NCBI GenBank assembly: GCA_965213705.1 | Contig: OZ243913.1 | Location: 1,216,001-1,280,000 of the forward strand | From: Trueperaceae bacterium | GTDB taxonomy: Bacteria > Deinococcota > Deinococci > Deinococcales > Trueperaceae | Length of the DNA stretch: 64,000 nt | Direction: 5' to 3' | In this document: in pieces, positions 1-64,000 of the stretch | Layout of the letters: each line of letters begins with the position of its first letter | Position numbering within the stretch: position 1 is the first letter of the stretch | Notes under the pieces: model-generated | What the model was told of the DNA's origin: nothing | The model's input: only the letters and a program-made list of their open reading frames with translations | The model's database searches: none | Translations under genes and position numbers: made by a program

Positions 1-452
1 TTATCGATATTCAGGACAAGGTCGCTCAGGATGAGGATTATCTGTTGAGCGCAGATGACATACGAGCCTGGGAAGCTGAGCACGGCGAAATTCCCTCAGG
101 TGCGCTCGTTATTCTTAATACCGGTTGGTACAAGCGTTTCGGCGAACCGGAGCGTTACATCAATATGGATGCCGAGGGAGTGATGCGCTTTCCCGGCTAC
201 GGACCCGATGCGGCCGAACTTCTTCTCGAGCGCGATGTTGCCGGCATCGGCATCGACACCTTGAGCCTTGACAACGGCTCTGCCGAAACATTTGCCACCC
301 ATGACATCATGCTTGGGGCCGATAAGTATCAAATCGAAAACATGGCCAATCTTGATGCGCTTCCACCTACTGGGGCAACGATAGTCGTGGGTGTGCTGCC
401 AGTGCGCGACGGCTCCCAGGCACAAGCACGAATTTTTGCGCTACTGCCTTAG
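1..452 (+). CDS. Cyclase-family (kynurenine formamidase-like) metal-dependent hydrolase, 5'-truncated by window edge
   Basis: Open frame from base 3; motifs LNTGW, FPG, GIGIDTLSLD, H..L...IEN(M)ANL..LP. Confidence 0.85.
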   Translation, partial: IDIQDKVAQDEDYLLSADDIRAWEAEHGEIPSGALVILNTGWYKRFGEPERYINMDAEGVMRFPGYGPDAAELLLERDVAGIGIDTLSLDNGSAETFATHDIMLGADKYQIENMANLDALPPTGATIVVGVLPVRDGSQAQARIFALLP

Positions 453-746
453 AGAGTGGCCTGAGTCATCTTTCTTGGTGGTGAGCTATCCTCTGGGACA
501 AACTTGGGCTAGCTCCTACCCAGACACCGGTATCTGAGAGGCGTGGTTACAGCGAGTTGGATAAGGGCGAGGTGAGATGGTTGGGCCACCGTATGCAAAC
601 GATGTGTCGTTCAGTCAGCCAAGAAAAAGAACAGAAGGGGACCCAACAAATTGACTCTCCCGCATTGACTGTGCTTGTTTTCGGTTTTCGTTCAGAACAA
701 CTCATGAGCACAATTCAAAGATGAATTCTATTGGGCGTTTCAACCC

Positions 747-1127
747 TTTTTCATTCCCGGTTATTGGACCGACCAAGTTGAGGGCAACAGCGTAGGTCTC
801 GCCGTTTTTGCTCATTCCAACGGCAGTTCCGGCACCTGCCCCACCTGTCTCGTCTCTAGCTTGCGGGTACACAGCTATTACGTCCGCACCCTCAAAGACC
901 TACCCTCTACGGATCAGCAAGTAGCCCTTTGCTTGCGCGTGCGTCGCTTCCGGTGCCTGAACAGTGCCTGCCCCAAGCAGGGCTTCGGGGAAGCCCTGCC
1001 CACGTTTTTAGAGGTCCGTGCTAGGCGTACTGAGCGCCTACAATCGGTTCAGGCTGCGGTTGGAACTGCGCTCGCTGCCGAGGAGGGTGCGCAGGTGGGG
1101 GGTCATGGGAGTAGTATACTGGGTTGA
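747..1127 (+). pseudogene. ISL3-family transposase N-terminal remnant
   Basis: In-frame CPTC...RVHSYYVRTLKDLP...LRVRRFRC.N..C zinc finger typical of ISL3; no start codon upstream of the Zn finger and no DDE domain. Confidence 0.8.
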
Positions 1128-1678
1128 CCGTGAGGCGGTTTGCGCCGTGTTAGCTCGTCAACTATAGTTCCTCTTTACGGTGTTAGGGGGGGTTTTAGAA
1201 TCCTACACGGCCTCCTGAACCCCTCAAAAACGCGGTAGCTTCACTCATGGACGATTTGAAAGTCTTGACCGAGACTGTGCCCGAGCGGGCCGCGGCCTTG
1301 GGCGAGGTGCGCCTTAGACACGTGCCTTGGGCCGCCGTCGGGTCGGGTGAGTTGAATCTGTAAGACTTTGTCAAAGGCATCTATTTGGACAGAGTCAGGG
1401 ACGGAATGGCTTATCTTGAGCACCTTCTCGAGGAGGGTGGTGAGGCTTGAGGGGTGGGGGAGAGGCGCACTCCAAAAAAAAACTAAGTTGTAGGATATTT
1501 CGCTGAGTTCATCGACATTCCTTCGCAAGCCCGGCCCCAGCGCACTCATGAGAAATGTCATTTAGGGCAAACAGAGGGAAATCCTATACTGCAGCATGGA
1601 TTCTCTCTCCAACCAACAACTCGAAAAGGCGATGCGGATAAACGCCAACTTAGGTGCTGACAAAGTCGGACGTCAAAG

Positions 1679-3781
1679 GTGAAAGCTACCGAGGCCAACT
1701 TCCTGGAGTTTCTTAAGAAGTCACCTCAGTTCGTCATCCCCATCTACCAGCGCACCTACAGCTGGACCGAACGCGAATGCCGCCAACTCTGGGACGATAT
1801 TTTGCGCACCGGCGACAACGACGCCGTCTCGGCCCACTTTATCGGCTCGGTCGTCTACATCGAGAAGGGACTCTACCAAGTCTCGAGTCAAAAGCCCCTC
1901 TTGGTCATCGACGGCCAACAGCGCCTGACCACCATGATGCTGGTCCTAGAAGCCCTGGCCCGGCAACTCGGCGAGGGTGAACCGGTCGACGGCTTCTCGG
2001 CCAGAAAGCTGCGCAACTACTACCTGCTCAACCCGCTCGAGGACGGCGAGCGAGCCTTCAAGCTGTTGCTTACCCAAACCGACAAGGACAGCCTGCTGGC
2101 CGTGGTGCAGCAGCGACACCTGCCCACAGAGCACTCATTCCGGTTGATAGAGAACTTTGCGTTTTTCGAACAACAAGTCAGGGGGTTGCGGCAGGACTTT
2201 GTCGCGCTTTGCAAGGGCCTCGCCAAACTTGTCATCGTGGATGTCTCCTTGAGCCGCGAGCAAGACAATCCCCAACTCATCTTCGAGAGTATGAACTCGA
2301 CCGGCCGCGAGTTGAGCCAAGCCGACCTCATTCGCAACTTTATCCTTATGGGCCTGGAGCCCGCCCACCAGACCCGGCTCTACGAGGACCATTGGCGGCC
2401 GATGGAGCTGGCGTTCGGTCAGGAAGCTTACGGTGCGCACTTCGACAGCTTTATGCGGCACTACCTCACGGTCAAAAGTGGTGACATTCCCAACGTCCGG
2501 CAGGTCTACGAGGCGTTCAAGACCCACGCCCGCACCCCCGTGGTGGCCGAGCGGGGTGTGGACGCGCTGGTCGCCGACATCCGGGCTTACGCCGACCACT
2601 ACTGCGCGATGGCGCTGGGCAGAGAAGCTGACAAAGACTTGGCGCTCGCTTTCCAAGACCTGCGCGAACTGCGGGTCGACGTGGCTTATCCGCTACTCCT
2701 CGAGCTGTACCACGACTACGCGGACGGGACGCTACCCAAGCCGGACTTTGTGCAGGCCGTCCGCCTTGTCGAGGCTTATGTTTTCAGGCGCTCTATCTGC
2801 TCGATTCCCACCAACTCGCTCAACAAGACGTTTGCCACCTTCGGCCGGACACTGAAGAAAGACCGCTATCTGGAAAGCGTGCAGGCGCAACTGCTCTTAC
2901 TACCTTCGTACCGGCGCTTTCCGCTCGACGAGGAGTTTGAGCGCGAAATCAAGGTGCGCGACCTTTACAACTTTCCGCGTCGCAGCTACTGGCTGCGACG
3001 GCTCGAGAACTTCGGCCGCAAGGAGCGAGTGCCCGTCAACGAGTACACCATCGAGCACATCCTGCCGCAAAACGAAAAGTTGTCCGGTAGCTGGCGGGAA
3101 GCGCTCGGCTCCGACTGGCAAAGTCTTCAAAAGACGTATTTGCACACCCTCGGCAACCTCACCTTGACGGGTTACAACTCCGAATACGGCGACCGGCCGT
3201 TCGTTGAAAAACGTGACATGCCCGGGGGGTTCAAGGAAAGTCCGCTTCGGTTGAATGAAGGTCTGGGTGCGCTCGCTACCTGGGATGAAACGGCTATCCG
3301 AGCACGAGCCGAGCGGCTCGCAAGCCAAGCCGCCAGGGTATGGGGCGCGCCGACGCTGACCCCGGAAGTGCTGGCGGCTTACCAGACTCAGGGTGCGCCG
3401 AGCCTGGGCTATAGCTTGGACGACCATCCGTATTTGGTCTCTGGTCCGATGCAACCCATCTTCGAGGCGTTTCGCCAAGAGGTGCTGGCTCTTGACCCGG
3501 TGGTGACCGAGGAGATTTTGAAGCTTTACGTGGCTTATAAAGCCGAGACAAACTTCGTGGACGTCGTGCCACAAGCTAAGCGGCTGCGTTTGTCTTTGAA
3601 CCTGCCCTTCCCGGACATCTACGACCCCAGGGGCCTGTGCAAGGACGTGTCAAACGTCGGGCGCTGGGGGAATGGGGATGTGGAGGTCGGTCTCTGCGAG
3701 CTTGCCGAGCTACCTTACGTGCTGGGGTTGGTGCGGCAGGCGTTTGAGAAGCAGATGGGGAATAGCGAGTTGGTGGGGTGA
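1679..3781 (+). CDS. GmrSD-like type IV restriction endonuclease (DUF262 + DUF1524/HNH + C-terminal DUF5655-like domain)
   Basis: IPIYQRTYSW, IDGQQRLTT, IFESMNSTG..L...DL, TIEHILPQ, LGNLTL...N motifs. Confidence 0.9.
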   Translation: MKATEANFLEFLKKSPQFVIPIYQRTYSWTERECRQLWDDILRTGDNDAVSAHFIGSVVYIEKGLYQVSSQKPLLVIDGQQRLTTMMLVLEALARQLGEGEPVDGFSARKLRNYYLLNPLEDGERAFKLLLTQTDKDSLLAVVQQRHLPTEHSFRLIENFAFFEQQVRGLRQDFVALCKGLAKLVIVDVSLSREQDNPQLIFESMNSTGRELSQADLIRNFILMGLEPAHQTRLYEDHWRPMELAFGQEAYGAHFDSFMRHYLTVKSGDIPNVRQVYEAFKTHARTPVVAERGVDALVADIRAYADHYCAMALGREADKDLALAFQDLRELRVDVAYPLLLELYHDYADGTLPKPDFVQAVRLVEAYVFRRSICSIPTNSLNKTFATFGRTLKKDRYLESVQAQLLLLPSYRRFPLDEEFEREIKVRDLYNFPRRSYWLRRLENFGRKERVPVNEYTIEHILPQNEKLSGSWREALGSDWQSLQKTYLHTLGNLTLTGYNSEYGDRPFVEKRDMPGGFKESPLRLNEGLGALATWDETAIRARAERLASQAARVWGAPTLTPEVLAAYQTQGAPSLGYSLDDHPYLVSGPMQPIFEAFRQEVLALDPVVTEEILKLYVAYKAETNFVDVVPQAKRLRLSLNLPFPDIYDPRGLCKDVSNVGRWGNGDVEVGLCELAELPYVLGLVRQAFEKQMGNSELVG

Positions 3782-3801
3782 CGCGCCAAGGAGACAAGAC
3801 A

Positions 3802-4221
3802 ATGGAAGAACGTCTCAGTGCGCTGGCCGCGTTCCTACCCCGGTTCGAAGAGCCTGACTTCGCCTTTGGGGAATGGAGTCAACCCGCCACCGTGGAACCC
3901 GGCGTGATGGTCATGCCCTACTACGCCTACAGCGACACGGCCAACACCTTTGTCGAGATGGTTTACGAGTTCGACTGGATTGTTGCCGACCTCGACTGGC
4001 CCAGTTGGAAAGGCACGCCCGAAGCGACCGAGCTGCGCGACGACCCGGAAAAGCTGGCTCAGGCAACCCTTGGGCAGCTGGCAAAGCTTCTCACGGTGCT
4101 GGTTCGCCAGGACCGCTTTGTCGAAGGGGCGCTCGCCGGGGCTTACGAGGCTGGCCTCCTTACCGGGATTGTTCAGCGGGCCGCTTGGCTCGAGGTGGAA
4201 ATGACCGGAAACCAGACATAA
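3802..4221 (+). CDS. DUF6508-like protein
   Basis: DWPSW...L.KLLT..VRQDRFVEGAL..AYEAG motif; AAGGAG RBS 8 nt before ATG 3802 (alternative GTG start at 3778 overlaps the upstream stop). Confidence 0.65.
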   Translation: MEERLSALAAFLPRFEEPDFAFGEWSQPATVEPGVMVMPYYAYSDTANTFVEMVYEFDWIVADLDWPSWKGTPEATELRDDPEKLAQATLGQLAKLLTVLVRQDRFVEGALAGAYEAGLLTGIVQRAAWLEVEMTGNQT

Positions 4222-4496
4222 ATTGCTTTCCGAAGGTTTTTAATCTTTCTCGTATTTGTAGCCGAGGGCGAACGAGCGCCTCACCATGCCCGCGGCAACT
4301 TAGCGAAGACCCAACACTGACGACGGCTGCTCACAAGGCGCGTGTTATTCTTTCCAGAAGGCCATAATGCCCAAATACCGAGGAAACAAAAAAGGTAGTC
4401 GACCGAGCCCTAGCGGCTTCTCGAGGTGTGATGTCGACGCTGCTCAAGTGGAAAAGTTTGGAGATACTGGGTGCCCGTTGAGATAAAAAGCGTGTC

Positions 4497-6911
4497 ATGG
4501 CGATAAAAAAGACCGAACTCTACAGCTCGCTCTGGGAAAGCTGCGACGAACTGCGCGGCGGCATGGACGCGTCTCAGTACAAAGACTATGTGTTGACGCT
4601 GCTCTTCATCAAGTACGTCAGCGACAAGTACGCCGGGGTGCCCTACGCGGCCATCACGGTGCCGGAAGGTGCGAGCTTTGCCGACATGGTTGCCTTGAAG
4701 GGCAAGACCGACATCGGCGACCAAATCAACAAGAAAATCATCGGCCCGCTGGCAAATGCCAACCAGCAGTTGTCCCAGTCCGACTTTCCGGACTTCAACG
4801 ACCCCGTCAAACTCGGCAGCGACAAGGAAATGGTCGAGCGCCTGAGCAACCTCATCGGCATCTTTCAGCGGCCTGCTCTGAACTTCAGCAAAAACCGCGC
4901 CGACGGCGACGACATCCTCGGCGACGCTTACGAGTACCTCATGCGTCACTTTGCCACCGAGAGCGGTAAGAGCAAGGGACAGTTCTACACCCCCGCCGAG
5001 GTCAGCCGCATCATCGCGCAAATCGTTGGCATCAAAGACGCGCAGACCAGCAGCGGCACTACCGTGTACGACCCCACCTGCGGCTCGGGCTCGCTGCTTT
5101 TGAAAGTGGCCGACGAGGCCGCTACTCGGGTCACGCTCTACGGGCAGGAAAAAGACGCCGCCACCTCGGGCTTAGCGCGCATGAACATGATTTTGCACGA
5201 CAACTCGGAAGCGTTGATTGTCCAGGGCAACACTCTCGCCGACCCGAAGTTCAAAGACGGCACCGTCCTCAAGACGTTTGACTTCGTGGTCGCCAATCCG
5301 CCCTTTAGCGACAAGCGCTGGAGCACCGGGCTCAATCCCCTTGAAGACCCCTTCGAACGCTTCAAACATGACGGCGCGCCGCCCGCCAAGCAAGGAGACT
5401 ACGCTTATCTGCTCCACATCATCCGCTCGCTCAAGAGCACCGGCAAGGGGGCGTGCATCTTGCCGCACGGCGTGCTGTTCCGGGGCAACGCCGAGGCCGA
5501 CATCCGCCGCAACCTGGTGCGCAAGGGCTACCTCAAGGGTGTTGTCGGACTACCCGCCAACCTCTTTTACGGCACCGGCATCCCCGCCTGCATCGTCGTG
5601 GTGGACAAAGAGCATGCGCACGGCCGCACGGGCATCTTTATGGTTGACGCGTCTCGAGGCTTCAGCAAAGACGGCAACAAGAACCGCCTGCGCGCGCTGG
5701 ACATCCACAAAATCGTGGACGTGTTCAACCGGCAGGTGGAAGTGCCCAAGTACGCCCGCATGGTGCCCTTTAGCGAAATAGAGAAGAACGAGTACAACCT
5801 CAACATTCCGCGCTACATCGACAGCCAGCAAGAAGAGGACGTGCAGGACATCGAGGGGCACTTGAAGGGCGGCATCCCCCGCGCCGACGTCGACGCCCTC
5901 GAGCTCTACTGGCAGGTCTGCCCGGCGCTCCGTGGTTCGCTGTTCAGGGACAAGCGCCCCGGCTACGTCGAACTGACCGTTGGCAAAGACGCCATCAAGC
6001 CCACCATCTTCGAGCACGAGCAGTTCGTCACCTTCACCTGCACCATGAGCAACCTGTTCGAAACCTGGCAAGCGCGGAGCAGCGAGAAACTTAAAGCCTT
6101 GGAAGCAGGCTGCCAACCCAAAGAAGTCATCACCGAGTTGGGCGAAGACCTGCTCGAGCATTACCAGAACAAGCCCCTCATTGACCCGTACGACGTTTAC
6201 CAGCACCTCATGGATTACTGGGCCGAGACCATGCAAGACGACCTTTACCTGATTGCCGCCGACGGTTGGAAGGCGGAAACCTACCGCGTCATCGAACGGG
6301 ACAAGAAGGGCAAGGGGAAAGACAAGGGCTGGGCCTGCGACCTCGTACCCAAACCTCTTATCGTCGCCCGCTACTTTGCCGCTGAGCAAGAAACCATAGC
6401 TAAGCTCGAGGCCGAGCTAGAAATGGTCGCCGCCGGGCTGACTGAACTGGAAGAGGAACACGGTGGCGACGAGGGCGCGTACGCAGAACTCGAGAAGGTA
6501 AACAAGGCGAACGTGACCGCACGGCTTAAGGAACTTAAAGGTATGTTCGGCGACGACTCCCAAGACGAGATGGACGCGCTGGAAGCCTGGTTGAACCTTT
6601 ACACCCGGCAGACCGACTTGAAAAAAGACCTCAAAGACGCCGAGGCCGAGCTTGACGCCAAAGCCTACGCCAAGTATCCGACACTTTCTGAAGACGCCAT
6701 CAAGACCCTAGTTGTAGACGACAAGTGGATGAACACCCTGCAACGCGCCATCTCCGGCGAGATGGACCGCATCAGCCAAACGCTGACAGGTCGTGTGAAA
6801 GAGTTGGCCGAACGCTACGAGACGCCGCTGCCTGTGCTCGGCGCGAAGGTAAGCGACCTCGAGGCCAAGGTCGGCGCGCACCTCCAAAAGATGGGTTACG
6901 CGTGGGACTAG
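4497..6911 (+). CDS. hsdM: Type I R-M methyltransferase subunit
   Basis: LWESCDELRGGMD, GQFYTP, YDPTCGSG, NPPF, YNLNIPRY. Confidence 0.95.
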   Translation: MAIKKTELYSSLWESCDELRGGMDASQYKDYVLTLLFIKYVSDKYAGVPYAAITVPEGASFADMVALKGKTDIGDQINKKIIGPLANANQQLSQSDFPDFNDPVKLGSDKEMVERLSNLIGIFQRPALNFSKNRADGDDILGDAYEYLMRHFATESGKSKGQFYTPAEVSRIIAQIVGIKDAQTSSGTTVYDPTCGSGSLLLKVADEAATRVTLYGQEKDAATSGLARMNMILHDNSEALIVQGNTLADPKFKDGTVLKTFDFVVANPPFSDKRWSTGLNPLEDPFERFKHDGAPPAKQGDYAYLLHIIRSLKSTGKGACILPHGVLFRGNAEADIRRNLVRKGYLKGVVGLPANLFYGTGIPACIVVVDKEHAHGRTGIFMVDASRGFSKDGNKNRLRALDIHKIVDVFNRQVEVPKYARMVPFSEIEKNEYNLNIPRYIDSQQEEDVQDIEGHLKGGIPRADVDALELYWQVCPALRGSLFRDKRPGYVELTVGKDAIKPTIFEHEQFVTFTCTMSNLFETWQARSSEKLKALEAGCQPKEVITELGEDLLEHYQNKPLIDPYDVYQHLMDYWAETMQDDLYLIAADGWKAETYRVIERDKKGKGKDKGWACDLVPKPLIVARYFAAEQETIAKLEAELEMVAAGLTELEEEHGGDEGAYAELEKVNKANVTARLKELKGMFGDDSQDEMDALEAWLNLYTRQTDLKKDLKDAEAELDAKAYAKYPTLSEDAIKTLVVDDKWMNTLQRAISGEMDRISQTLTGRVKELAERYETPLPVLGAKVSDLEAKVGAHLQKMGYAWD

Positions 6912-7945
6912 CCGCGACGACCGAGTACCAGGGGCTTCTCGAGCGCATCTTGCAGACCTTTGAGCGGGGCCGCGCCCAGGCGCTCGGCGCGGTCAACCGC
7001 CAGCTTTTAGAGACCTATTGGCAGGTCGGGCGGTACATCGTCGAGTTTGAGCAGGGCGGCGAAGAACGCGCGGAATACGGCGCGGCGCTATTAGACACAC
7101 TCTCGAAAGACCTGAAGCTGCGCCACGGTAGGGGTTTTAGCCGCAGCAACCTCGTCTACATGCGCCAGTTTTATCTGGCCTACCCAAAAGGTGTGACACT
7201 GTCTGACGTTTTAAGCTGGTCGCACGTCATCGAACTCTTGAAGCTCGACGACCCTTTGGAGCGCGGCTTTTACGAACAACAGACGGCGCGCGAACGCTGG
7301 TCGGTGCGGGAACTCAAACGCCAAAAAGAAAGCTCGCTCTTTTTGCGCCTTGCCAGCTCCCGCGACAAGGCGGGCATCTTGCAGCTTGCCCGAGAAGGCC
7401 AAACCCTCACCCAACCCGCCGACCTCTTGCGCGAGCCCTACGTCTTCGAATTTTTGAAGGTCGCCGAGCCCGCACAGGTCTCCGAAAGCCAGCTCGAGGC
7501 CCTCCTCTACGACCACCTCCAGGCATTCTTGTTAGAACTCGGCAAAGGCTTCACCTTCGTCGGGCGGCAGGTCCGGGTGACGGTAAACAACACCCACTAC
7601 CGCGTAGACCTCGTTTTCTACCACCGCATCCTGCGCTGTTTCGTGCTCATCGACCTCAAGCTCGGCGAGGTGCAGCACGCCGACATCGGCCAGATGAACC
7701 TCTACCTCGGCTACTTCGCCAACGAGGAGAACATCGAGGGGGACGGGCCGCCCATCGGCATCATCTTTAGCCGCCAAAAAGACGAGCTTCTGGTTGAATA
7801 CGCTACCTACGGCATGAGCAGCCAGCTTTTCGTGCAGAAGTATCAGCTCTATTTGCCGGGGCGTGAGGAGCTGAGAGCCGAGTTGGAGCGGACGCTCGCG
7901 GAGGCGGAAAATATGAGTGGAGAAGGGAGAATTGAAAATGGATAA
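6902..7945 (+). CDS. YhcG/DUF1016-family PD-(D/E)XK nuclease
   Basis: YWQVGRYIVE, GFS..NL..MRQFY, LSWSH, WSVREL, PYVFEFL, FLLELGKGF.FV, DLVFYH..LRC.VLIDLK; probable GTG start overlapping the hsdM end. Confidence 0.9.
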   Translation: MGLAATTEYQGLLERILQTFERGRAQALGAVNRQLLETYWQVGRYIVEFEQGGEERAEYGAALLDTLSKDLKLRHGRGFSRSNLVYMRQFYLAYPKGVTLSDVLSWSHVIELLKLDDPLERGFYEQQTARERWSVRELKRQKESSLFLRLASSRDKAGILQLAREGQTLTQPADLLREPYVFEFLKVAEPAQVSESQLEALLYDHLQAFLLELGKGFTFVGRQVRVTVNNTHYRVDLVFYHRILRCFVLIDLKLGEVQHADIGQMNLYLGYFANEENIEGDGPPIGIIFSRQKDELLVEYATYGMSSQLFVQKYQLYLPGREELRAELERTLAEAENMSGEGRIENG

Positions 7946-7974
7946 TTCTCAATCCTCCACGCTCAACTCTCCAC
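7917..7974. repeat. Imperfect heptamer-unit inverted repeat at the yhcG/hsdS junction
   Basis: GTGGAGA-AGGGAGA-ATTGAAA-ATGGATA followed by complementary ATTCTCA-ATCCTCC-ACGCTCA-ACTCTCC-AC; encodes the DNSQSSTLNSP leader of HsdS. Confidence 0.55.
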
Positions 7975-9141
7975 CGGTTCCTGCGGGGTACAAGCAGACG
8001 GAGGTGGGGGTGATACCGGAGGGCTGGGATGTGACATTTCTTGGGGATTTGTTGAGTGAGAAGCCAAGCTATGGAATAAATGCGCCAGCAGTTGCTTTTG
8101 ATTCAAGGTTTCCAACCTACTTGCGAATAACGGACATTTCTGAACAGGGTCGTTTTATTCATGAAGCAAAGGCCTCAGTTAATCATCCTGCGAGCACAAA
8201 TTATGGTTTGAACGCTGGCGACCTCGTTTTTGCAAGAACCGGGGCCAGTGTAGGCAAGTCTTATCACTATCGCTCTGAAGATGGTGAATTGGTTTTTGCT
8301 GGCTTCTTAATTCGGTTCAGTCCAGATAATCAAAAACTAATTTCCGAGTATCTCAAATTTTACGCGCAAAGTGGTTTTTATTGGAACTGGGTAAGGGTAA
8401 ACTCCATGAGGAGCGGACAACCCGGCATCAACAGCCAGGAGTATGCTTCACTGCCCGTTGCCCTCCCGCCCACCACCCTCGAGCAACAACTCATCGCCGA
8501 AGCCTTGAGCGATGCGGACGCGCTGATTAAGGGACTCGAGGGGCTCATCGCCAAAAAACTCGAGCTTAAAATAAGGTGCCATCCAGGAACTGTTACGCCC
8601 AAAGGACGGATGGGCAGTTAGAACTTTGGGCGAAATTGCATTTATAAAAACCGGAGGGCGCAACAACCAGGATAAAGTCGAAGATGGAGCGTATCCCTTT
8701 TTTGTTCGTTCCGCTACGGTGGAACAAATCAATAGTTACTCGTACGACTGTGAGGCCATCCTCGTACCTGGTGAGGGAGGCATTGGAAGCATATTTCACT
8801 ACATCAACGGTCGGTTCGACGTACACCAGCGGGTTTATGCCCTTACGCAGTTCACTCGAGAGGCATGCGGTAAATTTGTCTATTTTTATATGGTCAATTA
8901 CTTTGGTTCACACGCAATGCAAAACTCAGTGAAAGCAACAGTAGATTCATTACGTCTACCCACGTTTCAAAACTTCGAGATTTCCATGCCACCAACCCAT
9001 AAAGAACAAGTCGCCATCGCCACCATCCTCTCCGACATAGACGCCGAAATCACCGGGCTCGAGGCCAAACTCGCCAAAGCCCGTCACATCAAGCAAGGCA
9101 TGATGCAAGACCTCTTGACAGGGCGGGTGCGGCTGGTATGA
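7938..9141 (+). pseudogene. hsdS: Type I R-M specificity subunit, split by a +1 frameshift near 8568-8575
   Basis: GYKQTEVGVIPEGW, EQQ.IAEALSD.D and KQGMMQDLLTGRVRLV; LIAKKLELK continues as GAIQELLRPKDGW in the +1 frame. Confidence 0.9.
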
Positions 9142-9242
9142 GCTTGTCTGAGATACTCTCCGCACTGCGGAGACTTTGCAAACATAAACGTTTGGAGGCG
9201 AAGTTGCAGCACGTACACCAGCTCGAGGAGCCCGGCGCATGA
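9138..9242 (+). CDS. 34-aa mini-ORF coupled to hsdS and hsdR
   Basis: ATG overlaps the hsdS stop (ATGA) and its TGA overlaps the hsdR ATG (ATGA). Confidence 0.45.
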   Translation: MSLSEILSALRRLCKHKRLEAKLQHVHQLEEPGA

Positions 9243-12200
9243 GCATCGGCCAGCCCGAACGGGTCACACAGGACCGGGTAGTCACACTTTTTCGGGACGA
9301 ACTCGGCTACACCTACTTGGGCGACTGGCAATACCGCCACGGCAACAGCAACATTGAAGAGGAGCACCTGAGCGCTTACCTGACGCGCAACGGTTACACC
9401 CCAAATCAAATCAGCGCCGCTATGCGCGAACTCCGCGGCGCGGCCGACACTTTCGGTCGCAGCTTGTACGAGAACAACTTGGCGGTCTACAAGCTGCTGC
9501 GCTACGGCGCGCCAGTCCACACCGAAGCGGGCAAGAACGCCGAAACGGTGAAGTTCATCAACTGGGAGGAGCCGGAGCAGAACGACTTCTACATTGCTGA
9601 AGAGGTCACGCTTCAAGGCGACTTCGAGCGCCGCCCCGACGTAGTGCTGTACGTCAACGGCATCGCGGTGGCGGTCATCGAACTCAAGAACAGTCGTGTC
9701 ACCGTCGGCGACGGCGTCCGGCAACTGCTGAGTAACCAGCAGCCGCGCTTCCACGCGGGCTTTTTCAGCACCGTGCAGTTCGTGTTTGCCGGCAACGACT
9801 CCGAAGGCCTGCGCTACGGCACCATCGGCACGCCGGAGAAGTATTTTCTGAAGTGGAAAGAAGACGAGGCGGACAACAGCCGCTTCAAGCTGGACAAGTA
9901 CCTTCTCAAGATGTGCGCCAAGGCGCGCTTCTTAGAGCTGATGCAAGACCTTATCGTCTTCGATGGCGGTACTAAAAAAGTGCCACGGGTGCATCAGTAT
10001 TTCGGCGTCAAGGCAGCCCAGGAGCACGTCTCAAGGTCCGAGGGTGGCATCATCTGGCACACGCAAGGGTCGGGCAAAAGCATCGTGATGGTGCTGCTGG
10101 CGAAGTGGCTGTTGGAGAACAACCCACACGCGCGTGTGGTCATCGTGACCGACCGCGACGAGTTGGACAAGCAAATCGAAGGCGTGTTCCAAGCGGCCGG
10201 CGAGACCATCCACCGCACCAGCAGCGGCCGCGACCTGATGCGCCAGCTCGGCGAGGCGACGCCGCGACTGCTGTGCTCCTTGGTTCACAAGTTCGGCCGT
10301 AAAAAGGTTGACGACTTCGAAACTTTCATCAACGAGCTGGAAGCCGCGCCCGACCCGGCGCAGGGTGAGCTGTTCGTGTTTGTGGACGAGTGCCACCGCA
10401 CCCAGAGCGGCAAACTACACCGCATCATGAAAGCGCTCCTGCCTAAAGCAGTCTTTGTCGGCTTCACCGGCACGCCCCTTCTCAAGAAAGACAAACAGAC
10501 GAGCCTGGAAGTGTTCGGCGGCTACATCCACACCTACAAATTCAAAGAGGCGGTTGACGACGACGTTATCCTCGACCTCATCTACGAAGCTCGTGACATT
10601 GACCAGCGCCTGGGTTCGCAAGCGCGCATCGACGCCTGGTTCGACGCCAAGACGCGCGGGCTCAACGAGTGGCAACGGGCCGCGCTACGTGAGCGGTGGG
10701 GCACCATGCAAAAGGTGCTCAGCTCAAAGTCGCGCATGGACCAAGTGGTCAGCGACATCGTTTTCGACTTTGGGGTGAAACCTCGTTTAAGCAACGACCG
10801 CGGCACGGCCATCCTCGTCGCCTCGAGCATCTACGAGGCTTGCAAATACCACGCGCTGTTTCAACGGACGGCGTTCCGGGGAAAGTGCGCCGTCGTTACC
10901 TCGTATAACCCTTACGCGGGCGACATCACCACCGAGGACACCGGCGCAAACACGGAAACCGACAAAGAGTTCATCTACGCCACCTACACCGAGCTTCTGA
11001 AAGACGTCGTCCCCCAACCGAACAAGACCAAGACCGAGACTTATGAGGACTGGGCCAAAGACCGCTTCAAAAACCAGCCCGCCAATATGAAGCTTTTGGT
11101 CGTAGTGGACAAGCTCCTGACCGGCTTCGACGCGCCGAGCTGCACCTACCTCTACATCGACAAGAGTATGCAAGACCACGCGCTCTTCCAGGCCATCTGC
11201 CGCACCAACCGGCTCGACGGCGACGACAAAGAGTTTGGCTACGTCGTGGACTACAAAGACTTGTTCAACAAGGTCGAGAAGGCCATCTCTGTTTACTCTT
11301 CCGAACTCGACCACAGTGTCGGCGGCACCGACCCCGAGGTGCTCATGAACGCGCGCCTTGCGAAGGGCAAAGAACGGCTGGACACCGCCCTCGAGGCCAT
11401 CCACCTCCTGTGTCAACCCGTGCCACCCCCCAAGGGTGAACTCGAGCATATCCACTACTTTTGCGGTAACACCGAAATGCCCGACGACTTAAAAGCGCAC
11501 GAGCCGCGCCGCGCCGCGCTCTACCAGGCGACAGCGGCATTGCTCAGGGCCTACGCCAACATCGCCGACGAGCTTTTGGCCGCTGGGTACAGTGACGGCG
11601 AGGTTACCCGCCTCAAAGACGCGCTCGAGCGGTATCTAAAGCTGCGCGACGTCGTCCGCCGGGCGAGTGGGGAAACGCTCGACTTAAAAACCTATGAAGC
11701 CGACATGCGGCACCTCATCGACACCTACATCGAGGCGGACGAGCCGCGAAAAATCTCTCCCTTCGACGATATGCCGCTGCTCGAGCTTATCGCCAAGACG
11801 GGCATCGCCAACGCCATCGACACCCTGCCGGAAAGTATCAAAGGTAATGAAACGGCTGTCGCCGAGACCATTGAAAACAACGTGCGCAGCAAAATCATCA
11901 AAGAGCACCTGAACGACCCGACTTACTACGGGCAGATGTCTAAACTTCTCGACGAAATCATCGCCAACCGCAAGGCCAAAGCCTTAGAGTACGAGGCGTA
12001 CCTGGCTCAGGTCGCCGAGCTGGCCCGCCGCGTAGAAGCAGGCCAAGCCGACGACACTCCGGAACGGCTTAACACGCCGGGGCTACGCGCGCTCTACGGC
12101 AGCCTGGGTCAGGACGAACACCTCGCCCTACAAGTTCATGAGACGGTGATGCGGGTCCGCCCCGACGACTGGCGCGGCACCGACACCCGCGAGAAGGTTA

Positions 12201-12285
12201 TCAACGCGCCATGTTGGACATCTTGCACCATGAGGCCGAGGTCGAGCGGCTTTTTCTCATCATCGAAAAGCAAAGGGAATACTGA
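9239..12285 (+). CDS. hsdR: Type I R-M restriction subunit (1-nt deletion near 12203 shifts the last ~28 codons)
   Basis: RPDVVLYVNGI..IELK, HTQGSGKS, DECHR, FTGTP, DKLLTGFD, QAICRTNR; adding one base gives KVIKRAMLDILHHEAEVERLFLIIEKQREY* with TGA overlapping the next ATG. Confidence 0.93.
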
Positions 12286-12998
12286 TGCCGCGACTCAAAC
12301 TCGGCGACGTCACGGTGGACGTGGTGCAAAAAGATATTAAGAACATTCACTTGAGCGTCTACCCGCCCGTGGGCCGGGTGCGCATTTCTGCGCCTGAGCG
12401 GATGGACTTGGACACCATCCGCGGCTTCGCCATCGCCAAATTGGGTTGGATCAAAGAGCAGCAGCGCAAGCTGCAAGCGCAGCAGCGTGAAACCCCGCGG
12501 GAGTACCTGGACCGGGAAAGCCATTATGTTTGGGGTAAGCGTTACCTGCTCGACGTCGCCGAGCACGACGGACCCGCTAAGGTAGACCTCGAGCACAGTA
12601 AGCTGGTGCTCTGGGTACGACCGGACGCCTCCGACGAAGCAAAGCAGGCAGCGGTCGAAAGCTGGTACCGCGAGCAGCTCAAAGAGGCGGTTCCCTCCTT
12701 AATTGCCAAATGGGAGCCCATGTTAGACGTAAAAGTGGAAAAATTCTTCGTACAGCGCATGAAGACCAGGTGGGGCAGTTGCAATCCGGGGTCAAGAAAT
12801 ATTCGGCTCAACACGGAGCTAGCGAAGAAGCCGCCCGAGTGTCTCGAGTATATCGTCGTGCATGAGATGGTTCACCTGCTCGAGCCTACGCATAACGACA
12901 GTTTTGTTGGGTTGATGAACCAGTATCTGCCGAAGTGGGCGTATTTCAGAGGAATGTTGAATAAACTTCCGGTGAGGCATGAGGACTGGTCTTACTAA
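12285..12998 (+). CDS. M48/SprT-like zinc metallopeptidase (YgjP/DUF45 family), R-M associated
   Basis: MKTRWGSC, LEYIVVHEMVHLLEPTH (HExxH). Confidence 0.9.
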   Translation: MPRLKLGDVTVDVVQKDIKNIHLSVYPPVGRVRISAPERMDLDTIRGFAIAKLGWIKEQQRKLQAQQRETPREYLDRESHYVWGKRYLLDVAEHDGPAKVDLEHSKLVLWVRPDASDEAKQAAVESWYREQLKEAVPSLIAKWEPMLDVKVEKFFVQRMKTRWGSCNPGSRNIRLNTELAKKPPECLEYIVVHEMVHLLEPTHNDSFVGLMNQYLPKWAYFRGMLNKLPVRHEDWSY

Positions 12999-13444
12999 AA
13001 ATTTTACCAAATCTCTGTACTTCACCTCTTTCTAGCGACCCCTTCAAACGAGACTGCCCGCAAGCGTCGACGCCGTGACCGTCCACGGCTTGGGCCGCTG
13101 CACCTTGTACCGCTACCTGGGATAGCTCCCTGATTGGAATACTGGAAACGGCGCAATTTTCATCTAAGCTCGGAAAGAATGGTGCTGTAGATGATTGAAG
13201 ATTTATGCCTTACCTGACTACCCCGGAAATCGTGTTGCCGTGCAACCAATACAAAGGGGAAGCCTACAAAGGCTAGGGCGTACATCCCCTAAACATACAA
13301 GATGTGCTATTCTAACGTTGCTTGTACGCGATATTGAGACTTGAACGAAGACATAGGCACTTGAGCGGTCCCACCCCGCGCTGATAAAGGCCGAAGCCTC
13401 CAAGAATCACCGTCGTGGACTGCGAATCTAGTGGAGGTGTTTTC

Positions 13445-14446
13445 ATGTTCCCCCTCGAAACGAGAGACCCTTACAGTCCCGACTCACCTTTTCCAGGAAA
13501 GTTTCAAATACTTTCGCTCGACGGCGGTGGTCTAAAGGGTGTTTACTCAGCGGCCGTTTTAGCGGCGTTTGAGGACGACGAGCAAGTAAGTATCGCTGAC
13601 CATTTCGACCTTATTGCTGGCACCTCCACGGGTGGCATCATCGCTTTGGCATTAGCTAGTGGGCTGAGCGCCAAGAAAATTGTTGAGTTCTATGAGCGGT
13701 ATGGGCTGGTTATTTTTCCCCGGCTGCGCTTTGGTTGGTGGAACCGCTTTTTCTCACACGGGTATAAGCAGGAACCCCTGAAGGATGCCCTGGTAGAAAC
13801 CTTTGGTGAGCACAAAACCATAGCCGATCTAAAAAAACGTGTGGTCATTCCCAGCTTTAATTTAGAGGAAGGGGCAGTCTATATTTTTAAAACACCCCAT
13901 CATTCGCGCTTCAAACGAGACGGTAAAGCCCCACTTTGGCAAGTAGCTCTCGCTACGAGCGCAGCGCCGACCTATTTTCCTGCCAGCACCCACTTAGAAG
14001 GTCTCCGCCTCATAGACGGCGGGGTGTGGGCAAATAATCCTTCTTTGGTGGCGGTGCTCGAGGCCAAAAGTGTACTGGGTGCGTCACTGGAAAACATCTA
14101 CGTTCTAAGTTTGGGGACGACAAAAGATTTGGTTAACAGACCTCTGGATTTAGATACGGGAGGACTAAAACAGTGGGCTGAGCCTGCGGCAGACGTCATT
14201 ATGCAAGCGCAGTCGACGGCCGTAAACAACCATCTCTTGCACCTGCTCCCGCGCGAAAACACAACCCGTTTAGACATGCTCGTTCCCGAGGGCATATTCA
14301 AGCTGGATCAAATCGACTATGCCCGTCTCAAAGCTAAAGCCCGTCACACAAGCCGCCACGACTGTCCCAAAATTCAACCCTTCTTGACCCACAGACCTAC
14401 GCCTTACCGACCCTTCAAAAAAGGAGATACCCATGTTAGCTATTAA
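13445..14446 (+). CDS. capV: CBASS patatin-like phospholipase effector (CapV-like)
   Basis: LSLDGGGLKG, GTSTG, ATSAAPTYF, DGGVWANNP; GGAGG RBS; immediately upstream of a CD-NTase. Confidence 0.85.
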   Translation: MFPLETRDPYSPDSPFPGKFQILSLDGGGLKGVYSAAVLAAFEDDEQVSIADHFDLIAGTSTGGIIALALASGLSAKKIVEFYERYGLVIFPRLRFGWWNRFFSHGYKQEPLKDALVETFGEHKTIADLKKRVVIPSFNLEEGAVYIFKTPHHSRFKRDGKAPLWQVALATSAAPTYFPASTHLEGLRLIDGGVWANNPSLVAVLEAKSVLGASLENIYVLSLGTTKDLVNRPLDLDTGGLKQWAEPAADVIMQAQSTAVNNHLLHLLPRENTTRLDMLVPEGIFKLDQIDYARLKAKARHTSRHDCPKIQPFLTHRPTPYRPFKKGDTHVSY

Positions 14447-15626
14447 AACCATGACACCTGTTCAAGCGCTGGTGGAAGCACTGGAGATCCCCGACTCTGC
14501 GTATGAAGCGGCGGCAGACCGTTACCGGGACCTTGGCGAATGGTTGCATGACGAGGCCAAAGCGAAGAGCGCCCTTTTCGACCCGGAGGTTCGTTCACAA
14601 GGCTCGTTCCGCCTTGGGACAGCCAATAGACCGTGGAAACGCGAAAGCTATGACCTGGATTTTGGCTGCACGTTCAAACGTGGGGTAGAGAAGACCGATT
14701 TCACCCAGGAGCAGGTGAAACGGCTTCTCGGCAGCGATTTGGAAGCGTACCGCCGTGAACGCGGCATTCACGATGAACTCGAAGAAAAACATCGTTGCTG
14801 GCGGCTGAACTACCAGGATCGTCTTTTGTTCCATATGGACGTCGTGCCGAGTATCCCTCACGATGAAGTCACACGCCGACAGCTTCAGGGAAGCATGACC
14901 AACACCGGGTTCGACATTCGCCTGGCACACGAGGTCTCAGAATTTGCGGTCGCAATCACGGATGACAGGCACCTCCAGTACCGACGGTTGACGGCTGATT
15001 GGTTGGTCAGCAATGCTGAAGGCTACGCCTTGTGGTTCGAGTGGCGCGTGCGCCAAGCACAAGAGGTGATGAAATCTATAATTATGAACAGGGGCGTAGC
15101 GAGCATTGCTGATTTACCCACCTATAAGTGGAAGACGCCGCTTCAACAGTGTGTGCAGGTTCTCAAGCGCCATCGCGATGTCATGTTCGAAAACGACTCG
15201 GACATCAAACCTCCTTCAATTATCCTTACCACCTTGGCGGCTAGGGCATACGAGGGAGAAGCGGATTTGCAGGCAGCCCTAGGAAATATCCTGGCGAACA
15301 TGGAGGGGTTCGTAAATACAACTTATCCCAGAGTTCCCAACCCTGTGAATCCGAGTGAAGATTTTGCCGACCGGTGGGCCACAAAAGAGGGACGTGAGTT
15401 GCAGCTCGAGCAAAACTTTTGGCTGTGGCTCGCACAAGCCAGAAGTGACTTCGCCATTATTACCTCGTCCGGCAGCACAGATGTTATTGCCGAGCAGGCG
15501 TCGCAGAAGTACGGGGTTCACCTGGACCAGCAAACCCTAGATGGACTCGTTAACGTAGTACCCAGCGTTTCAGCACCGGTCAGACCTTACAAGATAACGC
15601 AAGCGCCCAAGCCGTGGTGCCGTTGA
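14433..15626 (+). CDS. CBASS cyclic oligonucleotide synthase (CD-NTase)
   Basis: QGSFRLGT, YDLD, FHMDVVP, LKRHRD, PSIILTTLAA..Y.GE, NPVNP.EDFADRW. Confidence 0.92.
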   Translation: MLAIKTMTPVQALVEALEIPDSAYEAAADRYRDLGEWLHDEAKAKSALFDPEVRSQGSFRLGTANRPWKRESYDLDFGCTFKRGVEKTDFTQEQVKRLLGSDLEAYRRERGIHDELEEKHRCWRLNYQDRLLFHMDVVPSIPHDEVTRRQLQGSMTNTGFDIRLAHEVSEFAVAITDDRHLQYRRLTADWLVSNAEGYALWFEWRVRQAQEVMKSIIMNRGVASIADLPTYKWKTPLQQCVQVLKRHRDVMFENDSDIKPPSIILTTLAARAYEGEADLQAALGNILANMEGFVNTTYPRVPNPVNPSEDFADRWATKEGRELQLEQNFWLWLAQARSDFAIITSSGSTDVIAEQASQKYGVHLDQQTLDGLVNVVPSVSAPVRPYKITQAPKPWCR

Positions 15627-16279
15627 CAGTCGATTATCAAGCGGTAGGCTTGCAAAACTTCCTGCAAGCCTACCCGCGTATGGCGGTCAGACCGACTAAA
15701 CGCCAAGCACTGTTGCTGGAGGGGCAGTTCGACTTCACGGCCGCGGCTGACGAACACAAGGCCATCACGGATAGCTACCAGCTCCGCATCTACGTGCCAC
15801 TTAAGTTCCCCAGAGAAATTCCATTGGTACATGAGACACGAGGTCGCATTCCGAGAACGGGCCAGTACCACGTCAATTCTGATGGCTCACTTTGTCTAGG
15901 TTCACGCCTCCGGTTACTCCAGTTGATTGCCACATCCGCAACGCTGACCGGGTTTGCTGAACACTGCTTGATTCCATATTTGTTTGCTGTTTCATACAAG
16001 CTCCAACACGGAGGAGCACTTCCCTTCGGGGAACTGGCGCATGGCCTACCTGGTGAGCTTGTGGACTATGTGGAACTTTTCGGCCTTCAGACGACAGACC
16101 AGGCGCGAGCCACTTTGCAGTATCTTGGAATGAAGAAAAGGAAGGCCAACAAACGTCCCTGCCCTTGTGGCTGTGGTCGCCGGTTGAGCCAGTGCCGATT
16201 CAACAACAAGGTGAGAAAGTTTAGACGGTTGGCAGAAAGAAGCTGGTTTAGGTCGGTTGCGAACATAAACAATAGATAG
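15614..16279 (+). CDS. Prokaryotic E2 (ubiquitin-conjugating-like) protein with C-terminal SEC-C zinc motif, CBASS ancillary
   Basis: I.VP.KFPREIP.VHE...HVNSDGSLCLG (catalytic Cys); CPCGCGRRLSQC. Confidence 0.85.
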   Translation: MVPLTVDYQAVGLQNFLQAYPRMAVRPTKRQALLLEGQFDFTAAADEHKAITDSYQLRIYVPLKFPREIPLVHETRGRIPRTGQYHVNSDGSLCLGSRLRLLQLIATSATLTGFAEHCLIPYLFAVSYKLQHGGALPFGELAHGLPGELVDYVELFGLQTTDQARATLQYLGMKKRKANKRPCPCGCGRRLSQCRFNNKVRKFRRLAERSWFRSVANINNR

Positions 16280-16618
16280 ATTGAGCATTTACATCTACCC
16301 GTGGGAATCCGTTCTATTGGTACGTCTCCAACGTCATATCAAAAGGCCGTTACGCGGCGACAAATCCGACTGGGCCACCCCTATCAAAGTGCGTATCATA
16401 ATGTCCTCTCTGTTACGCACTCTCCTCGTCTTCTGCCTCAAGGACTCTCTTCCGAAGGACCCGAGCTACGCCTCAACGGTAAGTGCCTCAGCCCCAGCCC
16501 AGCGCCGGTGAGTCAGGGGGTACATTTGGAGAGAAACTCCAGGCTTGTTGAACTAGAAAGTTTCGGTTGTCGCCACAGCCAACGTTTCAAAAAAAGCTCG
16601 TTTTTGCTACCATGTCCT

Positions 16619-17122
16619 ATGACCCAAGTCGAGCTAGGGCAAAAGATTCACATGTTTCTACGCTTTCACGACTCGCTTGCCGCGGTGGTCAAAGACTCTC
16701 GCGCCTGGCGACAAGTGCAGCGCGGCCGGGAGCACAACCTGACTCTTTACGAAGCCGAACTAACGTCGCTGGGCCTAGAGCCGAGTCCGCTACTGGAAGA
16801 GCATCCCGCCTACCTCGCCTTTCGTGAAGCCGCAGTCCAAAACCGCTACGTCGACCCTGACAAAAACAACCTCGTCGAGCTGGGTGAGTGCCGGGCGGTC
16901 GACTCCAAAGCGGTCATGGACGTCAGCGGTGACGACATAGCTTTTGTGGACGTGAGCATGGTTCACCGCTACAGCCTTTATGTCGACGTGACGACCGGCA
17001 ATATCTACGCCAACGACCCAAACCCCGGTTCAGACGGCACATATCGGTTTATAAGCGACGAGTTTTTGTCCCCCAAGTGGCGAAAGAAGGCAGACGTCGT
17101 AGTTGCTGCGCATAAAGAGTAG
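16619..17122 (+). CDS. Hypothetical protein
   Basis: 3' part of ORF 16301-17122 has host-like codon usage; start uncertain. Confidence 0.5.
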   Translation: MTQVELGQKIHMFLRFHDSLAAVVKDSRAWRQVQRGREHNLTLYEAELTSLGLEPSPLLEEHPAYLAFREAAVQNRYVDPDKNNLVELGECRAVDSKAVMDVSGDDIAFVDVSMVHRYSLYVDVTTGNIYANDPNPGSDGTYRFISDEFLSPKWRKKADVVVAAHKE

Positions 17123-17180
17123 CTACCCTAAAACAACTTTTCCTTACTATGCTATCCTTACAGTGTAAGTAAGGAGAAAC

Positions 17181-17420
17181 ATGGAGAAGGAAGCAACCCT
17201 CACAAGCAAAGGCCAGCTCACCCTACCCGCCGACATCCGCCGCGCCCTGCGGCTCGAGCGCGGCGATAAGGTCGTCTTTTCAACAGAAGGCGACACGGTG
17301 ACTTTGCGCCGAGCGCCCAAAGCCAACACTTTCGCCGCCTATGCAGGACGCTACCGCGAAGGCGCGGGAAAGACCCGCGAAACCATCAACACCGAACTGC
17401 GTGAGTTGCGCGGCGAGTGA
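17181..17420 (+). CDS. AbrB/MazE-type antitoxin
   Basis: ATLTSKGQLTLPADIRRAL; AAGGAG RBS; CCTTAC/GTAAG repeats upstream. Confidence 0.88.
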   Translation: MEKEATLTSKGQLTLPADIRRALRLERGDKVVFSTEGDTVTLRRAPKANTFAAYAGRYREGAGKTRETINTELRELRGE

Positions 17421-17842
17421 CCGCGGTCGACAGCAACGTGTTTGTCGGCTTGCTGGCAGGCACCGAACATGAAACCGAGGTGGCGCAGCGAGCCTTAGAG
17501 GGGGCAGCTACGGAAGGCCCACTCATCCTCTGCCCGGCGGTTTACTCCGAGCTGATGGCGATGCCCGGCATGAGCGAAGAAGAGTTGGACGTTTTTGTAG
17601 AAGCTAACGGCCTCACTGTGGAGTGGCTGTTGGATCCTGAAGTGTGGCGAGCGGCTGGACAGGCTTACGCTGCTTATGCGACGCGCCGTCGCCGGCAGAA
17701 AGGGGACGAGGGGCCGCGGCGCATCCTGGCCGACTTTGTTATCGGCGCGCACGCGACGTTGGCAACAGGTAAGCTTCTTACGCTCGACCCGCAACTCTAC
17801 CGAGCAAACTTTGTGGGCTTAGAGGTGGTCGTACCAGCTTGA
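17417..17842 (+). CDS. vapC: PIN-domain (VapC) toxin
   Basis: AVDSNV, E, ADFVIGAHA, LLTLD; GTGA overlap with the antitoxin. Confidence 0.88.
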   Translation: MTAVDSNVFVGLLAGTEHETEVAQRALEGAATEGPLILCPAVYSELMAMPGMSEEELDVFVEANGLTVEWLLDPEVWRAAGQAYAAYATRRRRQKGDEGPRRILADFVIGAHATLATGKLLTLDPQLYRANFVGLEVVVPA

Positions 17843-18102
17843 GGGTGAGTTGGGCCTGAGGCGAGGCTAGGCTGACCTTCTGCGCCACTTTTCAAGGTGA
17901 GCATAAAAGGGTGTCAAAACTGCCCCTGGGAAACCCCGTCAAACAGGGGCTCGAGCCCGTCCCTTTTGCCCGAGCCTAAAACGACCATTTTCAACCTTCG
18001 ATTGCACCAACGTCAGGTTTCACCACGATTGCATCCGCTGGAACAAAATGTACTTTGACCAACTAAGCTGGCGGCACAAGTAAGCAAACCTGTCAGAATT
18101 CC

Positions 18103-18984
18103 CTAACCCTTCAAACCTGATGCTGTGACACCCTCGATGACCCAACGCTGCGCAAACAAGAACACCAAAACCATAGGCACTACACTGATGACGGTTCCGG
18201 CCATGACAAGGTTCCACTGCGTCTGTCCTGGATAAAGCCCCTGAAGCGTCGCGAGTGCCAAGGGCAGTGTCATGAATTTGCGGTCGCTGACGATAAGCAG
18301 CGGCCAGAGAAAGTTGTTCCAGGAAGCCATAAAGCTAAAAATCCCAAGTGTGGCGAAGGCGGGGCCGGAGATGGGCACGATGACTCGTAAAAAGGTCGTG
18401 AAGGTGCTCGCGCCGTCAAGGGTGGCGGCTTCCTCGAGTTCGCCAGGTAGGTTTAGAAAAAACTGGCGCATCAGAAACGTTCCGAACGCGCTGAACATGG
18501 GCGGGACGATCAAACCGGCGTACGAGTTTGTCCAACCAAGGGTTTTGACGATGATGAAAAGCGGCGTGACGGTAACCGCGAAGGGCACCATGAGGGTGGC
18601 TAGGTAGAGGTAAAAGAGGACGTCGCGTCCCCGGAACTTGAACCGGGCGAAGGCATAGCCGCTCATCGAGCACAAAACGAGCTGACCGAGGGTGGTGGCG
18701 AGCGCGACGACAGCCGAGTTGAAGAATACGCGGGCCATCGGGAAGCTCGTCATCACCTGACGGTACGGTTCGACTGTCGGCTGGGCGGGGATGAGTTGTG
18801 GCGGCAGGGTCAGCAAGGCGTTGCTCGGCTTAAGGCTGGTCGAGAGCATCCACACGAAGGGCAGCAGCATGACGAAAGCCCCCAGAGTGATCAGCAATGT
18901 GACGAGGAGAGTGCGGGTGTTAAGCCGCATTCGCGCACTGGAGCGTGCCTGCGCGCCGACCCGCTCTAAACTCTTTTGTGTCAC
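18103..18984 (-). CDS. Carbohydrate ABC transporter permease (MalG-like)
   Basis: ELEEAATLDGAS EAA loop, WNNFLWPL; GTGA overlap with the upstream gene. Confidence 0.92.
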   Translation of the reverse strand: MTQKSLERVGAQARSSARMRLNTRTLLVTLLITLGAFVMLLPFVWMLSTSLKPSNALLTLPPQLIPAQPTVEPYRQVMTSFPMARVFFNSAVVALATTLGQLVLCSMSGYAFARFKFRGRDVLFYLYLATLMVPFAVTVTPLFIIVKTLGWTNSYAGLIVPPMFSAFGTFLMRQFFLNLPGELEEAATLDGASTFTTFLRVIVPISGPAFATLGIFSFMASWNNFLWPLLIVSDRKFMTLPLALATLQGLYPGQTQWNLVMAGTVISVVPMVLVFLFAQRWVIEGVTASGLKG

Positions 18985-19850
18985 GTCCACCGCCGCTCGA
19001 GCCGTGACAGGACGAAGGTGGTGGAGAATATCAGCACGAACAGCGCCCACGACATGGCCGACGCGTAACCCATACGGCTGAAAGAAAAGGCGTTTTTGAC
19101 AATTCGCTCCACCAACACGGTCGTCGCGCCCGCGGGGCCGCCGCCGGTCATGACGTACACCTGGTCGAACACCTGAAACGAGTTGATAAGGCTGATGGTA
19201 AGTGCAAAAAAGAGGGCCGGGAAGAGCAAGGGAAGCGTGATGTGGCGGAGCTGTTGACATCCAGCAGCTCCGTCGATGCTGGCCGCCTCGTAATACTCGC
19301 GGGGGATGCCCTGCAAACCGGCCAACAGAATGACCATCACGAAGCCGACGTCTTTCCAAACACTCGTCAGGATGACCGCGAACATAGCCCAGCTCGGGTC
19401 GAACAGCCACGCCGGGCCCTGAATGCCTGCGTAAGAGAGGCTGTTGTTGACGAGTCCATAAGCAGGGTTGAGCAGCCATTTCCACACCAGCGCCACCGCC
19501 ACCCAGGAGGTGACGACGGGCAGAAAGTAGACGGCGCGGAAAAAGTTGCGCGCCGGGATGCGGCTGTTCAGGGCGACAGCTACCAAAAGCCCGGCGGTCA
19601 TCACGAGGGGAAGGTAGCCGCCCAGAAAGGTCAAGGTGTGGCGCAGGGCGGTTCGGAACTCGATATCGTCAGCCAAACGGCGAAAGTTTTGCAGACCCGT
19701 GAACTCGGGCGGCGTGAGCAAGTCCCAAGACGCGAACGACAACCCGAGGGAGGCAAGGATCGGCCCCACCAAAAAAAGGAGCACGCCGACGAGGCTCGGC
19801 CCCAAGAAAAGCAGGTAAGTCAGTGCGCGCCGCCCGCCCCGCTCGTACAT
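18981..19850 (-). CDS. Carbohydrate ABC transporter permease (MalF-like)
   Basis: YYEAASIDGA, FQVFDQVYVMTGGGP. Confidence 0.92.
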   Translation of the reverse strand: MYERGGRRALTYLLFLGPSLVGVLLFLVGPILASLGLSFASWDLLTPPEFTGLQNFRRLADDIEFRTALRHTLTFLGGYLPLVMTAGLLVAVALNSRIPARNFFRAVYFLPVVTSWVAVALVWKWLLNPAYGLVNNSLSYAGIQGPAWLFDPSWAMFAVILTSVWKDVGFVMVILLAGLQGIPREYYEAASIDGAAGCQQLRHITLPLLFPALFFALTISLINSFQVFDQVYVMTGGGPAGATTVLVERIVKNAFSFSRMGYASAMSWALFVLIFSTTFVLSRLERRWT

Positions 19851-22228
19851 CACACCACCTCGAAGGTGGCGGCGGCTTCGCGGAGCCTGTCCAACTGTGG
19901 GCTGTCGCCACGAATAAAGACGGGCAGACGGTCCAAGGGCGCAGGGGCAACAACGGTTTGGGAACCAGCGAAGTGCGCACCGCTCCAAAAATCCACCCAG
20001 TCTCCGGGCGGAAGAGTCACCTCTCGAGTCTGCGCGCCTTTTTCCAACACGGGGCATACCAGAAGGTCGCGCCCGAACAGGTAGCTGCTGGCGTCACGCA
20101 TGAGCGCGTCGTGGGCCTCGGGCCAGACGAGGCCGGGATAGCGCATGAGGGGCTGGCCCGCCTCGGCGAGGGCCTTTGCTTCTTCCATGATGTAGTCGAG
20201 AAGGTGCATACGGAGCTTGGCGTAGGCGCGGTAAATCGTGAGGGCACGGGCGTCGTCGGAGCGCTCGGCGATATTCCAGGGGGTGCGGTCGCGGCTCTCA
20301 CCCGCGGTGTGCAGTTCGGAGTGGTACTGCATGACAGGGCAGAAGCAGGCCATTTGCGCCGAGCGCACGTACAGTTCGACGGTGGGCACCTCGCCGCTGA
20401 AGCCGCCGATGTCCCAGCCCCAAATGGAAACGCCTGCCAGCCCGGCGCTGAGGCCGGCCTGGATGCTGGCGCGGAAGGCGCTCCAGGTGCTGTTCTCGTC
20501 CCCCGCCCAGTGCGCCGGAGAACGTTGCGCGCCCGTGTAACCGGCTCGAGAAAAGGTAATCCCGTCGCCACCCGTCATGCGGCGCACGAAATCGTGGTAG
20601 GCGTCGACGTAAGCTTGGGGATAGCGGTTGACGAGTTCGACTCCCCGTTGCCCGTTGTGAGCGACGAGGTCGCGCCCCCAGAGGTGCTCGCCCCCGTCCG
20701 TCTTCAGGCCGTCGATGCCGAGTTCGTCGAACAGGTACCGGCGCTTGCCCAGCCACCAGTTCAGAGCTTCGGGGTGGGTGACGTCCAAAACGAGCGCGTC
20801 GGTGAACCACCACCCCTTGTTGCGGTAGGGCGTGCCGTCGGCGTTCTTGACGGCGTAGCCTTGCTCGAGCATGTACGCTTCGTCCGCGTCGTGCTGGGGG
20901 TGGGGCGCGTCGAGCTTCTTTTGGACGGGAATCTGCCACAGCAAAACGCGCACACCGTTTTCGTGACACTCGTCAATCATGGCTTTCGGGTCGGGCCAGC
21001 GCTCGCCGAAGCGGAAGTCGGTCAGCTGTAAGCGCTCGGAGCCTGCGACCGGGTCGTGCTCGGCGTCGTTGAAGATGTAAAACGTGCTCTCGTCGCTCCA
21101 GGCCTCGAGCACGAGTACGGTAGCGGGCACCTCCTCTTTTAGTGTGCGCCTCACCGCCGCTTCGACCTTGGTTTGAGTGTTCCAGGTGTTGGCGCTCATC
21201 CACGGCCCGAAGGCCCACTTAGGCGGCAAGGCTATCTCACCCGTGAGGCGCGTGTAAGCGCTCGTCACGCCGTACGGTTCGTCCCCGACGATGAGGTACT
21301 GGTGCAGGGCGGCGTCACGGCTCGGCACGACGTCGACGGTAACCACGGCGTCGTCACCGCGAGCGTCCAGGTAGCTGGGCGCGTCGGTGTCGAACCAAAC
21401 GCCCCAGGCACAAGAGGAGAGGAAGAAGGGAACGGGCAAGTAGGTCCGTCCCCCTTGCTCTTTGTATTCCTCGTAGACTCGCACGTCCCAACTCCGACCG
21501 CGCAGACCGGGTTCGGTGAAGCGCTCGCCGAGGCCGTACAGCTCTTCCTGGCCCAACGCAAAAGCGGTGCGGAAGCGGGTGACGTTGCCGTTGGGAAGCT
21601 CGAGCCACGCCACTGCAGCACTGCTGCGAGCGCGGGCGACATTTTCGCCGGGGCGGTGCAAAGTGAGTTCTGATGAGTCTTCTCGAATTCTCACCTCGAC
21701 GCCCTCGGCGGCTACGGTGGCGACGCCTTCCTGGCGAACCATTTTGCAGGCGAGTTTACCCTCAGGTAACGATGCGTCACTCGTTTGGAAACTCACCCTG
21801 CACACGCCGACCTCAGGAAAAGACAGATAAAGATGGGCTGTTGCCCCGTCGCCGGTCAGCAGGGAGACGTGCGCTACCGTATCGTGCGCTTCCACAGCAG
21901 CAACGCGCTCCACCCGCCGCCAGCAGCCGACCTCGAGAGCAAAGGGTCCCGCCGTCTCTTCGCCGGACGCTGTTCGGGCGTGAAGGGTGTAGCTGTGCGA
22001 ACCGGACTCGAGCTTGGGCAGCAGCGCGGTCCACACGTCGCCGCCGACCCATTGGGCCGGAAACCGACTTGCCTCGCCGCCGACGGTGAGCGCCACCCAG
22101 GCTTTCGTCGCCGCTGGAACAACGAAGCCGACCTGGACAGCCTCACCGGGTTCGGGGTCGCGGGGGAAACGCTCGGTCGGGAGGCGCTTGTAAGGGTCGT
22201 CGACGCCGTAAGGGTGGTGTTGAATCAT
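19850..22228 (-). CDS. GH31 glycoside hydrolase, cycloalternan-degrading-enzyme-like
   Basis: YGLGERF, GPWMSAN.W, LEAWSDE, DGLKTDGGEH nucleophile motif, HWAGD, WGWDIGGFSG, MQYHSE. Confidence 0.85.
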   Translation of the reverse strand: MIQHHPYGVDDPYKRLPTERFPRDPEPGEAVQVGFVVPAATKAWVALTVGGEASRFPAQWVGGDVWTALLPKLESGSHSYTLHARTASGEETAGPFALEVGCWRRVERVAAVEAHDTVAHVSLLTGDGATAHLYLSFPEVGVCRVSFQTSDASLPEGKLACKMVRQEGVATVAAEGVEVRIREDSSELTLHRPGENVARARSSAAVAWLELPNGNVTRFRTAFALGQEELYGLGERFTEPGLRGRSWDVRVYEEYKEQGGRTYLPVPFFLSSCAWGVWFDTDAPSYLDARGDDAVVTVDVVPSRDAALHQYLIVGDEPYGVTSAYTRLTGEIALPPKWAFGPWMSANTWNTQTKVEAAVRRTLKEEVPATVLVLEAWSDESTFYIFNDAEHDPVAGSERLQLTDFRFGERWPDPKAMIDECHENGVRVLLWQIPVQKKLDAPHPQHDADEAYMLEQGYAVKNADGTPYRNKGWWFTDALVLDVTHPEALNWWLGKRRYLFDELGIDGLKTDGGEHLWGRDLVAHNGQRGVELVNRYPQAYVDAYHDFVRRMTGGDGITFSRAGYTGAQRSPAHWAGDENSTWSAFRASIQAGLSAGLAGVSIWGWDIGGFSGEVPTVELYVRSAQMACFCPVMQYHSELHTAGESRDRTPWNIAERSDDARALTIYRAYAKLRMHLLDYIMEEAKALAEAGQPLMRYPGLVWPEAHDALMRDASSYLFGRDLLVCPVLEKGAQTREVTLPPGDWVDFWSGAHFAGSQTVVAPAPLDRLPVFIRGDSPQLDRLREAAATFEVV

Positions 22229-22252
22229 CCAAGTCTCCGCCGAAAGGGCCGA

Positions 22253-23476
22253 CTACCGACCGAGCAAAGCTTCGACACGGTCTTGGGCGCTCGCAAGGGC
22301 TTCTTCGACGGTCTTGGTGCCGAGGCGCGCCGCCTCCAACTCCTGGTTGATGATGTCTTGCAGTTCGGGCTGGTTCTCGACGACGGGCGGGGTAACGGCG
22401 TATTCGAGTGACGCAAATACGGCGTCGCGGTCGGCGGGCGCGCCGCGCTCTAAGTAAGGCTGGAGGACACCGGCATTGTCCAAGGATAGAGCGGGCAGTT
22501 CCCAGTTGCTCTCGATGCGGGTTTGGGTGACTTCGGGGCTGCTGGCGAGGAACTTCACCCACTGCCAGGCCGCGTCGCCAACGTCGCTGTCGTTGGCAAT
22601 CCCCGCGGCGTTGGCGAAGAAGTGCGTAGCCTTGCGAGCGCTGCCAGGCTCGACGGCAATATCCCAGTCGAAAGCGGCATCTTGGAACTTGTCGAACATC
22701 CAGATGCCCGAAACGAGCATCCCGAGTTGACCGTTTAAGAAGAGGTCTTCGTTGGCGACGCCTGAGAGTTGCGCGTCCGTGGGCATGACGCCGGCCGTCT
22801 GCACCTTGTCGACCAGGTAGTGCAGCGCTTGGCGGTTTTCCGGCGTGTCAATACGGATTTCGGAACCCACCTCGAGCCCGCCCCCAGCAGCGGCCGCCGT
22901 TTTGTAGAACTCCCAAAACTGAACCGGTTGGTAGATGCCCCACACGCGCTTCGACGGGTCGGTCAGCTTTTCGGCAGCGCTCATGACGTCGTCCCAGGTC
23001 CAGTCATTGGTGGGGTATTCGAGTCCGGCGTCGTCGAAGAGGTCCTTGTTGTAGTAAAGCACAACCGTCGAGAAGGTGATGGGAAGACCGTACTGGACGC
23101 CGTCGTACTGGAAAGCGTCTAACGCAGCTGGGTAAAACGTGTCTGCGGCGATGCCGGCCTCGCCTTCCAGGTAAGGTGTGAGCGGTTTGAGCGTCTCTCG
23201 AGAGGCAAAGGTGACGAAGTTTTCGTAATTGAGTTCGAACACGTCGGGTGCGTTGCCTGCTGCAAAGTCTGTTTGAAGCTTGGTGAAGTAGTTGTCAAAT
23301 GGGGCGGTGGCGTACTCGATGTTTATTTCAGGGTGTTGGGCTTCGAAAGCGTTAATGAGGGCTTCAAGGTCGGCCACATGGTCCTGGTTGGTCGTAAAGC
23401 TGTAGTAGTTGACAGTCGTCTGCGCAGCAGCCAAGCTAACAAAGAGAATAAAGGCGGCTAGGAAAAACTTTTTCAT
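22253..23476 (-). CDS. Sugar ABC transporter substrate-binding protein
   Basis: Signal peptide MKKFFL...AAA-Q, APDVF, YGLP, LYYNKDLFD.AG; AGGAG RBS. Confidence 0.92.
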   Translation of the reverse strand: MKKFFLAAFILFVSLAAAQTTVNYYSFTTNQDHVADLEALINAFEAQHPEINIEYATAPFDNYFTKLQTDFAAGNAPDVFELNYENFVTFASRETLKPLTPYLEGEAGIAADTFYPAALDAFQYDGVQYGLPITFSTVVLYYNKDLFDDAGLEYPTNDWTWDDVMSAAEKLTDPSKRVWGIYQPVQFWEFYKTAAAAGGGLEVGSEIRIDTPENRQALHYLVDKVQTAGVMPTDAQLSGVANEDLFLNGQLGMLVSGIWMFDKFQDAAFDWDIAVEPGSARKATHFFANAAGIANDSDVGDAAWQWVKFLASSPEVTQTRIESNWELPALSLDNAGVLQPYLERGAPADRDAVFASLEYAVTPPVVENQPELQDIINQELEAARLGTKTVEEALASAQDRVEALLGR

Positions 23477-23540
23477 ACTCACTCCTTAGGTGTAAGAGGT
23501 TTGGTTGTGAAATGTCTCAGGGGTTTAGGAAGCGAAAGAG

Positions 23541-24737
23541 TCAATCACCTCCTGTCAATGAGGCAGCCTCGGTGAGGTAGCGGCTGGCAGCCAAGGCGGC
23601 AGCCCCCCGCGCCCAAGCATCCTCCCCCCAGTTGTCCACAACGAGGTGAACATGCTTAGCTAAGTCTCCAAACGCGTGCTTACTGAGAGACGCCTTAGCG
23701 CGGGGCAGCATAAACTCGGCCGAGCGCATTCCCTCCCCGCTGAGGATGATGAGGCTGGGGGCGAAGATGTTGACGAGGGTGCTTAGAGCTAGCCCGAGCG
23801 TTTCCCCCGCCCCCTCGAGCACGGCGACGGCTTCTACATGACCCTGCTGAGCAAACTCGAGAAGCGTATCAGGTGTAGCCTCATTTGGAAAACCGGGAAC
23901 GTTACGTCTGGCTTGCTCGAGCAGAGCGTAGTCAGAAAGGTAGGCTTCGACCGAGCCTTGCTGCGTGTGCCGACTTTCAGGCCCTGATGAGTCGAGAACC
24001 GAATGTCCAAACTCACCTGCCCCGCCCCGCGGCCCCCGGTACACCTCGCCGCCGATGACGATGCCTAAACCTACGCCCCGGCCCAAAGTGACCACGAGAA
24101 AATCCTCATGCTGTTTCCCGGACCCGAACCAAGCCTCGGCCACGGCCAGCGCGTTGACATCATTCTCGACAAGGGTGGGGAGACTTAAGCGCTCTTCTAA
24201 AAGCTGCGCGAGTGGCGTGTCCGACCAATTAAGGAGAGCGGAGTGGCGTACTCTGCCCGTGTCCTGCTCGACAATGCCGGGCAGGTTGACTCCCAAGCCG
24301 ACAAGCTCCTTTTTTTCAAAGCCAACCTCCGCACAAAGGAGAGCAGTCAAACGCTCGATAACCTTCAGCACAGTTTCCAGGTCGTGATGCTCGAGCGCTT
24401 CGAAACACGAGGCCAGCACCTCAGCGTTCAGGTCAGCTAAAACCGCCGTCACTCCTACGTTGCTGACTTTGAAACCCACGACATGAGCATGCCCATAGTT
24501 TACGGCGAGCAAAATCGGTTTGCGTCCCACCGTCTTGGATACCCCTTGACGGTCTTCATAAACCAATCCTGCCTCAATCAAAGTCCCAGTGATAGCGGTG
24601 AGTGTGGCGGGGCTGAGCTGCAACTCGGTGGCAAGGTCACTGCGCGAAATTCTTGTAGCTCGGTGGATGGCGTTCAGTACAACCCCTTGATTCACCGAAC
24701 GGATTTTTTCGCGTGCCAGTCCAGCCGAAGCAGCCAT
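23541..24737 (-). CDS. ROK-family transcriptional repressor
   Basis: N-terminal HTH (ISRSDLA...GRKP), ENDVNALAVAE, GVGLG, GEFGH. Confidence 0.92.
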   Translation of the reverse strand: MAASAGLAREKIRSVNQGVVLNAIHRATRISRSDLATELQLSPATLTAITGTLIEAGLVYEDRQGVSKTVGRKPILLAVNYGHAHVVGFKVSNVGVTAVLADLNAEVLASCFEALEHHDLETVLKVIERLTALLCAEVGFEKKELVGLGVNLPGIVEQDTGRVRHSALLNWSDTPLAQLLEERLSLPTLVENDVNALAVAEAWFGSGKQHEDFLVVTLGRGVGLGIVIGGEVYRGPRGGAGEFGHSVLDSSGPESRHTQQGSVEAYLSDYALLEQARRNVPGFPNEATPDTLLEFAQQGHVEAVAVLEGAGETLGLALSTLVNIFAPSLIILSGEGMRSAEFMLPRAKASLSKHAFGDLAKHVHLVVDNWGEDAWARGAAALAASRYLTEAASLTGGD

Positions 24738-24754
24738 CTCTCCTCCGCGTTCAT

Positions 24755-24804
24755 ATAGTTTGTTTAGTAAAGCAATTATTAGGTTATGTCGCCTGATTTG
24801 TCAA
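24755..24804 (-). promoter_or_regulatory. Sigma70 promoter with overlapping ROK/XylR-type operator
   Basis: Minus strand TTGACA-17 nt-TAATAA; imperfect palindrome ATAGTTTGTTT-agt-AAAGCAATTAT at 24755-24779. Confidence 0.65.
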
Positions 24805-24864
24805 TAGGGTTACATGCGTAGATAGGGGTTCTAATTTTCTATGAAGTTTTCTCACAGAGGTTCG

Positions 24865-24892
24865 ACGTCTCATAAAGGAGGTTAAGTGACGT
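24865..24892. other. dif-like tyrosine recombinase site, family 1
   Basis: ACGTCTCATAA-AGGAGG-TTAAGTGACGT; arms 9/11 inverted. Confidence 0.65.
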
Positions 24893-24968
24893 TGATTACT
24901 CGGAGTCGGACTTTTCAAAATAAGTAACACAATGTCCTTCGGTTACTTACACCCTCACGCCAGTGAAG

Positions 24969-26495
24969 CTAAACATGCCTTCTGTTTTGAGAACTAAACC
25001 AGACCCGGTAAGTCAGCATCAAAGTGCGCGCTTCAGTCTCTGCCTTGAACTCGGGAAGTAAGCCTTTTCGGCAGGTGGGGCACCTGTTGTAAGGAAAACT
25101 TCTCGGCTTGGAGCGCCAAAACAAAGGTTCAAGCCCCGCCGGGATACGCGACGGGGAGGCGGTGACGAACACCATATCGGTGTTGCAGCAGCTGCTCTTC
25201 GTCACGACAAGTGGGCAGTGACCCGCTAACTTTGGGTCGACGCCGAAACGCTCAAGGTAACTTTTGACAAAGCTGAGCTTGGCAATGTCATGGTCGCCCT
25301 TGTGGGCTGCGGGTGAACGCGGTCTCGGCTGCAGCACGTGCCTGAACTGGCGATGGTGGTCCTGACAGCTCTCACACTCATGAGCCTTGCCGAACTGCCA
25401 GACGAAAGGGTCGTCGATGAGGTCTTTTATGTTAAGGCGAAGTGTCGCTTCGGCCGCTCGCTTTGAAAGTTGAGCCGTGTTGCGGGTGAGTTGAATCGTG
25501 GCTACTTGTTTACCGCCATTGAAAACGAGCACGCGCTCACCCGAGCGCCTGAACTGGTGGTGGCTCAGGCGCTTCGCCTCCAAGCGGCGGCCCTCGCAGC
25601 CGTCGTAATGCAGCCGGCAGTCGCTGGCAACCCGAATTTGCTCGGGTTCCGCCAAGGCCTCACTCAGAAGAAACCAAGCCGCGGCCATTGTCACCTCGTT
25701 CTGTGAGCAAGGCGCGTCGCCCTCGTGCAGAAGCGCGGGTGCTCGGCCGCCCGTGTCCAAAGAAACCAGTGCACCGCAAGCAGGGCAGGCGTACGCCGTT
25801 TCAGCCGAGGCGTTCTGGGCGTGAACCAACCCGACAGCGGAGAAAGCGTAGGGAACGGTTCGGCGCTGCCGGTCGCGTTCGGCGTCTCGAAGCTTTTGGT
25901 ACTCGTCGCACACGCCACACGACCGTTTGAAAGGCACCCTCGGTCGCCACACAGCCGGTTCGCCCTTGCGAACGGCTTCAAGCTCGAGCCACGGCAAGCC
26001 TGCCTCGCCGAGCGCTCGAGCCTTGGCCTCGCTCACCTCGTGCGCGTAGTAGATTTCGAACCCCATCACCACCGCGCCGGCCTGGAGAAGCGCAACGTCC
26101 AGGCGCTGACGACCGAACACCTGCTCGAGTGTGACCTGGTCGTAAGCGGGCAAGGCCACTTCGATGCGGGCGGTGTTTGTGCAACTCACGCGGCCGCCGT
26201 CCACGCTCTCGTGTCCTTGACAAGGTTGCACCAGGGTAAGGGTGTCGGGAAAACCCGCAAGATACTCGGCCAGGAGGCGCTTGCTCGCTTTGTGGAGAAC
26301 ACTCTCTTCAGTGCAGAATCCGCCGCGCGTCTCGGCGTAGTGCGCGAAGTGGGCCGCTCTCTTTGAGCCTCTGCGCACCCGGACATGGGTGCCGCAGTCG
26401 AGACACGTGTAAAAGTAGGCCAGCTTGGGGGCGGTAGCCGGGTCGGCGACGTTGCCCTCGGGCGTAACGGCGAAAGGAACCCCGTCGCCTTTCAT
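24969..26495 (-). CDS. CoiA-like zinc-finger/PD-(D/E)XK nuclease with internal duplication
   Basis: CLDCG...HFAH, ES.LH..K, E...RLDVAL...FEIYYAH; second degenerate copy VPYA...CPACG; leaderless start TAGACT-5 nt-ATG. Confidence 0.7.
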   Translation of the reverse strand: MKGDGVPFAVTPEGNVADPATAPKLAYFYTCLDCGTHVRVRRGSKRAAHFAHYAETRGGFCTEESVLHKASKRLLAEYLAGFPDTLTLVQPCQGHESVDGGRVSCTNTARIEVALPAYDQVTLEQVFGRQRLDVALLQAGAVVMGFEIYYAHEVSEAKARALGEAGLPWLELEAVRKGEPAVWRPRVPFKRSCGVCDEYQKLRDAERDRQRRTVPYAFSAVGLVHAQNASAETAYACPACGALVSLDTGGRAPALLHEGDAPCSQNEVTMAAAWFLLSEALAEPEQIRVASDCRLHYDGCEGRRLEAKRLSHHQFRRSGERVLVFNGGKQVATIQLTRNTAQLSKRAAEATLRLNIKDLIDDPFVWQFGKAHECESCQDHHRQFRHVLQPRPRSPAAHKGDHDIAKLSFVKSYLERFGVDPKLAGHCPLVVTKSSCCNTDMVFVTASPSRIPAGLEPLFWRSKPRSFPYNRCPTCRKGLLPEFKAETEARTLMLTYRVWFSSQNRRHV

Positions 26496-26824
26496 AGCTC
26501 AGTCTAAATAGCGACGTGCTGGTAAGACGTAAAAATTCGACACCTTACTCGGGGTGTCAGCTCACGTCTACCGAGTCGGAAAATCTGTTCGCACTTGACA
26601 GCCAAACGCGCTAAATACTTCACACTCACACACGTCATGAAATTTATCACCAGTCACAAGGCCGGTCATGAGGAAGGTACAGGGTGAGTCATAGATAGCG
26701 CCTCGACCTGGATAAGTCGACACATCTCCAGACAATTAAAGTGCTGAGAGGAAGAAAACTCGTCTGCTTCAAAAACACGGGAGAGTCGGCGTTGGGCCAA
26801 AAATCACTAGCAGTGAGGCACGAG

Positions 26825-27799
26825 CTAGTACCGCACCCGAAAGGTCGGGCTGTCCTCGGGTCGCATGGTCCGGCGGTCATAGCCCCTGGTCGTGTCGATT
26901 TTCGAATGCCCTACCCACTCCTGCACCTTGGCGATGTCCGCTTCGTGTTCCAACGCGTTGGTAATGGCCGTGGCCCGGAGGGCGTGGACACAAAAGCCGT
27001 CCACCGCCGAGACACCCACCTCGTCGGCATACTTTTTGATGAGGGTGAGCACCCCCCGGGCCGTCATCGCTTTGTCGATGCTGGTTTTACTGTTCTTGGT
27101 CACCGGTCTGAACAGGGGTCCGGCCTTGTCCGCTTTGTGGCCTGCCGCTTCGAGGTAGGTATCAATCAGTCGCAAAGACTGGGGTGCGGCCGGGATACTC
27201 CAGAGCTTGTCACCCTTACCGTGGACCCGCAACTGGGTCACGCCCCGGTCTTCGTGGACGTCTCTCACCGTGAGCTTGACAAGTTCACTGCGCCGCAGGG
27301 CGTGGAACAAAAAAACTGACAGGATAGCGCGGTCTCGTTGACCTTTCAAGGTGTCATCAGGTGGGGCTGCCAGTAGGGCTCGAGCCTGGGCGTCACCGAT
27401 GGCCGGGGTTTTCTTCGAAGGCTTGTCCGGGCGCTTGACCCCTTGGGTGGGGTTGACTTCAACGGCGTTGTTCTCACACAGGTAGTCGTAAAGCGAACTC
27501 ACCGCGGACAACTTGCGCCGAATCGTGGCCGCGGCCAGGCCCAGTTCTTTGAGCTGGTCGCGCCAGTGAATCACGTGGGACCGGGTGACGTGTCTAAACT
27601 CGGTCGGCTCGCTAATGCCCACGAACTGCATGAAGTCGCGGACGTCTCGCCGGTAAGCCACGCGGGTGTTTTCGTTGTCGAGGTTGGCAAACCATTCGAC
27701 TTCCGGGGGAACGTCCGCCAACGCCAAGAACTGCGCGTCGGTTAAGCGCCGGGTCTGAAGCGTGTGGGCTCGAGCTTTCGTTCTTTCAATGTCGCTCAT
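26825..27799 (-). CDS. Tyrosine recombinase (XerC/D-like)
   Basis: RDRAIL, ALRRSEL, HGKGDK, HALRAT, GH, TTRGY; leaderless start TAAAGT-6 nt-ATG. Confidence 0.93.
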   Translation of the reverse strand: MSDIERTKARAHTLQTRRLTDAQFLALADVPPEVEWFANLDNENTRVAYRRDVRDFMQFVGISEPTEFRHVTRSHVIHWRDQLKELGLAAATIRRKLSAVSSLYDYLCENNAVEVNPTQGVKRPDKPSKKTPAIGDAQARALLAAPPDDTLKGQRDRAILSVFLFHALRRSELVKLTVRDVHEDRGVTQLRVHGKGDKLWSIPAAPQSLRLIDTYLEAAGHKADKAGPLFRPVTKNSKTSIDKAMTARGVLTLIKKYADEVGVSAVDGFCVHALRATAITNALEHEADIAKVQEWVGHSKIDTTRGYDRRTMRPEDSPTFRVRY

Positions 27800-27830
27800 G
27801 CTTGGACTTTAACACGTGGCTACTCCTATT

Positions 27831-27858
27831 GGTACTCATAAAAGACGTTATAGGTAGT
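27831..27858. other. dif-like tyrosine recombinase site, family 1
   Basis: GGTACTCATAA-AAGACG-TTATAGGTAGT, ~30 nt upstream of the recombinase start. Confidence 0.6.
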
Positions 27859-27979
27859 AATGGGTGTTGCGGGAGGATGAGTTTTGGATGGCTTGGGAGT
27901 GAAGGTGTTTTTCCTAGACAGCGATTTGTGGTAAGAAAAGATGTTCACCTAATTCCGGCTCACGGTGATATATTGAAAT

Positions 27980-28237
27980 ATGGAACAACTACAAAAACAG
28001 ACAATCCGTTTCGATAGCCAAGGTAGGGCACTTATACCTAAGGTCTTTCGTGAGGCGATGGGGGTTAACGGTGGCGGGGAAGCGGTCGCCTGGCTCGAGG
28101 AGGGACGGTTGGTCTTGGAATCCAGGGCGGCCTTGCTCGAGCGACTCAAGGCGCGTTACCGGGATGTCGAAGGCTCTATGGCCGACGAGCTTATTCAAGA
28201 GCGGCGCGAAGAAGCGGCGCGGGAAGCGCAGGAGTGA
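27980..28237 (+). CDS. AbrB/MazE-type antitoxin
   Basis: DSQGRALIPK.FREAMG; leaderless start TATATT-5 nt-ATG. Confidence 0.88.
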   Translation: MEQLQKQTIRFDSQGRALIPKVFREAMGVNGGGEAVAWLEEGRLVLESRAALLERLKARYRDVEGSMADELIQERREEAAREAQE

Positions 28238-28617
28238 ACGGAGGCCCGGAGGTGCTCGACGCTTCAGCGTTGTTGGCGCTGTTGCAGGAAGAGCCGGGTG
28301 GGGAAAGCGTCAAGTTGGGCGGTTCGGTCATCAACAGTGTGAATTTCGCTGAAGTGGTGCAAAAGTCGCTCGCAAAAGGGAAACCCGTGCAGCGTTTGCT
28401 CGGAGAGTTGCGGCTGTTGGGTTTGGAGGTTGCCCCGTTCACCCCGGAAGAAGGCGTGATGGCTGCCGAACTCTATAACCACACGCGCGCTGCGGGCTTA
28501 TCCCTGGGAGACCGGGCTTGCTTGGCGACGGCGCGTTCGAGGAACGGTGTCGCGGTCACCGCCGACCGAGCTTGGGACTCACCTGACCACGGTGTCGCGG
28601 TTCGGGTGATTCGGTGA
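28234..28617 (+). CDS. vapC: PIN-domain (VapC) toxin
   Basis: VLDASALLA, VNFAEV, GLSLGDRACLA, TADRAW. Confidence 0.9.
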   Translation: MNGGPEVLDASALLALLQEEPGGESVKLGGSVINSVNFAEVVQKSLAKGKPVQRLLGELRLLGLEVAPFTPEEGVMAAELYNHTRAAGLSLGDRACLATARSRNGVAVTADRAWDSPDHGVAVRVIR

Positions 28618-28659
28618 ACGCCACAGTCGGTGCCGGGACGGCCCCGTTCGGACAGGTCT

Positions 28660-29025
28660 GGGCTTCTTGAGAAACAGTTCAACCACGGGCACGGTCACGT
28701 CGGGTTTGAGTACGGGCAGCTCGAGCGTTAGAGCATCCGCAAAGCTGTCGGCGCTCGTAAACACGTCTGCGGCGTGGGGGTCGAAGCCGAGCCTTTTTAC
28801 TTCCGAGGCGTCGTGCAGAAACTGGGCGTAGTCCACCCTCTCGGCTAGGCCTTTGAGATGAACATGCAAGTACGGATAGGCGAACAGGTGCAAGTAGAGG
28901 CGTTTGCCGTTTTGGGTAGTGCGGCAGTCTGGGGGAGGGACAAAGTCGCTCTGGGTACAACGGTAAACCGAGCGGCCGTGCCGACGCATCCACTCGCCCA
29001 TACCATTCAGGCGTTCCAGCGTGAG
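28660..29025 (-). pseudogene. GH29 alpha-L-fucosidase C-terminal remnant
   Basis: ERL..MGEWM..HG.SVY, TQNGKRLYLHLF..P, LELP..KPDV.VPVVELFLK; catalytic domain absent. Confidence 0.7.
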
Positions 29026-29081
29026 GAGTTTGGCTCGAGCCGTCTTTGGTTTTTAAGTGAGGTTCTTGGCGGGTTGGCCTG

Positions 29082-29498
29082 TTAAGTGCGAGCGATAAAA
29101 GGATTGAGTATCGCTACACCCGTTCGCTGTACATCATCTACATTCCGCGTGACCAGTGTGAGGTCACGGGTCAGGGCGGTGGCGGCGAGCAGACCATCGA
29201 CCACGGGTAAGGTAGCTGTTGCATTCAAGCGCCCCCAGGTTTCGGCAATGTCACTCGTCACGGCTAGAACCCGTTCGCGGTAATCGCGTTGCAAGGTCTC
29301 GAGCCAGCTTTCATACACTTGAGCCTGAACCGGGTCACGGAGGCGGAGGCGCTCGATGCCCTGCCGAATCTCTCCGACGACGAGCACGCTGAGGAACAGG
29401 TCGTTTCCCTCAACCGTTGTAAACCAGGTTTTGACCGCTTCGTCACCCTTGGGTTTGCGGAGTTCGGATAGGACATTGGTATCGAGCAAATAGCTCAC
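29082..29498 (-). CDS. vapC: PIN-domain (VapC/FitB-like) toxin
   Basis: YLLDTNVLSELRK, GEIRQG, DGLLAATA, LVTRNVDD. Confidence 0.92.
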   Translation of the reverse strand: MSYLLDTNVLSELRKPKGDEAVKTWFTTVEGNDLFLSVLVVGEIRQGIERLRLRDPVQAQVYESWLETLQRDYRERVLAVTSDIAETWGRLNATATLPVVDGLLAATALTRDLTLVTRNVDDVQRTGVAILNPFIART

Positions 29499-29737
29499 AG
29501 CTCGACGGTGCGTGCGGGGTCGGAGGCGCGTTCAAGCTCGAGGTCGCTCAAGTCGGGACCCGTCAACAAAAAGGCTTTGAAGTCTCCGCCGCTGCCACTC
29601 AGCTTACGGTAAGTCTCAGCCGACACGAGTACGGCGACTTCTTCCCCGTGGCGCGTCACTACCTGTGGACCTTCTTGTTGGGCCTTGCGCACCAGTTCAC
29701 TGAACTTTTGTTTTGCCTCTTGTACTTGCCAGGTCAT
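29495..29737 (-). CDS. Phd/YefM-family antitoxin
   Basis: WQVQEAKQKFSELVRKA...GPQVVTRHG. Confidence 0.92.
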   Translation of the reverse strand: MTWQVQEAKQKFSELVRKAQQEGPQVVTRHGEEVAVLVSAETYRKLSGSGGDFKAFLLTGPDLSDLELERASDPARTVEL

Positions 29738-30125
29738 ACTCACCTCTGTCTAGTCTGTCCAGATTGTAACACAATCCTGGTTCTGACCCTTTATGCAGAC
29801 ACTATCAAGTGCCAGAAGGCACAGGCATTTTAAACGCCTGTCTTTTGTCAAGGTCAAAGGCGGTCACGAGGGTCGAGACACGAGGGCCGCGTTAGAATTT
29901 TGTGATGCCCCACGGCTAAGCTGTTCTTACTGAGCCCTTCTCTTCCAACGTCTTTGCTCACACGACCCCTCGAGACCAGACTTTCCGGTCACTTTCTTTT
30001 TCAGACCGGACTCACCTGTCACCCGTTTCATTTCTTTACAACCTGGAAGGCTTTACCGTCTCAGACATTGAAACAGGGACTCCAGTTCTGTGACGAGCTA
30101 CCCTTGTCCAGTGCCCACCGGCGTC

Positions 30126-30409
30126 AGATAAACAGTTCGCTCGCAATCAACATCCGAACTGAGCAAATCCTGATTGCTTTAGAATGCTACTAAAATAACC
30201 TTAGTGTTACAAAGGAGATAACAACATGCCCGACCAAAAAGATAAGGCCCAAGACAAAAAGGCAATGGAGCAGAGAGAAGAGCAGGGAGAGGACTTGTCA
30301 GAACATACAGTCCATGAGCCGCAACCCGGCAAGAAACCCAAGCTCGAGCGTGATGAAGATGGCAATGTTGTAAAGGACTAAAGGGCCATCTTTAGATAAA
30401 CAGTTCGCT
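30126..30409. repeat. 16-bp direct repeat AGATAAACAGTTCGCT (30126-30141 and 30394-30409)
   Basis: Identical copies; the second encodes the SELFI* tail of the HigA-like gene on the minus strand. Confidence 0.75.
30226..30381 (+). CDS. Small hydrophilic charged protein (51 aa)
   Basis: AAGGAG RBS, then MPDQKDKAQDKKAMEQREEQGEDLSEHTVHEPQPGKKPKLERDEDGNVVKD; below the ORF-track cutoff. Confidence 0.6.
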   Translation: MPDQKDKAQDKKAMEQREEQGEDLSEHTVHEPQPGKKPKLERDEDGNVVKD

Positions 30410-30813
30410 ACTCACGCCGAAGTAGGCGGCCAGTTTCTTGGCGACAGCTTTGCTGATGTCGCGGCGCTGAGCGAGGATGGCGCTCAGGGTTGGCTGGGCA
30501 ATACCCGTGTCTTTGGCAAGCCGGTAGGCGCTGATGTCGCGCTGCTCGAGGTAATAGGCGAGCATTTGGTAGGGCGCGACCTCACCTTCTAAAATATCTG
30601 CATAATGCACCTTCTCCCACTCGCCGATGTAATAAGCCACCAAGTCGTACAGGGGTGCGTGTTCGGGGTCGGTGCAGTTGTAGCTGCTGGTCAACGCGTC
30701 GGCAAAAGCCACCAGGGCCTGGTAGTGTTCCTCGGTTTGGGGCACGGCCAACACCAAGTCGTCAGCGCCTGGGAAGCTTTTGCCCAGGCGCTGACAACTT
30801 GGCTAAGACTCAT
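30392..30813 (-). pseudogene. Orphan HigA-like HTH antitoxin, frameshift near 30770
   Basis: Leaderless TATGCT-7 nt-ATG MSLSQVVSAW continues in another frame as VPQTEEHY...YIGEWE...LSAIL..RRDISK..AKKLA.YF; no toxin upstream. Confidence 0.7.
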
Positions 30814-31067
30814 AAAGGTAAGCATAGCAGGACTGCTGCCCGCTTCGACCCTCGGCGACCGAAGAGGTTTTGCTGTCACTGACGGTAAAACTCAGGACCT
30901 TAGAGCCTACGCCGTAGGACTTTTTGTGTTAAAATAAATCGCATACCCAGTACCTTAGGAGTCTGGATGTTCCAAGTCCGAACCCGGTGGCAGGAAGACG
31001 CAGTAGCGCGCGCTTAACAAGATGTGTGCCACGCCGCCTGGCATGTTCCCCTCGAGAGAGGTCGGTA

Positions 31068-31298
31068 ATGGCGAAGAACCCATACCCACGCAAACGCTAC
31101 CGGGGCCGCTTGTCCTACCGCCACCGCGACGTGGCCGCCTTGCTGCTGGGCCGACCCTTAAAGCCGGGCGAGGTCGTACATCACAAAAGCGGCGACCGCG
31201 ATGATTACCACCCAGACAACCTGGGCATGTTCTCGAGCGCGGGCGCACACGCGCGCTATCACGGGGTGTCCCTAGAATTGGAACGAAAACTGCGGTAG
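31068..31298 (+). CDS. Small HNH endonuclease
   Basis: HR.VA..LLGRPL..GEVVHHK.GD..D.HPDNL...H..H. Confidence 0.75.
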   Translation: MAKNPYPRKRYRGRLSYRHRDVAALLLGRPLKPGEVVHHKSGDRDDYHPDNLGMFSSAGAHARYHGVSLELERKLR

Positions 31299-32111
31299 GA
31301 ATTTGCTCACCCTCAGTTTTTCTGTCCTATCAAAGTTTCGCCTATATTTGCAAAATATCTTTTTTGACATAAATCCCAAAACTCAAAAAGTGGGATGGGT
31401 TTTGGAACGTAGTTTTTGAGACGGGTTTTGAAGCACTATAAAGCCGTTATTTGTGCGCTTTCAGTCAACATTTTTGATGTGTCACAAACCACCGTTTTAG
31501 AGACGGTTAGAGTTTGGCTACCGCACTTTCCGTACGGATTCTAGGGACACCCCCTCTTCACCTCTTCATCGACGGGGGCTACAAACGCACCTTTCAGGAG
31601 TGCGTCGAGGGCACGCTAGGCTGGAGCGTTGAGATTGGACCAGCGGGGGCATTTGAACCAAGAGTTACGGTTTGAGAGCTGATTTTAGGAGCGAAACCGT
31701 AATTTTCTGTTTTAGTGATTTGAAAAACGCTAGATTTTACTGGTTAAGCAAACCAACCTCTTCTTTACCACTCTCAGACTGGTCGAAAATCCATCTACAG
31801 GAGCCCTAAACTGCGTCAGTAATGCAGTTATAGTTTCAAAGGTAAGAAATTGAGGATAGGAATCGGGTTTCTTTACTCGCACTCACCGCCCATAACCGTA
31901 GGTTCCTGTTCAGATGCGCCCGCTGGTCCGGAATGTACCTTTTCGGGGGTTTGGGCGAAAAACCCCAATTTACAACGGCTGGATGACTTCTGGTGTGGTG
32001 TTGAACCGGAGCAAACGAGGGTTTCTCAGTTTACAAGGTTGGTTGCTTAGACTTTGCCACCAGTATCGACCTCTATCAGAAGCCCAAAACTCGTCCAGCT
32101 CCAATTTCAGT

Positions 32112-32678
32112 TTAGCTCAGCTCCGGCGGCAGGTTCGGGTCAATCTCCTCGCTCCAGTAGATTGTCATCCTATCAGCCCACGTCTCAGGCTGCCACAGTT
32201 TAGCGATATTTAAGGACATGGAACAGTGAAAGTAGTACGAGGTGATTTGAATAACGGTGACCAGCCGCGCCTCTATGCCGTTGACGGTGTAGCGTGAACA
32301 CAGTTCGGGGTCGTTGCTGATTTGAGCGTTGCCGTGAACGCGTAACGTTTCGCTGGTGCTAGGTAGAAAAAAGATGAGCCCCACCTTGGGATGGTTCAGA
32401 ATATTTTGTAGGGAAAAGTTAAGGTTGTTGCCGCGTATATCCGGCAGGTAGAGGGTACTGTCGTCCAAGCCCACGAAGCCAGGAGCACCGCCTTTGGGGG
32501 AGGCCGTCGGTATACCGTCTTCTGAAACGGTTGTCAGTAGAATGAAGGGGGACTTTTCAAGAAAAGCTCGAGCCTGCTCGGTCAGCTTCTCTTGCACCTT
32601 GTACGGAGTGCGCGGGTTGGGCTTGCCGCAGAGGTCTATCAAGGTTTCCAAGTCGGTGATGGCGTGGGGTACTGTCAT
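32112..32678 (-). CDS. Pyridoxamine 5'-phosphate oxidase-like FMN-binding protein
   Basis: SPKGGAPGFV, LPD.RGNN, NIL.HPKVGLIF, ETLRVHG, YFHC. Confidence 0.85.
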   Translation of the reverse strand: MTVPHAITDLETLIDLCGKPNPRTPYKVQEKLTEQARAFLEKSPFILLTTVSEDGIPTASPKGGAPGFVGLDDSTLYLPDIRGNNLNFSLQNILNHPKVGLIFFLPSTSETLRVHGNAQISNDPELCSRYTVNGIEARLVTVIQITSYYFHCSMSLNIAKLWQPETWADRMTIYWSEEIDPNLPPELS

Positions 32679-34045
32679 CGAGACTTCCTTTCAGTGCGTG
32701 CCGAGTTTAGGACTGCCAGGAGTGCGCCGTACTGCACCTCGACTAGGATTTTGATGGGTATGGCTTCGTACTCGAATCCGCTTTCCAGCCGCTCAATCCA
32801 GGTTTCTAACAGAGTTTCTAAGTCCGCTTTAGCACTCGTAAGCGTTTCGCTGTCCGTTTCGGCAAGCTGAAAGTCCAGGGCGCGGCGCAGCATACTGGCG
32901 ACCAGCAAACGATAAAAGGAACCCACATATAATTCGTCGGTTACTTGAGCGACCGTAGCTTTTTGCTCCGTACCCTCTGCCTCGTTCGCCCACTTTTCTT
33001 TGCTAGCTAATCCGTCTAACGCCTGCTTCGTAAATAAAGAAACGGCGCGGTAAAATTTGGTGTCGAGTGTCATCTTAGGGGCGATGCGCTCGAGAAGCGC
33101 CTTGACAGCTAACGTTGATTCCTTCGCCTGCTCAACTCCTTCTAACAGCACCTCGCGCCGCGTTTTTTCGGTAAGCGTCTGGTCGCTTATCTGCTTGGCT
33201 TGAAAGTAGGGCAGCTCGGTGATTAAAATGAGCGGTTCGAGCCCCATCCCCCGCAGGTAGTCGGCGCTCGAACCCCCACCCTGGATGATGTCGGTGGGTG
33301 AAGCGTCGCTGTACGCTTCAAAGTAGTCGTAGGCGTCGGTGATAGACGAAATCTGATAGACGGCAGGAGAAAATTCTGTTGCCCAGGGCATCTCCGCTTC
33401 GCCTAGAGACAGGGCGAGACCTCGCTTTTCGGGGATGGCGTAGAACGCCTCATAAACATCTTTAAGGTCGTGTGAAATATAGTAGTAGACCCCACCGAAA
33501 CCCGCGTTGTGTAGCGAGTAAACCACGGCAGGTTGGGTTTTCCCAAAGGCATTCATCAGCGCCACCGTCTCAGGCAGGGGCGTGTCGAAGGTAAGGTCCT
33601 TATAGTCAATGGGAAATGTCCACTCAACTTGCTCGGTCGAAGGGGGTCGATAAAAGTGCCGAGCATAGTTTCGGATTGTGTAAGGACCAGCGAACCAACC
33701 TTCGTTGAGCCTGACGCCGTCGGGGTCAACACAAGGGAGTAAGTACCAAGTGTAGTCGGCACGCAAAGTTTCATTTTTGACGAGTTCGTCCAGTAGAAAT
33801 TGAACGAGCATCGCGCCGATGGGTTCGTTGGGGTGGGGTGAGGCGAAAAGCAAGACGGACGTTTCACCCTTACCTGCGGTGAGCATGGGAATGGCTTCGC
33901 CTTCTGTAGAGTGCCCCACAACCTCGTAACTGTAAATATCCGGGTGGTCGTCGGCTACGGCTCGAGCTTTCGCCAGCATCTCATCAAGCGCAAAAAAGCG
34001 CTCGTAGGCGGGTACTTTTTTGAGTTCTTCTTCGATGTTAAACAT
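32675..34045 (-). CDS. M14-family zinc carboxypeptidase
   Basis: G.STEG..I, PHPNEPIG, DPDG..LN, SLHN, ITELPY. Confidence 0.85.
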   Translation of the reverse strand: MFNIEEELKKVPAYERFFALDEMLAKARAVADDHPDIYSYEVVGHSTEGEAIPMLTAGKGETSVLLFASPHPNEPIGAMLVQFLLDELVKNETLRADYTWYLLPCVDPDGVRLNEGWFAGPYTIRNYARHFYRPPSTEQVEWTFPIDYKDLTFDTPLPETVALMNAFGKTQPAVVYSLHNAGFGGVYYYISHDLKDVYEAFYAIPEKRGLALSLGEAEMPWATEFSPAVYQISSITDAYDYFEAYSDASPTDIIQGGGSSADYLRGMGLEPLILITELPYFQAKQISDQTLTEKTRREVLLEGVEQAKESTLAVKALLERIAPKMTLDTKFYRAVSLFTKQALDGLASKEKWANEAEGTEQKATVAQVTDELYVGSFYRLLVASMLRRALDFQLAETDSETLTSAKADLETLLETWIERLESGFEYEAIPIKILVEVQYGALLAVLNSARTERKSR

Positions 34046-34155
34046 GGTTTACCTCACGTCTTTAGGTTATTCGCAGTTTGTTCTTCGTTATTCGTAAGAA
34101 AGGTTGAACGAAATATGTTTAACGAACCACCTTTGAAACTTTCAACTTGCCCCCC

Positions 34156-35028
34156 TCAATCCGTCTGCTTGGGGTCAAGAATGTCGCGCAAGCCGTCGCC
34201 CAGAAAGTTGAAGCTCAGCACGGTAACCATGATGGCGAGGCCGGGCCAGGTGATGAGGTAGGGGGCGCGGCGGATGAAGTCTTTGCCCTCGCTTATCATC
34301 ACGCCCCACTCGGGCGTCGGCGGCTGCACGCCCAAGCCCAAAAACCCCAGAGCAGCCGATGCCAGGATGGCTTCAGGAATTCCGAAAGTTGCCAGCACGA
34401 TGACGGGCGTTAAGCTGTTGGGCAGGATGTGCTTGAACATGATGCGCCCGTTGCCCGTGCCCACCGCCCTCGCCGCCTCGACGTACTCTGCATTGCGCAA
34501 GCTCAGCACCTCTGCCCTGACCACGCGGGCGTAAAGCGGCCAGCTCACCAGACCCAGCACCCACATTACGTTGAAGATGCTCGGACCGAACAAAGCGATG
34601 ACCGCAATGGCTAAAATTAGAAATGGAAAGGCGTAAAAAATTTCGACCAGGCGCATGATGACGTTGTCCACCGCGCCGCCGTAAAACCCCGCGATGACGC
34701 CCAAAATCGTACCAATGACCGAAGCGATGCTGACCACGACGACGCCGATGAGGAGCGAGATGCGCGAGCCGTGGATAAGTCTCGAGAGGATATCGCGCCC
34801 AAAGTTATCCGTGCCCAACAGGTGCCCAGCACTGCCGGGAGGTTGATAAGCGTTGCCCAAGTCCATCTCTAAAGGGCCTGAAGGCGCGACCCAAGGGGCA
34901 AGGACAGCAGCTAAGACCAAAATCAGAATGGACACCGCACCGATAACTGCCAGCGGGTTGCGGAGGAACTTGCGCAGTACCCGGCTTCTCCGGGTATTAG
35001 ATATAGAAACGGTAGCGGCGTCAGTCAT
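34156..35028 (-). CDS. Peptide ABC permease (OppC/DppC-like)
   Basis: HLLGTDNFGRD, EYVEAARAVG, FLGLG.QPP.PEWG. Confidence 0.93.
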   Translation of the reverse strand: MTDAATVSISNTRRSRVLRKFLRNPLAVIGAVSILILVLAAVLAPWVAPSGPLEMDLGNAYQPPGSAGHLLGTDNFGRDILSRLIHGSRISLLIGVVVVSIASVIGTILGVIAGFYGGAVDNVIMRLVEIFYAFPFLILAIAVIALFGPSIFNVMWVLGLVSWPLYARVVRAEVLSLRNAEYVEAARAVGTGNGRIMFKHILPNSLTPVIVLATFGIPEAILASAALGFLGLGVQPPTPEWGVMISEGKDFIRRAPYLITWPGLAIMVTVLSFNFLGDGLRDILDPKQTD

Positions 35029-35968
35029 AGCGAATCCTCGGGTCGATGCTGCTGTACAGCACGTCGACCAGCAAAATCACCGCCATAACACAGAGCGCGA
35101 AGATGAGGACGCTCCCCTGAATTAGGGGCAAGTCGCGCTGCCGGATGGCGTTGATGGACAACAGCCCCAGACCGGGCCATGAAAAAATGGTCTCGACGAT
35201 CACCGCGCCGCCCAGCAAGCCCCCGAACTGTAAACCGGCGGTGGTCACGACCGGGATGATGGCGTTGCGCAGGGCGTGACGAAAAAGAACGAGTGACTCT
35301 CGTTGGCCTTTGGCTTTGGCGGTACGCACGTAGTCTTCTGACAGAACATCGAGCATAGCATTGCGGGTGAGGCGCGTCAGGACGGCGGCGAGCGCGGTGC
35401 CGAGGGTGAATGCGGGTAAGATGAGGTGGCTCACGAAGTCCCATACCCCCTCTTCCACACTACCCATGCCGCGAATGGGCAGCCAGCGCAGCTCGAGCCC
35501 GAACAACAAAATAAGAATCAACCCCAGCCAGAAGTTGGGCATGGCGACCCCGAGCATGGAGAAAAACATAGCGCCGTAGTCCGCCGGTTTGCTCTGTCTG
35601 GCCGCCGCCAAAGTGCCCAGCGGAATGGCGATAAGAAGCGCGATGAACATCGAGCTGAGCGTCAGCAACAGCGTGTTGGGAAAGCGCTGCATGACTTGAC
35701 CCAGCACGGGTTGCTTCGAGGTGATAGACGTGCCGAAGTCGCCGCGAAAAAGCCCCGTCATGTAGTTGTAATACTGCTCGTACCAAGGGTCATTCAGACC
35801 TAGCTCGTCTTCTAAACGCGCCAGGTTTGCTGCGTTCGCCGTCTCATTACTCAGCATCAGGCTTATAGCATCACCCGGCGCAAAGGTGACTAGGGCGAAG
35901 GTGATAAAGCTTATCCCTAATAGGACGGGGATACTTGTGGCGATACGGCGTAAAAGGTAAGGGAACAT
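35021..35968 (-). CDS. Peptide ABC permease (OppB/DppB-like)
   Basis: PGD, GDFG.S, MPNFW, DYVRTAKAKG, IVETIF.WPG.G. Confidence 0.93.
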   Translation of the reverse strand: MFPYLLRRIATSIPVLLGISFITFALVTFAPGDAISLMLSNETANAANLARLEDELGLNDPWYEQYYNYMTGLFRGDFGTSITSKQPVLGQVMQRFPNTLLLTLSSMFIALLIAIPLGTLAAARQSKPADYGAMFFSMLGVAMPNFWLGLILILLFGLELRWLPIRGMGSVEEGVWDFVSHLILPAFTLGTALAAVLTRLTRNAMLDVLSEDYVRTAKAKGQRESLVLFRHALRNAIIPVVTTAGLQFGGLLGGAVIVETIFSWPGLGLLSINAIRQRDLPLIQGSVLIFALCVMAVILLVDVLYSSIDPRIRYD

Positions 35969-36034
35969 TCTCAAGCTTTCTTCGCAGACGATGGAGCGTT
36001 ATGGCGTTTTCTTTGTAAGAGTTGTTAGTTGTTA

Positions 36035-36276
36035 ACCTCGGGTGCTAGTTGTTTATGAAATACCAACAAGGCTCAAAAGCTTACCCATTGCGTCATAGAC
36101 GTTGTTTCTAGCCAATTTGGAAGGGTTCGGAAAGTCACCGCTAGAGGCAAAAAGCTTTGAGAATTCATGGAAAGTGTTTGTTCGGGTCGGTTATCGGTTA
36201 TGGTTGAAATACCAGTCTTCGTCACAGACGCACTTTCTCGGTTGAGACGGGTCGTTTATCTACCAGCACCCGAGGT
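36035..36276. mobile_element. ~242-bp MITE with IS982-like terminal inverted repeats
   Basis: ACCTCGGGTGCT...AGCACCCGAGGT perfect 12-bp TIRs; TGTTAGTTGTTA on both flanks; no ORF. Confidence 0.7.
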
Positions 36277-36314
36277 TGTTAGTTGTTAGTAAGCGCTTAC
36301 TAACAACTAACAAC
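36275..36314. repeat. 40-bp perfect palindrome of GTTGTTA heptamers (hairpin downstream of the fusion gene)
   Basis: GTTGTTAGTTGTTAGTAAGC|GCTTACTAACAACTAACAAC. Confidence 0.85.
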
Positions 36315-36322
36315 GCCTTAAC

Positions 36323-38935
36323 TTACTCCTCTAAGTAGACGTTATTTTGCAGCGAAACGAGTTGCAGCCCGAGAGCACCGGGATAAAGGTCCTTGACGTA
36401 ACTGTTGACAACCGCGTAACCGTTCTCGAAGTAGAGCGGGATGGCCGCCCGGTCCGCCATGATGATGCGCTGCGCCTCGAGCCAGAGGTCGTTTCGGGTC
36501 TCGAAGTCGAGGGTGGCGTTGGCTTCCTCAAGCAAGGCGTCGACCTCGTCGTTGTCGTAAAAGTGTGTGTTGGTCACGCCTATGTTGCCGCCGTAAAAGA
36601 GGGCGTTCAACCCTGTGAGGCTGGCAAAGCTGTAGTCGAAAAAGACGCCCGTGTCATTACCCTTCTGCAAGTCCTCGCCCCAGACGGCCCCGTCCTGCTG
36701 CAAGAGGTTGGCGTCGATGCCCAACTGCTGTAATTGCGTGATGAGGATGGTCAGCACCCTGGTCTGCGAACCCGCGATGGTCTTGATGTCGAAGCTCAGC
36801 GGCTCGCCGTCGCGGTCTAAGATGCCGTCGCCGTCGCTGTCGCTAAAGCCCGCTTCCTCGAGCTGTGCCAGCGCGGCTTCCGGGTCGTACGACCAGAGAC
36901 CGCGCAGCTCCGGGTCTTCTTCGAACTCGAACCAGTAGGGAACCTGCCCGTAGGCACGCCGACCGTACTCGCCGATCACCGAGGCGACAGCGGCGTCTAT
37001 GTCCATCGCTTTAGAGAGTGCGTCCCGCACGGCTAACTCGTCGAAAGGTGGCGTGGTCACGTTGATGCCCAGGCCCCGGTAAGACCCCGGTCCTGGTATC
37101 AGCTCGAGGTCGGGATTGTCGGCAAGCTGCGTGACCGAGTCGATGTTAAAGAGGTAAGGCACCACGTCGATGTCTTGCGCCTCGAGCGAAATCGTCTGTA
37201 CGGTCGGGTCGGGGATAAAAACGAACTCTACCCCGTCTAAGTTGGGTTTGATAAAGTAGTCTTCGTTGCGTTCGAGCGTGAGTTCCTGGTCGGGGGTGAA
37301 GGACTCGAGTTCGAACGGCCCCGAGCCTACCGGGTTGCGGGCAAAGCCCTCTTCGCCGAGCTGCTCGATGGCTTCTCGCGGCACGATCATCACCCGCGCC
37401 AAGCGGTTGGGGTCGCTCAGCAGGAAGGGGTCGGGTGCGGCGGTTTTAAGCTCGACCGTGTAATCGTCCAGCGCCGTCACGCTCTCGATATTCCCTAGGG
37501 TGAACGTCGTACTCACTTCAAGGAAGCGGTTAATGGAGTAAACGACATCGTCCGCCACGACTTTCCGGTTGGCACCTTCGGGGAAAACGTCGTTGCCGTC
37601 TTGAAAGGTCACCCCTTCGCGCAGCTTGAAAATCCAGGTGGTGTCGTCGGGGTTCTCCCAGCTCTCCGCGAGGTAGGGCGTGGCGCTGTAGTCGTCCAAG
37701 TCAGGCATGACGAGCGGGTCGAAGAGCTGGGAAACAGCGCCTAGTTCCCCGGTGGTCGTAGCCTTGTAAGGGTCGAGCTGCTGCATAGACTCGAAGGGCA
37801 CCGTCAAGACGCCCCCCTGGGTCTGTGCCAGCGCCACGGACGCGAGGACAAGCGAGATGAGAACGAGACCTAAGCCCACTAAACCGTGACTGGGGTTGGG
37901 ACTTGAGGGCTTACCCATTAAGGTGAGGATGCGTTTCAAAAGGGAACCTCCATTGGCTGCGAGACTGAGTTGGTTTTGGGGCTGACGCTGGAGCAAGCTT
38001 TGGGTGCGTAGCTGACTGAGTTGGCTGAGAGTTTGGGCGTAGGTGCGCGTGCTGCTGTTACAGACAGTCATCGCCGTAACGTCGCAGCCGTATTCGCGCT
38101 CCTGGCGAACCTGGCTCGATATCCACCAGACGGCGGGGTTAAAAAAGAGCAGGGTCTCAACGAGGTGTTGAAACAGGTTTACGAAAAGGTCGCCGCGTTT
38201 GATGTGCGCCAGTTCATGTGCGAGGATAAGCTCGAGCTGCTGCGGCGTCAGCCCGCTCAGCACACTGGTCGGGACTAAGATGAGCGGCTTGAGATAGCCC
38301 AAAACCATAGGGACATCGGCTATTTGGGAGAGTTTAACTTCTATGTTTTGGCTGAGTTTGAGCGTTTTATGCAGCCGCTGTACGGTGTTCGTGATCGCTT
38401 CCGGCGCACGCTGGACGAAGCTCGAGCGCAGCCGCCGAAGTGCCATCATATCGACCATCAGGCGTGCGGAGAGCGTGACGATGCCCAAGAACCAGGCGAG
38501 GACAATCCAGGGGAACAGGGACTCGAGCTTAAACTTCCAACGTCGCAAGGTTTGGGACGTAACGAACTCGGTTCGCGCAGTGACCGTTTCGGGCGCGGCT
38601 TGTAATGATTCCCCTAACTCAGGCGATGGTTTGCTGAGTGTGACGTGTTGTGCCTCCTCAGCAGATACAGGCTCCAGGCTGAACGGGCTTTGGGTAGGAT
38701 TCGAGCCTCTTAGGTGTGCAAAGGTGAAAATGGGTAGGGCCAGGCATGACAGAAGTGCTAGCAAACTGAGGCAGTAACGCTGATTCGGGCTGAGGCTTCT
38801 GCCTAACCACAAAAGAACGGCGAGACCACAGGCGACAGTGACACCCTGCCAGAGGGAATGGATGAGGACTCGCGCCAACAGCTCTACGCTCTGGGAGGTG
38901 AGCAGTGACTCAAACATCGTCATCTTCCGACTCAC
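36323..38935 (-). CDS. BlaR1-type M56 metallopeptidase fused to a family-5 ABC peptide substrate-binding domain
   Basis: N-terminal HSLWQG, PMVLG..KP.I.VP, HELAHIKRGD, ERE.GCD, LKRI; TM ending ALA-Q; C-terminal LDP, PYLAESW, FKLREGVTF.DG, PVGSGPF, VR.AL..A.D, DGDGILD. Confidence 0.88.
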   Translation of the reverse strand: MSRKMTMFESLLTSQSVELLARVLIHSLWQGVTVACGLAVLLWLGRSLSPNQRYCLSLLALLSCLALPIFTFAHLRGSNPTQSPFSLEPVSAEEAQHVTLSKPSPELGESLQAAPETVTARTEFVTSQTLRRWKFKLESLFPWIVLAWFLGIVTLSARLMVDMMALRRLRSSFVQRAPEAITNTVQRLHKTLKLSQNIEVKLSQIADVPMVLGYLKPLILVPTSVLSGLTPQQLELILAHELAHIKRGDLFVNLFQHLVETLLFFNPAVWWISSQVRQEREYGCDVTAMTVCNSSTRTYAQTLSQLSQLRTQSLLQRQPQNQLSLAANGGSLLKRILTLMGKPSSPNPSHGLVGLGLVLISLVLASVALAQTQGGVLTVPFESMQQLDPYKATTTGELGAVSQLFDPLVMPDLDDYSATPYLAESWENPDDTTWIFKLREGVTFQDGNDVFPEGANRKVVADDVVYSINRFLEVSTTFTLGNIESVTALDDYTVELKTAAPDPFLLSDPNRLARVMIVPREAIEQLGEEGFARNPVGSGPFELESFTPDQELTLERNEDYFIKPNLDGVEFVFIPDPTVQTISLEAQDIDVVPYLFNIDSVTQLADNPDLELIPGPGSYRGLGINVTTPPFDELAVRDALSKAMDIDAAVASVIGEYGRRAYGQVPYWFEFEEDPELRGLWSYDPEAALAQLEEAGFSDSDGDGILDRDGEPLSFDIKTIAGSQTRVLTILITQLQQLGIDANLLQQDGAVWGEDLQKGNDTGVFFDYSFASLTGLNALFYGGNIGVTNTHFYDNDEVDALLEEANATLDFETRNDLWLEAQRIIMADRAAIPLYFENGYAVVNSYVKDLYPGALGLQLVSLQNNVYLEE

Positions 38936-39317
38936 TTTCTAAGGCGTCAAGGAGGTCTTGAATTTTTGCCAGGTCTTCTTGAGAGGGGGTATCAGTCGCA
39001 AGGGCTCGAGAGATGAGGCGCATAGTCGAGCCGCCGAAGACGGTGTGTTTGAGCCTTTTGATGAGCTTGGCTTCTACCTCCTCTTTGGCATGGGCGGGTT
39101 GAAAGATATGGCTTTTACGTCCCTTATCTCGTGCAAGCAAACCTTTCTTGAGCATGATGGAGAGGATGGTGTGGACCGATGAGTAGGCTAAGGGTTTGGC
39201 TCGAGCTTCGTTCAGGCGCTCTACAATGTCTCGAGTGCCCAGCGGTCCAGCCGCCCACAGCACCTGCAAAATGTCCATCTCCCTGTCCGTCGGCGTTTCC
39301 TGTCTGGGTCTCGGCAC
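38910..39317 (-). CDS. BlaI/MecI/CopY-family repressor
   Basis: TDREMDILQVLW, LAYSSVHTIL..M..KG, VFGGS. Confidence 0.92.
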   Translation of the reverse strand: MPRPRQETPTDREMDILQVLWAAGPLGTRDIVERLNEARAKPLAYSSVHTILSIMLKKGLLARDKGRKSHIFQPAHAKEEVEAKLIKRLKHTVFGGSTMRLISRALATDTPSQEDLAKIQDLLDALESESEDDDV

Positions 39318-39377
39318 TGCACCTCCAGCGGGTTGACTTGAGTTAAGCTTGGGCCTGCTCAGGCGAAAAAGATATCT

Positions 39378-39443
39378 TTATGAACGCAAGAATATGCTAA
39401 TTCATTAGTAATGTCAATAAACTATAGGACTTACGCACGTAAG
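39378..39443 (-). promoter_or_regulatory. Sigma70 promoter with candidate BlaI operators
   Basis: Minus strand TTGACA(39417)-17 nt-TATTCT(39394); palindrome CTTACG-CA-CGTAAG at 39430-39443 and degenerate TTATG-AA-CGCAA at 39378-39389. Confidence 0.65.
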
Positions 39444-39444
39444 A

Positions 39445-39655
39445 CCATAGCGCCGCCGGTTGGCACAGTCGGCCAGCAGGCACGCGACACCCTCAGAGTG
39501 AGGGCGTGCCAGCGGCCAACGCCGTCATACGGAACTACGCGGCGCACCAGAGCGCGCCCGAGCTTGGGGTGCTTGTACGCGACGTACCCGACCCTCGAGC
39601 CTCACAAGCCTGGGGTGACGTGCTCGAGCTGGCTATGGAGGTGGTAGGAAAGTGA
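39445..39655 (+). pseudogene. parA: Plasmid ParA C-terminal remnant (frameshifted)
   Basis: APPVGTVGQQARDTLR, then in another frame VIRNYAAHQSAPELGVLVRDVPDPRASQAWGDVLELAMEV*; stop overlaps the next GTG. Confidence 0.7.
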
Positions 39656-39915
39656 GCGCCAAGAAAGCCAGGTTCGACTACCTCAAGCAAGAAACGAGCG
39701 AGCCGTCCGCCGATGCCCGACCTGAGCCCAGTGCGGAAGAGCTGCGCAGCGTGCCGCGTGGCGAGGGCCGCATGGAGCAGGACCGCGAGCAGCTAAACGT
39801 CCGCTTGCCCACCATGCTTAAGCGTCGCGCCGCGGCCAAGGCAACTCTCGAAGGCCGCACTATCGGCGAAGTTGTGGAGGAGCTACTGAACGGATATTTA
39901 GAACAGCCCTTTTAG
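39652..39915 (+). CDS. ParG-like ribbon-helix-helix partition protein
   Basis: Disordered N-terminus, then QLNVRLP..LKR.A..KA..EGRTI.EVVEELL..YL. Confidence 0.7.
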   Translation: MSAKKARFDYLKQETSEPSADARPEPSAEELRSVPRGEGRMEQDREQLNVRLPTMLKRRAAAKATLEGRTIGEVVEELLNGYLEQPF

Positions 39916-39982
39916 GGGTAGTACACCGATCGGAGATAAAACTGTCGACATATACATGATTTAGAGTCGAAAGGTAGGTAAC

Positions 39983-40285
39983 ATGACCTACCTTCCCGGC
40001 ACCATCGCCTACGCCAAGCGCGCCAGCACCCTGTGGAAAAGCGGCGAGCGCGGCGTCTGCTACGAGGTCTACCAGATTAGTGAGCGCCCCGGTTACAGCT
40101 TCAATTTCGCAGGGGGTGGTTACGACGGTTTCAGCGAGGACGACCTGTCATACTGGCTCGAGCTAACCGAATAGGTCGCTCCCTCGTTCGCAGGCTTCAA
40201 GTTCAAAAACGTCATACACCTCTCCGGCGCTTATGATGCAGGCTGGTTCGACGAGGCCCTGAAGAAACCTTTGAGCAAAGCCTGA
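39983..40285 (+). pseudogene. Hypothetical gene with in-frame TAG at 40172
   Basis: AGGTAGG RBS; protein-like frame continues past the stop (FAGFKFKNVIHL..AYDAGWFDEAL). Confidence 0.55.
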
Positions 40286-40332
40286 CTAGACCTAACCTAC
40301 GCCTCGAGCCACGTAATAAACCCTCACCACTA

Positions 40333-40360
40333 ACCTCTGATAATCTATTTTATCAGAGGT
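40333..40360. other. dif-like tyrosine recombinase site, family 2
   Basis: ACCTCTGATAA-TCTATT-TTATCAGAGGT, perfect 11-bp inverted arms. Confidence 0.8.
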
Positions 40361-40769
40361 AAATGTCTGTATATATAAGCCTAACTTTGTGCAGCAGTTG
40401 GACCGTTCAACTGCCTAAGGGCAAGCCCCACCCAACTACACATCACCCTTTTCTCGCAAGTAGGTGCGTGTCGTCTGAGTGATACCGAATGGTACCGTCT
40501 TTCCACCTGTGCCGTTGATGGTTCTGTGTAGAAATGGACTGTGGGTTGAGCGCGCTACTAATAAAAATCCCAGCGTTAAGTTAGGAGTTTGAGTTTCTAT
40601 ACCTGCTTTACCCCTCCGGTGCGGTTAAAGGTACGGTAGCGATGTCAGAAACTGTTTTGCACCTTTTCTCCGCTAATTCTATGTGAATTGGCACACAATC
40701 ACGCTAAAACCTGACAACATCGCAAAACAAATCATTCTGATGTAAGAGTTGAATGGCTATAATAGAGTC

Positions 40770-42590
40770 ATGATCATTGCCCCTTTACCCTCCGATGAAG
40801 CGGTACGCTTGCAGACGCTCGAGGCTTACCACATCCTCGACACACCCCCCGAAGAAGCCTTTGATACTTTGGCGGGCCTAGCCGCCGACATCGTTCAGAC
40901 GCCGGTTGCGCTAGTTACTTTTATTGCTCAAGAACGCCTGTGGTTCAAAAGCTGCTCTGGTGTAGAAGCAACAGAAACCCCTCGAGACATTGCATTTTGC
41001 GCCCACACGATTTTGAGCGATGAGATCATGGTGGTGCCCGACGCCACCCAAGACGAACGCTTTGCCGATAATCCATTCGTCACCGGTGAGATGGCTGTTC
41101 GTTTCTACGCGGGCGTGCCGCTCATCACCCCCACGGGTCAGCGGCTCGGCTCGCTCTGCACCATTGACACGACGCCGCGAGAAGGCGTGACACCCGAACA
41201 GGCAAAGATGTTGACGCGACTGGCTAAACTGGTCGTTGACGAACTCGAGCTTCGCAAAACGTTGCGTACCGCTACCGAGCTGAGCGACCAGCTCGCCCAC
41301 CGGGCGTTTCATGACCTTCTCACAGGCTTGCCAAACCGCGCTTACCTGCAAACGCTGTTGGCCGCCGAAGCTAAGAAAAGCCACCCTGAGAAGTCCGTTG
41401 CCATGCTCCTCATCGACTTGGACAATTTTAAGACCATCAACGATAGCCGCGGCCATGATGTAGGCGACCAGGTTTTGGTCGCGGTGAGTCAACGGCTGCG
41501 CCAGGCGGTGCGTGGCACCGATACCGTTGTGCGCTGGGCAGGGGACGAGTTTGTCATTGTCAGTACAGCTTTAGACGATGCCGCACACGCCGAACAGATG
41601 GCTGAGCGGGTGCTGAAAAGCTTAGAACAGCCGCTGTGTCTGGACAGGGGCCCGCTGACGCTGAGTGCCAGTGTCGGGGTGACGGTGGGACCCGCAGCCA
41701 TGTTTGCCCAGGAAGGGCAGGTTCTTAAGCAGGCCGATTTGGCGCTCTACCAAGCGAAGAAAGTCAAAAATACCGCCGTGGTCTTTACCGGCGCGTTGCT
41801 GACGCAGTTTACCGAGCAGTACAGCCTGGAAAAAGACTTGCGTGACGCGGTGGAAACCTCGGCGCTCACCTTGTTTTACCAACCCCGAGTTACGCTGTCG
41901 TCACAGCGCTGGACCAGTGCCGAGGCGCTGCTACGCTGGCAGCATCCGACGCGCGGCATGGTCTCACCAGCCACCTTCATCCCAGTGGCTGAAAAGAGCG
42001 ATCTTATCTTAAAGCTCGGCACCTTTGTGCTTGACCGAGCGTGCGAGCAAGCCGCTCGCTGGCTGGCGGCTGGCACGCCGCTACGCGTAGCGGTGAACGT
42101 CAGTACCAAACAGCTCACGCAAGATACTTTCACTGACCTGGTGATGACGACCCTGGAGCGTTACAACCTTCCCGCCGATTTGTTAGAACTCGAGATAACC
42201 GAGAGCGCCTTTATCCTGGATGTTGCAAAGAGTATCGCGACGTTAAAAGAACTCAAGCGGCGCGGCGTGCATATCGCTATGGACGACTTCGGAACGGGCT
42301 ATTCCTCGCTCAACACCCTTACGCAGCTTCCCCTTAACGTGCTCAAGCTCGACAAAAGTTTTGTGGACCGAATCTCAACGGAAATGGCGCGGCAAGACCA
42401 AGCGGTGATGGAACTGGTGATTGCGCTCGGGAAGAGTTTGGGGCTCGAGGTGGTTGCCGAGGGAATTGAAACGACCGAGCAACATCGTTACCTGCTCGAG
42501 CTGGGCTGTGCTCAGGCGCAAGGTTATCTGTTCTCTAGGCCGGTGCCAGCGCATATGCTGGCGATTCCTAGCATTGAAGTAGTGCATTAA
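40770..42590 (+). CDS. GAF-GGDEF-EAL c-di-GMP cyclase/phosphodiesterase
   Basis: ILDTPPEEAFD/FCAH GAF, HDLLTGLPNR, RGTD I-site, AGDEF, EALLRW, DDFGTGYSS; leaderless start TATAAT-6 nt-ATG. Confidence 0.93.
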   Translation: MIIAPLPSDEAVRLQTLEAYHILDTPPEEAFDTLAGLAADIVQTPVALVTFIAQERLWFKSCSGVEATETPRDIAFCAHTILSDEIMVVPDATQDERFADNPFVTGEMAVRFYAGVPLITPTGQRLGSLCTIDTTPREGVTPEQAKMLTRLAKLVVDELELRKTLRTATELSDQLAHRAFHDLLTGLPNRAYLQTLLAAEAKKSHPEKSVAMLLIDLDNFKTINDSRGHDVGDQVLVAVSQRLRQAVRGTDTVVRWAGDEFVIVSTALDDAAHAEQMAERVLKSLEQPLCLDRGPLTLSASVGVTVGPAAMFAQEGQVLKQADLALYQAKKVKNTAVVFTGALLTQFTEQYSLEKDLRDAVETSALTLFYQPRVTLSSQRWTSAEALLRWQHPTRGMVSPATFIPVAEKSDLILKLGTFVLDRACEQAARWLAAGTPLRVAVNVSTKQLTQDTFTDLVMTTLERYNLPADLLELEITESAFILDVAKSIATLKELKRRGVHIAMDDFGTGYSSLNTLTQLPLNVLKLDKSFVDRISTEMARQDQAVMELVIALGKSLGLEVVAEGIETTEQHRYLLELGCAQAQGYLFSRPVPAHMLAIPSIEVVH

Positions 42591-42974
42591 AGCGTTCTAA
42601 TAATGCACGTTTTGTAACCTTGGGGCCCGGTCATGTTGGGTGTCGTCATGGGCGGACCGAAGGACAACCTATGGTAGTTAACGCAGGCGCTGTTTGGTTT
42701 CAGCTTTCCCTGAGAGATGCGTGAACCACATGAGGTGAAACTGCAAGTAAAGAGCATCTTCAGATTTTGTTAGAACAGTTCACAAGTAAAGCCTCTCTGT
42801 GGTGAACGCGTGCAAGTGTTGCACTACCCCAACTCGGTCACAACTCACGTGACGTCCTAACTCTGGGCCGAACCTTACCGAAAACAACACACAAACAGGC
42901 AGTACCTTAAAAACTTTATGTTGTAGACAAGTTAGCTCAAACCAGACCAGACTAGACCATACTATGCTGAGACT

Positions 42975-43235
42975 ATGCACATCACCAACATCTCCGAAGC
43001 CAAAGCCAGCCTGTCCAAGCTGGTCGAGCGGGTCTTGAGTGGCGAAGAAATCATCATCGGCAAAGCGGGCAAGCCGGTGGCGAAACTGGTTCCCTTCGAC
43101 CTCGACACCCAGCCCCGAGACCTAGACCAAGGCATCTGGGCGGGGCCGGTGCGCATGAGTGAGGACTTCGACGAGCTGCCCGAGGACATGCTGAAGCTCT
43201 TTACCGGTGAGGTCGACGACGAACCTGCTGCTTGA
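42975..43235 (+). CDS. Phd/YefM-family antitoxin
   Basis: NISEAKASLSKLV...GEEIII.KAGKPVAKLVP; leaderless start TATGCT-6 nt-ATG. Confidence 0.92.
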   Translation: MHITNISEAKASLSKLVERVLSGEEIIIGKAGKPVAKLVPFDLDTQPRDLDQGIWAGPVRMSEDFDELPEDMLKLFTGEVDDEPAA

Positions 43236-43596
43236 CACCCACACCCTGCTGTGGGTCTACAGCCGCGACCAACGACTGTCCGAGGAAGCGGCCGCCGCCA
43301 TCCGGGATGGGAGCAGGGTGGTGTTCGTGAGTGCCGCGACCGCCTGGGAAATCGCCATCAAGAAAGCTCTGGGCAAGCTTTCTGCCCCCGACAACTATCT
43401 TGAAGCTCTCAGACGCTACCGCTTCACCGCCCTCAGCGTCACCACCGAGCACGCGCTGGGGGTGGAAGGTTTGCCGCATCACCACCGTGACCCCTTTGAC
43501 CGGCTGCTCGTGGCGCAGGCGCAGCTCGAGAAGCTCACCCTGGTGACGAACGACCCCAAGCTGTGGGCTTACGACGTGCCGGTTCTGAAGACCTGA
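43207..43596 (+). CDS. vapC: PIN-domain (VapC) toxin
   Basis: LLLDTH.LLW, SAATAWEIAIK, HRDPFDRLLVAQA, LVTND. Confidence 0.9.
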   Translation: MRSTTNLLLDTHTLLWVYSRDQRLSEEAAAAIRDGSRVVFVSAATAWEIAIKKALGKLSAPDNYLEALRRYRFTALSVTTEHALGVEGLPHHHRDPFDRLLVAQAQLEKLTLVTNDPKLWAYDVPVLKT

Positions 43597-43687
43597 AGAA
43601 TGGGCGTGAACGTTCCCATGCGATTACAGACTGGAAAGCCCGAATCTGCTACTCTTGTTGTCACTTATGGTTGACAAAGAGGCAGGT

Positions 43688-44056
43688 ATGGCTGACAAAG
43701 AGACGAGAGAGTTTAAGGGGCGCACGGACCGCGCGGGTTACACCGAGTCCACGCCAAGATTCCTCGCGAAGCGCAGCCCCGCCCTGCCGCAGCGGGACGA
43801 GGCCATTCAAAAGGCCCTCCAAATGCTTGGCATTACCTCTCGTCACGACGCGAGCCTGAGCACGTTGCGAGCGTTCAAGCGTGCCAGAGAAGCCGTCGGT
43901 GTCCTCTATGACGAGTTTGCCGACGACCTCGAGGTCTTTTTGAACCAGCCTCTGGCCGACTACGGCGGCAAAAGCGTGGTTGACCTAGTGGCGGAACATG
44001 GCGTACGCGCCCTGGAAGCGGTGCGCTCGGACGTTGAGTATCCCGTTCCTGCCTGA
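43688..44056 (+). CDS. Xre/MbcA/ParS-like antitoxin
   Basis: C-terminal FLNQPLADYGGKSVVDLV resembles DUF2384; directly upstream of a RES gene. Confidence 0.65.
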   Translation: MADKETREFKGRTDRAGYTESTPRFLAKRSPALPQRDEAIQKALQMLGITSRHDASLSTLRAFKRAREAVGVLYDEFADDLEVFLNQPLADYGGKSVVDLVAEHGVRALEAVRSDVEYPVPA

Positions 44057-44062
44057 GCCAAG

Positions 44063-44668
44063 ATGGTTCACCGCGTTGATGACGCTGACATCCTCAACCT
44101 TTGCCGTCCTCTAACCAACCAGCTCGCCTGGCGCTACGTCGCCTACAAGTACCTCCTCCAACCGGAGCCCGAAGCGAAACGGCCGTTGTCCATCGTGGGC
44201 AGCTTAAAGGGCGGCGGGCGGTACAACATCGGCCTCAACCTGCCCGGCTTTGAACCCTTCGGGGCCGTCTACACCAGCCTCGAGGCGGTCACCGCCACTC
44301 GGGAGATGCGCTTTCCTAGCGCTCCGGAAACGCCTTATGTGCTCTTTCCCGTTCGGGCTACGCTGGCGCGGGTTCTGGACTTGCGTGCAGAAAATGTCAT
44401 CAAGGTGCTCGAGCTTGAAGGAGACCGACTCTACAGTCCCTGGCGCGAAGAAAGCAAGATTCTGGGCCGACCAGCGTACCCGCAGCTTGTTGGAGCAAAA
44501 CTCTTCAGCGCCGGCGTCGAGGCAATACTCACGCACAGCGTGGTTGACGAGGACAGCACCAACCTCACGATTTACCCGGCCAACTTGACGGGCGACAGCC
44601 GCGTGAGCGTCACGGGCGACGTGGACGACCCGAGGGTGGTCGACGTGCTGCTGCCGGAGGACGTCTAG
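44063..44668 (+). CDS. RES-domain toxin
   Basis: WR...GGRYN...AVYTS.E..TA..E, VLDL, HSVV, NL.IYP. Confidence 0.85.
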   Translation: MVHRVDDADILNLCRPLTNQLAWRYVAYKYLLQPEPEAKRPLSIVGSLKGGGRYNIGLNLPGFEPFGAVYTSLEAVTATREMRFPSAPETPYVLFPVRATLARVLDLRAENVIKVLELEGDRLYSPWREESKILGRPAYPQLVGAKLFSAGVEAILTHSVVDEDSTNLTIYPANLTGDSRVSVTGDVDDPRVVDVLLPEDV

Positions 44669-44877
44669 CCCGAAAAGGCGGCTTCACTTCGCAGTCACCA
44701 CCTTTCGGCTGCGCTCCGGAAACATTAAAGTGCAAAACGAAACACCTATTGAGCAAAGACACCGTTGGCTAACCCCCACTGTCAAAGGGTCGGGCGGCCT
44801 ACCATAGTCTGACAAGCCTTTTTTGAGCGTTGCGCTCGAGGCAGGGCCGAGCTGCGAACTAAGACGGGAGAAGTTAG

Positions 44878-45093
44878 ATGGACTGGGAAGAAATCAGCCG
44901 TAACTGGGACAGGTACCGAAAGGACGCGCAACACACCTGGAACAAGCTACCCGCTCCCGACCTCGACGCCACGGCGGGCGACCGCGACAAGCTGATAAGC
45001 AGCGTCAGAGAAGGTTTGGGGCTGTCGCTCGAGGCGGCCGAGACCGAGGTCGACGCTTGGGCTAAAAGAATGACCGAGATTCAGTCCACCTAG
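44878..45093 (+). CDS. CsbD/YjbJ-like stress protein
   Basis: W..I..NW......Q..W.KL...DL....G.RDKL......G...E.AE.EVD.W. Confidence 0.75.
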   Translation: MDWEEISRNWDRYRKDAQHTWNKLPAPDLDATAGDRDKLISSVREGLGLSLEAAETEVDAWAKRMTEIQST

Positions 45094-45111
45094 TTCACTT
45101 GGAGGCAAGCC

Positions 45112-45315
45112 GTGACACAGTATGACCTTAGCGACCCAGTGATTCCACCGATTGAAGAGCCGACACCTGGCAAAGATGTTCCCAACCCAGACATGCCTGA
45201 CCAGCAACCGCCCGGAGTCGACGAGCCGGGTGAGGACCTGCCAGGCATCGACGAGCCGCCTGGAGACTTGCCCGACCAGGTACCGCCGGGTACCGACTTG
45301 CCCGGAAGACGGTGA
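45112..45315 (+). CDS. Small Pro/Asp-rich repeat protein
   Basis: GGAGG RBS; repeats PPGVDEPG/LPGIDEPPG/LPDQVPPG. Confidence 0.6.
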   Translation: MTQYDLSDPVIPPIEEPTPGKDVPNPDMPDQQPPGVDEPGEDLPGIDEPPGDLPDQVPPGTDLPGRR

Positions 45316-45508
45316 CGGCGTAGCTTCACTGTCACTCGGGTTTGCCAGGAGTCGAGCCGAATAGGCTGGTTGTAAAGGCCAGTGAAAAACCTACGCTCGC
45401 CCCAAAACGCCGATAAGGGCAAGGCGAAGGTAGCCGAGGCGAACCCCAACCGGGGCGACCGCCGCTGGTCTCCTCATGGTCGTGGCTTGCACATTGCTGT
45501 CCTGTCGC

Positions 45509-45548
45509 GCTGCCAAGCTAGCGCGAGATAGCTTGGCAGCGTCTTTTC
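45509..45548 (+). terminator. Hairpin terminator
   Basis: GCTGCCAAGCTA-8 nt-TAGCTTGGCAGC followed by GTCTTTT. Confidence 0.6.
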
Positions 45549-45562
45549 AACCCTGCCCTGTA

Positions 45563-45589
45563 ACGTCTCATAAAGGACTTATCAAGCGT
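45563..45589. other. dif-like site, family 1 (5-bp spacer)
   Basis: ACGTCTCATAA-AGGAC-TTATCAAGCGT; first 15 bp identical to 24865-24879. Confidence 0.6.
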
Positions 45590-45603
45590 CCTACACGTCA
45601 TCT

Positions 45604-46026
45604 CTAGCTACGTTCAGCTTTGTCTTTCAGCCTCGAGTCCAACTCTACCAAACTGACGTCCTGCCCTGTCAACCGCCAGCCAATTCCCCGGCTGCGCCCG
45701 TTCCAACGCAAGTAACCCAGCTCCTCCAGCACCACACCGAGGTAGCTCGCCCCCTGGGCATAGGTCGTGTTGGGCTTGATGGACATAAGCGTCATCCCCA
45801 ACCCCGGCCGCTCAGTCCCAGCACCCAACTTCTCGACGTTGTTCGCCAAAGGAAACTCGTTGGCACCGAAGGCCGCCTCGAGCCTGCTCAACAGCTCGAC
45901 CAGGTCGCCCACCGGATAAGTGTGAACGAAATTCTTCTCGTTCCGAATAATGACACACTGACCGGTAATGTCGAAGTGCCACTCGAACCGCTTGGCCCGG
46001 TTCGGCCCACCGCGCGTGCTAGACAT
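45604..46026 (-). CDS. Hypothetical protein
   Basis: Leaderless start TATGCT-6 nt-ATG; FPLANNVEKL...ASYLGVVLE.LG...WNG. Confidence 0.65.
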   Translation of the reverse strand: MSSTRGGPNRAKRFEWHFDITGQCVIIRNEKNFVHTYPVGDLVELLSRLEAAFGANEFPLANNVEKLGAGTERPGLGMTLMSIKPNTTYAQGASYLGVVLEELGYLRWNGRSRGIGWRLTGQDVSLVELDSRLKDKAERS

Positions 46027-46249
46027 AGTGAAAGCATAAACGGCGTTCCTAAACGACGGCGTGAAACAAACCCCGGCTCGCCCACTCCCTAAACTGTCCC
46101 CATGACCAAATAAGAGTTCGAAGAAGGTGAAACTTGGGCCTACCGCAGCCCCAAGGCCCTCGGCACGCCCGCCGCCCAGGTGGCCCTCGTGGTTCCTGCC
46201 CAACCGCAAGGGCGCGGTCAAGGTCAAAGCGTAGTAAAATCACCTTGTC

Positions 46250-46882
46250 ATGTTTCGTAAACCAAGGAAACCTGCAAGCCAAAGGTTCGAACTCGCCCGG
46301 ATTCACGCGGCTGCCCTATCAGGGATGCTTTTCTTGTCGGCAGAAGATGAAACGGCCTTTTGCAAAGAATTCTGGCGGCGGGTCGATGTCAACAACCACG
46401 GTTGCTGGAATTTCAAGGGCTACACGACCAAACGCGGCTACGGCCGTATCTCGGTCCCCAGACGTTGGCAGGGATACTTACCCAAAGCGATGGCCGCTCA
46501 TCGGCTTGCCTATCTGCTGGCTCGTGGCGATATTACGGAAAGTTCTATGGTGCTACACACCTGCGATAACCCACCGTGCTGTCGACCTGATCACCTGTAC
46601 TTAGGTTCTTACTTAGAGAATGCCCAGGACAGGGTGTTTCGCGGTCGCCACGTCGCTCTTCGTGGTGAGGAAAACGGCAGCGCGAAGCTAACCGAGGCTG
46701 CTGTGTTGGAAATAAAACGCAAGCTCAGGAATTACAACCCAAAAAAGGTAAGAACATATAGTTCGTTCGATAGAGAACGCCCCTTAACCTTGGCAGGTGT
46801 TGCCCGAGAGTTTGGCGTATCTGTAAATACGGTAACAAACATTCACAAGGGGAAAACCTGGACGCATGTAAAACCTGACTAA
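46250..46882 (+). CDS. Phage-type HNH endonuclease with C-terminal HTH
   Basis: GCW.F.G...GYG, AHRLAY, VLHTCDNPPCCRPDHL..G...EN..D, GE.NG.AKLTE, AREFGVS. Confidence 0.88.
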   Translation: MFRKPRKPASQRFELARIHAAALSGMLFLSAEDETAFCKEFWRRVDVNNHGCWNFKGYTTKRGYGRISVPRRWQGYLPKAMAAHRLAYLLARGDITESSMVLHTCDNPPCCRPDHLYLGSYLENAQDRVFRGRHVALRGEENGSAKLTEAAVLEIKRKLRNYNPKKVRTYSSFDRERPLTLAGVAREFGVSVNTVTNIHKGKTWTHVKPD

Positions 46883-46941
46883 TACAACTTTTTTGAGTTC
46901 TTTAAAACACTCCAATTTGTGCTGCTCTCGTATCTACCCCA

Positions 46942-46969
46942 ATCTCTGGTAATCTATTTTATCAGGGGT
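46942..46969. other. dif-like tyrosine recombinase site, family 2
   Basis: ATCTCTGGTAA-TCTATT-TTATCAGGGGT; 25/28 identical to the 40333 site, same spacer and orientation. Confidence 0.75.
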
Positions 46970-47119
46970 AAAAGGGTATGAGCCTATGCCGCGCTTGGGC
47001 CATTCACACGCCAAAAAATTTCTCTATTCATCGCGCCAAAGGCAGCAGCGCCACCATGAAAAAGTAGTCCCGCGCCTCTACATCTCTAGTTTGTTCAGTT
47101 CCTACCCCACGTCGGAAAA

Positions 47120-47666
47120 GTGCCTCGACGGTGACACGCTTCCTACGGATGAGGTCATGGTGACCGTGACCGGCCCGGCCGCTTGGAACGATGGCGAACC
47201 CGTAACAGTGACGCGCGGCCGGGATGACGTCCTCGACGGTTCGACCGCGATTATCACCAGCATCAGTGCGGTGAGTGGCAGCTACACCGTTACCATGACG
47301 TCGGGTGACACGATCTATAAAGCCAGCGGCAGACTCGACGCGACTAGGCTCTTGCCCACGCCTCAGAACGTGACGGTGACTGAGCACAGCTCGAACGAAG
47401 TCAGCGGGCAGTGGGACCCGGTTCCTGGCGCTTTAGTCTACCAGGTGTTCATTCGCGAGGACTTCACCGTTTTCACCTCACCCACCCTCAGCTCGACCCT
47501 TGTCAGCGGCACCAGCGCTACGCTCGGCGACCTCGACCTTCCACCGGGGGAGTACGCCCTGGAGGTGCTTGCCACGACCATCGACTTCACCACCGAGGGA
47601 CCTCTGGTTAATCCCGGCGACTACGACCTCTCGTATAACCGGTCGGTGCCTTTCACGATTCAGTAA
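47120..47666 (+). pseudogene. C-terminal part of a secreted beta-rich/FnIII-like protein
   Basis: PQNVTV...WDPVPGALVYQV...LPPGEY.LEV.A; the ORF's 5' portion is not protein-like. Confidence 0.5.
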
Positions 47667-47753
47667 CAAGGTTAACGCACTTCACTCCTTTTTGAAAAAA
47701 ACATCCCGTACCTAAAGCCTTCTCAAAAACCCGATTTACACAAAGGAGATGCC

Positions 47754-48119
47754 ATGAACAACCGGTACACGAATCTGCTGAAACTGGTAGTGGGTGCATT
47801 GCTCGTGCTGCTCGTCACCTCTGGGTGCAATCTGAATGACATTATCAACCCCAAACTTAAAATCACAGCCGTTGAACTCAACGCCGAGGCCGCTTCCCTT
47901 GAGGTCGGCGAATCCGTGACGCTCACTGCCGTCGTGTATGGCGACCCCAATCACGAGGTTCTCTGGCGAACTTCCAACAGTAAGTTGGCGACGGTTGAGC
48001 GCGGCGAAGTCGCGGCGCTGGAGCCTGGCGAGGTGCGTATCACCGCTTTAAGCAGGTACGATCCTACAAAGTTTGATTCCGCTACTATCAATATCACCCC
48101 AGCCAATTCAGCAGAATGA
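47754..48119 (+). CDS. Lipoprotein with bacterial Ig-like (Big_2) domain
   Basis: Signal peptide with TSG-C lipobox; LEVGESVTLTA, W.TSN..LATV..G.V.A..PG; AAGGAG RBS. Confidence 0.82.
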   Translation: MNNRYTNLLKLVVGALLVLLVTSGCNLNDIINPKLKITAVELNAEAASLEVGESVTLTAVVYGDPNHEVLWRTSNSKLATVERGEVAALEPGEVRITALSRYDPTKFDSATINITPANSAE

Positions 48120-48186
48120 CCCCACTAGAGGGCAGCAGAAGCGCCGCCCTCGAAAATGCGACCACTTATGAAATGGAGTAAAGCAC

Positions 48187-48471
48187 ATGGCTGAGACACC
48201 TGCTGAGCGGAGAGCCCACGCCCGCGCCATCCGCGAAGAAGCAATAGACATCGCAGAAGACGAGAATCTTCCACTGCACGAAAGCAACGACGACGAAAAC
48301 AGTCAGCGCGACTTTGTAGCGGCCTTTTCAAAAGGGCTCCCCCACAATTCGTTCGGCCTATCCCGTCCCGGCGAGGTCGATCCAGGCGCATACAAGAAGT
48401 TGCTCGACGCGGTGCAATCGTTGGTAGAAACTAAAGTGCTTGGTTTGTCAGCAGGGGTTTGTCGCCGGTAG
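48187..48471 (+). pseudogene. N-terminal remnant of a vanadium-dependent haloperoxidase
   Basis: N.DE...FSKGLPHN..G...GEVD..AY..LL.A motif; truncated after ~75 aa. Confidence 0.6.
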
Positions 48472-48545
48472 CTTAGTGTTTGCCGTAAACCACTTTCAAC
48501 ATCGGCCCTAATCTGGTTGAGCCATCAGGGAGTAAACTCGAGCAG

Positions 48546-49709
48546 ATGACCTTGGCGAACCAACTTGAGCAACTCCACACCCTGAACGAACTCGGCGCGA
48601 TTCTCAACCGCGAGCCCGACTTCGCCGCGGCCCTGGCCCCTGCCTTGGCGCGGCTTGTCGAATTGCTGGGCCTCAGCACGGGCTGGGTGTTCTTGAGCAC
48701 GGTGACCACGGGCGACGCGCACCGGGGCGGGTTCAGGCTTGCCGCCCACAATGATTTGCCGTCGGCACTGAACGCTGACGACCGAGCACCACTGTGTGAG
48801 GGCAGCTGCGAGTGCCAGGGTTTGTTCCGGCGGCGGGAACTCGACGCAGGCGTGAACATGGTCGTTTGCAGCCGCTTGAAGGGCGCGACCGGCGACACCC
48901 GCGGCCTGAAAGTTCACGCTAGTGTACCCCTGCTCGGCACCGACGGTCCCGTCGGCATCCTCAACTTAGCGGCGGCGGACAACAAGCGGTTTACCGAAGA
49001 ACGCTTGGCTTTTTTGACCGCGGTGGGACGTCAGCTCGGCACGACCCTCGAGCGCTCGCGCTTGCAAGAGGCGCACACCCGCGAAGCGCGCTACATGGCA
49101 ATGTTGGAAGAGCGGCAGCGCCTAGCCCTCACCATGCACGACTCGGTCACGCAGCTTTTGTTCGCCGCCGACCTGTCTTTGAGCGTCGCTCGCGAGCTTG
49201 ACGGGGAAGCTGAAGAGGGTGCGGAAAATAGCGTGCAACGTCTGCACCACATCGCGACCGCGCACGACGCGGTGCAAGGTGCCGTCGCGGAACTGCGCGG
49301 CCTCGTCGAGACGATGCGGCCCGCCGACTTGTCCCAAGGGCTCACAGCCGCGCTGACCCGCTTGGCGACGCGCGTGGCGGGAAGTATCAAGGTGCAGCTC
49401 GAGGCTGAAGACCTCGCTCTGCCCCTCGGCTACGAGGTCGAACTGTACCGCGTCGCCCAAGAGGCCGTCCACAACACGCTCCGGCACGCCGCGGCGCAAA
49501 ACCTGTGGCTCGAGCTGCGGGGTACGGCCGCAGGCGTCACGCTAAGCATCCGTGACGACGGCAAAGGTTTCGGGAAAACGCCGATCGGTCCCGGCCTGGC
49601 CGGGATGCGCGAGCGGGCGCTCGTTCTAGGAGGTCGCTTGTTGTTGGGCGAGGTGCCGCCGAACGGCAGCTTGGTCCGGATGGAGGTGCCGTGGCCACCA
49701 GGCTCCTGA
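48546..49709 (+). CDS. GAF-domain sensor histidine kinase (HisKA_3)
   Basis: GAF with Cys cluster (LCEGSCEC...CSRL), EERQRLA..MHDSV.Q, QEAVHN..RHA, DDGKGF. Confidence 0.9.
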   Translation: MTLANQLEQLHTLNELGAILNREPDFAAALAPALARLVELLGLSTGWVFLSTVTTGDAHRGGFRLAAHNDLPSALNADDRAPLCEGSCECQGLFRRRELDAGVNMVVCSRLKGATGDTRGLKVHASVPLLGTDGPVGILNLAAADNKRFTEERLAFLTAVGRQLGTTLERSRLQEAHTREARYMAMLEERQRLALTMHDSVTQLLFAADLSLSVARELDGEAEEGAENSVQRLHHIATAHDAVQGAVAELRGLVETMRPADLSQGLTAALTRLATRVAGSIKVQLEAEDLALPLGYEVELYRVAQEAVHNTLRHAAAQNLWLELRGTAAGVTLSIRDDGKGFGKTPIGPGLAGMRERALVLGGRLLLGEVPPNGSLVRMEVPWPPGS

Positions 49710-50305
49710 TTGTCGACGACCACCCGATTGTGCGCGAAGGTCTCAAGGCTTTTCTCGGTTTACAGGCCGACTTGGAAATCGTGGGCGAAACGGGCAGCGC
49801 CCATGAAGGCCTCGAGCTGGCCCGGAGCCTGTCGCCTCACCTCATCCTCCTCGACGTGCAACTAACCGACGGAAGCGGTTTGTCCATCCTGGCCGACCTG
49901 TTGGCGTTGGACCCGAAACCGCGCGTGCTCGTCCTCACGAGCTTCGCCGACGAAGCCTATATCCGTGAGGCGATGCGCAAGGGCGCGTCGGGCTTTTTGC
50001 TCAAACATGCCGGCCCGAAAAGCCTGCTCGACGGCGTTCGCGCGGTACTGAGGGGCGAGCTGCCGCTGGACGCCGACGTCGTGAGGGTGTTAACACGACC
50101 CGACGACGACCCTCTGCAGGTTCTCACCCCGCGCGAGGGCGACGTGCTCCGCCTGGTCGCGGCAGGCTTGACCAACCGCCAAGTTGCCACCGAGTTGGGC
50201 ATTGCGGAGAAAACCGTCAAAACGCACGCGACGAGCGTGTTCGCCAAACTTGGCGTCCGTGACCGCACCCAAGCCGCGCTCTACGCTAAAGAAAGGGGAT
50301 GGTAG
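49691..50305 (+). CDS. NarL/LuxR-family response regulator
   Basis: VDDH..VREG, LLD, LTSF, LTPRE...TVKTH. Confidence 0.93.
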   Translation: MATRLLIVDDHPIVREGLKAFLGLQADLEIVGETGSAHEGLELARSLSPHLILLDVQLTDGSGLSILADLLALDPKPRVLVLTSFADEAYIREAMRKGASGFLLKHAGPKSLLDGVRAVLRGELPLDADVVRVLTRPDDDPLQVLTPREGDVLRLVAAGLTNRQVATELGIAEKTVKTHATSVFAKLGVRDRTQAALYAKERGW

Positions 50306-50447
50306 CGGAGATGCGAGGTGCAAGCCTTTGACTCTACTCCCCTACGCTTCACCTTCTCGCTACGACAAAAGTCCCAGTCGACCCTCAGACCAGGGCCCCA
50401 AGACGGTTCGGCGTTGCCTCTCTAAACTGACCAGCAGGAGGCAAGGC

Positions 50448-51179
50448 ATGAAAACAGCTCTCATCACGGGTGCCAGCCGAGGTTTGGGGCAGGTGCTGGC
50501 GAACTTACTTGCCCTGCAGGGTTACAAGCTCATCGTCAGCGCGCGGGGCGAGGCTGCGCTCGAGCGCAGCGCCGAGCCGTGGCGCGAGCACACCGAGGTC
50601 GACGTCATAGCGGGTGACGTCGTGGACGAAGCCCACCGCCGCGCCCTGGCCACAGCGGCCTCAAGCGGCCTGGACGTGCTCATCAACAACGCCTCGAGCC
50701 TGGGGCCGACACCTCTGCCGGCGCTCGCCGAAACCGATTTGGAAGGCTTGCGGCAGCTTTACGACACCAACCTTTTCGCGCCCTTGGCCCTGATTCAGGC
50801 GACCCTGCCGCAGCTCGAAAAGCGCGGCGGCCTCGTCGTCAACCTTACGTCGGACGCCGCCGTCGGCGGCTACGAGGGCTGGGGCGGGTACGGCTCGAGC
50901 AAGGCCGCGCTCGACCTCGTCTCGAAGACTTTGGCCGCCGAACTGTCGATCCGCGGCGTGAGTTGCGTCTCGGTCGACCCAGGCGACATGCGCACGCAGA
51001 TGCACCAGGACGCCTTTCCGGGCGAAGACATTTCAGACCGGCCACTCCCCGAGGTGACGCTGCCCTTTTGGCTGTGGCTTCTAAACCAGCGTCCCAGCGA
51101 CGTTTCGGGACAACGCTTCCGGGCGCAGGCAGCTACCTGGACACTTAACGAAAAAACGCAGGAAGTGTTCCCGGCATGA
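50448..51179 (+). CDS. Short-chain dehydrogenase/reductase
   Basis: TGASRGLG, INNAS, YGSSK, DPG; AGGAGG RBS. Confidence 0.92.
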   Translation: MKTALITGASRGLGQVLANLLALQGYKLIVSARGEAALERSAEPWREHTEVDVIAGDVVDEAHRRALATAASSGLDVLINNASSLGPTPLPALAETDLEGLRQLYDTNLFAPLALIQATLPQLEKRGGLVVNLTSDAAVGGYEGWGGYGSSKAALDLVSKTLAAELSIRGVSCVSVDPGDMRTQMHQDAFPGEDISDRPLPEVTLPFWLWLLNQRPSDVSGQRFRAQAATWTLNEKTQEVFPA

Positions 51180-52300
51180 CCCCGACACGGGATTTGGCAG
51201 GACGGAACTCAACAGGGCAAAGTTCGGCGGTACAGACCTCGAGCCCAAAAATTTCGACTCTAAAAAAGTTGACCGTGCAAGACCTGACCTTCGAGCGGCC
51301 CGACGCGCTGCAGGCGACCCGGCCACCCGAACTGCGCGGCGCGGGCCGGGACGACGTGCAACTGCTGGTGAGCAGGCCCAAAGGCCACACGCACGCACAC
51401 TTCACACAACTTCCGCGGTTTTTACGCCCCGGCGACCTGCTTGTGGTGAACGACAGCGCCACGCTGCCCGCGAGCTTGAGCGTGCAAGGTGCTTGGGGAG
51501 GGTTTACCCTCAACCTCTCGACCCGTTACGGTGCCCAGCTCTGGCTGGCCGAGCCGCGCTGGAGCCCGAGCCGCCCCGGCCCGCTGCCTTTGGAGGTTGG
51601 GCAAATTCTCGAGGTGGCAGGTTTGGAGGCTCGAGTGCTTGCCCCTCATCCCAAGTTGCCGCGCCTCTGGTTTGTAGCGTTCGAGGGTGATGTTGAGGCG
51701 GCCATGAACCGTTACGGCGCGCCGATTCGTTACGCTTACGTGCCGGACGTTTTCGGCCGCGAGACCTACCAAACGGTGTTCGCGGCGCGACCCGGCAGCG
51801 CCGAAATGCCCTCGGCGGGCCGCCCCTTCAGCCTCGAGCTGGTGAGAGACCTGGGGCGCGGCAGCGTCGAACTCGCTACTGTCACGCTGCACACCGGGGT
51901 GAGCAGTCTGGAGGTGGAGCCCGACCTGGAAAACCACACTCTCTACGCCGAGCCCTTCGAGGTGTCCGCCGCGACGGCCCTACAGGTCAACACGACTCGG
52001 GCCGCGGGGCGGCGCGTCATCGCGGTCGGCACGACGGTGGTGAGGGCCTTGGAGTCCGCTTTTACAGGCTCACAAGTAGCAGCAACCAGAGGCTTTACCC
52101 AAGCGTTTGTGCGCCCCGGCAGCTACGCCGGGACCGTGGACGGCCTGCTGACCGGCTTTCACGACCCGCGGGCGAGCCACCTCGCCATGCTCTACGCCGT
52201 CGCAGGACGAGAACTGATTCAAAGTGCCTACGCCGAGGCGGCGGGAAACGGCTACCTGTGGCACGAATTTGGCGACAGCCACCTCATCCTCACGCGCTGA
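51176..52300 (+). CDS. QueA-like SAM:tRNA ribosyltransferase-isomerase family protein
   Basis: GDLLVVNDSAT, YQTVFA..PGSAEMPSAG, TLHTG, IAVGTT.VRALE, LLTGFH, FGDS. Confidence 0.85.
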   Translation: MTPTRDLAGRNSTGQSSAVQTSSPKISTLKKLTVQDLTFERPDALQATRPPELRGAGRDDVQLLVSRPKGHTHAHFTQLPRFLRPGDLLVVNDSATLPASLSVQGAWGGFTLNLSTRYGAQLWLAEPRWSPSRPGPLPLEVGQILEVAGLEARVLAPHPKLPRLWFVAFEGDVEAAMNRYGAPIRYAYVPDVFGRETYQTVFAARPGSAEMPSAGRPFSLELVRDLGRGSVELATVTLHTGVSSLEVEPDLENHTLYAEPFEVSAATALQVNTTRAAGRRVIAVGTTVVRALESAFTGSQVAATRGFTQAFVRPGSYAGTVDGLLTGFHDPRASHLAMLYAVAGRELIQSAYAEAAGNGYLWHEFGDSHLILTR

Positions 52301-52462
52301 ACGCGGATGTCAAGCAGGCCGTCTCGGTTGTTACGGACAGTTCGCCGGATTGACTCACCCTACTCGGCACTCGACTGAGGCTGTTCGCTTTACGGACCTG
52401 GACGCCGAATGCGATAGCTGTCCTTGCGGAGCTTGTGTCCTTACGGTCCCCTTTCTTACACA

Positions 52463-53590
52463 CTAGCCAGCTATAGACGTCGAAACGCTCACCTTGCCCG
52501 CCACCACCGCGTGTTTCGCGCCGGTCGCGCTGGGCAGGGTGCTTGAAAGTCCAAGCAGCCTTTGGTACGCCATTATTCCAAAGGCCAAAGCTTCGCGATC
52601 ACGCGACTTGTAACCTAACTCCTCAAAGGTTGTGACCGGGGCAAAAAGATGATCTCTCAGCATCGCCATCAGCGTCTCATTAAGTGCGCCGCCCCCGGCC
52701 ACGAGAATTTCGTCGACCTCTCCAACATACCGGTCGTAAGCTCGGGCGATGGAGTGAGCCGTGAAGGCGGTGAGCGTGGCGACAAGGTCGTTCGCTTTCA
52801 TGTCGTTATGCAAGTAACTATCTAATGCGTCCAGAGTAAAGGTCTCTCGCCCTGTTGTTTTGGGGAGTGGCAAGCTCAGGTAAGGATGTTTCATGAGTGC
52901 GTCCAGCGTGGGCACATGAACCCAACCGGAAGCGGCGATTTGGCCGCCCTCGTCATACTCGAGACCGTAGTGCCTTTTGACCGCTTCGTCGATGAGGCAG
53001 CTCGCGGGACCGGTATCGAAGGCGAAGACGTGCTCCGGGTCGCCGTCAGCTGGTAGGTAAGTTAGGTTGGAAATGCCGCCAAGATTATGCACAGTGCGAT
53101 CCTTACCCGCTTCACTGAACATTAGATAGTCCCCAAACGAGACCATCGGTGCCCCTTGACCGCCGGCGGCCATATCACTCTGACGGAAGTCGGACACCAC
53201 CGGGAGACCACACACTTCGGCGACCACGGCCGCCTCTCCAAGTTGCAGCGTGCTTGGTGTCTGCCAGTCCATGCTTTTGTCGACCCTTGGAATGTGGCAA
53301 ACCGTCTGGCCCGAGAGGGCAACGGCGTCGAAAGCGTACGCCGCTCGCATCTCCATTACGAGGTTTGCTTACGCATTCCCTATCTCTCTATGCACTTCGG
53401 TGATGAGCAGAACACGCGAGCGTTCGGGCTTCAGACATTGCAAAATCCGTTCTCGCAACTTTGATGGGTAGTTTCGACTGAGCCTAGCCACAACGTGCCA
53501 GTTCAATTTGCCCCCAGCCAACGCGAAAGTCGCGAGCACCGTGTCAATACCGTCTGCCGACGTTCCTGACATGAGACTCAGAATATTCAC
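52463..53590 (-). pseudogene. anmK: Anhydro-N-acetylmuramic acid kinase with in-frame TAA at 53371-53369
   Basis: LMSGTSADGID, SGQTV.H, TLQLG, DFR..D.AAGGQGAP, NLGGISN, FDTGP, PKTTGRE; both ORFs share one frame. Confidence 0.9.
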
Positions 53591-53608
53591 CCCCACACGT
53601 TCGTTCGA

Positions 53609-53656
53609 ATATTGTATACCTTTACAATACCACTCTTGACCTAATTGGTATAAATG
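53609..53656. promoter_or_regulatory. Divergent promoter with candidate GntR/HutC-type boxes
   Basis: TTGTATACC, ACAATACCA and TTGGTATAAA repeats between anmK and the ABC operon. Confidence 0.4.
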
Positions 53657-53696
53657 CGGTACAGTCGCAGCCAACCTAACAAAGGAGGAATCGTCT

Positions 53697-55178
53697 ATGA
53701 AGAGATGCCTGCTGATCGCGTTTATGCTCCTGGGGTTCGGCTTCGCCCAAACGGGTACCCTCGAAATTGCCGTAGACCAGTCCCCGGTCGGACTCGACCC
53801 CCACGTAGTCACCGCCTTCAGCTCGTTCGCCGTGTTAAGTCAGATATACGACGGCCTCGTAGAGACCAACGCAGAGTTACAGGTCGAACCTGCGCTGGCC
53901 GAAAGCTGGGACCTTAGTGAAGACGGGCTCACCTACACGTTTGACCTGCGAGACGGTGTCACTTTTCATAACGGTCGCGCGATGACGGCGGACGATGTTG
54001 TTTATTCGTATGAGCGCGTAATGGACGAGGAGACGGGCTCCCCGCAGGCCAGCCGCTTTAGTCAGGTCGTGAGCGCTGTAGCCGTGGACGACGACACCGT
54101 TGTGTTTACACTTAGCGAACCGTTTGCACCTTTCTTGGTCAACACGGCCAACCTAAGCGTCGTGCCACGTGAAGTCGCCGAGAATGAAGACTTAAACCAG
54201 GTCGCAGTCGGCACCGGTCCGTTCACGCTCGCAGAAGTAGTGCCTGACACTTATGTGCTGCTCGAGGCTTACCCCGACTACTACCGCGAGGGTGAACCTG
54301 GCGTCGCTGCGCTTCGCTACAACGTCGTCCCCGAAGCGTCGACCCGCGCGGCGGGCCTGCGCAACGGCACCTATCAGCTCCTGCCCGACGTCGACCCAGC
54401 CACCGCCCTCACCCTGGCGAACGTGCCCGACGTAAGCGTTCTCAGCACCCAAGACCTCGCCTACAGCCTCTTGGGGCTCAACACGACCGTCACGCCCTTT
54501 AACGACCCGCGCGTTCGGGAAGCTATCAACCTGATTATCGACCGCAACGAAATAATCGAGGCCGTCTATTTTGGGGAGGCGGTACCAGGTGGTCCGCTGA
54601 GCCCAGGTTTAAGTGACTGGGCCGAGGACGTGAGCTCCTTTGAGTGCTACGCCCCCGACGTCGACCGGGCAAAAGCGTTGCTCGAGGAGGCGGGCGCCTC
54701 GGACCTCAGCATGAACATCCTGACCTTCGGCACCAACAAGATCGTGTCCGACGCCGCGCAGGTCATCCAGGCGCAACTCGTGGACGCGGGAATCGACGCG
54801 ACGGTCGACGTCGAGGAGTTTGGCACCTTCGTACAGCGCTGGCAAAACAGCGACTTTGACGCATTCGTGAGCCTCAACGGCGGCAGCGCCGACCCCGACG
54901 GTTACCTGTACCGCACGTTTCACACGGACGGCGCGACGAACGTTTACAAGTTTAGCGACGCCGACACCGACGCGCTTTTGGACCAGGGGCGCACCGAAAC
55001 CACGTTCGACGCGCGCAAAGCCACCTACAACGAGCTTCAGGAGCGGCTGGCCTGCACGGGTCCCGTCGTCCACGTGGCTTACGGCACCCTGCTGTCGGCC
55101 CTGCGGGCCGAGGTCGAGGGTTTCGAGCAGATGCCGACGCGCAGTCTAATCTCGCTGCGCAATGTGACCCTGCAGTAG
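53697..55178 (+). CDS. Peptide ABC substrate-binding protein (family 5)
   Basis: Signal peptide ..GFA-Q, LDP, PALAESW, LRDGVTFHNG, GTGPF. Confidence 0.93.
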   Translation: MKRCLLIAFMLLGFGFAQTGTLEIAVDQSPVGLDPHVVTAFSSFAVLSQIYDGLVETNAELQVEPALAESWDLSEDGLTYTFDLRDGVTFHNGRAMTADDVVYSYERVMDEETGSPQASRFSQVVSAVAVDDDTVVFTLSEPFAPFLVNTANLSVVPREVAENEDLNQVAVGTGPFTLAEVVPDTYVLLEAYPDYYREGEPGVAALRYNVVPEASTRAAGLRNGTYQLLPDVDPATALTLANVPDVSVLSTQDLAYSLLGLNTTVTPFNDPRVREAINLIIDRNEIIEAVYFGEAVPGGPLSPGLSDWAEDVSSFECYAPDVDRAKALLEEAGASDLSMNILTFGTNKIVSDAAQVIQAQLVDAGIDATVDVEEFGTFVQRWQNSDFDAFVSLNGGSADPDGYLYRTFHTDGATNVYKFSDADTDALLDQGRTETTFDARKATYNELQERLACTGPVVHVAYGTLLSALRAEVEGFEQMPTRSLISLRNVTLQ

Positions 55179-55185
55179 TTGGAAA

Positions 55186-55212
55186 GGGCTGGCCTGACCA
55201 ACCGGCCAGCCC
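55186..55212 (+). terminator. Hairpin after the SBP gene
   Basis: GGGCTGGCC-9 nt-GGCCAGCCC. Confidence 0.55.
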
Positions 55213-55297
55213 GCCCTTATCTTGTCTCCTGTTTTTCACAAGTGTTTGAGAAAGCTGACGGGTCTTCGAAAGGATTGACGCTGAGAAAGCCCACCAA

Positions 55298-56248
55298 GTG
55301 ACCAGTTACATCGTCAAGCGCCTGCTCGACCTCCTGTTCGTCCTGTTCGGCGTGTCGCTTCTCGTTTTCTTGATGCTCCGCTTTATCCCCGGCGACGCGG
55401 TCCAGATCATGCTCGGTGCCAACGTCGATATTAGCGCCCAGCGGGTCGAGGCGCTGAGGCGTCAGTTGGGGCTCGACCTACCTGTCTACCAGCAGTACGC
55501 GGAGTGGTTGGCCGGAATAGTCCGCGGTGACCTCGGCACGAGCATCTGGACTGGGCAGCCTGTGAGTAAGGAGATTTTCTCGCGGCTCCCTGTCACCTTG
55601 GAGATAACGCTGCTCGCGCTTTTCTTCGCGCTGCTCGTTAGCTTTCCGCTCGGGGTGCTCGCTGCCCAGACACGCGGCACCTGGGCTGATACGGTCGTAC
55701 GCGTTTTGTCGATCGTCGGTTTGACGTTGCCCTCGTTTTGGGTCGGGGTGCTACTGCTCTACTTCGTAAGTGTGCGCTTCCCCAGTTTCCCGGCTATAGG
55801 CTACGTGCCGTTCGCAACGGACCCCGTTGGCAACCTAGCGCGGCTCAGCCTGCCGGTCGTGGCGGTCTCACTCCCCATGATCGCGGGGCTGAGCCGCATC
55901 TTACGCTCGAGCCTCCTGGAGGTCATGAGCGCCGACTATATCCGCACGGCGAGGGCGAAGGGCATCAGGAAGCAAACGCTTCTCTATAAACACGCCCTGC
56001 GCAACGCGCTCATCCCCGTCGTCACCATCATCGGCGTGCAGATAGGCTACCTGCTGAGCGGCGTGGTGGTTATCGAGCAGGTTTTTGCTATCCCCGGTCT
56101 CGGGCGCCTTATCATAGGCGCGGTAAACGAGCGGAACTATCCCCTGGTGCAGGGAACCATTCTCGTGATTACGCTCGTGTTCGTGCTCGTCAACCTGCTG
56201 GTCGACCTGGCTTATGCGTGGATCGACCCGCGCGTGGAGTACGCATGA
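55298..56248 (+). CDS. Peptide ABC permease (OppB-like)
   Basis: PGD, GDLG.S, DYIRTARAKG, IEQVF.IPG.G. Confidence 0.93.
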   Translation: MTSYIVKRLLDLLFVLFGVSLLVFLMLRFIPGDAVQIMLGANVDISAQRVEALRRQLGLDLPVYQQYAEWLAGIVRGDLGTSIWTGQPVSKEIFSRLPVTLEITLLALFFALLVSFPLGVLAAQTRGTWADTVVRVLSIVGLTLPSFWVGVLLLYFVSVRFPSFPAIGYVPFATDPVGNLARLSLPVVAVSLPMIAGLSRILRSSLLEVMSADYIRTARAKGIRKQTLLYKHALRNALIPVVTIIGVQIGYLLSGVVVIEQVFAIPGLGRLIIGAVNERNYPLVQGTILVITLVFVLVNLLVDLAYAWIDPRVEYA

Positions 56249-57093
56249 CCCAGAGAAGTACAGGTCAGGTCGTGCGCAAACTGGTACGCAACCAAGTCGG
56301 GTTTATCGGTTTCTGCCTGAGCGCGCTCGTCGTGCTCCTCGCGCTTTTCGCGCCTCTTATCAGAACCCACACCCCCAGTGAGCAAAGTGTCCGCGACCGC
56401 TTCGAGGGGCCTAGCGCCGAGTATTTTTTGGGAACCGACAACTTCGGACGTGACCTCTACACGCGCTTGCTCTACGGTTACCGCACGAGCATTACCGTGG
56501 CGCTCGTGTCGGTCGGGCTCGCAACCCTTGTCGGCGGGGTGCTTGGTCTGCTCGCCGCTTTTTATGGCGACCTTGTTGACCGGGTGCTCATGCGCATCAT
56601 GGACGTGCTGCTCGCTTTTCCCATCATCCTCTTAGCTATTGGTGTGCTCGCCGTGCTCGGGCCGGGGACTTTTAACACCGCGCTCGCCATCGGCATCGTC
56701 TACACGCCGATATTTGCGCGCTTGGCTCGAGCACCTGCTCTTACCCTCTTGTCGTGGGATTACGTTGTCGCGGCTGCGGCGCTCGGCGCGTCTAGCAGGC
56801 GCATCCTTGCAAAACACATCGTCCCGAATATCCTCGCGCCAATCCTGGTACAGGTTACGCTGTCGCTTTCCACTGCCATTTTAGTCGAGGCGTCACTGTC
56901 GTTCCTAGGCTTGGGGACGCAGCCGCCTACCCCTTCGCTCGGGCTTATGCTCGCTGAAAGCCGCGACTACATGTTGATCTCGCCCTGGGTGTCCGTCTTT
57001 TCAGGGCTCGCTATCTTGCTTGCTTCACTCGGCTTCAACCTGTTTGGAGACGGACTGCGTGATCTTTTGGACCCGACCCTAAGGAATCTGTGA
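56245..57093 (+). CDS. Peptide ABC permease (OppC-like)
   Basis: LGTDNFGRD, YV.AA.ALGAS, LSFLGLG.QPP; ATGA overlap. Confidence 0.93.
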   Translation: MTQRSTGQVVRKLVRNQVGFIGFCLSALVVLLALFAPLIRTHTPSEQSVRDRFEGPSAEYFLGTDNFGRDLYTRLLYGYRTSITVALVSVGLATLVGGVLGLLAAFYGDLVDRVLMRIMDVLLAFPIILLAIGVLAVLGPGTFNTALAIGIVYTPIFARLARAPALTLLSWDYVVAAAALGASSRRILAKHIVPNILAPILVQVTLSLSTAILVEASLSFLGLGTQPPTPSLGLMLAESRDYMLISPWVSVFSGLAILLASLGFNLFGDGLRDLLDPTLRNL

Positions 57094-57103
57094 AGGCAAC
57101 CCT

Positions 57104-57949
57104 GTGACCTGGTTCGTCTTCGCTTTCGCAGCAGGTATAGCGAGCGCGGCCAACGTCTGGGCGTCCAAAGTCCTTGTAACCCGCGACCTCAAACCGATTA
57201 CCGTAGGGGGGGTGGTTCACGTATGGGCAGGGCTCCTTTGCCTGGCCGCCATGCCTTTTGTACCCCTCCGCGCCGAGCTGACCCCGCTGGTTCTCCTAGG
57301 TGTGTTGGGCATGGGATGTGTCTACGTTGTAGGGAACGCGCTCTACTTCACCGCGCTCAAGAAAGCGGAGCTTTCGGAGATCGACCTCTTCCTGAGAACG
57401 TCGTCGCTGTGGACGTTTCTTTTGGGTGTCGCGCTCTTGGGAGAGAGCGCTGCCTCAAGAACAATGCTGGGCGCAGCCCTCATTGTCAGCTCCGTCTTGC
57501 TCCTAACCAACCAACAGCGGCGCATCCGTTTCGACCGCGCGGGGCTGCTCGCGCTGGGCGCGGCTTTGGCGTTTGGCCTGGGCAACGTTGTTGATAAGGC
57601 GCTGAGCCCGTCTTTTGACGCGTTGAGCTACACGGTAGTCAACCTGCTTCTGACAGGATGCGGCATGTTGCTCATCGCCAGAGCACACTCTAGTGACCTC
57701 TTTACCCCCGAACTGCGCGGCAAAACCGCGCTTACGGTCAGCGCGACGTTTGCCCTCACGCAGCTTCTTATTATCCTGGCATTCGGAGCCGGAGGTACTG
57801 CGGGAGAGGTCATCTTAGTCGCGCAGGGCAGGTTGCTCATCCTTCTTGCCGTGGGCATCTTAGTATTGAAAGAGCGCAACCGCATCACCCGGAAGCTGGT
57901 CGCTGGCGTCATTATGTTGATGGGCATCGCCCTACTCAGCGCCGTCTGA
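57104..57949 (+). CDS. EamA/DMT-family transporter
   Basis: About ten hydrophobic helices in two repeats ending LLGE / LVLKE. Confidence 0.8.
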   Translation: MTWFVFAFAAGIASAANVWASKVLVTRDLKPITVGGVVHVWAGLLCLAAMPFVPLRAELTPLVLLGVLGMGCVYVVGNALYFTALKKAELSEIDLFLRTSSLWTFLLGVALLGESAASRTMLGAALIVSSVLLLTNQQRRIRFDRAGLLALGAALAFGLGNVVDKALSPSFDALSYTVVNLLLTGCGMLLIARAHSSDLFTPELRGKTALTVSATFALTQLLIILAFGAGGTAGEVILVAQGRLLILLAVGILVLKERNRITRKLVAGVIMLMGIALLSAV

Positions 57950-57959
57950 AGGGGAAGCT

Positions 57960-58700
57960 GTGCTCAAGACTTTATCTGTAGATTCCGAGGGCGACACGCC
58001 CGCATACCTTCAGCTTAGACAAAGCATTGTAAAGGCGATTCAGACAAATTCACTGAAACCTGGTGAGGCGCTTCCTTCTGAGCGAAAACTGGCCGATAGT
58101 TTAAGACTTTCGCGGATGACGGTGCGACGTGCCTTTAACGAACTTATTGAAGAGGGGATACTTGAACGCCGGCCCGGTTCGGGTACGTTTGTCAAGCCTC
58201 GCCGCGTCGAGCAGATGGTCGACCGCGTCCCCGGCTTTACGGACGAGGCGCAAAACTTGGGCATGAAGCCAATGAGCGTGGTTCTAAACGTCGAGCGTGA
58301 GGTGAGCGACGCCGACGTTTCACAGCACCTCGGTTTGAACGACGCAAAACTGTTTAAGCTCACACGGTTGAGGCTTACCGAGCAGGGACCCCTTGCCATA
58401 CAAACCGCCTTTTTACCCCCCGACTACGTCGACCTGTCGATGGACATTCTGAACCACACAGGAAGCTTGTACGCGACCTTGCAGCAACAGTTCGGTGTCT
58501 ACCCGTCGCGAGCCAAGCAGCGCATCACCGCACGTTTGCCAAGCCGGCACGAAGCGACCCTTTTGCAACTTGGCACAGGTGCTCCGGTGTTGGCGATGGA
58601 GCGGCTCACCTCAGACCAACATGGTCAGGCGATGGAGTTCGTCAGGAGCGCGTACAGCGGAGAGCAATATGAAATGTTGCTTGAACTCACGGCACCGTGA
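57960..58700 (+). CDS. GntR-family regulator (HutC/UTRA)
   Basis: LPSER.LA..L.LSRMTVRRA...G.GTFV plus UTRA domain. Confidence 0.92.
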   Translation: MLKTLSVDSEGDTPAYLQLRQSIVKAIQTNSLKPGEALPSERKLADSLRLSRMTVRRAFNELIEEGILERRPGSGTFVKPRRVEQMVDRVPGFTDEAQNLGMKPMSVVLNVEREVSDADVSQHLGLNDAKLFKLTRLRLTEQGPLAIQTAFLPPDYVDLSMDILNHTGSLYATLQQQFGVYPSRAKQRITARLPSRHEATLLQLGTGAPVLAMERLTSDQHGQAMEFVRSAYSGEQYEMLLELTAP

Positions 58701-58795
58701 CGAGGAAAGACGATACCGCTAAATATCCGGGGGTGCTCGGTTTCGAGGGGCAGTGGGTAATGTGCCAGAGCGAGTAATCCCCATTAACAGCAGCT

Positions 58796-60052
58796 CTAGT
58801 CAGCAGCGTGTTCCCTCGAGCCAGTTGCGGAAAGTGACAGTTCTCTTAGGGTTGGCGAGGCCAGCCCACCCAAACCGACCAAAACCGAAGCGATACCCGA
58901 GAAGGCTATCAGGGCGGTTGACGGTAAAAAAGCGAGGAGCGCACCACCGACAGCTAAACCGAGGGGTGCGCCGCTCACGAGCAAGGTCGAACGCGCCCCA
59001 AACACCCGACCGAGCTGCGCTTTGGGCACGCTGCGCTGCAACAGGGTCGTTTCCAGCGGCGTGTAAGGCCCCCACATCAGACCGCCGAGGAAGAGAATGG
59101 CGCAGGCTGACCAGAGGTTACGAATCAAGACGAGGGGTAAAAGACTTGCACCCCACAACAACGCAATGAGTGGCAGGGCAACCCCCAAACGTAAGTGCTT
59201 ACTGAGGCCCGAGCTGCCGAGCGTACCCAACAACGCGCCGACACCCAAAGATGCCCAGAGGAGACCGTAGCCGCGCGCATCCGTCTGGAGGACGGCGTCA
59301 CTGTAAAGGGGTATAGCGGCTTCCAGGGGGCCGTAAGAGAAAAAAAACACCAAGCTCAACAGCGTGGTGAGTCGCACAACCTTCATGTCCCAGAGTTGAC
59401 GTAATCCGAGACGTTCTGCAAAGGGTATCCGGGCAGTCTGAGCTTGCCTCGTTCGTTGGAGGGTGGGAAGAGTCAGGGCGACGAGCGCCATAATGCCAAA
59501 TGTAACCGCGTCGATAAGAAGCACCGACGGACCTCCGAAGGCTGCGACGAGAACACCGGCAAGGGCAGGACCCAGCATCACAGACAGGTTTACGCTGAAA
59601 GACCACAGCATATTGGCTGCATCCAAATCTTCATCATCTACGAGGTCAGGAAGAATGGTACGCGACCCGACCAGTGTAGCGGGTTGTAAAACACCTGCCA
59701 GCAGACTCAACAAAAAAAGGTGCCAAAGCTCGAGCCCAGCCAGCCAATAAAGAACCGGAATGAGTCCGACAATCAGGGTGCGCAAGCCGTTGTCAAGAGC
59801 AATAATGGTTCGAGGTTGATAACGGTCGATGAGCGAACCGACAACCATACCTGTGACGATGGCGGGAAGTTGAAACGTAAGCAGAATACCTGCGGTGGCT
59901 GTACCCGACCCGGTGGTTTGTAAAACGAACCAGGGAAGCGCGATAAAAGTCATGGAATCGCCGAACAAGGACAGGAACTGACCTAGCCAAAAACGACGGA
60001 AGGTAGGATAGCGGTAGAGCAGAGCAAAGGCTTGCCCTAACTGACTGTTCAC
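58796..60052 (-). CDS. MFS transporter (DHA3-like)
   Basis: FRRFWLGQFLS.FGD, G.LIDRY, LLQ..VP..QLGRV; leaderless start TAAGCT-7 nt-GTG. Confidence 0.9.
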   Translation of the reverse strand: MNSQLGQAFALLYRYPTFRRFWLGQFLSLFGDSMTFIALPWFVLQTTGSGTATAGILLTFQLPAIVTGMVVGSLIDRYQPRTIIALDNGLRTLIVGLIPVLYWLAGLELWHLFLLSLLAGVLQPATLVGSRTILPDLVDDEDLDAANMLWSFSVNLSVMLGPALAGVLVAAFGGPSVLLIDAVTFGIMALVALTLPTLQRTRQAQTARIPFAERLGLRQLWDMKVVRLTTLLSLVFFFSYGPLEAAIPLYSDAVLQTDARGYGLLWASLGVGALLGTLGSSGLSKHLRLGVALPLIALLWGASLLPLVLIRNLWSACAILFLGGLMWGPYTPLETTLLQRSVPKAQLGRVFGARSTLLVSGAPLGLAVGGALLAFLPSTALIAFSGIASVLVGLGGLASPTLRELSLSATGSREHAAD

Positions 60053-60272
60053 AGTAGTCAGCTTAACAAGGGCGACTTACGGAAAGTTGAGGCTTTAGTC
60101 TTAGAAGGACGACTGCCATTTTCGAGGGTATCAGCGATTTTATGTAGAAGCCTATCAAGTAGTCCAGCACCGAAGAGTTGAGCGAACCCGTTTGAGGCTA
60201 GATAAAGAGATTTTTCCTCATGTACCTTACGGAGGTTTGGGTATAAACCCCTCTTCGGTTATTGGTTACGCT

Positions 60273-61214
60273 TCACCACTCCCCAACCGTCTCTTTGAGC
60301 TTTTGGTTGTCGGTGTGGGCGTAGCCCCGAGCCGTGTCGAGCGAGCTGTGCCGCAGGTGGTCGGCCACCAACGCAATATCTCCTTGCTCATGGCGAATGC
60401 GTGTCCCGGCACTGTGCCTGAGCGAATGCACTCCCTTGAAGCGCACCTTCGCCCGCCGGCACACACTCTTCAGCCGGTCATAGACAACCTGACGACTCCG
60501 GCAGGGGAGAAGGTAGCCTTGACGTTCTGTGAGAGGAACCTGCTCGAGCGCCTCGACGAGCGTCTGACTCAAGAACATCGTGCCCTGCTTGCCGCCTTTG
60601 CCCTTTTTGACCGTCAACTTCTTCTCACTCAGCCGGATGTCTTCCCAACGTAACGAGGTCATTTCACTGACACGCAAACCGGCGTGGGCTCCTAAAAGAA
60701 CTATAGATAAGGTATAGCCTTCAGCCACCCGAGTCAGCCATTCGATTTCGTTCAGGGTGTAAGCCTGCCGCTTTTCCCAGGCCGGGGTGAGGTCGCGGCC
60801 GGGTTTGACATCGGCAAAGGGGTCAAACGTGGTAGCACCGCTCCAGCGCAGGGCGGCGTAGAGGGCGCGAGCCGCGGCCAGCTTTACCCGGACGGTGGCG
60901 GGCTTAAACGCGGCTTCGAGTTCCCGGACCCAAAGTACCCCGGCATTTCTTGAGGGTCGCAGCAGCGCCTCACCCGACCACGTGTCGATAAGGTGGAACA
61001 CGTACCTTCGGTAACTCGTCAGGGTGTTGCTGGACACTCTCGAGCCCGCCGAGCCGTGCAGGGTCAGGTGGGCTTCGGTCAACTGCCACAACGCTTCCAA
61101 GTCCCGGTCCCTTGCTGCTTCGGCGGCGAACCGGTGCAGGTCCTCTTCGCTCAGAAGCGCCAAGTCTCGAGTCCTTGCCATGAGGTTGGTATTGACTTTT
61201 GCCAGGTCGCTCAT
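60273..61214 (-). CDS. Tyrosine recombinase
   Basis: AGLRVSE, KGKGGK, HSLRH, LRH, TARGY; ATG overlaps the PIN gene stop. Confidence 0.92.
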   Translation of the reverse strand: MSDLAKVNTNLMARTRDLALLSEEDLHRFAAEAARDRDLEALWQLTEAHLTLHGSAGSRVSSNTLTSYRRYVFHLIDTWSGEALLRPSRNAGVLWVRELEAAFKPATVRVKLAAARALYAALRWSGATTFDPFADVKPGRDLTPAWEKRQAYTLNEIEWLTRVAEGYTLSIVLLGAHAGLRVSEMTSLRWEDIRLSEKKLTVKKGKGGKQGTMFLSQTLVEALEQVPLTERQGYLLPCRSRQVVYDRLKSVCRRAKVRFKGVHSLRHSAGTRIRHEQGDIALVADHLRHSSLDTARGYAHTDNQKLKETVGEW

Positions 61215-61627
61215 CCGGGCACCTCGACCCTGAGATAAGCGAAACGAGCAAAGTGTTTGCGGTTGAAGGCATAAATTGTTTCCGGCCCTTCTGCGAACAG
61301 TTGGGCGGCAATACAAGCGTCGATAAAGTCTACGTTCTTTTCCTCGTACCACACAGCCGCTTGCAACAGCTGGTCGTTCGCCTCAACCTTCAGACCCGGC
61401 GTGTTGAGCACGGCCAATACTGCGTCACGCACTTGGCGCTTGGACTTTTTGTAAAAACTTTCCAGCGTCCACACAATTTCGGCGATGACAAGTTTGCTGG
61501 TCGTCAGTTCGGTCTCACCGGCTTCGGCACGCTCAAGCAGCCGTTCTACGGCGTCCGCCTGCTCGGGTACGTCGTTAGTCAAGTACCTCAAGAACAAGTT
61601 GGCGTCGACGAAGGCACGTTCAGCCAT
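61211..61627 (-). CDS. vapC: PIN-domain toxin
   Basis: FVDANLFLRYL, VIAEIVWTL, DFIDA, F.RKHF. Confidence 0.9.
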   Translation of the reverse strand: MAERAFVDANLFLRYLTNDVPEQADAVERLLERAEAGETELTTSKLVIAEIVWTLESFYKKSKRQVRDAVLAVLNTPGLKVEANDQLLQAAVWYEEKNVDFIDACIAAQLFAEGPETIYAFNRKHFARFAYLRVEVPG

Positions 61628-61874
61628 CGTCGTCGTCAACCTCGGGTTTGGCTCTGGTAGCTTTTACAGCCGCGCGCACGTGCTCGAAATCCTGTGGCCC
61701 ATCAACCTCGACCGAACCGCGCAGGCTGCGCAAAGTATTGACTAAGGGTTGCAAGGTCACATCGTCACCTTTTACGACAAACGCAACCCGTTGACCTTCC
61801 TCGAGCCGCAACCGCTCCGGAACTTCACGCGGCAAAGTGAGTTGTCCGCGTCGGCCAAGTTTGGCTGTTGTCAT
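61620..61874 (-). CDS. AbrB/MazE-type antitoxin
   Basis: AKLGRRGQLTLPREV; GGAGG RBS. Confidence 0.88.
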   Translation of the reverse strand: MTTAKLGRRGQLTLPREVPERLRLEEGQRVAFVVKGDDVTLQPLVNTLRSLRGSVEVDGPQDFEHVRAAVKATRAKPEVDDDDG

Positions 61875-62014
61875 AGCAACCTCCCAAAAAAGTAAAACGC
61901 ACCGCAAAATTAGGTATGACTGTCATATTTCATTTTAGCAGCAAATAAATACAGTTACAAGAGCACATCAGATTATCCAGGCGCTTTTGCTTGTTGTGAA
62001 TGTTAATACTAAAA

Positions 62015-62042
62015 TACATACATAACAAACATTATGTAGGTT
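62015..62042. other. dif-like tyrosine recombinase site, family 3
   Basis: TACATACATAA-CAAACA-TTATGTAGGTT; arms 9/11 inverted. Confidence 0.65.
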
Positions 62043-62203
62043 CTTATAACGGAGCGCCAAAGACTAGCGAATTGAACCAATCTGCGAAACATAACCGTTT
62101 GTCTCTTTAGCTACGCTTGAATGTAAAATGGATATGCTCGATGGATTGGTTATTTGACATAAAATGGCAAAATAGTGAGATGAGTTAGAGGAGCTGGTTC
62201 TCA

Positions 62204-62449
62204 ATGACGTTAACCAAAACGGTGAGCATCGACCGCAACGGGCGGGTCACCATCCCGGTTGAGGTAAGAGAAGCGCTGGGACATTCGGACCTGCTCCTGA
62301 CTTACGAGAACGGTCGCGTCATCTTAGACTCTCGCAGTTCGTTGCTCGAGCAGCTTTACCAAGCGGTGGGTGAGCCGCCCGAGGAGGGTCTCGTGAGTGA
62401 AGAGCTTATCGCCGAGCGCCGGGCCGAGGCCGAGCGGGAAGCCGAGTAG
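62204..62449 (+). CDS. AbrB/MazE-type antitoxin
   Basis: IDRNGRVTIPVEVREALG; paralogue of 27980-28237. Confidence 0.88.
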   Translation: MTLTKTVSIDRNGRVTIPVEVREALGHSDLLLTYENGRVILDSRSSLLEQLYQAVGEPPEEGLVSEELIAERRAEAEREAE

Positions 62450-62837
62450 TGGCAGTCCACGACGCTTCGAGTTTGTTGGCTGTTGCTTTTAGGGAACCGG
62501 GAGCGGAGGTCGCGCTGTCAAAGCTGGCCGGTTCGCTCATCAGCAGCGTCAACTGGAGCGAGGTGGTGCAAAAGTGGCGCGCCGTGGTGGCCGGACCGAG
62601 ACCTTAGCGACCCTGTTCGAGGGGCTGGGTGTCAAGGTGGTGCCTTTCGAAAGAGTGACCGCTGAGCGTGCTGCCTCGCTCTATGAGTTGACGAAACATT
62701 TAGGCTTGTCGCTTGGCGACCGCGCGTGTTCAGCGCTGGGGTTGGAGCGCGGTCTCGAAGTGGTGTGCGCCGACCGTGCCTGGGCACAGCTTGAACTGGA
62801 TGTGCCCAGGCACGGTCATTTGGTGAGGCTTAGGTGA
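62449..62837 (+). pseudogene. vapC: PIN-domain toxin, 1-nt deletion near 62572
   Basis: VHDASSLLA...EPG...VNWSEVVQK continues in another frame to GLSLGDRAC, ADRAW. Confidence 0.85.
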
Positions 62838-63244
62838 GGCTCGAGCTGACAAACCTCAAAGCGGGTCGCTGGGACGAAGCCGAAGCCAGGGCTTACCTGC
62901 AACTGGTGCAGGTCACGGCGCAGCGACTCCGCTCCATCGACCGCGAAGAGTATCCTGTGTTCGTGCGGCTGGAGGAACGCTTGAACGACGGCTACCTGTT
63001 CAACAAAGGCGCGCGGGGTGCGTCTCGCTCTTTGCTATTAGAGGCAAGCATTAAAGCCCTGGACAAACCTCACATCCAACCCCAAGACCTCGTCAACATC
63101 CTCACGATGTTGCGCCGTGAGGAGCGGATGATTCCTTTTATGGGTTCACTGGCAAACGCAAAGGATTTCAACGACGTCCGGCTCGAGCCCCGGTGGGAAT
63201 GGTTGCACGCTGGCAGCGTAGAGTCGGACGTAGAAAAGGCGTGA
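62834..63244 (+). CDS. Hypothetical protein
   Basis: Start overlaps the vapC end; host-like codon usage. Confidence 0.55.
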   Translation: MRLELTNLKAGRWDEAEARAYLQLVQVTAQRLRSIDREEYPVFVRLEERLNDGYLFNKGARGASRSLLLEASIKALDKPHIQPQDLVNILTMLRREERMIPFMGSLANAKDFNDVRLEPRWEWLHAGSVESDVEKA

Positions 63245-63352
63245 CGACGTTGAGCTGCAACTTCGGCCCGTGGCTGTTGGGCGGTTCGGCGCTGACACCA
63301 CGCCCTGGTGTGAGTAACGCTCCACAGGTCGGTTACGTGAAAGAGAGTCGGA

Positions 63353-64000
63353 ATGGCTAACTTGTATCCGAGGTGTGATGACTGTAAGGCGAGTACCGAC
63401 GGTGAGCACTACCTGGTTCACGACGCTGCCTGGTTCGAGGCCTGCCCGTGGTTGTGCCTCGGCTGTCTGGAAATAAGGCTGGAAAGGCGGCTGGTCCCGA
63501 GCGACTTTCAGCCCATCAACCTCAACTTCAACCCGCTCATCGAGGACAGGTCCGAACGCTTTCAGAACCGGGTGGGCTTGGACGAATTTCCGGTTCAAAA
63601 CGACCCCGAGGTGTTCGACGCGATCTACGCCCACTTCCCCTTTCTCAAGAACCATCCCCTGGACTTGAACGGCGGCTTCATCGACGAGGCGCGCAGCCTG
63701 GGGAAGTTGCAACGTCCCGACCTGCTGGGTTTCGTCATGGCCTATGAACTGGAACGCGAACCCTACCCCGGAGACTTTCCTTTTCTCACCCCAGAGCAAA
63801 ACCGGCAGCTCTGCTGTTACCGAGAACTACGACCGGTCATCCCCTGGCCGCAACCCCTCATGGCCCTGGTCCAGCGAGCAGACGGGCAACTGGTGACGGG
63901 GGACATCCAGAAGGTGACGGTGGTGCTTAAAAACGCCGGCAACACCCAGGTGTGGTTTGGAGGTGACACGGCCGTGCTCTGGGAAGCGTTCTTCGACCGG
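63353..64000 (+). CDS. Hypothetical protein with N-terminal phage-like zinc finger, runs off the window
   Basis: Open frame MANLYPRCDDC...YLVHD..W...LCLGCLE.RL.RRL.P.DF to the window end; not in the ORF track. Confidence 0.65.
   Translation, partial: MANLYPRCDDCKASTDGEHYLVHDAAWFEACPWLCLGCLEIRLERRLVPSDFQPINLNFNPLIEDRSERFQNRVGLDEFPVQNDPEVFDAIYAHFPFLKNHPLDLNGGFIDEARSLGKLQRPDLLGFVMAYELEREPYPGDFPFLTPEQNRQLCCYRELRPVIPWPQPLMALVQRADGQLVTGDIQKVTVVLKNAGNTQVWFGGDTAVLWEAFFDR

Follow-up and report, generated by a model that had tools for sequence, protein, structure and literature searches.

The rfsF/ResD module is laid out as on the F plasmid, and XerS/difSL is a dif system that works with a single recombinase. 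rfsF/ResD and rfsF/RsdB are multimer-resolution modules of plasmids, located beside vagCD or ccdAB; in IncR plasmids homology ends at rfsF, and DNA acquisition has been attributed to rfsF-ResD (PMC9412624, in the sections accessible to us). In Acinetobacter, 28-bp pdif sites with an 11-6-11 structure lie between blocks of toxin-antitoxin (TA) and cargo genes. These sites resemble the host dif, have distinct XerC and XerD arms, are served by chromosomal XerCD and occur with alternating C and D modules; matching spacers are needed for recombination, and direct repeats predict excision (PMC13141974). The Tn3-family transposons Tn5401 and TnBth4 combine a TnpI tyrosine resolvase, an irs site and a TA pair (PMC7157771, in part).

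In the mostly open-access literature that we surveyed, largely by main text, there was no account of the three site classes described here or of such an array in Deinococcota. PMC9764985 employs E. coli dif and, in the portion available, does not mention a native dif; the main text of PMC8138268 does not mention Deinococcus; and the accessible part of PMC6015842 treats multimer resolution in general terms only. Here we analyze a window of 64,000 nucleotides (1.22–1.28 Mb) from the 4.25-Mb genome of a Trueperaceae bacterium (G000), for which a first-pass annotation had proposed a single pdif- or integron-like cassette system. Judged by arrangement, the closest known systems appear instead to be plasmid resolution modules of the rfsF/ResD type.

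Results

Seven palindromes in the window are real, and the six annotated ones are above chance. Inspection of the sequence located all six dif-like sites that had been annotated, each outside Pfam-supported genes, but the set was not complete, as a seventh at 16391 had been overlooked.

16391–16418, minus strand: newly found class C site with one degenerate arm; minus-strand spacer AGGACA
24865–24892, plus strand: ACGTCTCATAA-AGGAGG-TTAAGTGACGT, orphan class C site with a sugar operon on one side and a CoiA-like gene on the other
27831–27858, plus strand: GGTACTCATAA-AAGACG-TTATAGGTAGT, 32 bp upstream of the YR-A gene
40333–40360, plus strand: ACCTCTGATAA-TCTATT-TTATCAGAGGT, orphan class A site with perfect arms
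45563–45589, plus strand: decayed class C site, 5-bp spacer AGGAC, one base lost
46942–46969, plus strand: ATCTCTGGTAA-TCTATT-TTATCAGGGGT, orphan class A site
62015–62042, minus strand: TACATACATAA-CAAACA-TTATGTAGGTT, class B site, ~140 bp upstream of an abrB-vapC-recombinase operon

Site 16391 lies 111 bp past a CBASS operon (genes 13415–16279), inside an unsupported 5′ extension of the ORF at 16301–17122, whose homology to copies in a second island of this genome (island 2) begins at 16601. The two arms are complementary at 11/11 positions in 40333, 9/11 in 24865 and 62015, 8/11 in 46942 and 7/11 in 27831. Genome-wide there are 196 TAA-N6-TTA cores, and in 31 of them the arms are complementary at 7/11 positions or more; nine cores and five of these 31 strong palindromes fall in the window, and each of the other 65 64-kb bins has at most two. 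Local shuffling of the window (200 bp), repeated 500 times, yielded 0.81 such palindromes on average and never more than four. A further core at 33445 ranked 8862, 4922 and 2350 with the three matrices described below and was not counted.

Site matrices were built only from foreign loci (50 unique sites for class A and 12 for class C). Scanning the replicon with them, as the first-pass annotation had suggested, put window sites at the top genome ranks and, by sequence, divides the seven sites among three single-recombinase clades rather than assigning them to one system. Class A, with spacer AATA[CGT][AG], includes 40333 (rank 1), 46942 (rank 3) and, more weakly, 27831 (rank 6); rank 2 falls to position 3404299 of G000. 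Class C, with spacer AGGAC[AG], includes 16391 (rank 1), 24865 (rank 2, but 1358 with the class A matrix) and the decayed 45563; 27831 ranks 18. When one spacer column is removed from the class C matrix, 45563 ranks first and a related copy at 3454785 of G000 second, and a comparison of flanks revealed that these two have the site alone in common. Class B is that of a Deinococcales Xer-like clade and includes 62015. The original first family had joined 27831 (class A) to 24865 and 45563 (class C). All classes have an ATAA/TTAT core in common, and with the class B and class C matrices 40333 comes out first and third, respectively.

A single base separates the left arm of 24865 from the arm found in front of a class C recombinase gene in G217 (GCGTCTCATAA-AGGACA), and the spacer TCTATT/AATAGA is also found upstream of the relatives L174 and L213. 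Sites 40333 and 46942, in direct orientation, are identical at 25/28 positions and form the one pair with a 6/6 spacer match among the six 28-bp sites; every other pair matches at 4/6 or fewer. YR-A's own site, 27831, is unlike these two in its outer arms and its spacer, AAGACG, which falls between those of classes A and C. We rejected a simple class A × class C hybrid as its origin: of its two arms, it is the class-A-like one that faces the neighboring TA pair of class C type. An exact 20-base pattern from 40333/46942 matched seven times in the genome contig collection, in unrelated Bacteroidota and Bacillota, which we took as chance.

Two of the sites had been described as lying directly upstream of a recombinase gene or operon, and 27831 and 62015 do.

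26825–27799, minus strand: YR-A, intact simple tyrosine recombinase of class A (PF00589 and PF02899)
60273–61214, minus strand: YR-B, intact tyrosine recombinase, Xer-like and of Deinococcales type, encoded at the end of the abrB-vapC-recombinase operon
61211–61627, minus strand: vapC-like toxin upstream of YR-B (PIN label by eye)
61620 to ~61877, minus strand: AbrB/MazE antitoxin upstream of YR-B (MazE_antitoxin match)

YR-A residues R169, K195, H272, R275, H298 and Y307 are invariant in a six-sequence alignment, and the catalytic residues of YR-B are likewise intact. The YR-A clade is represented in 138 plasmid records (53–60% identity for the top 40) and class A recombinases in at least 572 confirmed metagenome stretches; a viral collection held one weak class A locus and no class C loci. 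A strict class A site lies within 1 kb upstream of the gene in 35 of the 49 metagenome loci with enough flank and downstream in 2/57. Spacers read forward relative to the gene in 32 cases and in reverse in 21. Six matches to YR-A from the family Trueperaceae (L080–L084 and L086) had no strict site within the flank examined. Site 27831 has the same position relative to YR-A as the sites of its relatives and is likely to be the cognate resolution site of YR-A.

YR-B probably starts at 61214, overlapping the vapC stop codon. Its clade is found in 219 of the 301 genomes of the phylum (tallies that take in the unpublished G251, on which no other claim depends) and on 39 plasmids, all from Deinococcus. 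A class B site is within 1 kb upstream in 27/29 relatives and downstream in 0/28, and two of the three closest homologs of YR-B (65–68% identity) rank second and third in site similarity; 62015 is thus the likely cognate site of YR-B. The chromosomal member of the clade lies near smc with a site upstream, and YR-B is a mobile, TA-linked paralog, 32% identical to the host paralog P0003. The class C recombinase gene is absent from the genome. Elsewhere class C recombinases occur in 122 plasmid records, and a site with an AGGA.. spacer lies upstream in 12/14 loci (the query's own locus included; 10 of the 122 records sampled). TA pairs are frequent neighbors of the plasmid homologs of all three classes. 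A simple tyrosine recombinase with intact catalytic residues, a symmetric upstream site conserved among relatives and homologs on plasmids, often with TA genes, are the features of a plasmid single-recombinase module. When five of the six genes above the PF00589 cut-off were scanned as full-length proteins, the best XerC and XerD scores were 147, where the cut-offs are 335 and 330, and integron integrase scores (TIGR02249) were 39.8 and 45.6, against 265.

The sites lie among unrelated gene blocks.

24969–26495, minus strand: CoiA_N-domain gene (Pfam PF25164), between site 24865 and YR-A
27980–28617, plus strand: AbrB-like antitoxin and PIN toxin (PIN domain match), divergent from YR-A
39520–40288, plus strand: putative plasmid-backbone remnant, with a truncated ParA-like C terminus, a small ParG-like protein (39652–39915) and a copy of a 103-aa ORF broken by a stop codon
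40361–46941: 6.6-kb block with a GAF-GGDEF-EAL gene, a Phd-PIN TA pair, a RES-toxin pair, the decayed class C site and an HNH gene
62204–62837, plus strand: another AbrB-PIN pair of the family found at 27980–28617, with a frameshift in the toxin gene

The proteins of the pair at 27980–28617 are 48% and 59% identical to those of a TA pair that, in G199, has a class C site on one side and the recombinase gene of that site on the other. Sites 16391 and 24865 are inverted around a TA pair and the sugar operon. The region at 39520–40288 is likely a plasmid-backbone remnant, although its ParA-like and ParG-like labels, assigned by eye with no family match, are our assumption. The 103-aa ORF has homologs in two further genomes among 251, neither with a site behind the ORF, and its region is 85% identical in DNA to 3404348–3404697 of G000, in island 2. 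This identity stops at 40343, the edge between the left arm and the spacer of site 40333. The two copies do not have the same spacer, and 32 bp further along in the island-2 copy there is a second TCTATT site; the break could thus equally well reflect a short deletion or insertion. Flanked by direct class A repeats, the 6.6-kb block is predicted to be an excisable unit. The ORF adjoining 45563 had no homolog in 120 other genomes. Remnants of Tn3 transposase and resolvase genes and several insertion sequences (IS) are present in the island and its twin (3.38–3.46 Mb), the only catalytic remnant of a Tn3 transposase being at 3.40 Mb; Tn3-like inverted repeats lie in the window at 31263–31553 and 31637–31929. 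Island 2 has a class A site that is still accompanied by its TA pair but is not followed by a recombinase gene. We found no recombinase remnant on either side of the five orphan sites and no match to an Rfam family in the window.

Of 102 foreign class A and C loci (716 kb in all), 61 carry a single site, six carry two, 35 lack one and none reaches three; in the window, a 31-kb stretch contains six. Two public plasmids (L256/L257) are 99.8% identical starting inside the far arm of the site and unrelated beyond it, and two further pairs break inside the site, L212/L223 at 99.7% identity and L239/L266 at 93.9% with the spacer inverted. In a breakpoint test, alignments ended at the site 11 times and crossed it twice, but at the 3′ end of the recombinase gene there were also 59 ends, against eight crossings. 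At ≥90% identity the counts, from non-independent pairs, were three ends and two crossings for the site and three and six for the gene end, and the test is not specific to sites. As for the expectation that synteny breaks at the sites, crossover-like breaks are seen between public plasmids, at sites of these classes, and at 40333; for the window itself, searches at the DNA level, each covering five related genomes, returned no alignment spanning a site or junction. Reads showing circles or empty sites had also been proposed as a check; contigs of four runs contained no joints, circles or empty forms at the sites among the 15 of 85 matches listed. Contigs from the probable source sample run through 40333 and 46942 unbroken. 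A lower-depth contig from that sample joins 40264 to 45620 across undetermined letters and could be either an empty form or a paralogous module.

Discussion

Since the palindromes match sites upstream of three plasmid-type recombinase clades, they are likely single-enzyme resolution sites. The reading that we favor, with a probability of about 0.6, is that all seven are such sites and that the five orphans are crossover scars joining plasmid-derived blocks into a low-GC chromosomal island. Each recombinase would bind both symmetric arms and cleave where they meet the 6-bp spacer, its normal role being to resolve plasmid multimers at the site that precedes its own operon, which often begins with TA genes. 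If sites on two different replicons recombined, one product site would be parted from its gene and left between unrelated blocks; 27831 and 62015 would be those that remain beside intact genes. The orphans are likely scars because near-identical plasmids diverge inside sites and the homology at 40333 ends at the arm/spacer edge. Only 40333 and 46942 could still excise the 6.6-kb block, with YR-A acting in trans, and the two TA pairs in the block would penalize its loss. The class C sites are probably relics, because the genome has no enzyme for them and two of them are decayed. The suggestion that local recombinases shuffle TA-stabilized modules is retained in part: the sites very likely are targets of plasmid or local enzymes, they lie between unrelated blocks and TA pairs cluster there, but no current movement was seen among the contig matches listed.

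How does this arrangement compare with known systems? As in the available descriptions of rfsF/ResD, a plasmid-encoded recombinase has its own site beside a TA pair, and homology ends at the site, where foreign DNA is reported to be gained. The enzymes, however, belong to other, apparently unnamed clades, likened to ResD by arrangement and not by sequence, and five orphan sites of two classes are stacked in one Deinococcales chromosomal island. The island is like pdif, as far as the accessible account goes, in its 28-bp 11-6-11 sites (45563 with its 5-bp spacer excepted) and the TA and cargo blocks between them; it differs in having symmetric arms (inverted copies, 7–11/11), enzymes of three plasmid clades and one compatible pair in place of a series. 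Like XerS/difSL, a site lies immediately upstream of a lone recombinase gene, but the site is not at the replication terminus: the skew switch (2.47–2.54 Mb), where P0003 is located, lies 1.2 Mb away. The divergent TA pair, resolution site and tyrosine resolvase at 27831 and the Tn3-type ends in the island recall what is described of Tn5401 and TnBth4; however, there is no tnpA next to YR-A or YR-B or in the annotated class A and C plasmid neighborhoods examined, nor do terminal inverted repeats enclose a resolvase.

It is also conceivable, though we consider it unlikely, that the island is a passive plasmid graveyard, in which real sites were carried in by IS or Tn3 transposition or illegitimate recombination and the recombinase genes were later deleted, the sites having no part in building the island. 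The Tn3 remnants, inverted repeats and IS of both islands fit such a history; the island-2 site with a TA pair and no recombinase indicates that gene loss is possible without crossover at the site, and the breakpoint control reveals conservation edges that mimic crossovers. Against it, none of the five orphans has a recombinase remnant nearby, the Tn3-type ends of the window are away from the site-marked junctions, the 45563 copies have only the site in common and near-identical plasmids break inside the site and not just close to it. An active pdif-like array, with a host Xer-like recombinase or YR-B acting on all sites, is improbable. The arms of 40333 and 46942 do resemble CTGATAA..TTATCAG upstream of the chromosomal paralog in related genera (ranks 1 and 3 for that matrix), two class C sites are inverted around a TA pair and sugar operon, and the relative G268 has 21 SATAA-N6-TTATS sites, two of them at synteny breaks. 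The spacers, however, fit plasmid classes A and C and not the host-type CTCGTC, and the candidate host site of the genus has diverged arms without ATAA (the candidate dif of this genome, identified by eye at 2466457–2466484, lies 1.2 Mb from the window and has other arms and another spacer). There is also no XerC/XerD pair, no arm asymmetry and one spacer-matched pair only, and the contig matches listed (15 of 85) included no joint at a site.

That the palindromes are operators for a TA antitoxin or for the recombinase itself seems very unlikely. Sites 27831 and 62015 do lie between divergent promoters, with one promoter-like match including a -10 box in 62015, but the asymmetric 6-bp spacer is fixed, is kept per clade across phyla and follows the recombinase and not the neighboring genes, and several sites come after stop codons with no adjoining gene start. 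Least credible is an integron-like array with attC-type sites, which the enzyme family, judged by its profile scores, already contradicts. Some class C orphans are close behind a stop codon, as a cassette site might be, but the sites are 28-bp palindromes of a double-stranded type with no match to the general Rfam models, and the blocks have multiple genes in both orientations.

A wider possibility, which we put forward tentatively and rather doubt, concerns spacers. The widespread, unnamed recombinases of classes A and C retain their respective spacers, AATACR and AGGACR, from phylum to phylum, and sites might therefore be mutually compatible, forming a host-independent network of module exchange that would be the equivalent of pdif run by mobile single enzymes. 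The island, with its defense, sugar and signaling blocks, would be a chromosomal product of this network, its 6.6-kb block still excisable by YR-A. Compatibility between unrelated plasmids would be an overlooked route of gene-block exchange and could make the enzyme/site pairs new recombination tools. Our analysis provides explicit, testable target sites for three common and apparently uncharacterized recombinase clades and suggests that plasmid resolution sites, and not just host Xer or pdif sites, can be joints of accessory islands, here in a Deinococcales chromosome. Were the graveyard history true, the island would be ordinary plasmid debris with useful site annotations.

Finally, we note that locus L094 of G268 had no syntenic match in five congeners, and that sites of the SATAA/TTATS type number 21 in that genome with the 6-bp spacer, compared with 1 and 2 with 5- and 7-bp spacers.

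Results

All six dif-like motifs reported by the first-pass annotation are present in the window sequence, starting at 24865, 27831, 40333, 45563, 46942 and 62015. The arms are complementary at 7 to 11 of 11 positions in the five sites with a 6-bp spacer; the spacer of 45563 is 5 bp. The host genome (G000) contains 196 TAA-N6-TTA cores, 31 of them with at least 7/11 complementary arms, and 5 of these 31 fall inside the window. Local shuffles of the window gave a mean of 0.81 such sites and never 5 in 500 trials, and the remaining 65 bins of 64 kb have a maximum of 2 strong sites each; the first-pass observation stands.

The two tyrosine recombinases encoded in the window, YR-A (26825–27799) and YR-B (60273–61214), retain all six catalytic residues, are barely related to each other, and score far under the XerC, XerD, XerS and integron cut-offs. 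The YR-A clade occurs on 138 plasmids, mostly of Proteobacteria, and in just 8 of the 301 genomes of the host phylum. YR-B falls in a Deinococcales clade with members in 219 of the 301 genomes; its plasmid-borne relatives are confined to Deinococcus. P0003, the host chromosomal paralogue of YR-B, adjoins smc. It is no more than about 3 kb from 2,469,494, where octamer skew peaks in an estimate that presupposed a split at 2.5 Mb; GC skew peaks at 2.54 Mb. In several genera (loci L025–L047 and L144–L152) a chromosomal Deinococcales Xer-like gene adjoins smc or is close to it, usually with a conserved upstream site of consensus AAACCTGATAA-CTCGTC-TTATCAGACCT. In the host genus, where the region of gene and site is G000:C1:2465362–2466484 (loci L008 and L056), the candidate chromosomal site is diverged, with arms that do not contain ATAA, and is located at the skew switch.

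Sites were sorted into classes A, B and C by the recombinase clade whose genes have them upstream, A and B corresponding to YR-A and YR-B. Class C enzymes form a sister clade that shares 35% identity with YR-A and occurs on 122 plasmids; the gene was found in 3 of 251 genomes searched and is absent from G000. An example is encoded at G199 L093:11693–12709. Under a relaxed definition, an 11-6-11 (arm-spacer-arm) site lies within 1 kb upstream of the gene in 27 of 29 class B relatives and downstream in 0 of 28. Two of the three closest YR-B homologues carry the sites that come second and third in similarity to 62015; a 52% homologue carries the best match, and the site of the remaining close homologue agrees with 62015 at just 14/28 positions. 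SATAA-N6-TTATS is present in 106 of the 121 genomes of the host family, compared with 52 for a 5-bp and 50 for a 7-bp spacer, and in many of these genomes one to four copies occur and both controls are absent. Among 80 metagenome loci surveyed for class A, a strict site was found within 1 kb upstream in 35 of the 49 with enough upstream flank and downstream in 2 of 57; the spacer is AATA[CGT][AG]. In class C, 12 of 14 loci examined have an upstream site with spacer AGGA...

A class A matrix built from 50 unique foreign sites and scanned over the genome ranked 40333 first, 3404299 (in island 2, a second G000 island with copies of window pieces) second, 46942 third, 27831 sixth and 24865 1358th. 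In the class C matrix the top site was 16391, which is new to this analysis, followed by 24865; when one spacer column was dropped, 45563 came first and its island-2 copy second. Site 40333 is high in all three matrices because the classes overlap in the core; they are separated by the spacer. Class C-type sites with no recombinase gene of their own recur near class A recombinase loci (L192, L204, L223, L227, L228, L231, L233 and L091), mostly 37–76 bp past a stop codon.

The window (G000:C1:1216001–1280000) lies within a low-GC stretch (about 1.16–1.30 Mb, 56–59% GC versus a median of 61%) and contains restriction genes, a CBASS operon, sugar and peptide uptake operons, at least six PIN-type TA loci and the two recombinases. 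Island 2 (3.38–3.46 Mb), which follows tRNA-Trp, has pieces in common with it, including Tn3-type ends.

Features of the window and island 2 (bare coordinates are window positions)
13415–16279: CBASS operon (phospholipase effector, cyclase, E2-like protein), followed by class C site 16391
31263–31553 and 31637–31929: a pair of neighbouring elements without genes, each about 290 bp long, with 36-bp terminal inverted repeats
36323–39317: BlaI-like repressor and BlaR1 (M56) peptidase fused to a family-5 solute-binding domain, peptide ABC operon behind
G000:C1:3382433–3382972: internal fragment of YR-B, 99% identical, directly after tRNA-Trp at the island 2 edge
G000:C1:3404299–3404358 (L129): a pair of site-like 28-mers spaced by 32 bp and preceding an RHH-like/PemK TA pair, no recombinase

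The gene-less elements are likely Tn3-derived MITEs, because one end matches DNA beside a Tn3 transposase remnant (G000 3400407). The 36323–39317 region is syntenic in the related genome G199, and a 250-bp intergenic stretch at about 36030–36280, with many copies of 75–82% identity in G199 and a second relative, G231, is possibly a small mobile repeat. ARAGORN places three tmRNA-like loci in G000 (2202004, 2604421 and 4112539), and window 45424–45482 is an 88% match to that at 2202004.

Discussion

The feature is real and best read as a mixed set of plasmid resolution sites, mostly relics, that accumulated where blocks of a chromosomal island meet. That the palindromes are resolution sites of recombinase clades is very probable; to the full account, including crossover scars, we assign a probability of roughly 0.6. 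Each clade would represent a single-enzyme resolution module made up of a site, an optional TA pair or small genes, and the recombinase, and crossovers between sites on different replicons would have joined blocks and left sites stranded. As 40333 and 46942 alone share a spacer and direct orientation, their sequences predict a 6,609-bp circle carrying two TA pairs. The class C sites have no enzyme here and are decaying. A bolder reading, in which compatible resolution sites would form an exchange network across phyla, is less likely than not.

Are the orphan sites, which have no recombinase gene alongside, scars of such crossovers? Among 102 foreign class A and C loci, 35 have no site, 61 have one, six have two and none has three; the window packs six class A and C sites into 31 kb, together with a single gene of these classes, and no class A or C recombinase remnants were found in it. 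Two Sphingobium plasmids are 99.8% identical starting within the far arm of the site and unrelated beyond, two Pseudomonas plasmids have the near arm and operon in common at 94% with the spacer inverted, and a near-identical pair of loci (L212 and L223) likewise breaks inside the site. The left flank of 40333 is 85% identical to its island-2 copy as far as the left arm's final base. An indel could also explain this break, since a second TCTATT site follows 32 bp later in the island-2 copy; one L129 28-mer has the TCTATT spacer of 40333 and 46942, at a distance of 2.1 Mb. Also counting against the scar reading, at 80% identity alignments end at the site 11 times versus 2 crossings, but at the recombinase stop too, 59 times versus 8; at 90%, ends and crossings number 3 and 2 at the site and 3 and 6 at the stop. 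Control points 60–300 bp inside the module were mostly crossed. No related genome searched spans the window junctions. The first-pass annotation had cargo modules being shuffled by local recombinases, to be checked through circles or empty sites. Contigs of the probable source sample span 40333 and 46942 without a break, and no joint at a site occurs among 15 of 85 rows. A contig of lower depth from that sample connects 40264 to 45620 and could represent either an empty form or a paralogous module.

The closest known system is rfsF/ResD: homology between plasmids stops at its site, which is credited with the gain of DNA (PMC9412624). By membership the window sites are not a pdif or integron system, the annotation's candidate assignment, although they may still work like one. 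The pdif modules work alike, but their definition rests on XerC and XerD arms together with host enzymes (PMC13141974), and such arms and host enzyme are not found for the window sites. The TA-irs-tnpI layout of Tn5401-type elements (PMC7157771) resembles 27831, where no transposase is linked. A literature search covering main texts, mostly open-access, found no description of the three site classes.

The draft genome of a relative, G268 (loci L094–L108 and L114–L119), contains 21 SATAA-N6-TTATS sites; control spacers give 1–2. Several of the 21 bracket single genes, homology between paralogous genes starts at the site, and two sites fall on synteny breaks versus congeners. G268 may hold a real multi-site system; the same pattern could come from an assembly artefact or an unrelated repeat. 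In G199, 31 copies of SATAA-N5-TTATS (5-bp spacer) versus 3 in the reversed control are a repeat. Finally, near the ribosomal protein cluster of the host, G000:C1:2344720–2344767 matches none of the site classes and is a perfect 21-6-21 inverted repeat with a TAA-N6-TTA core.
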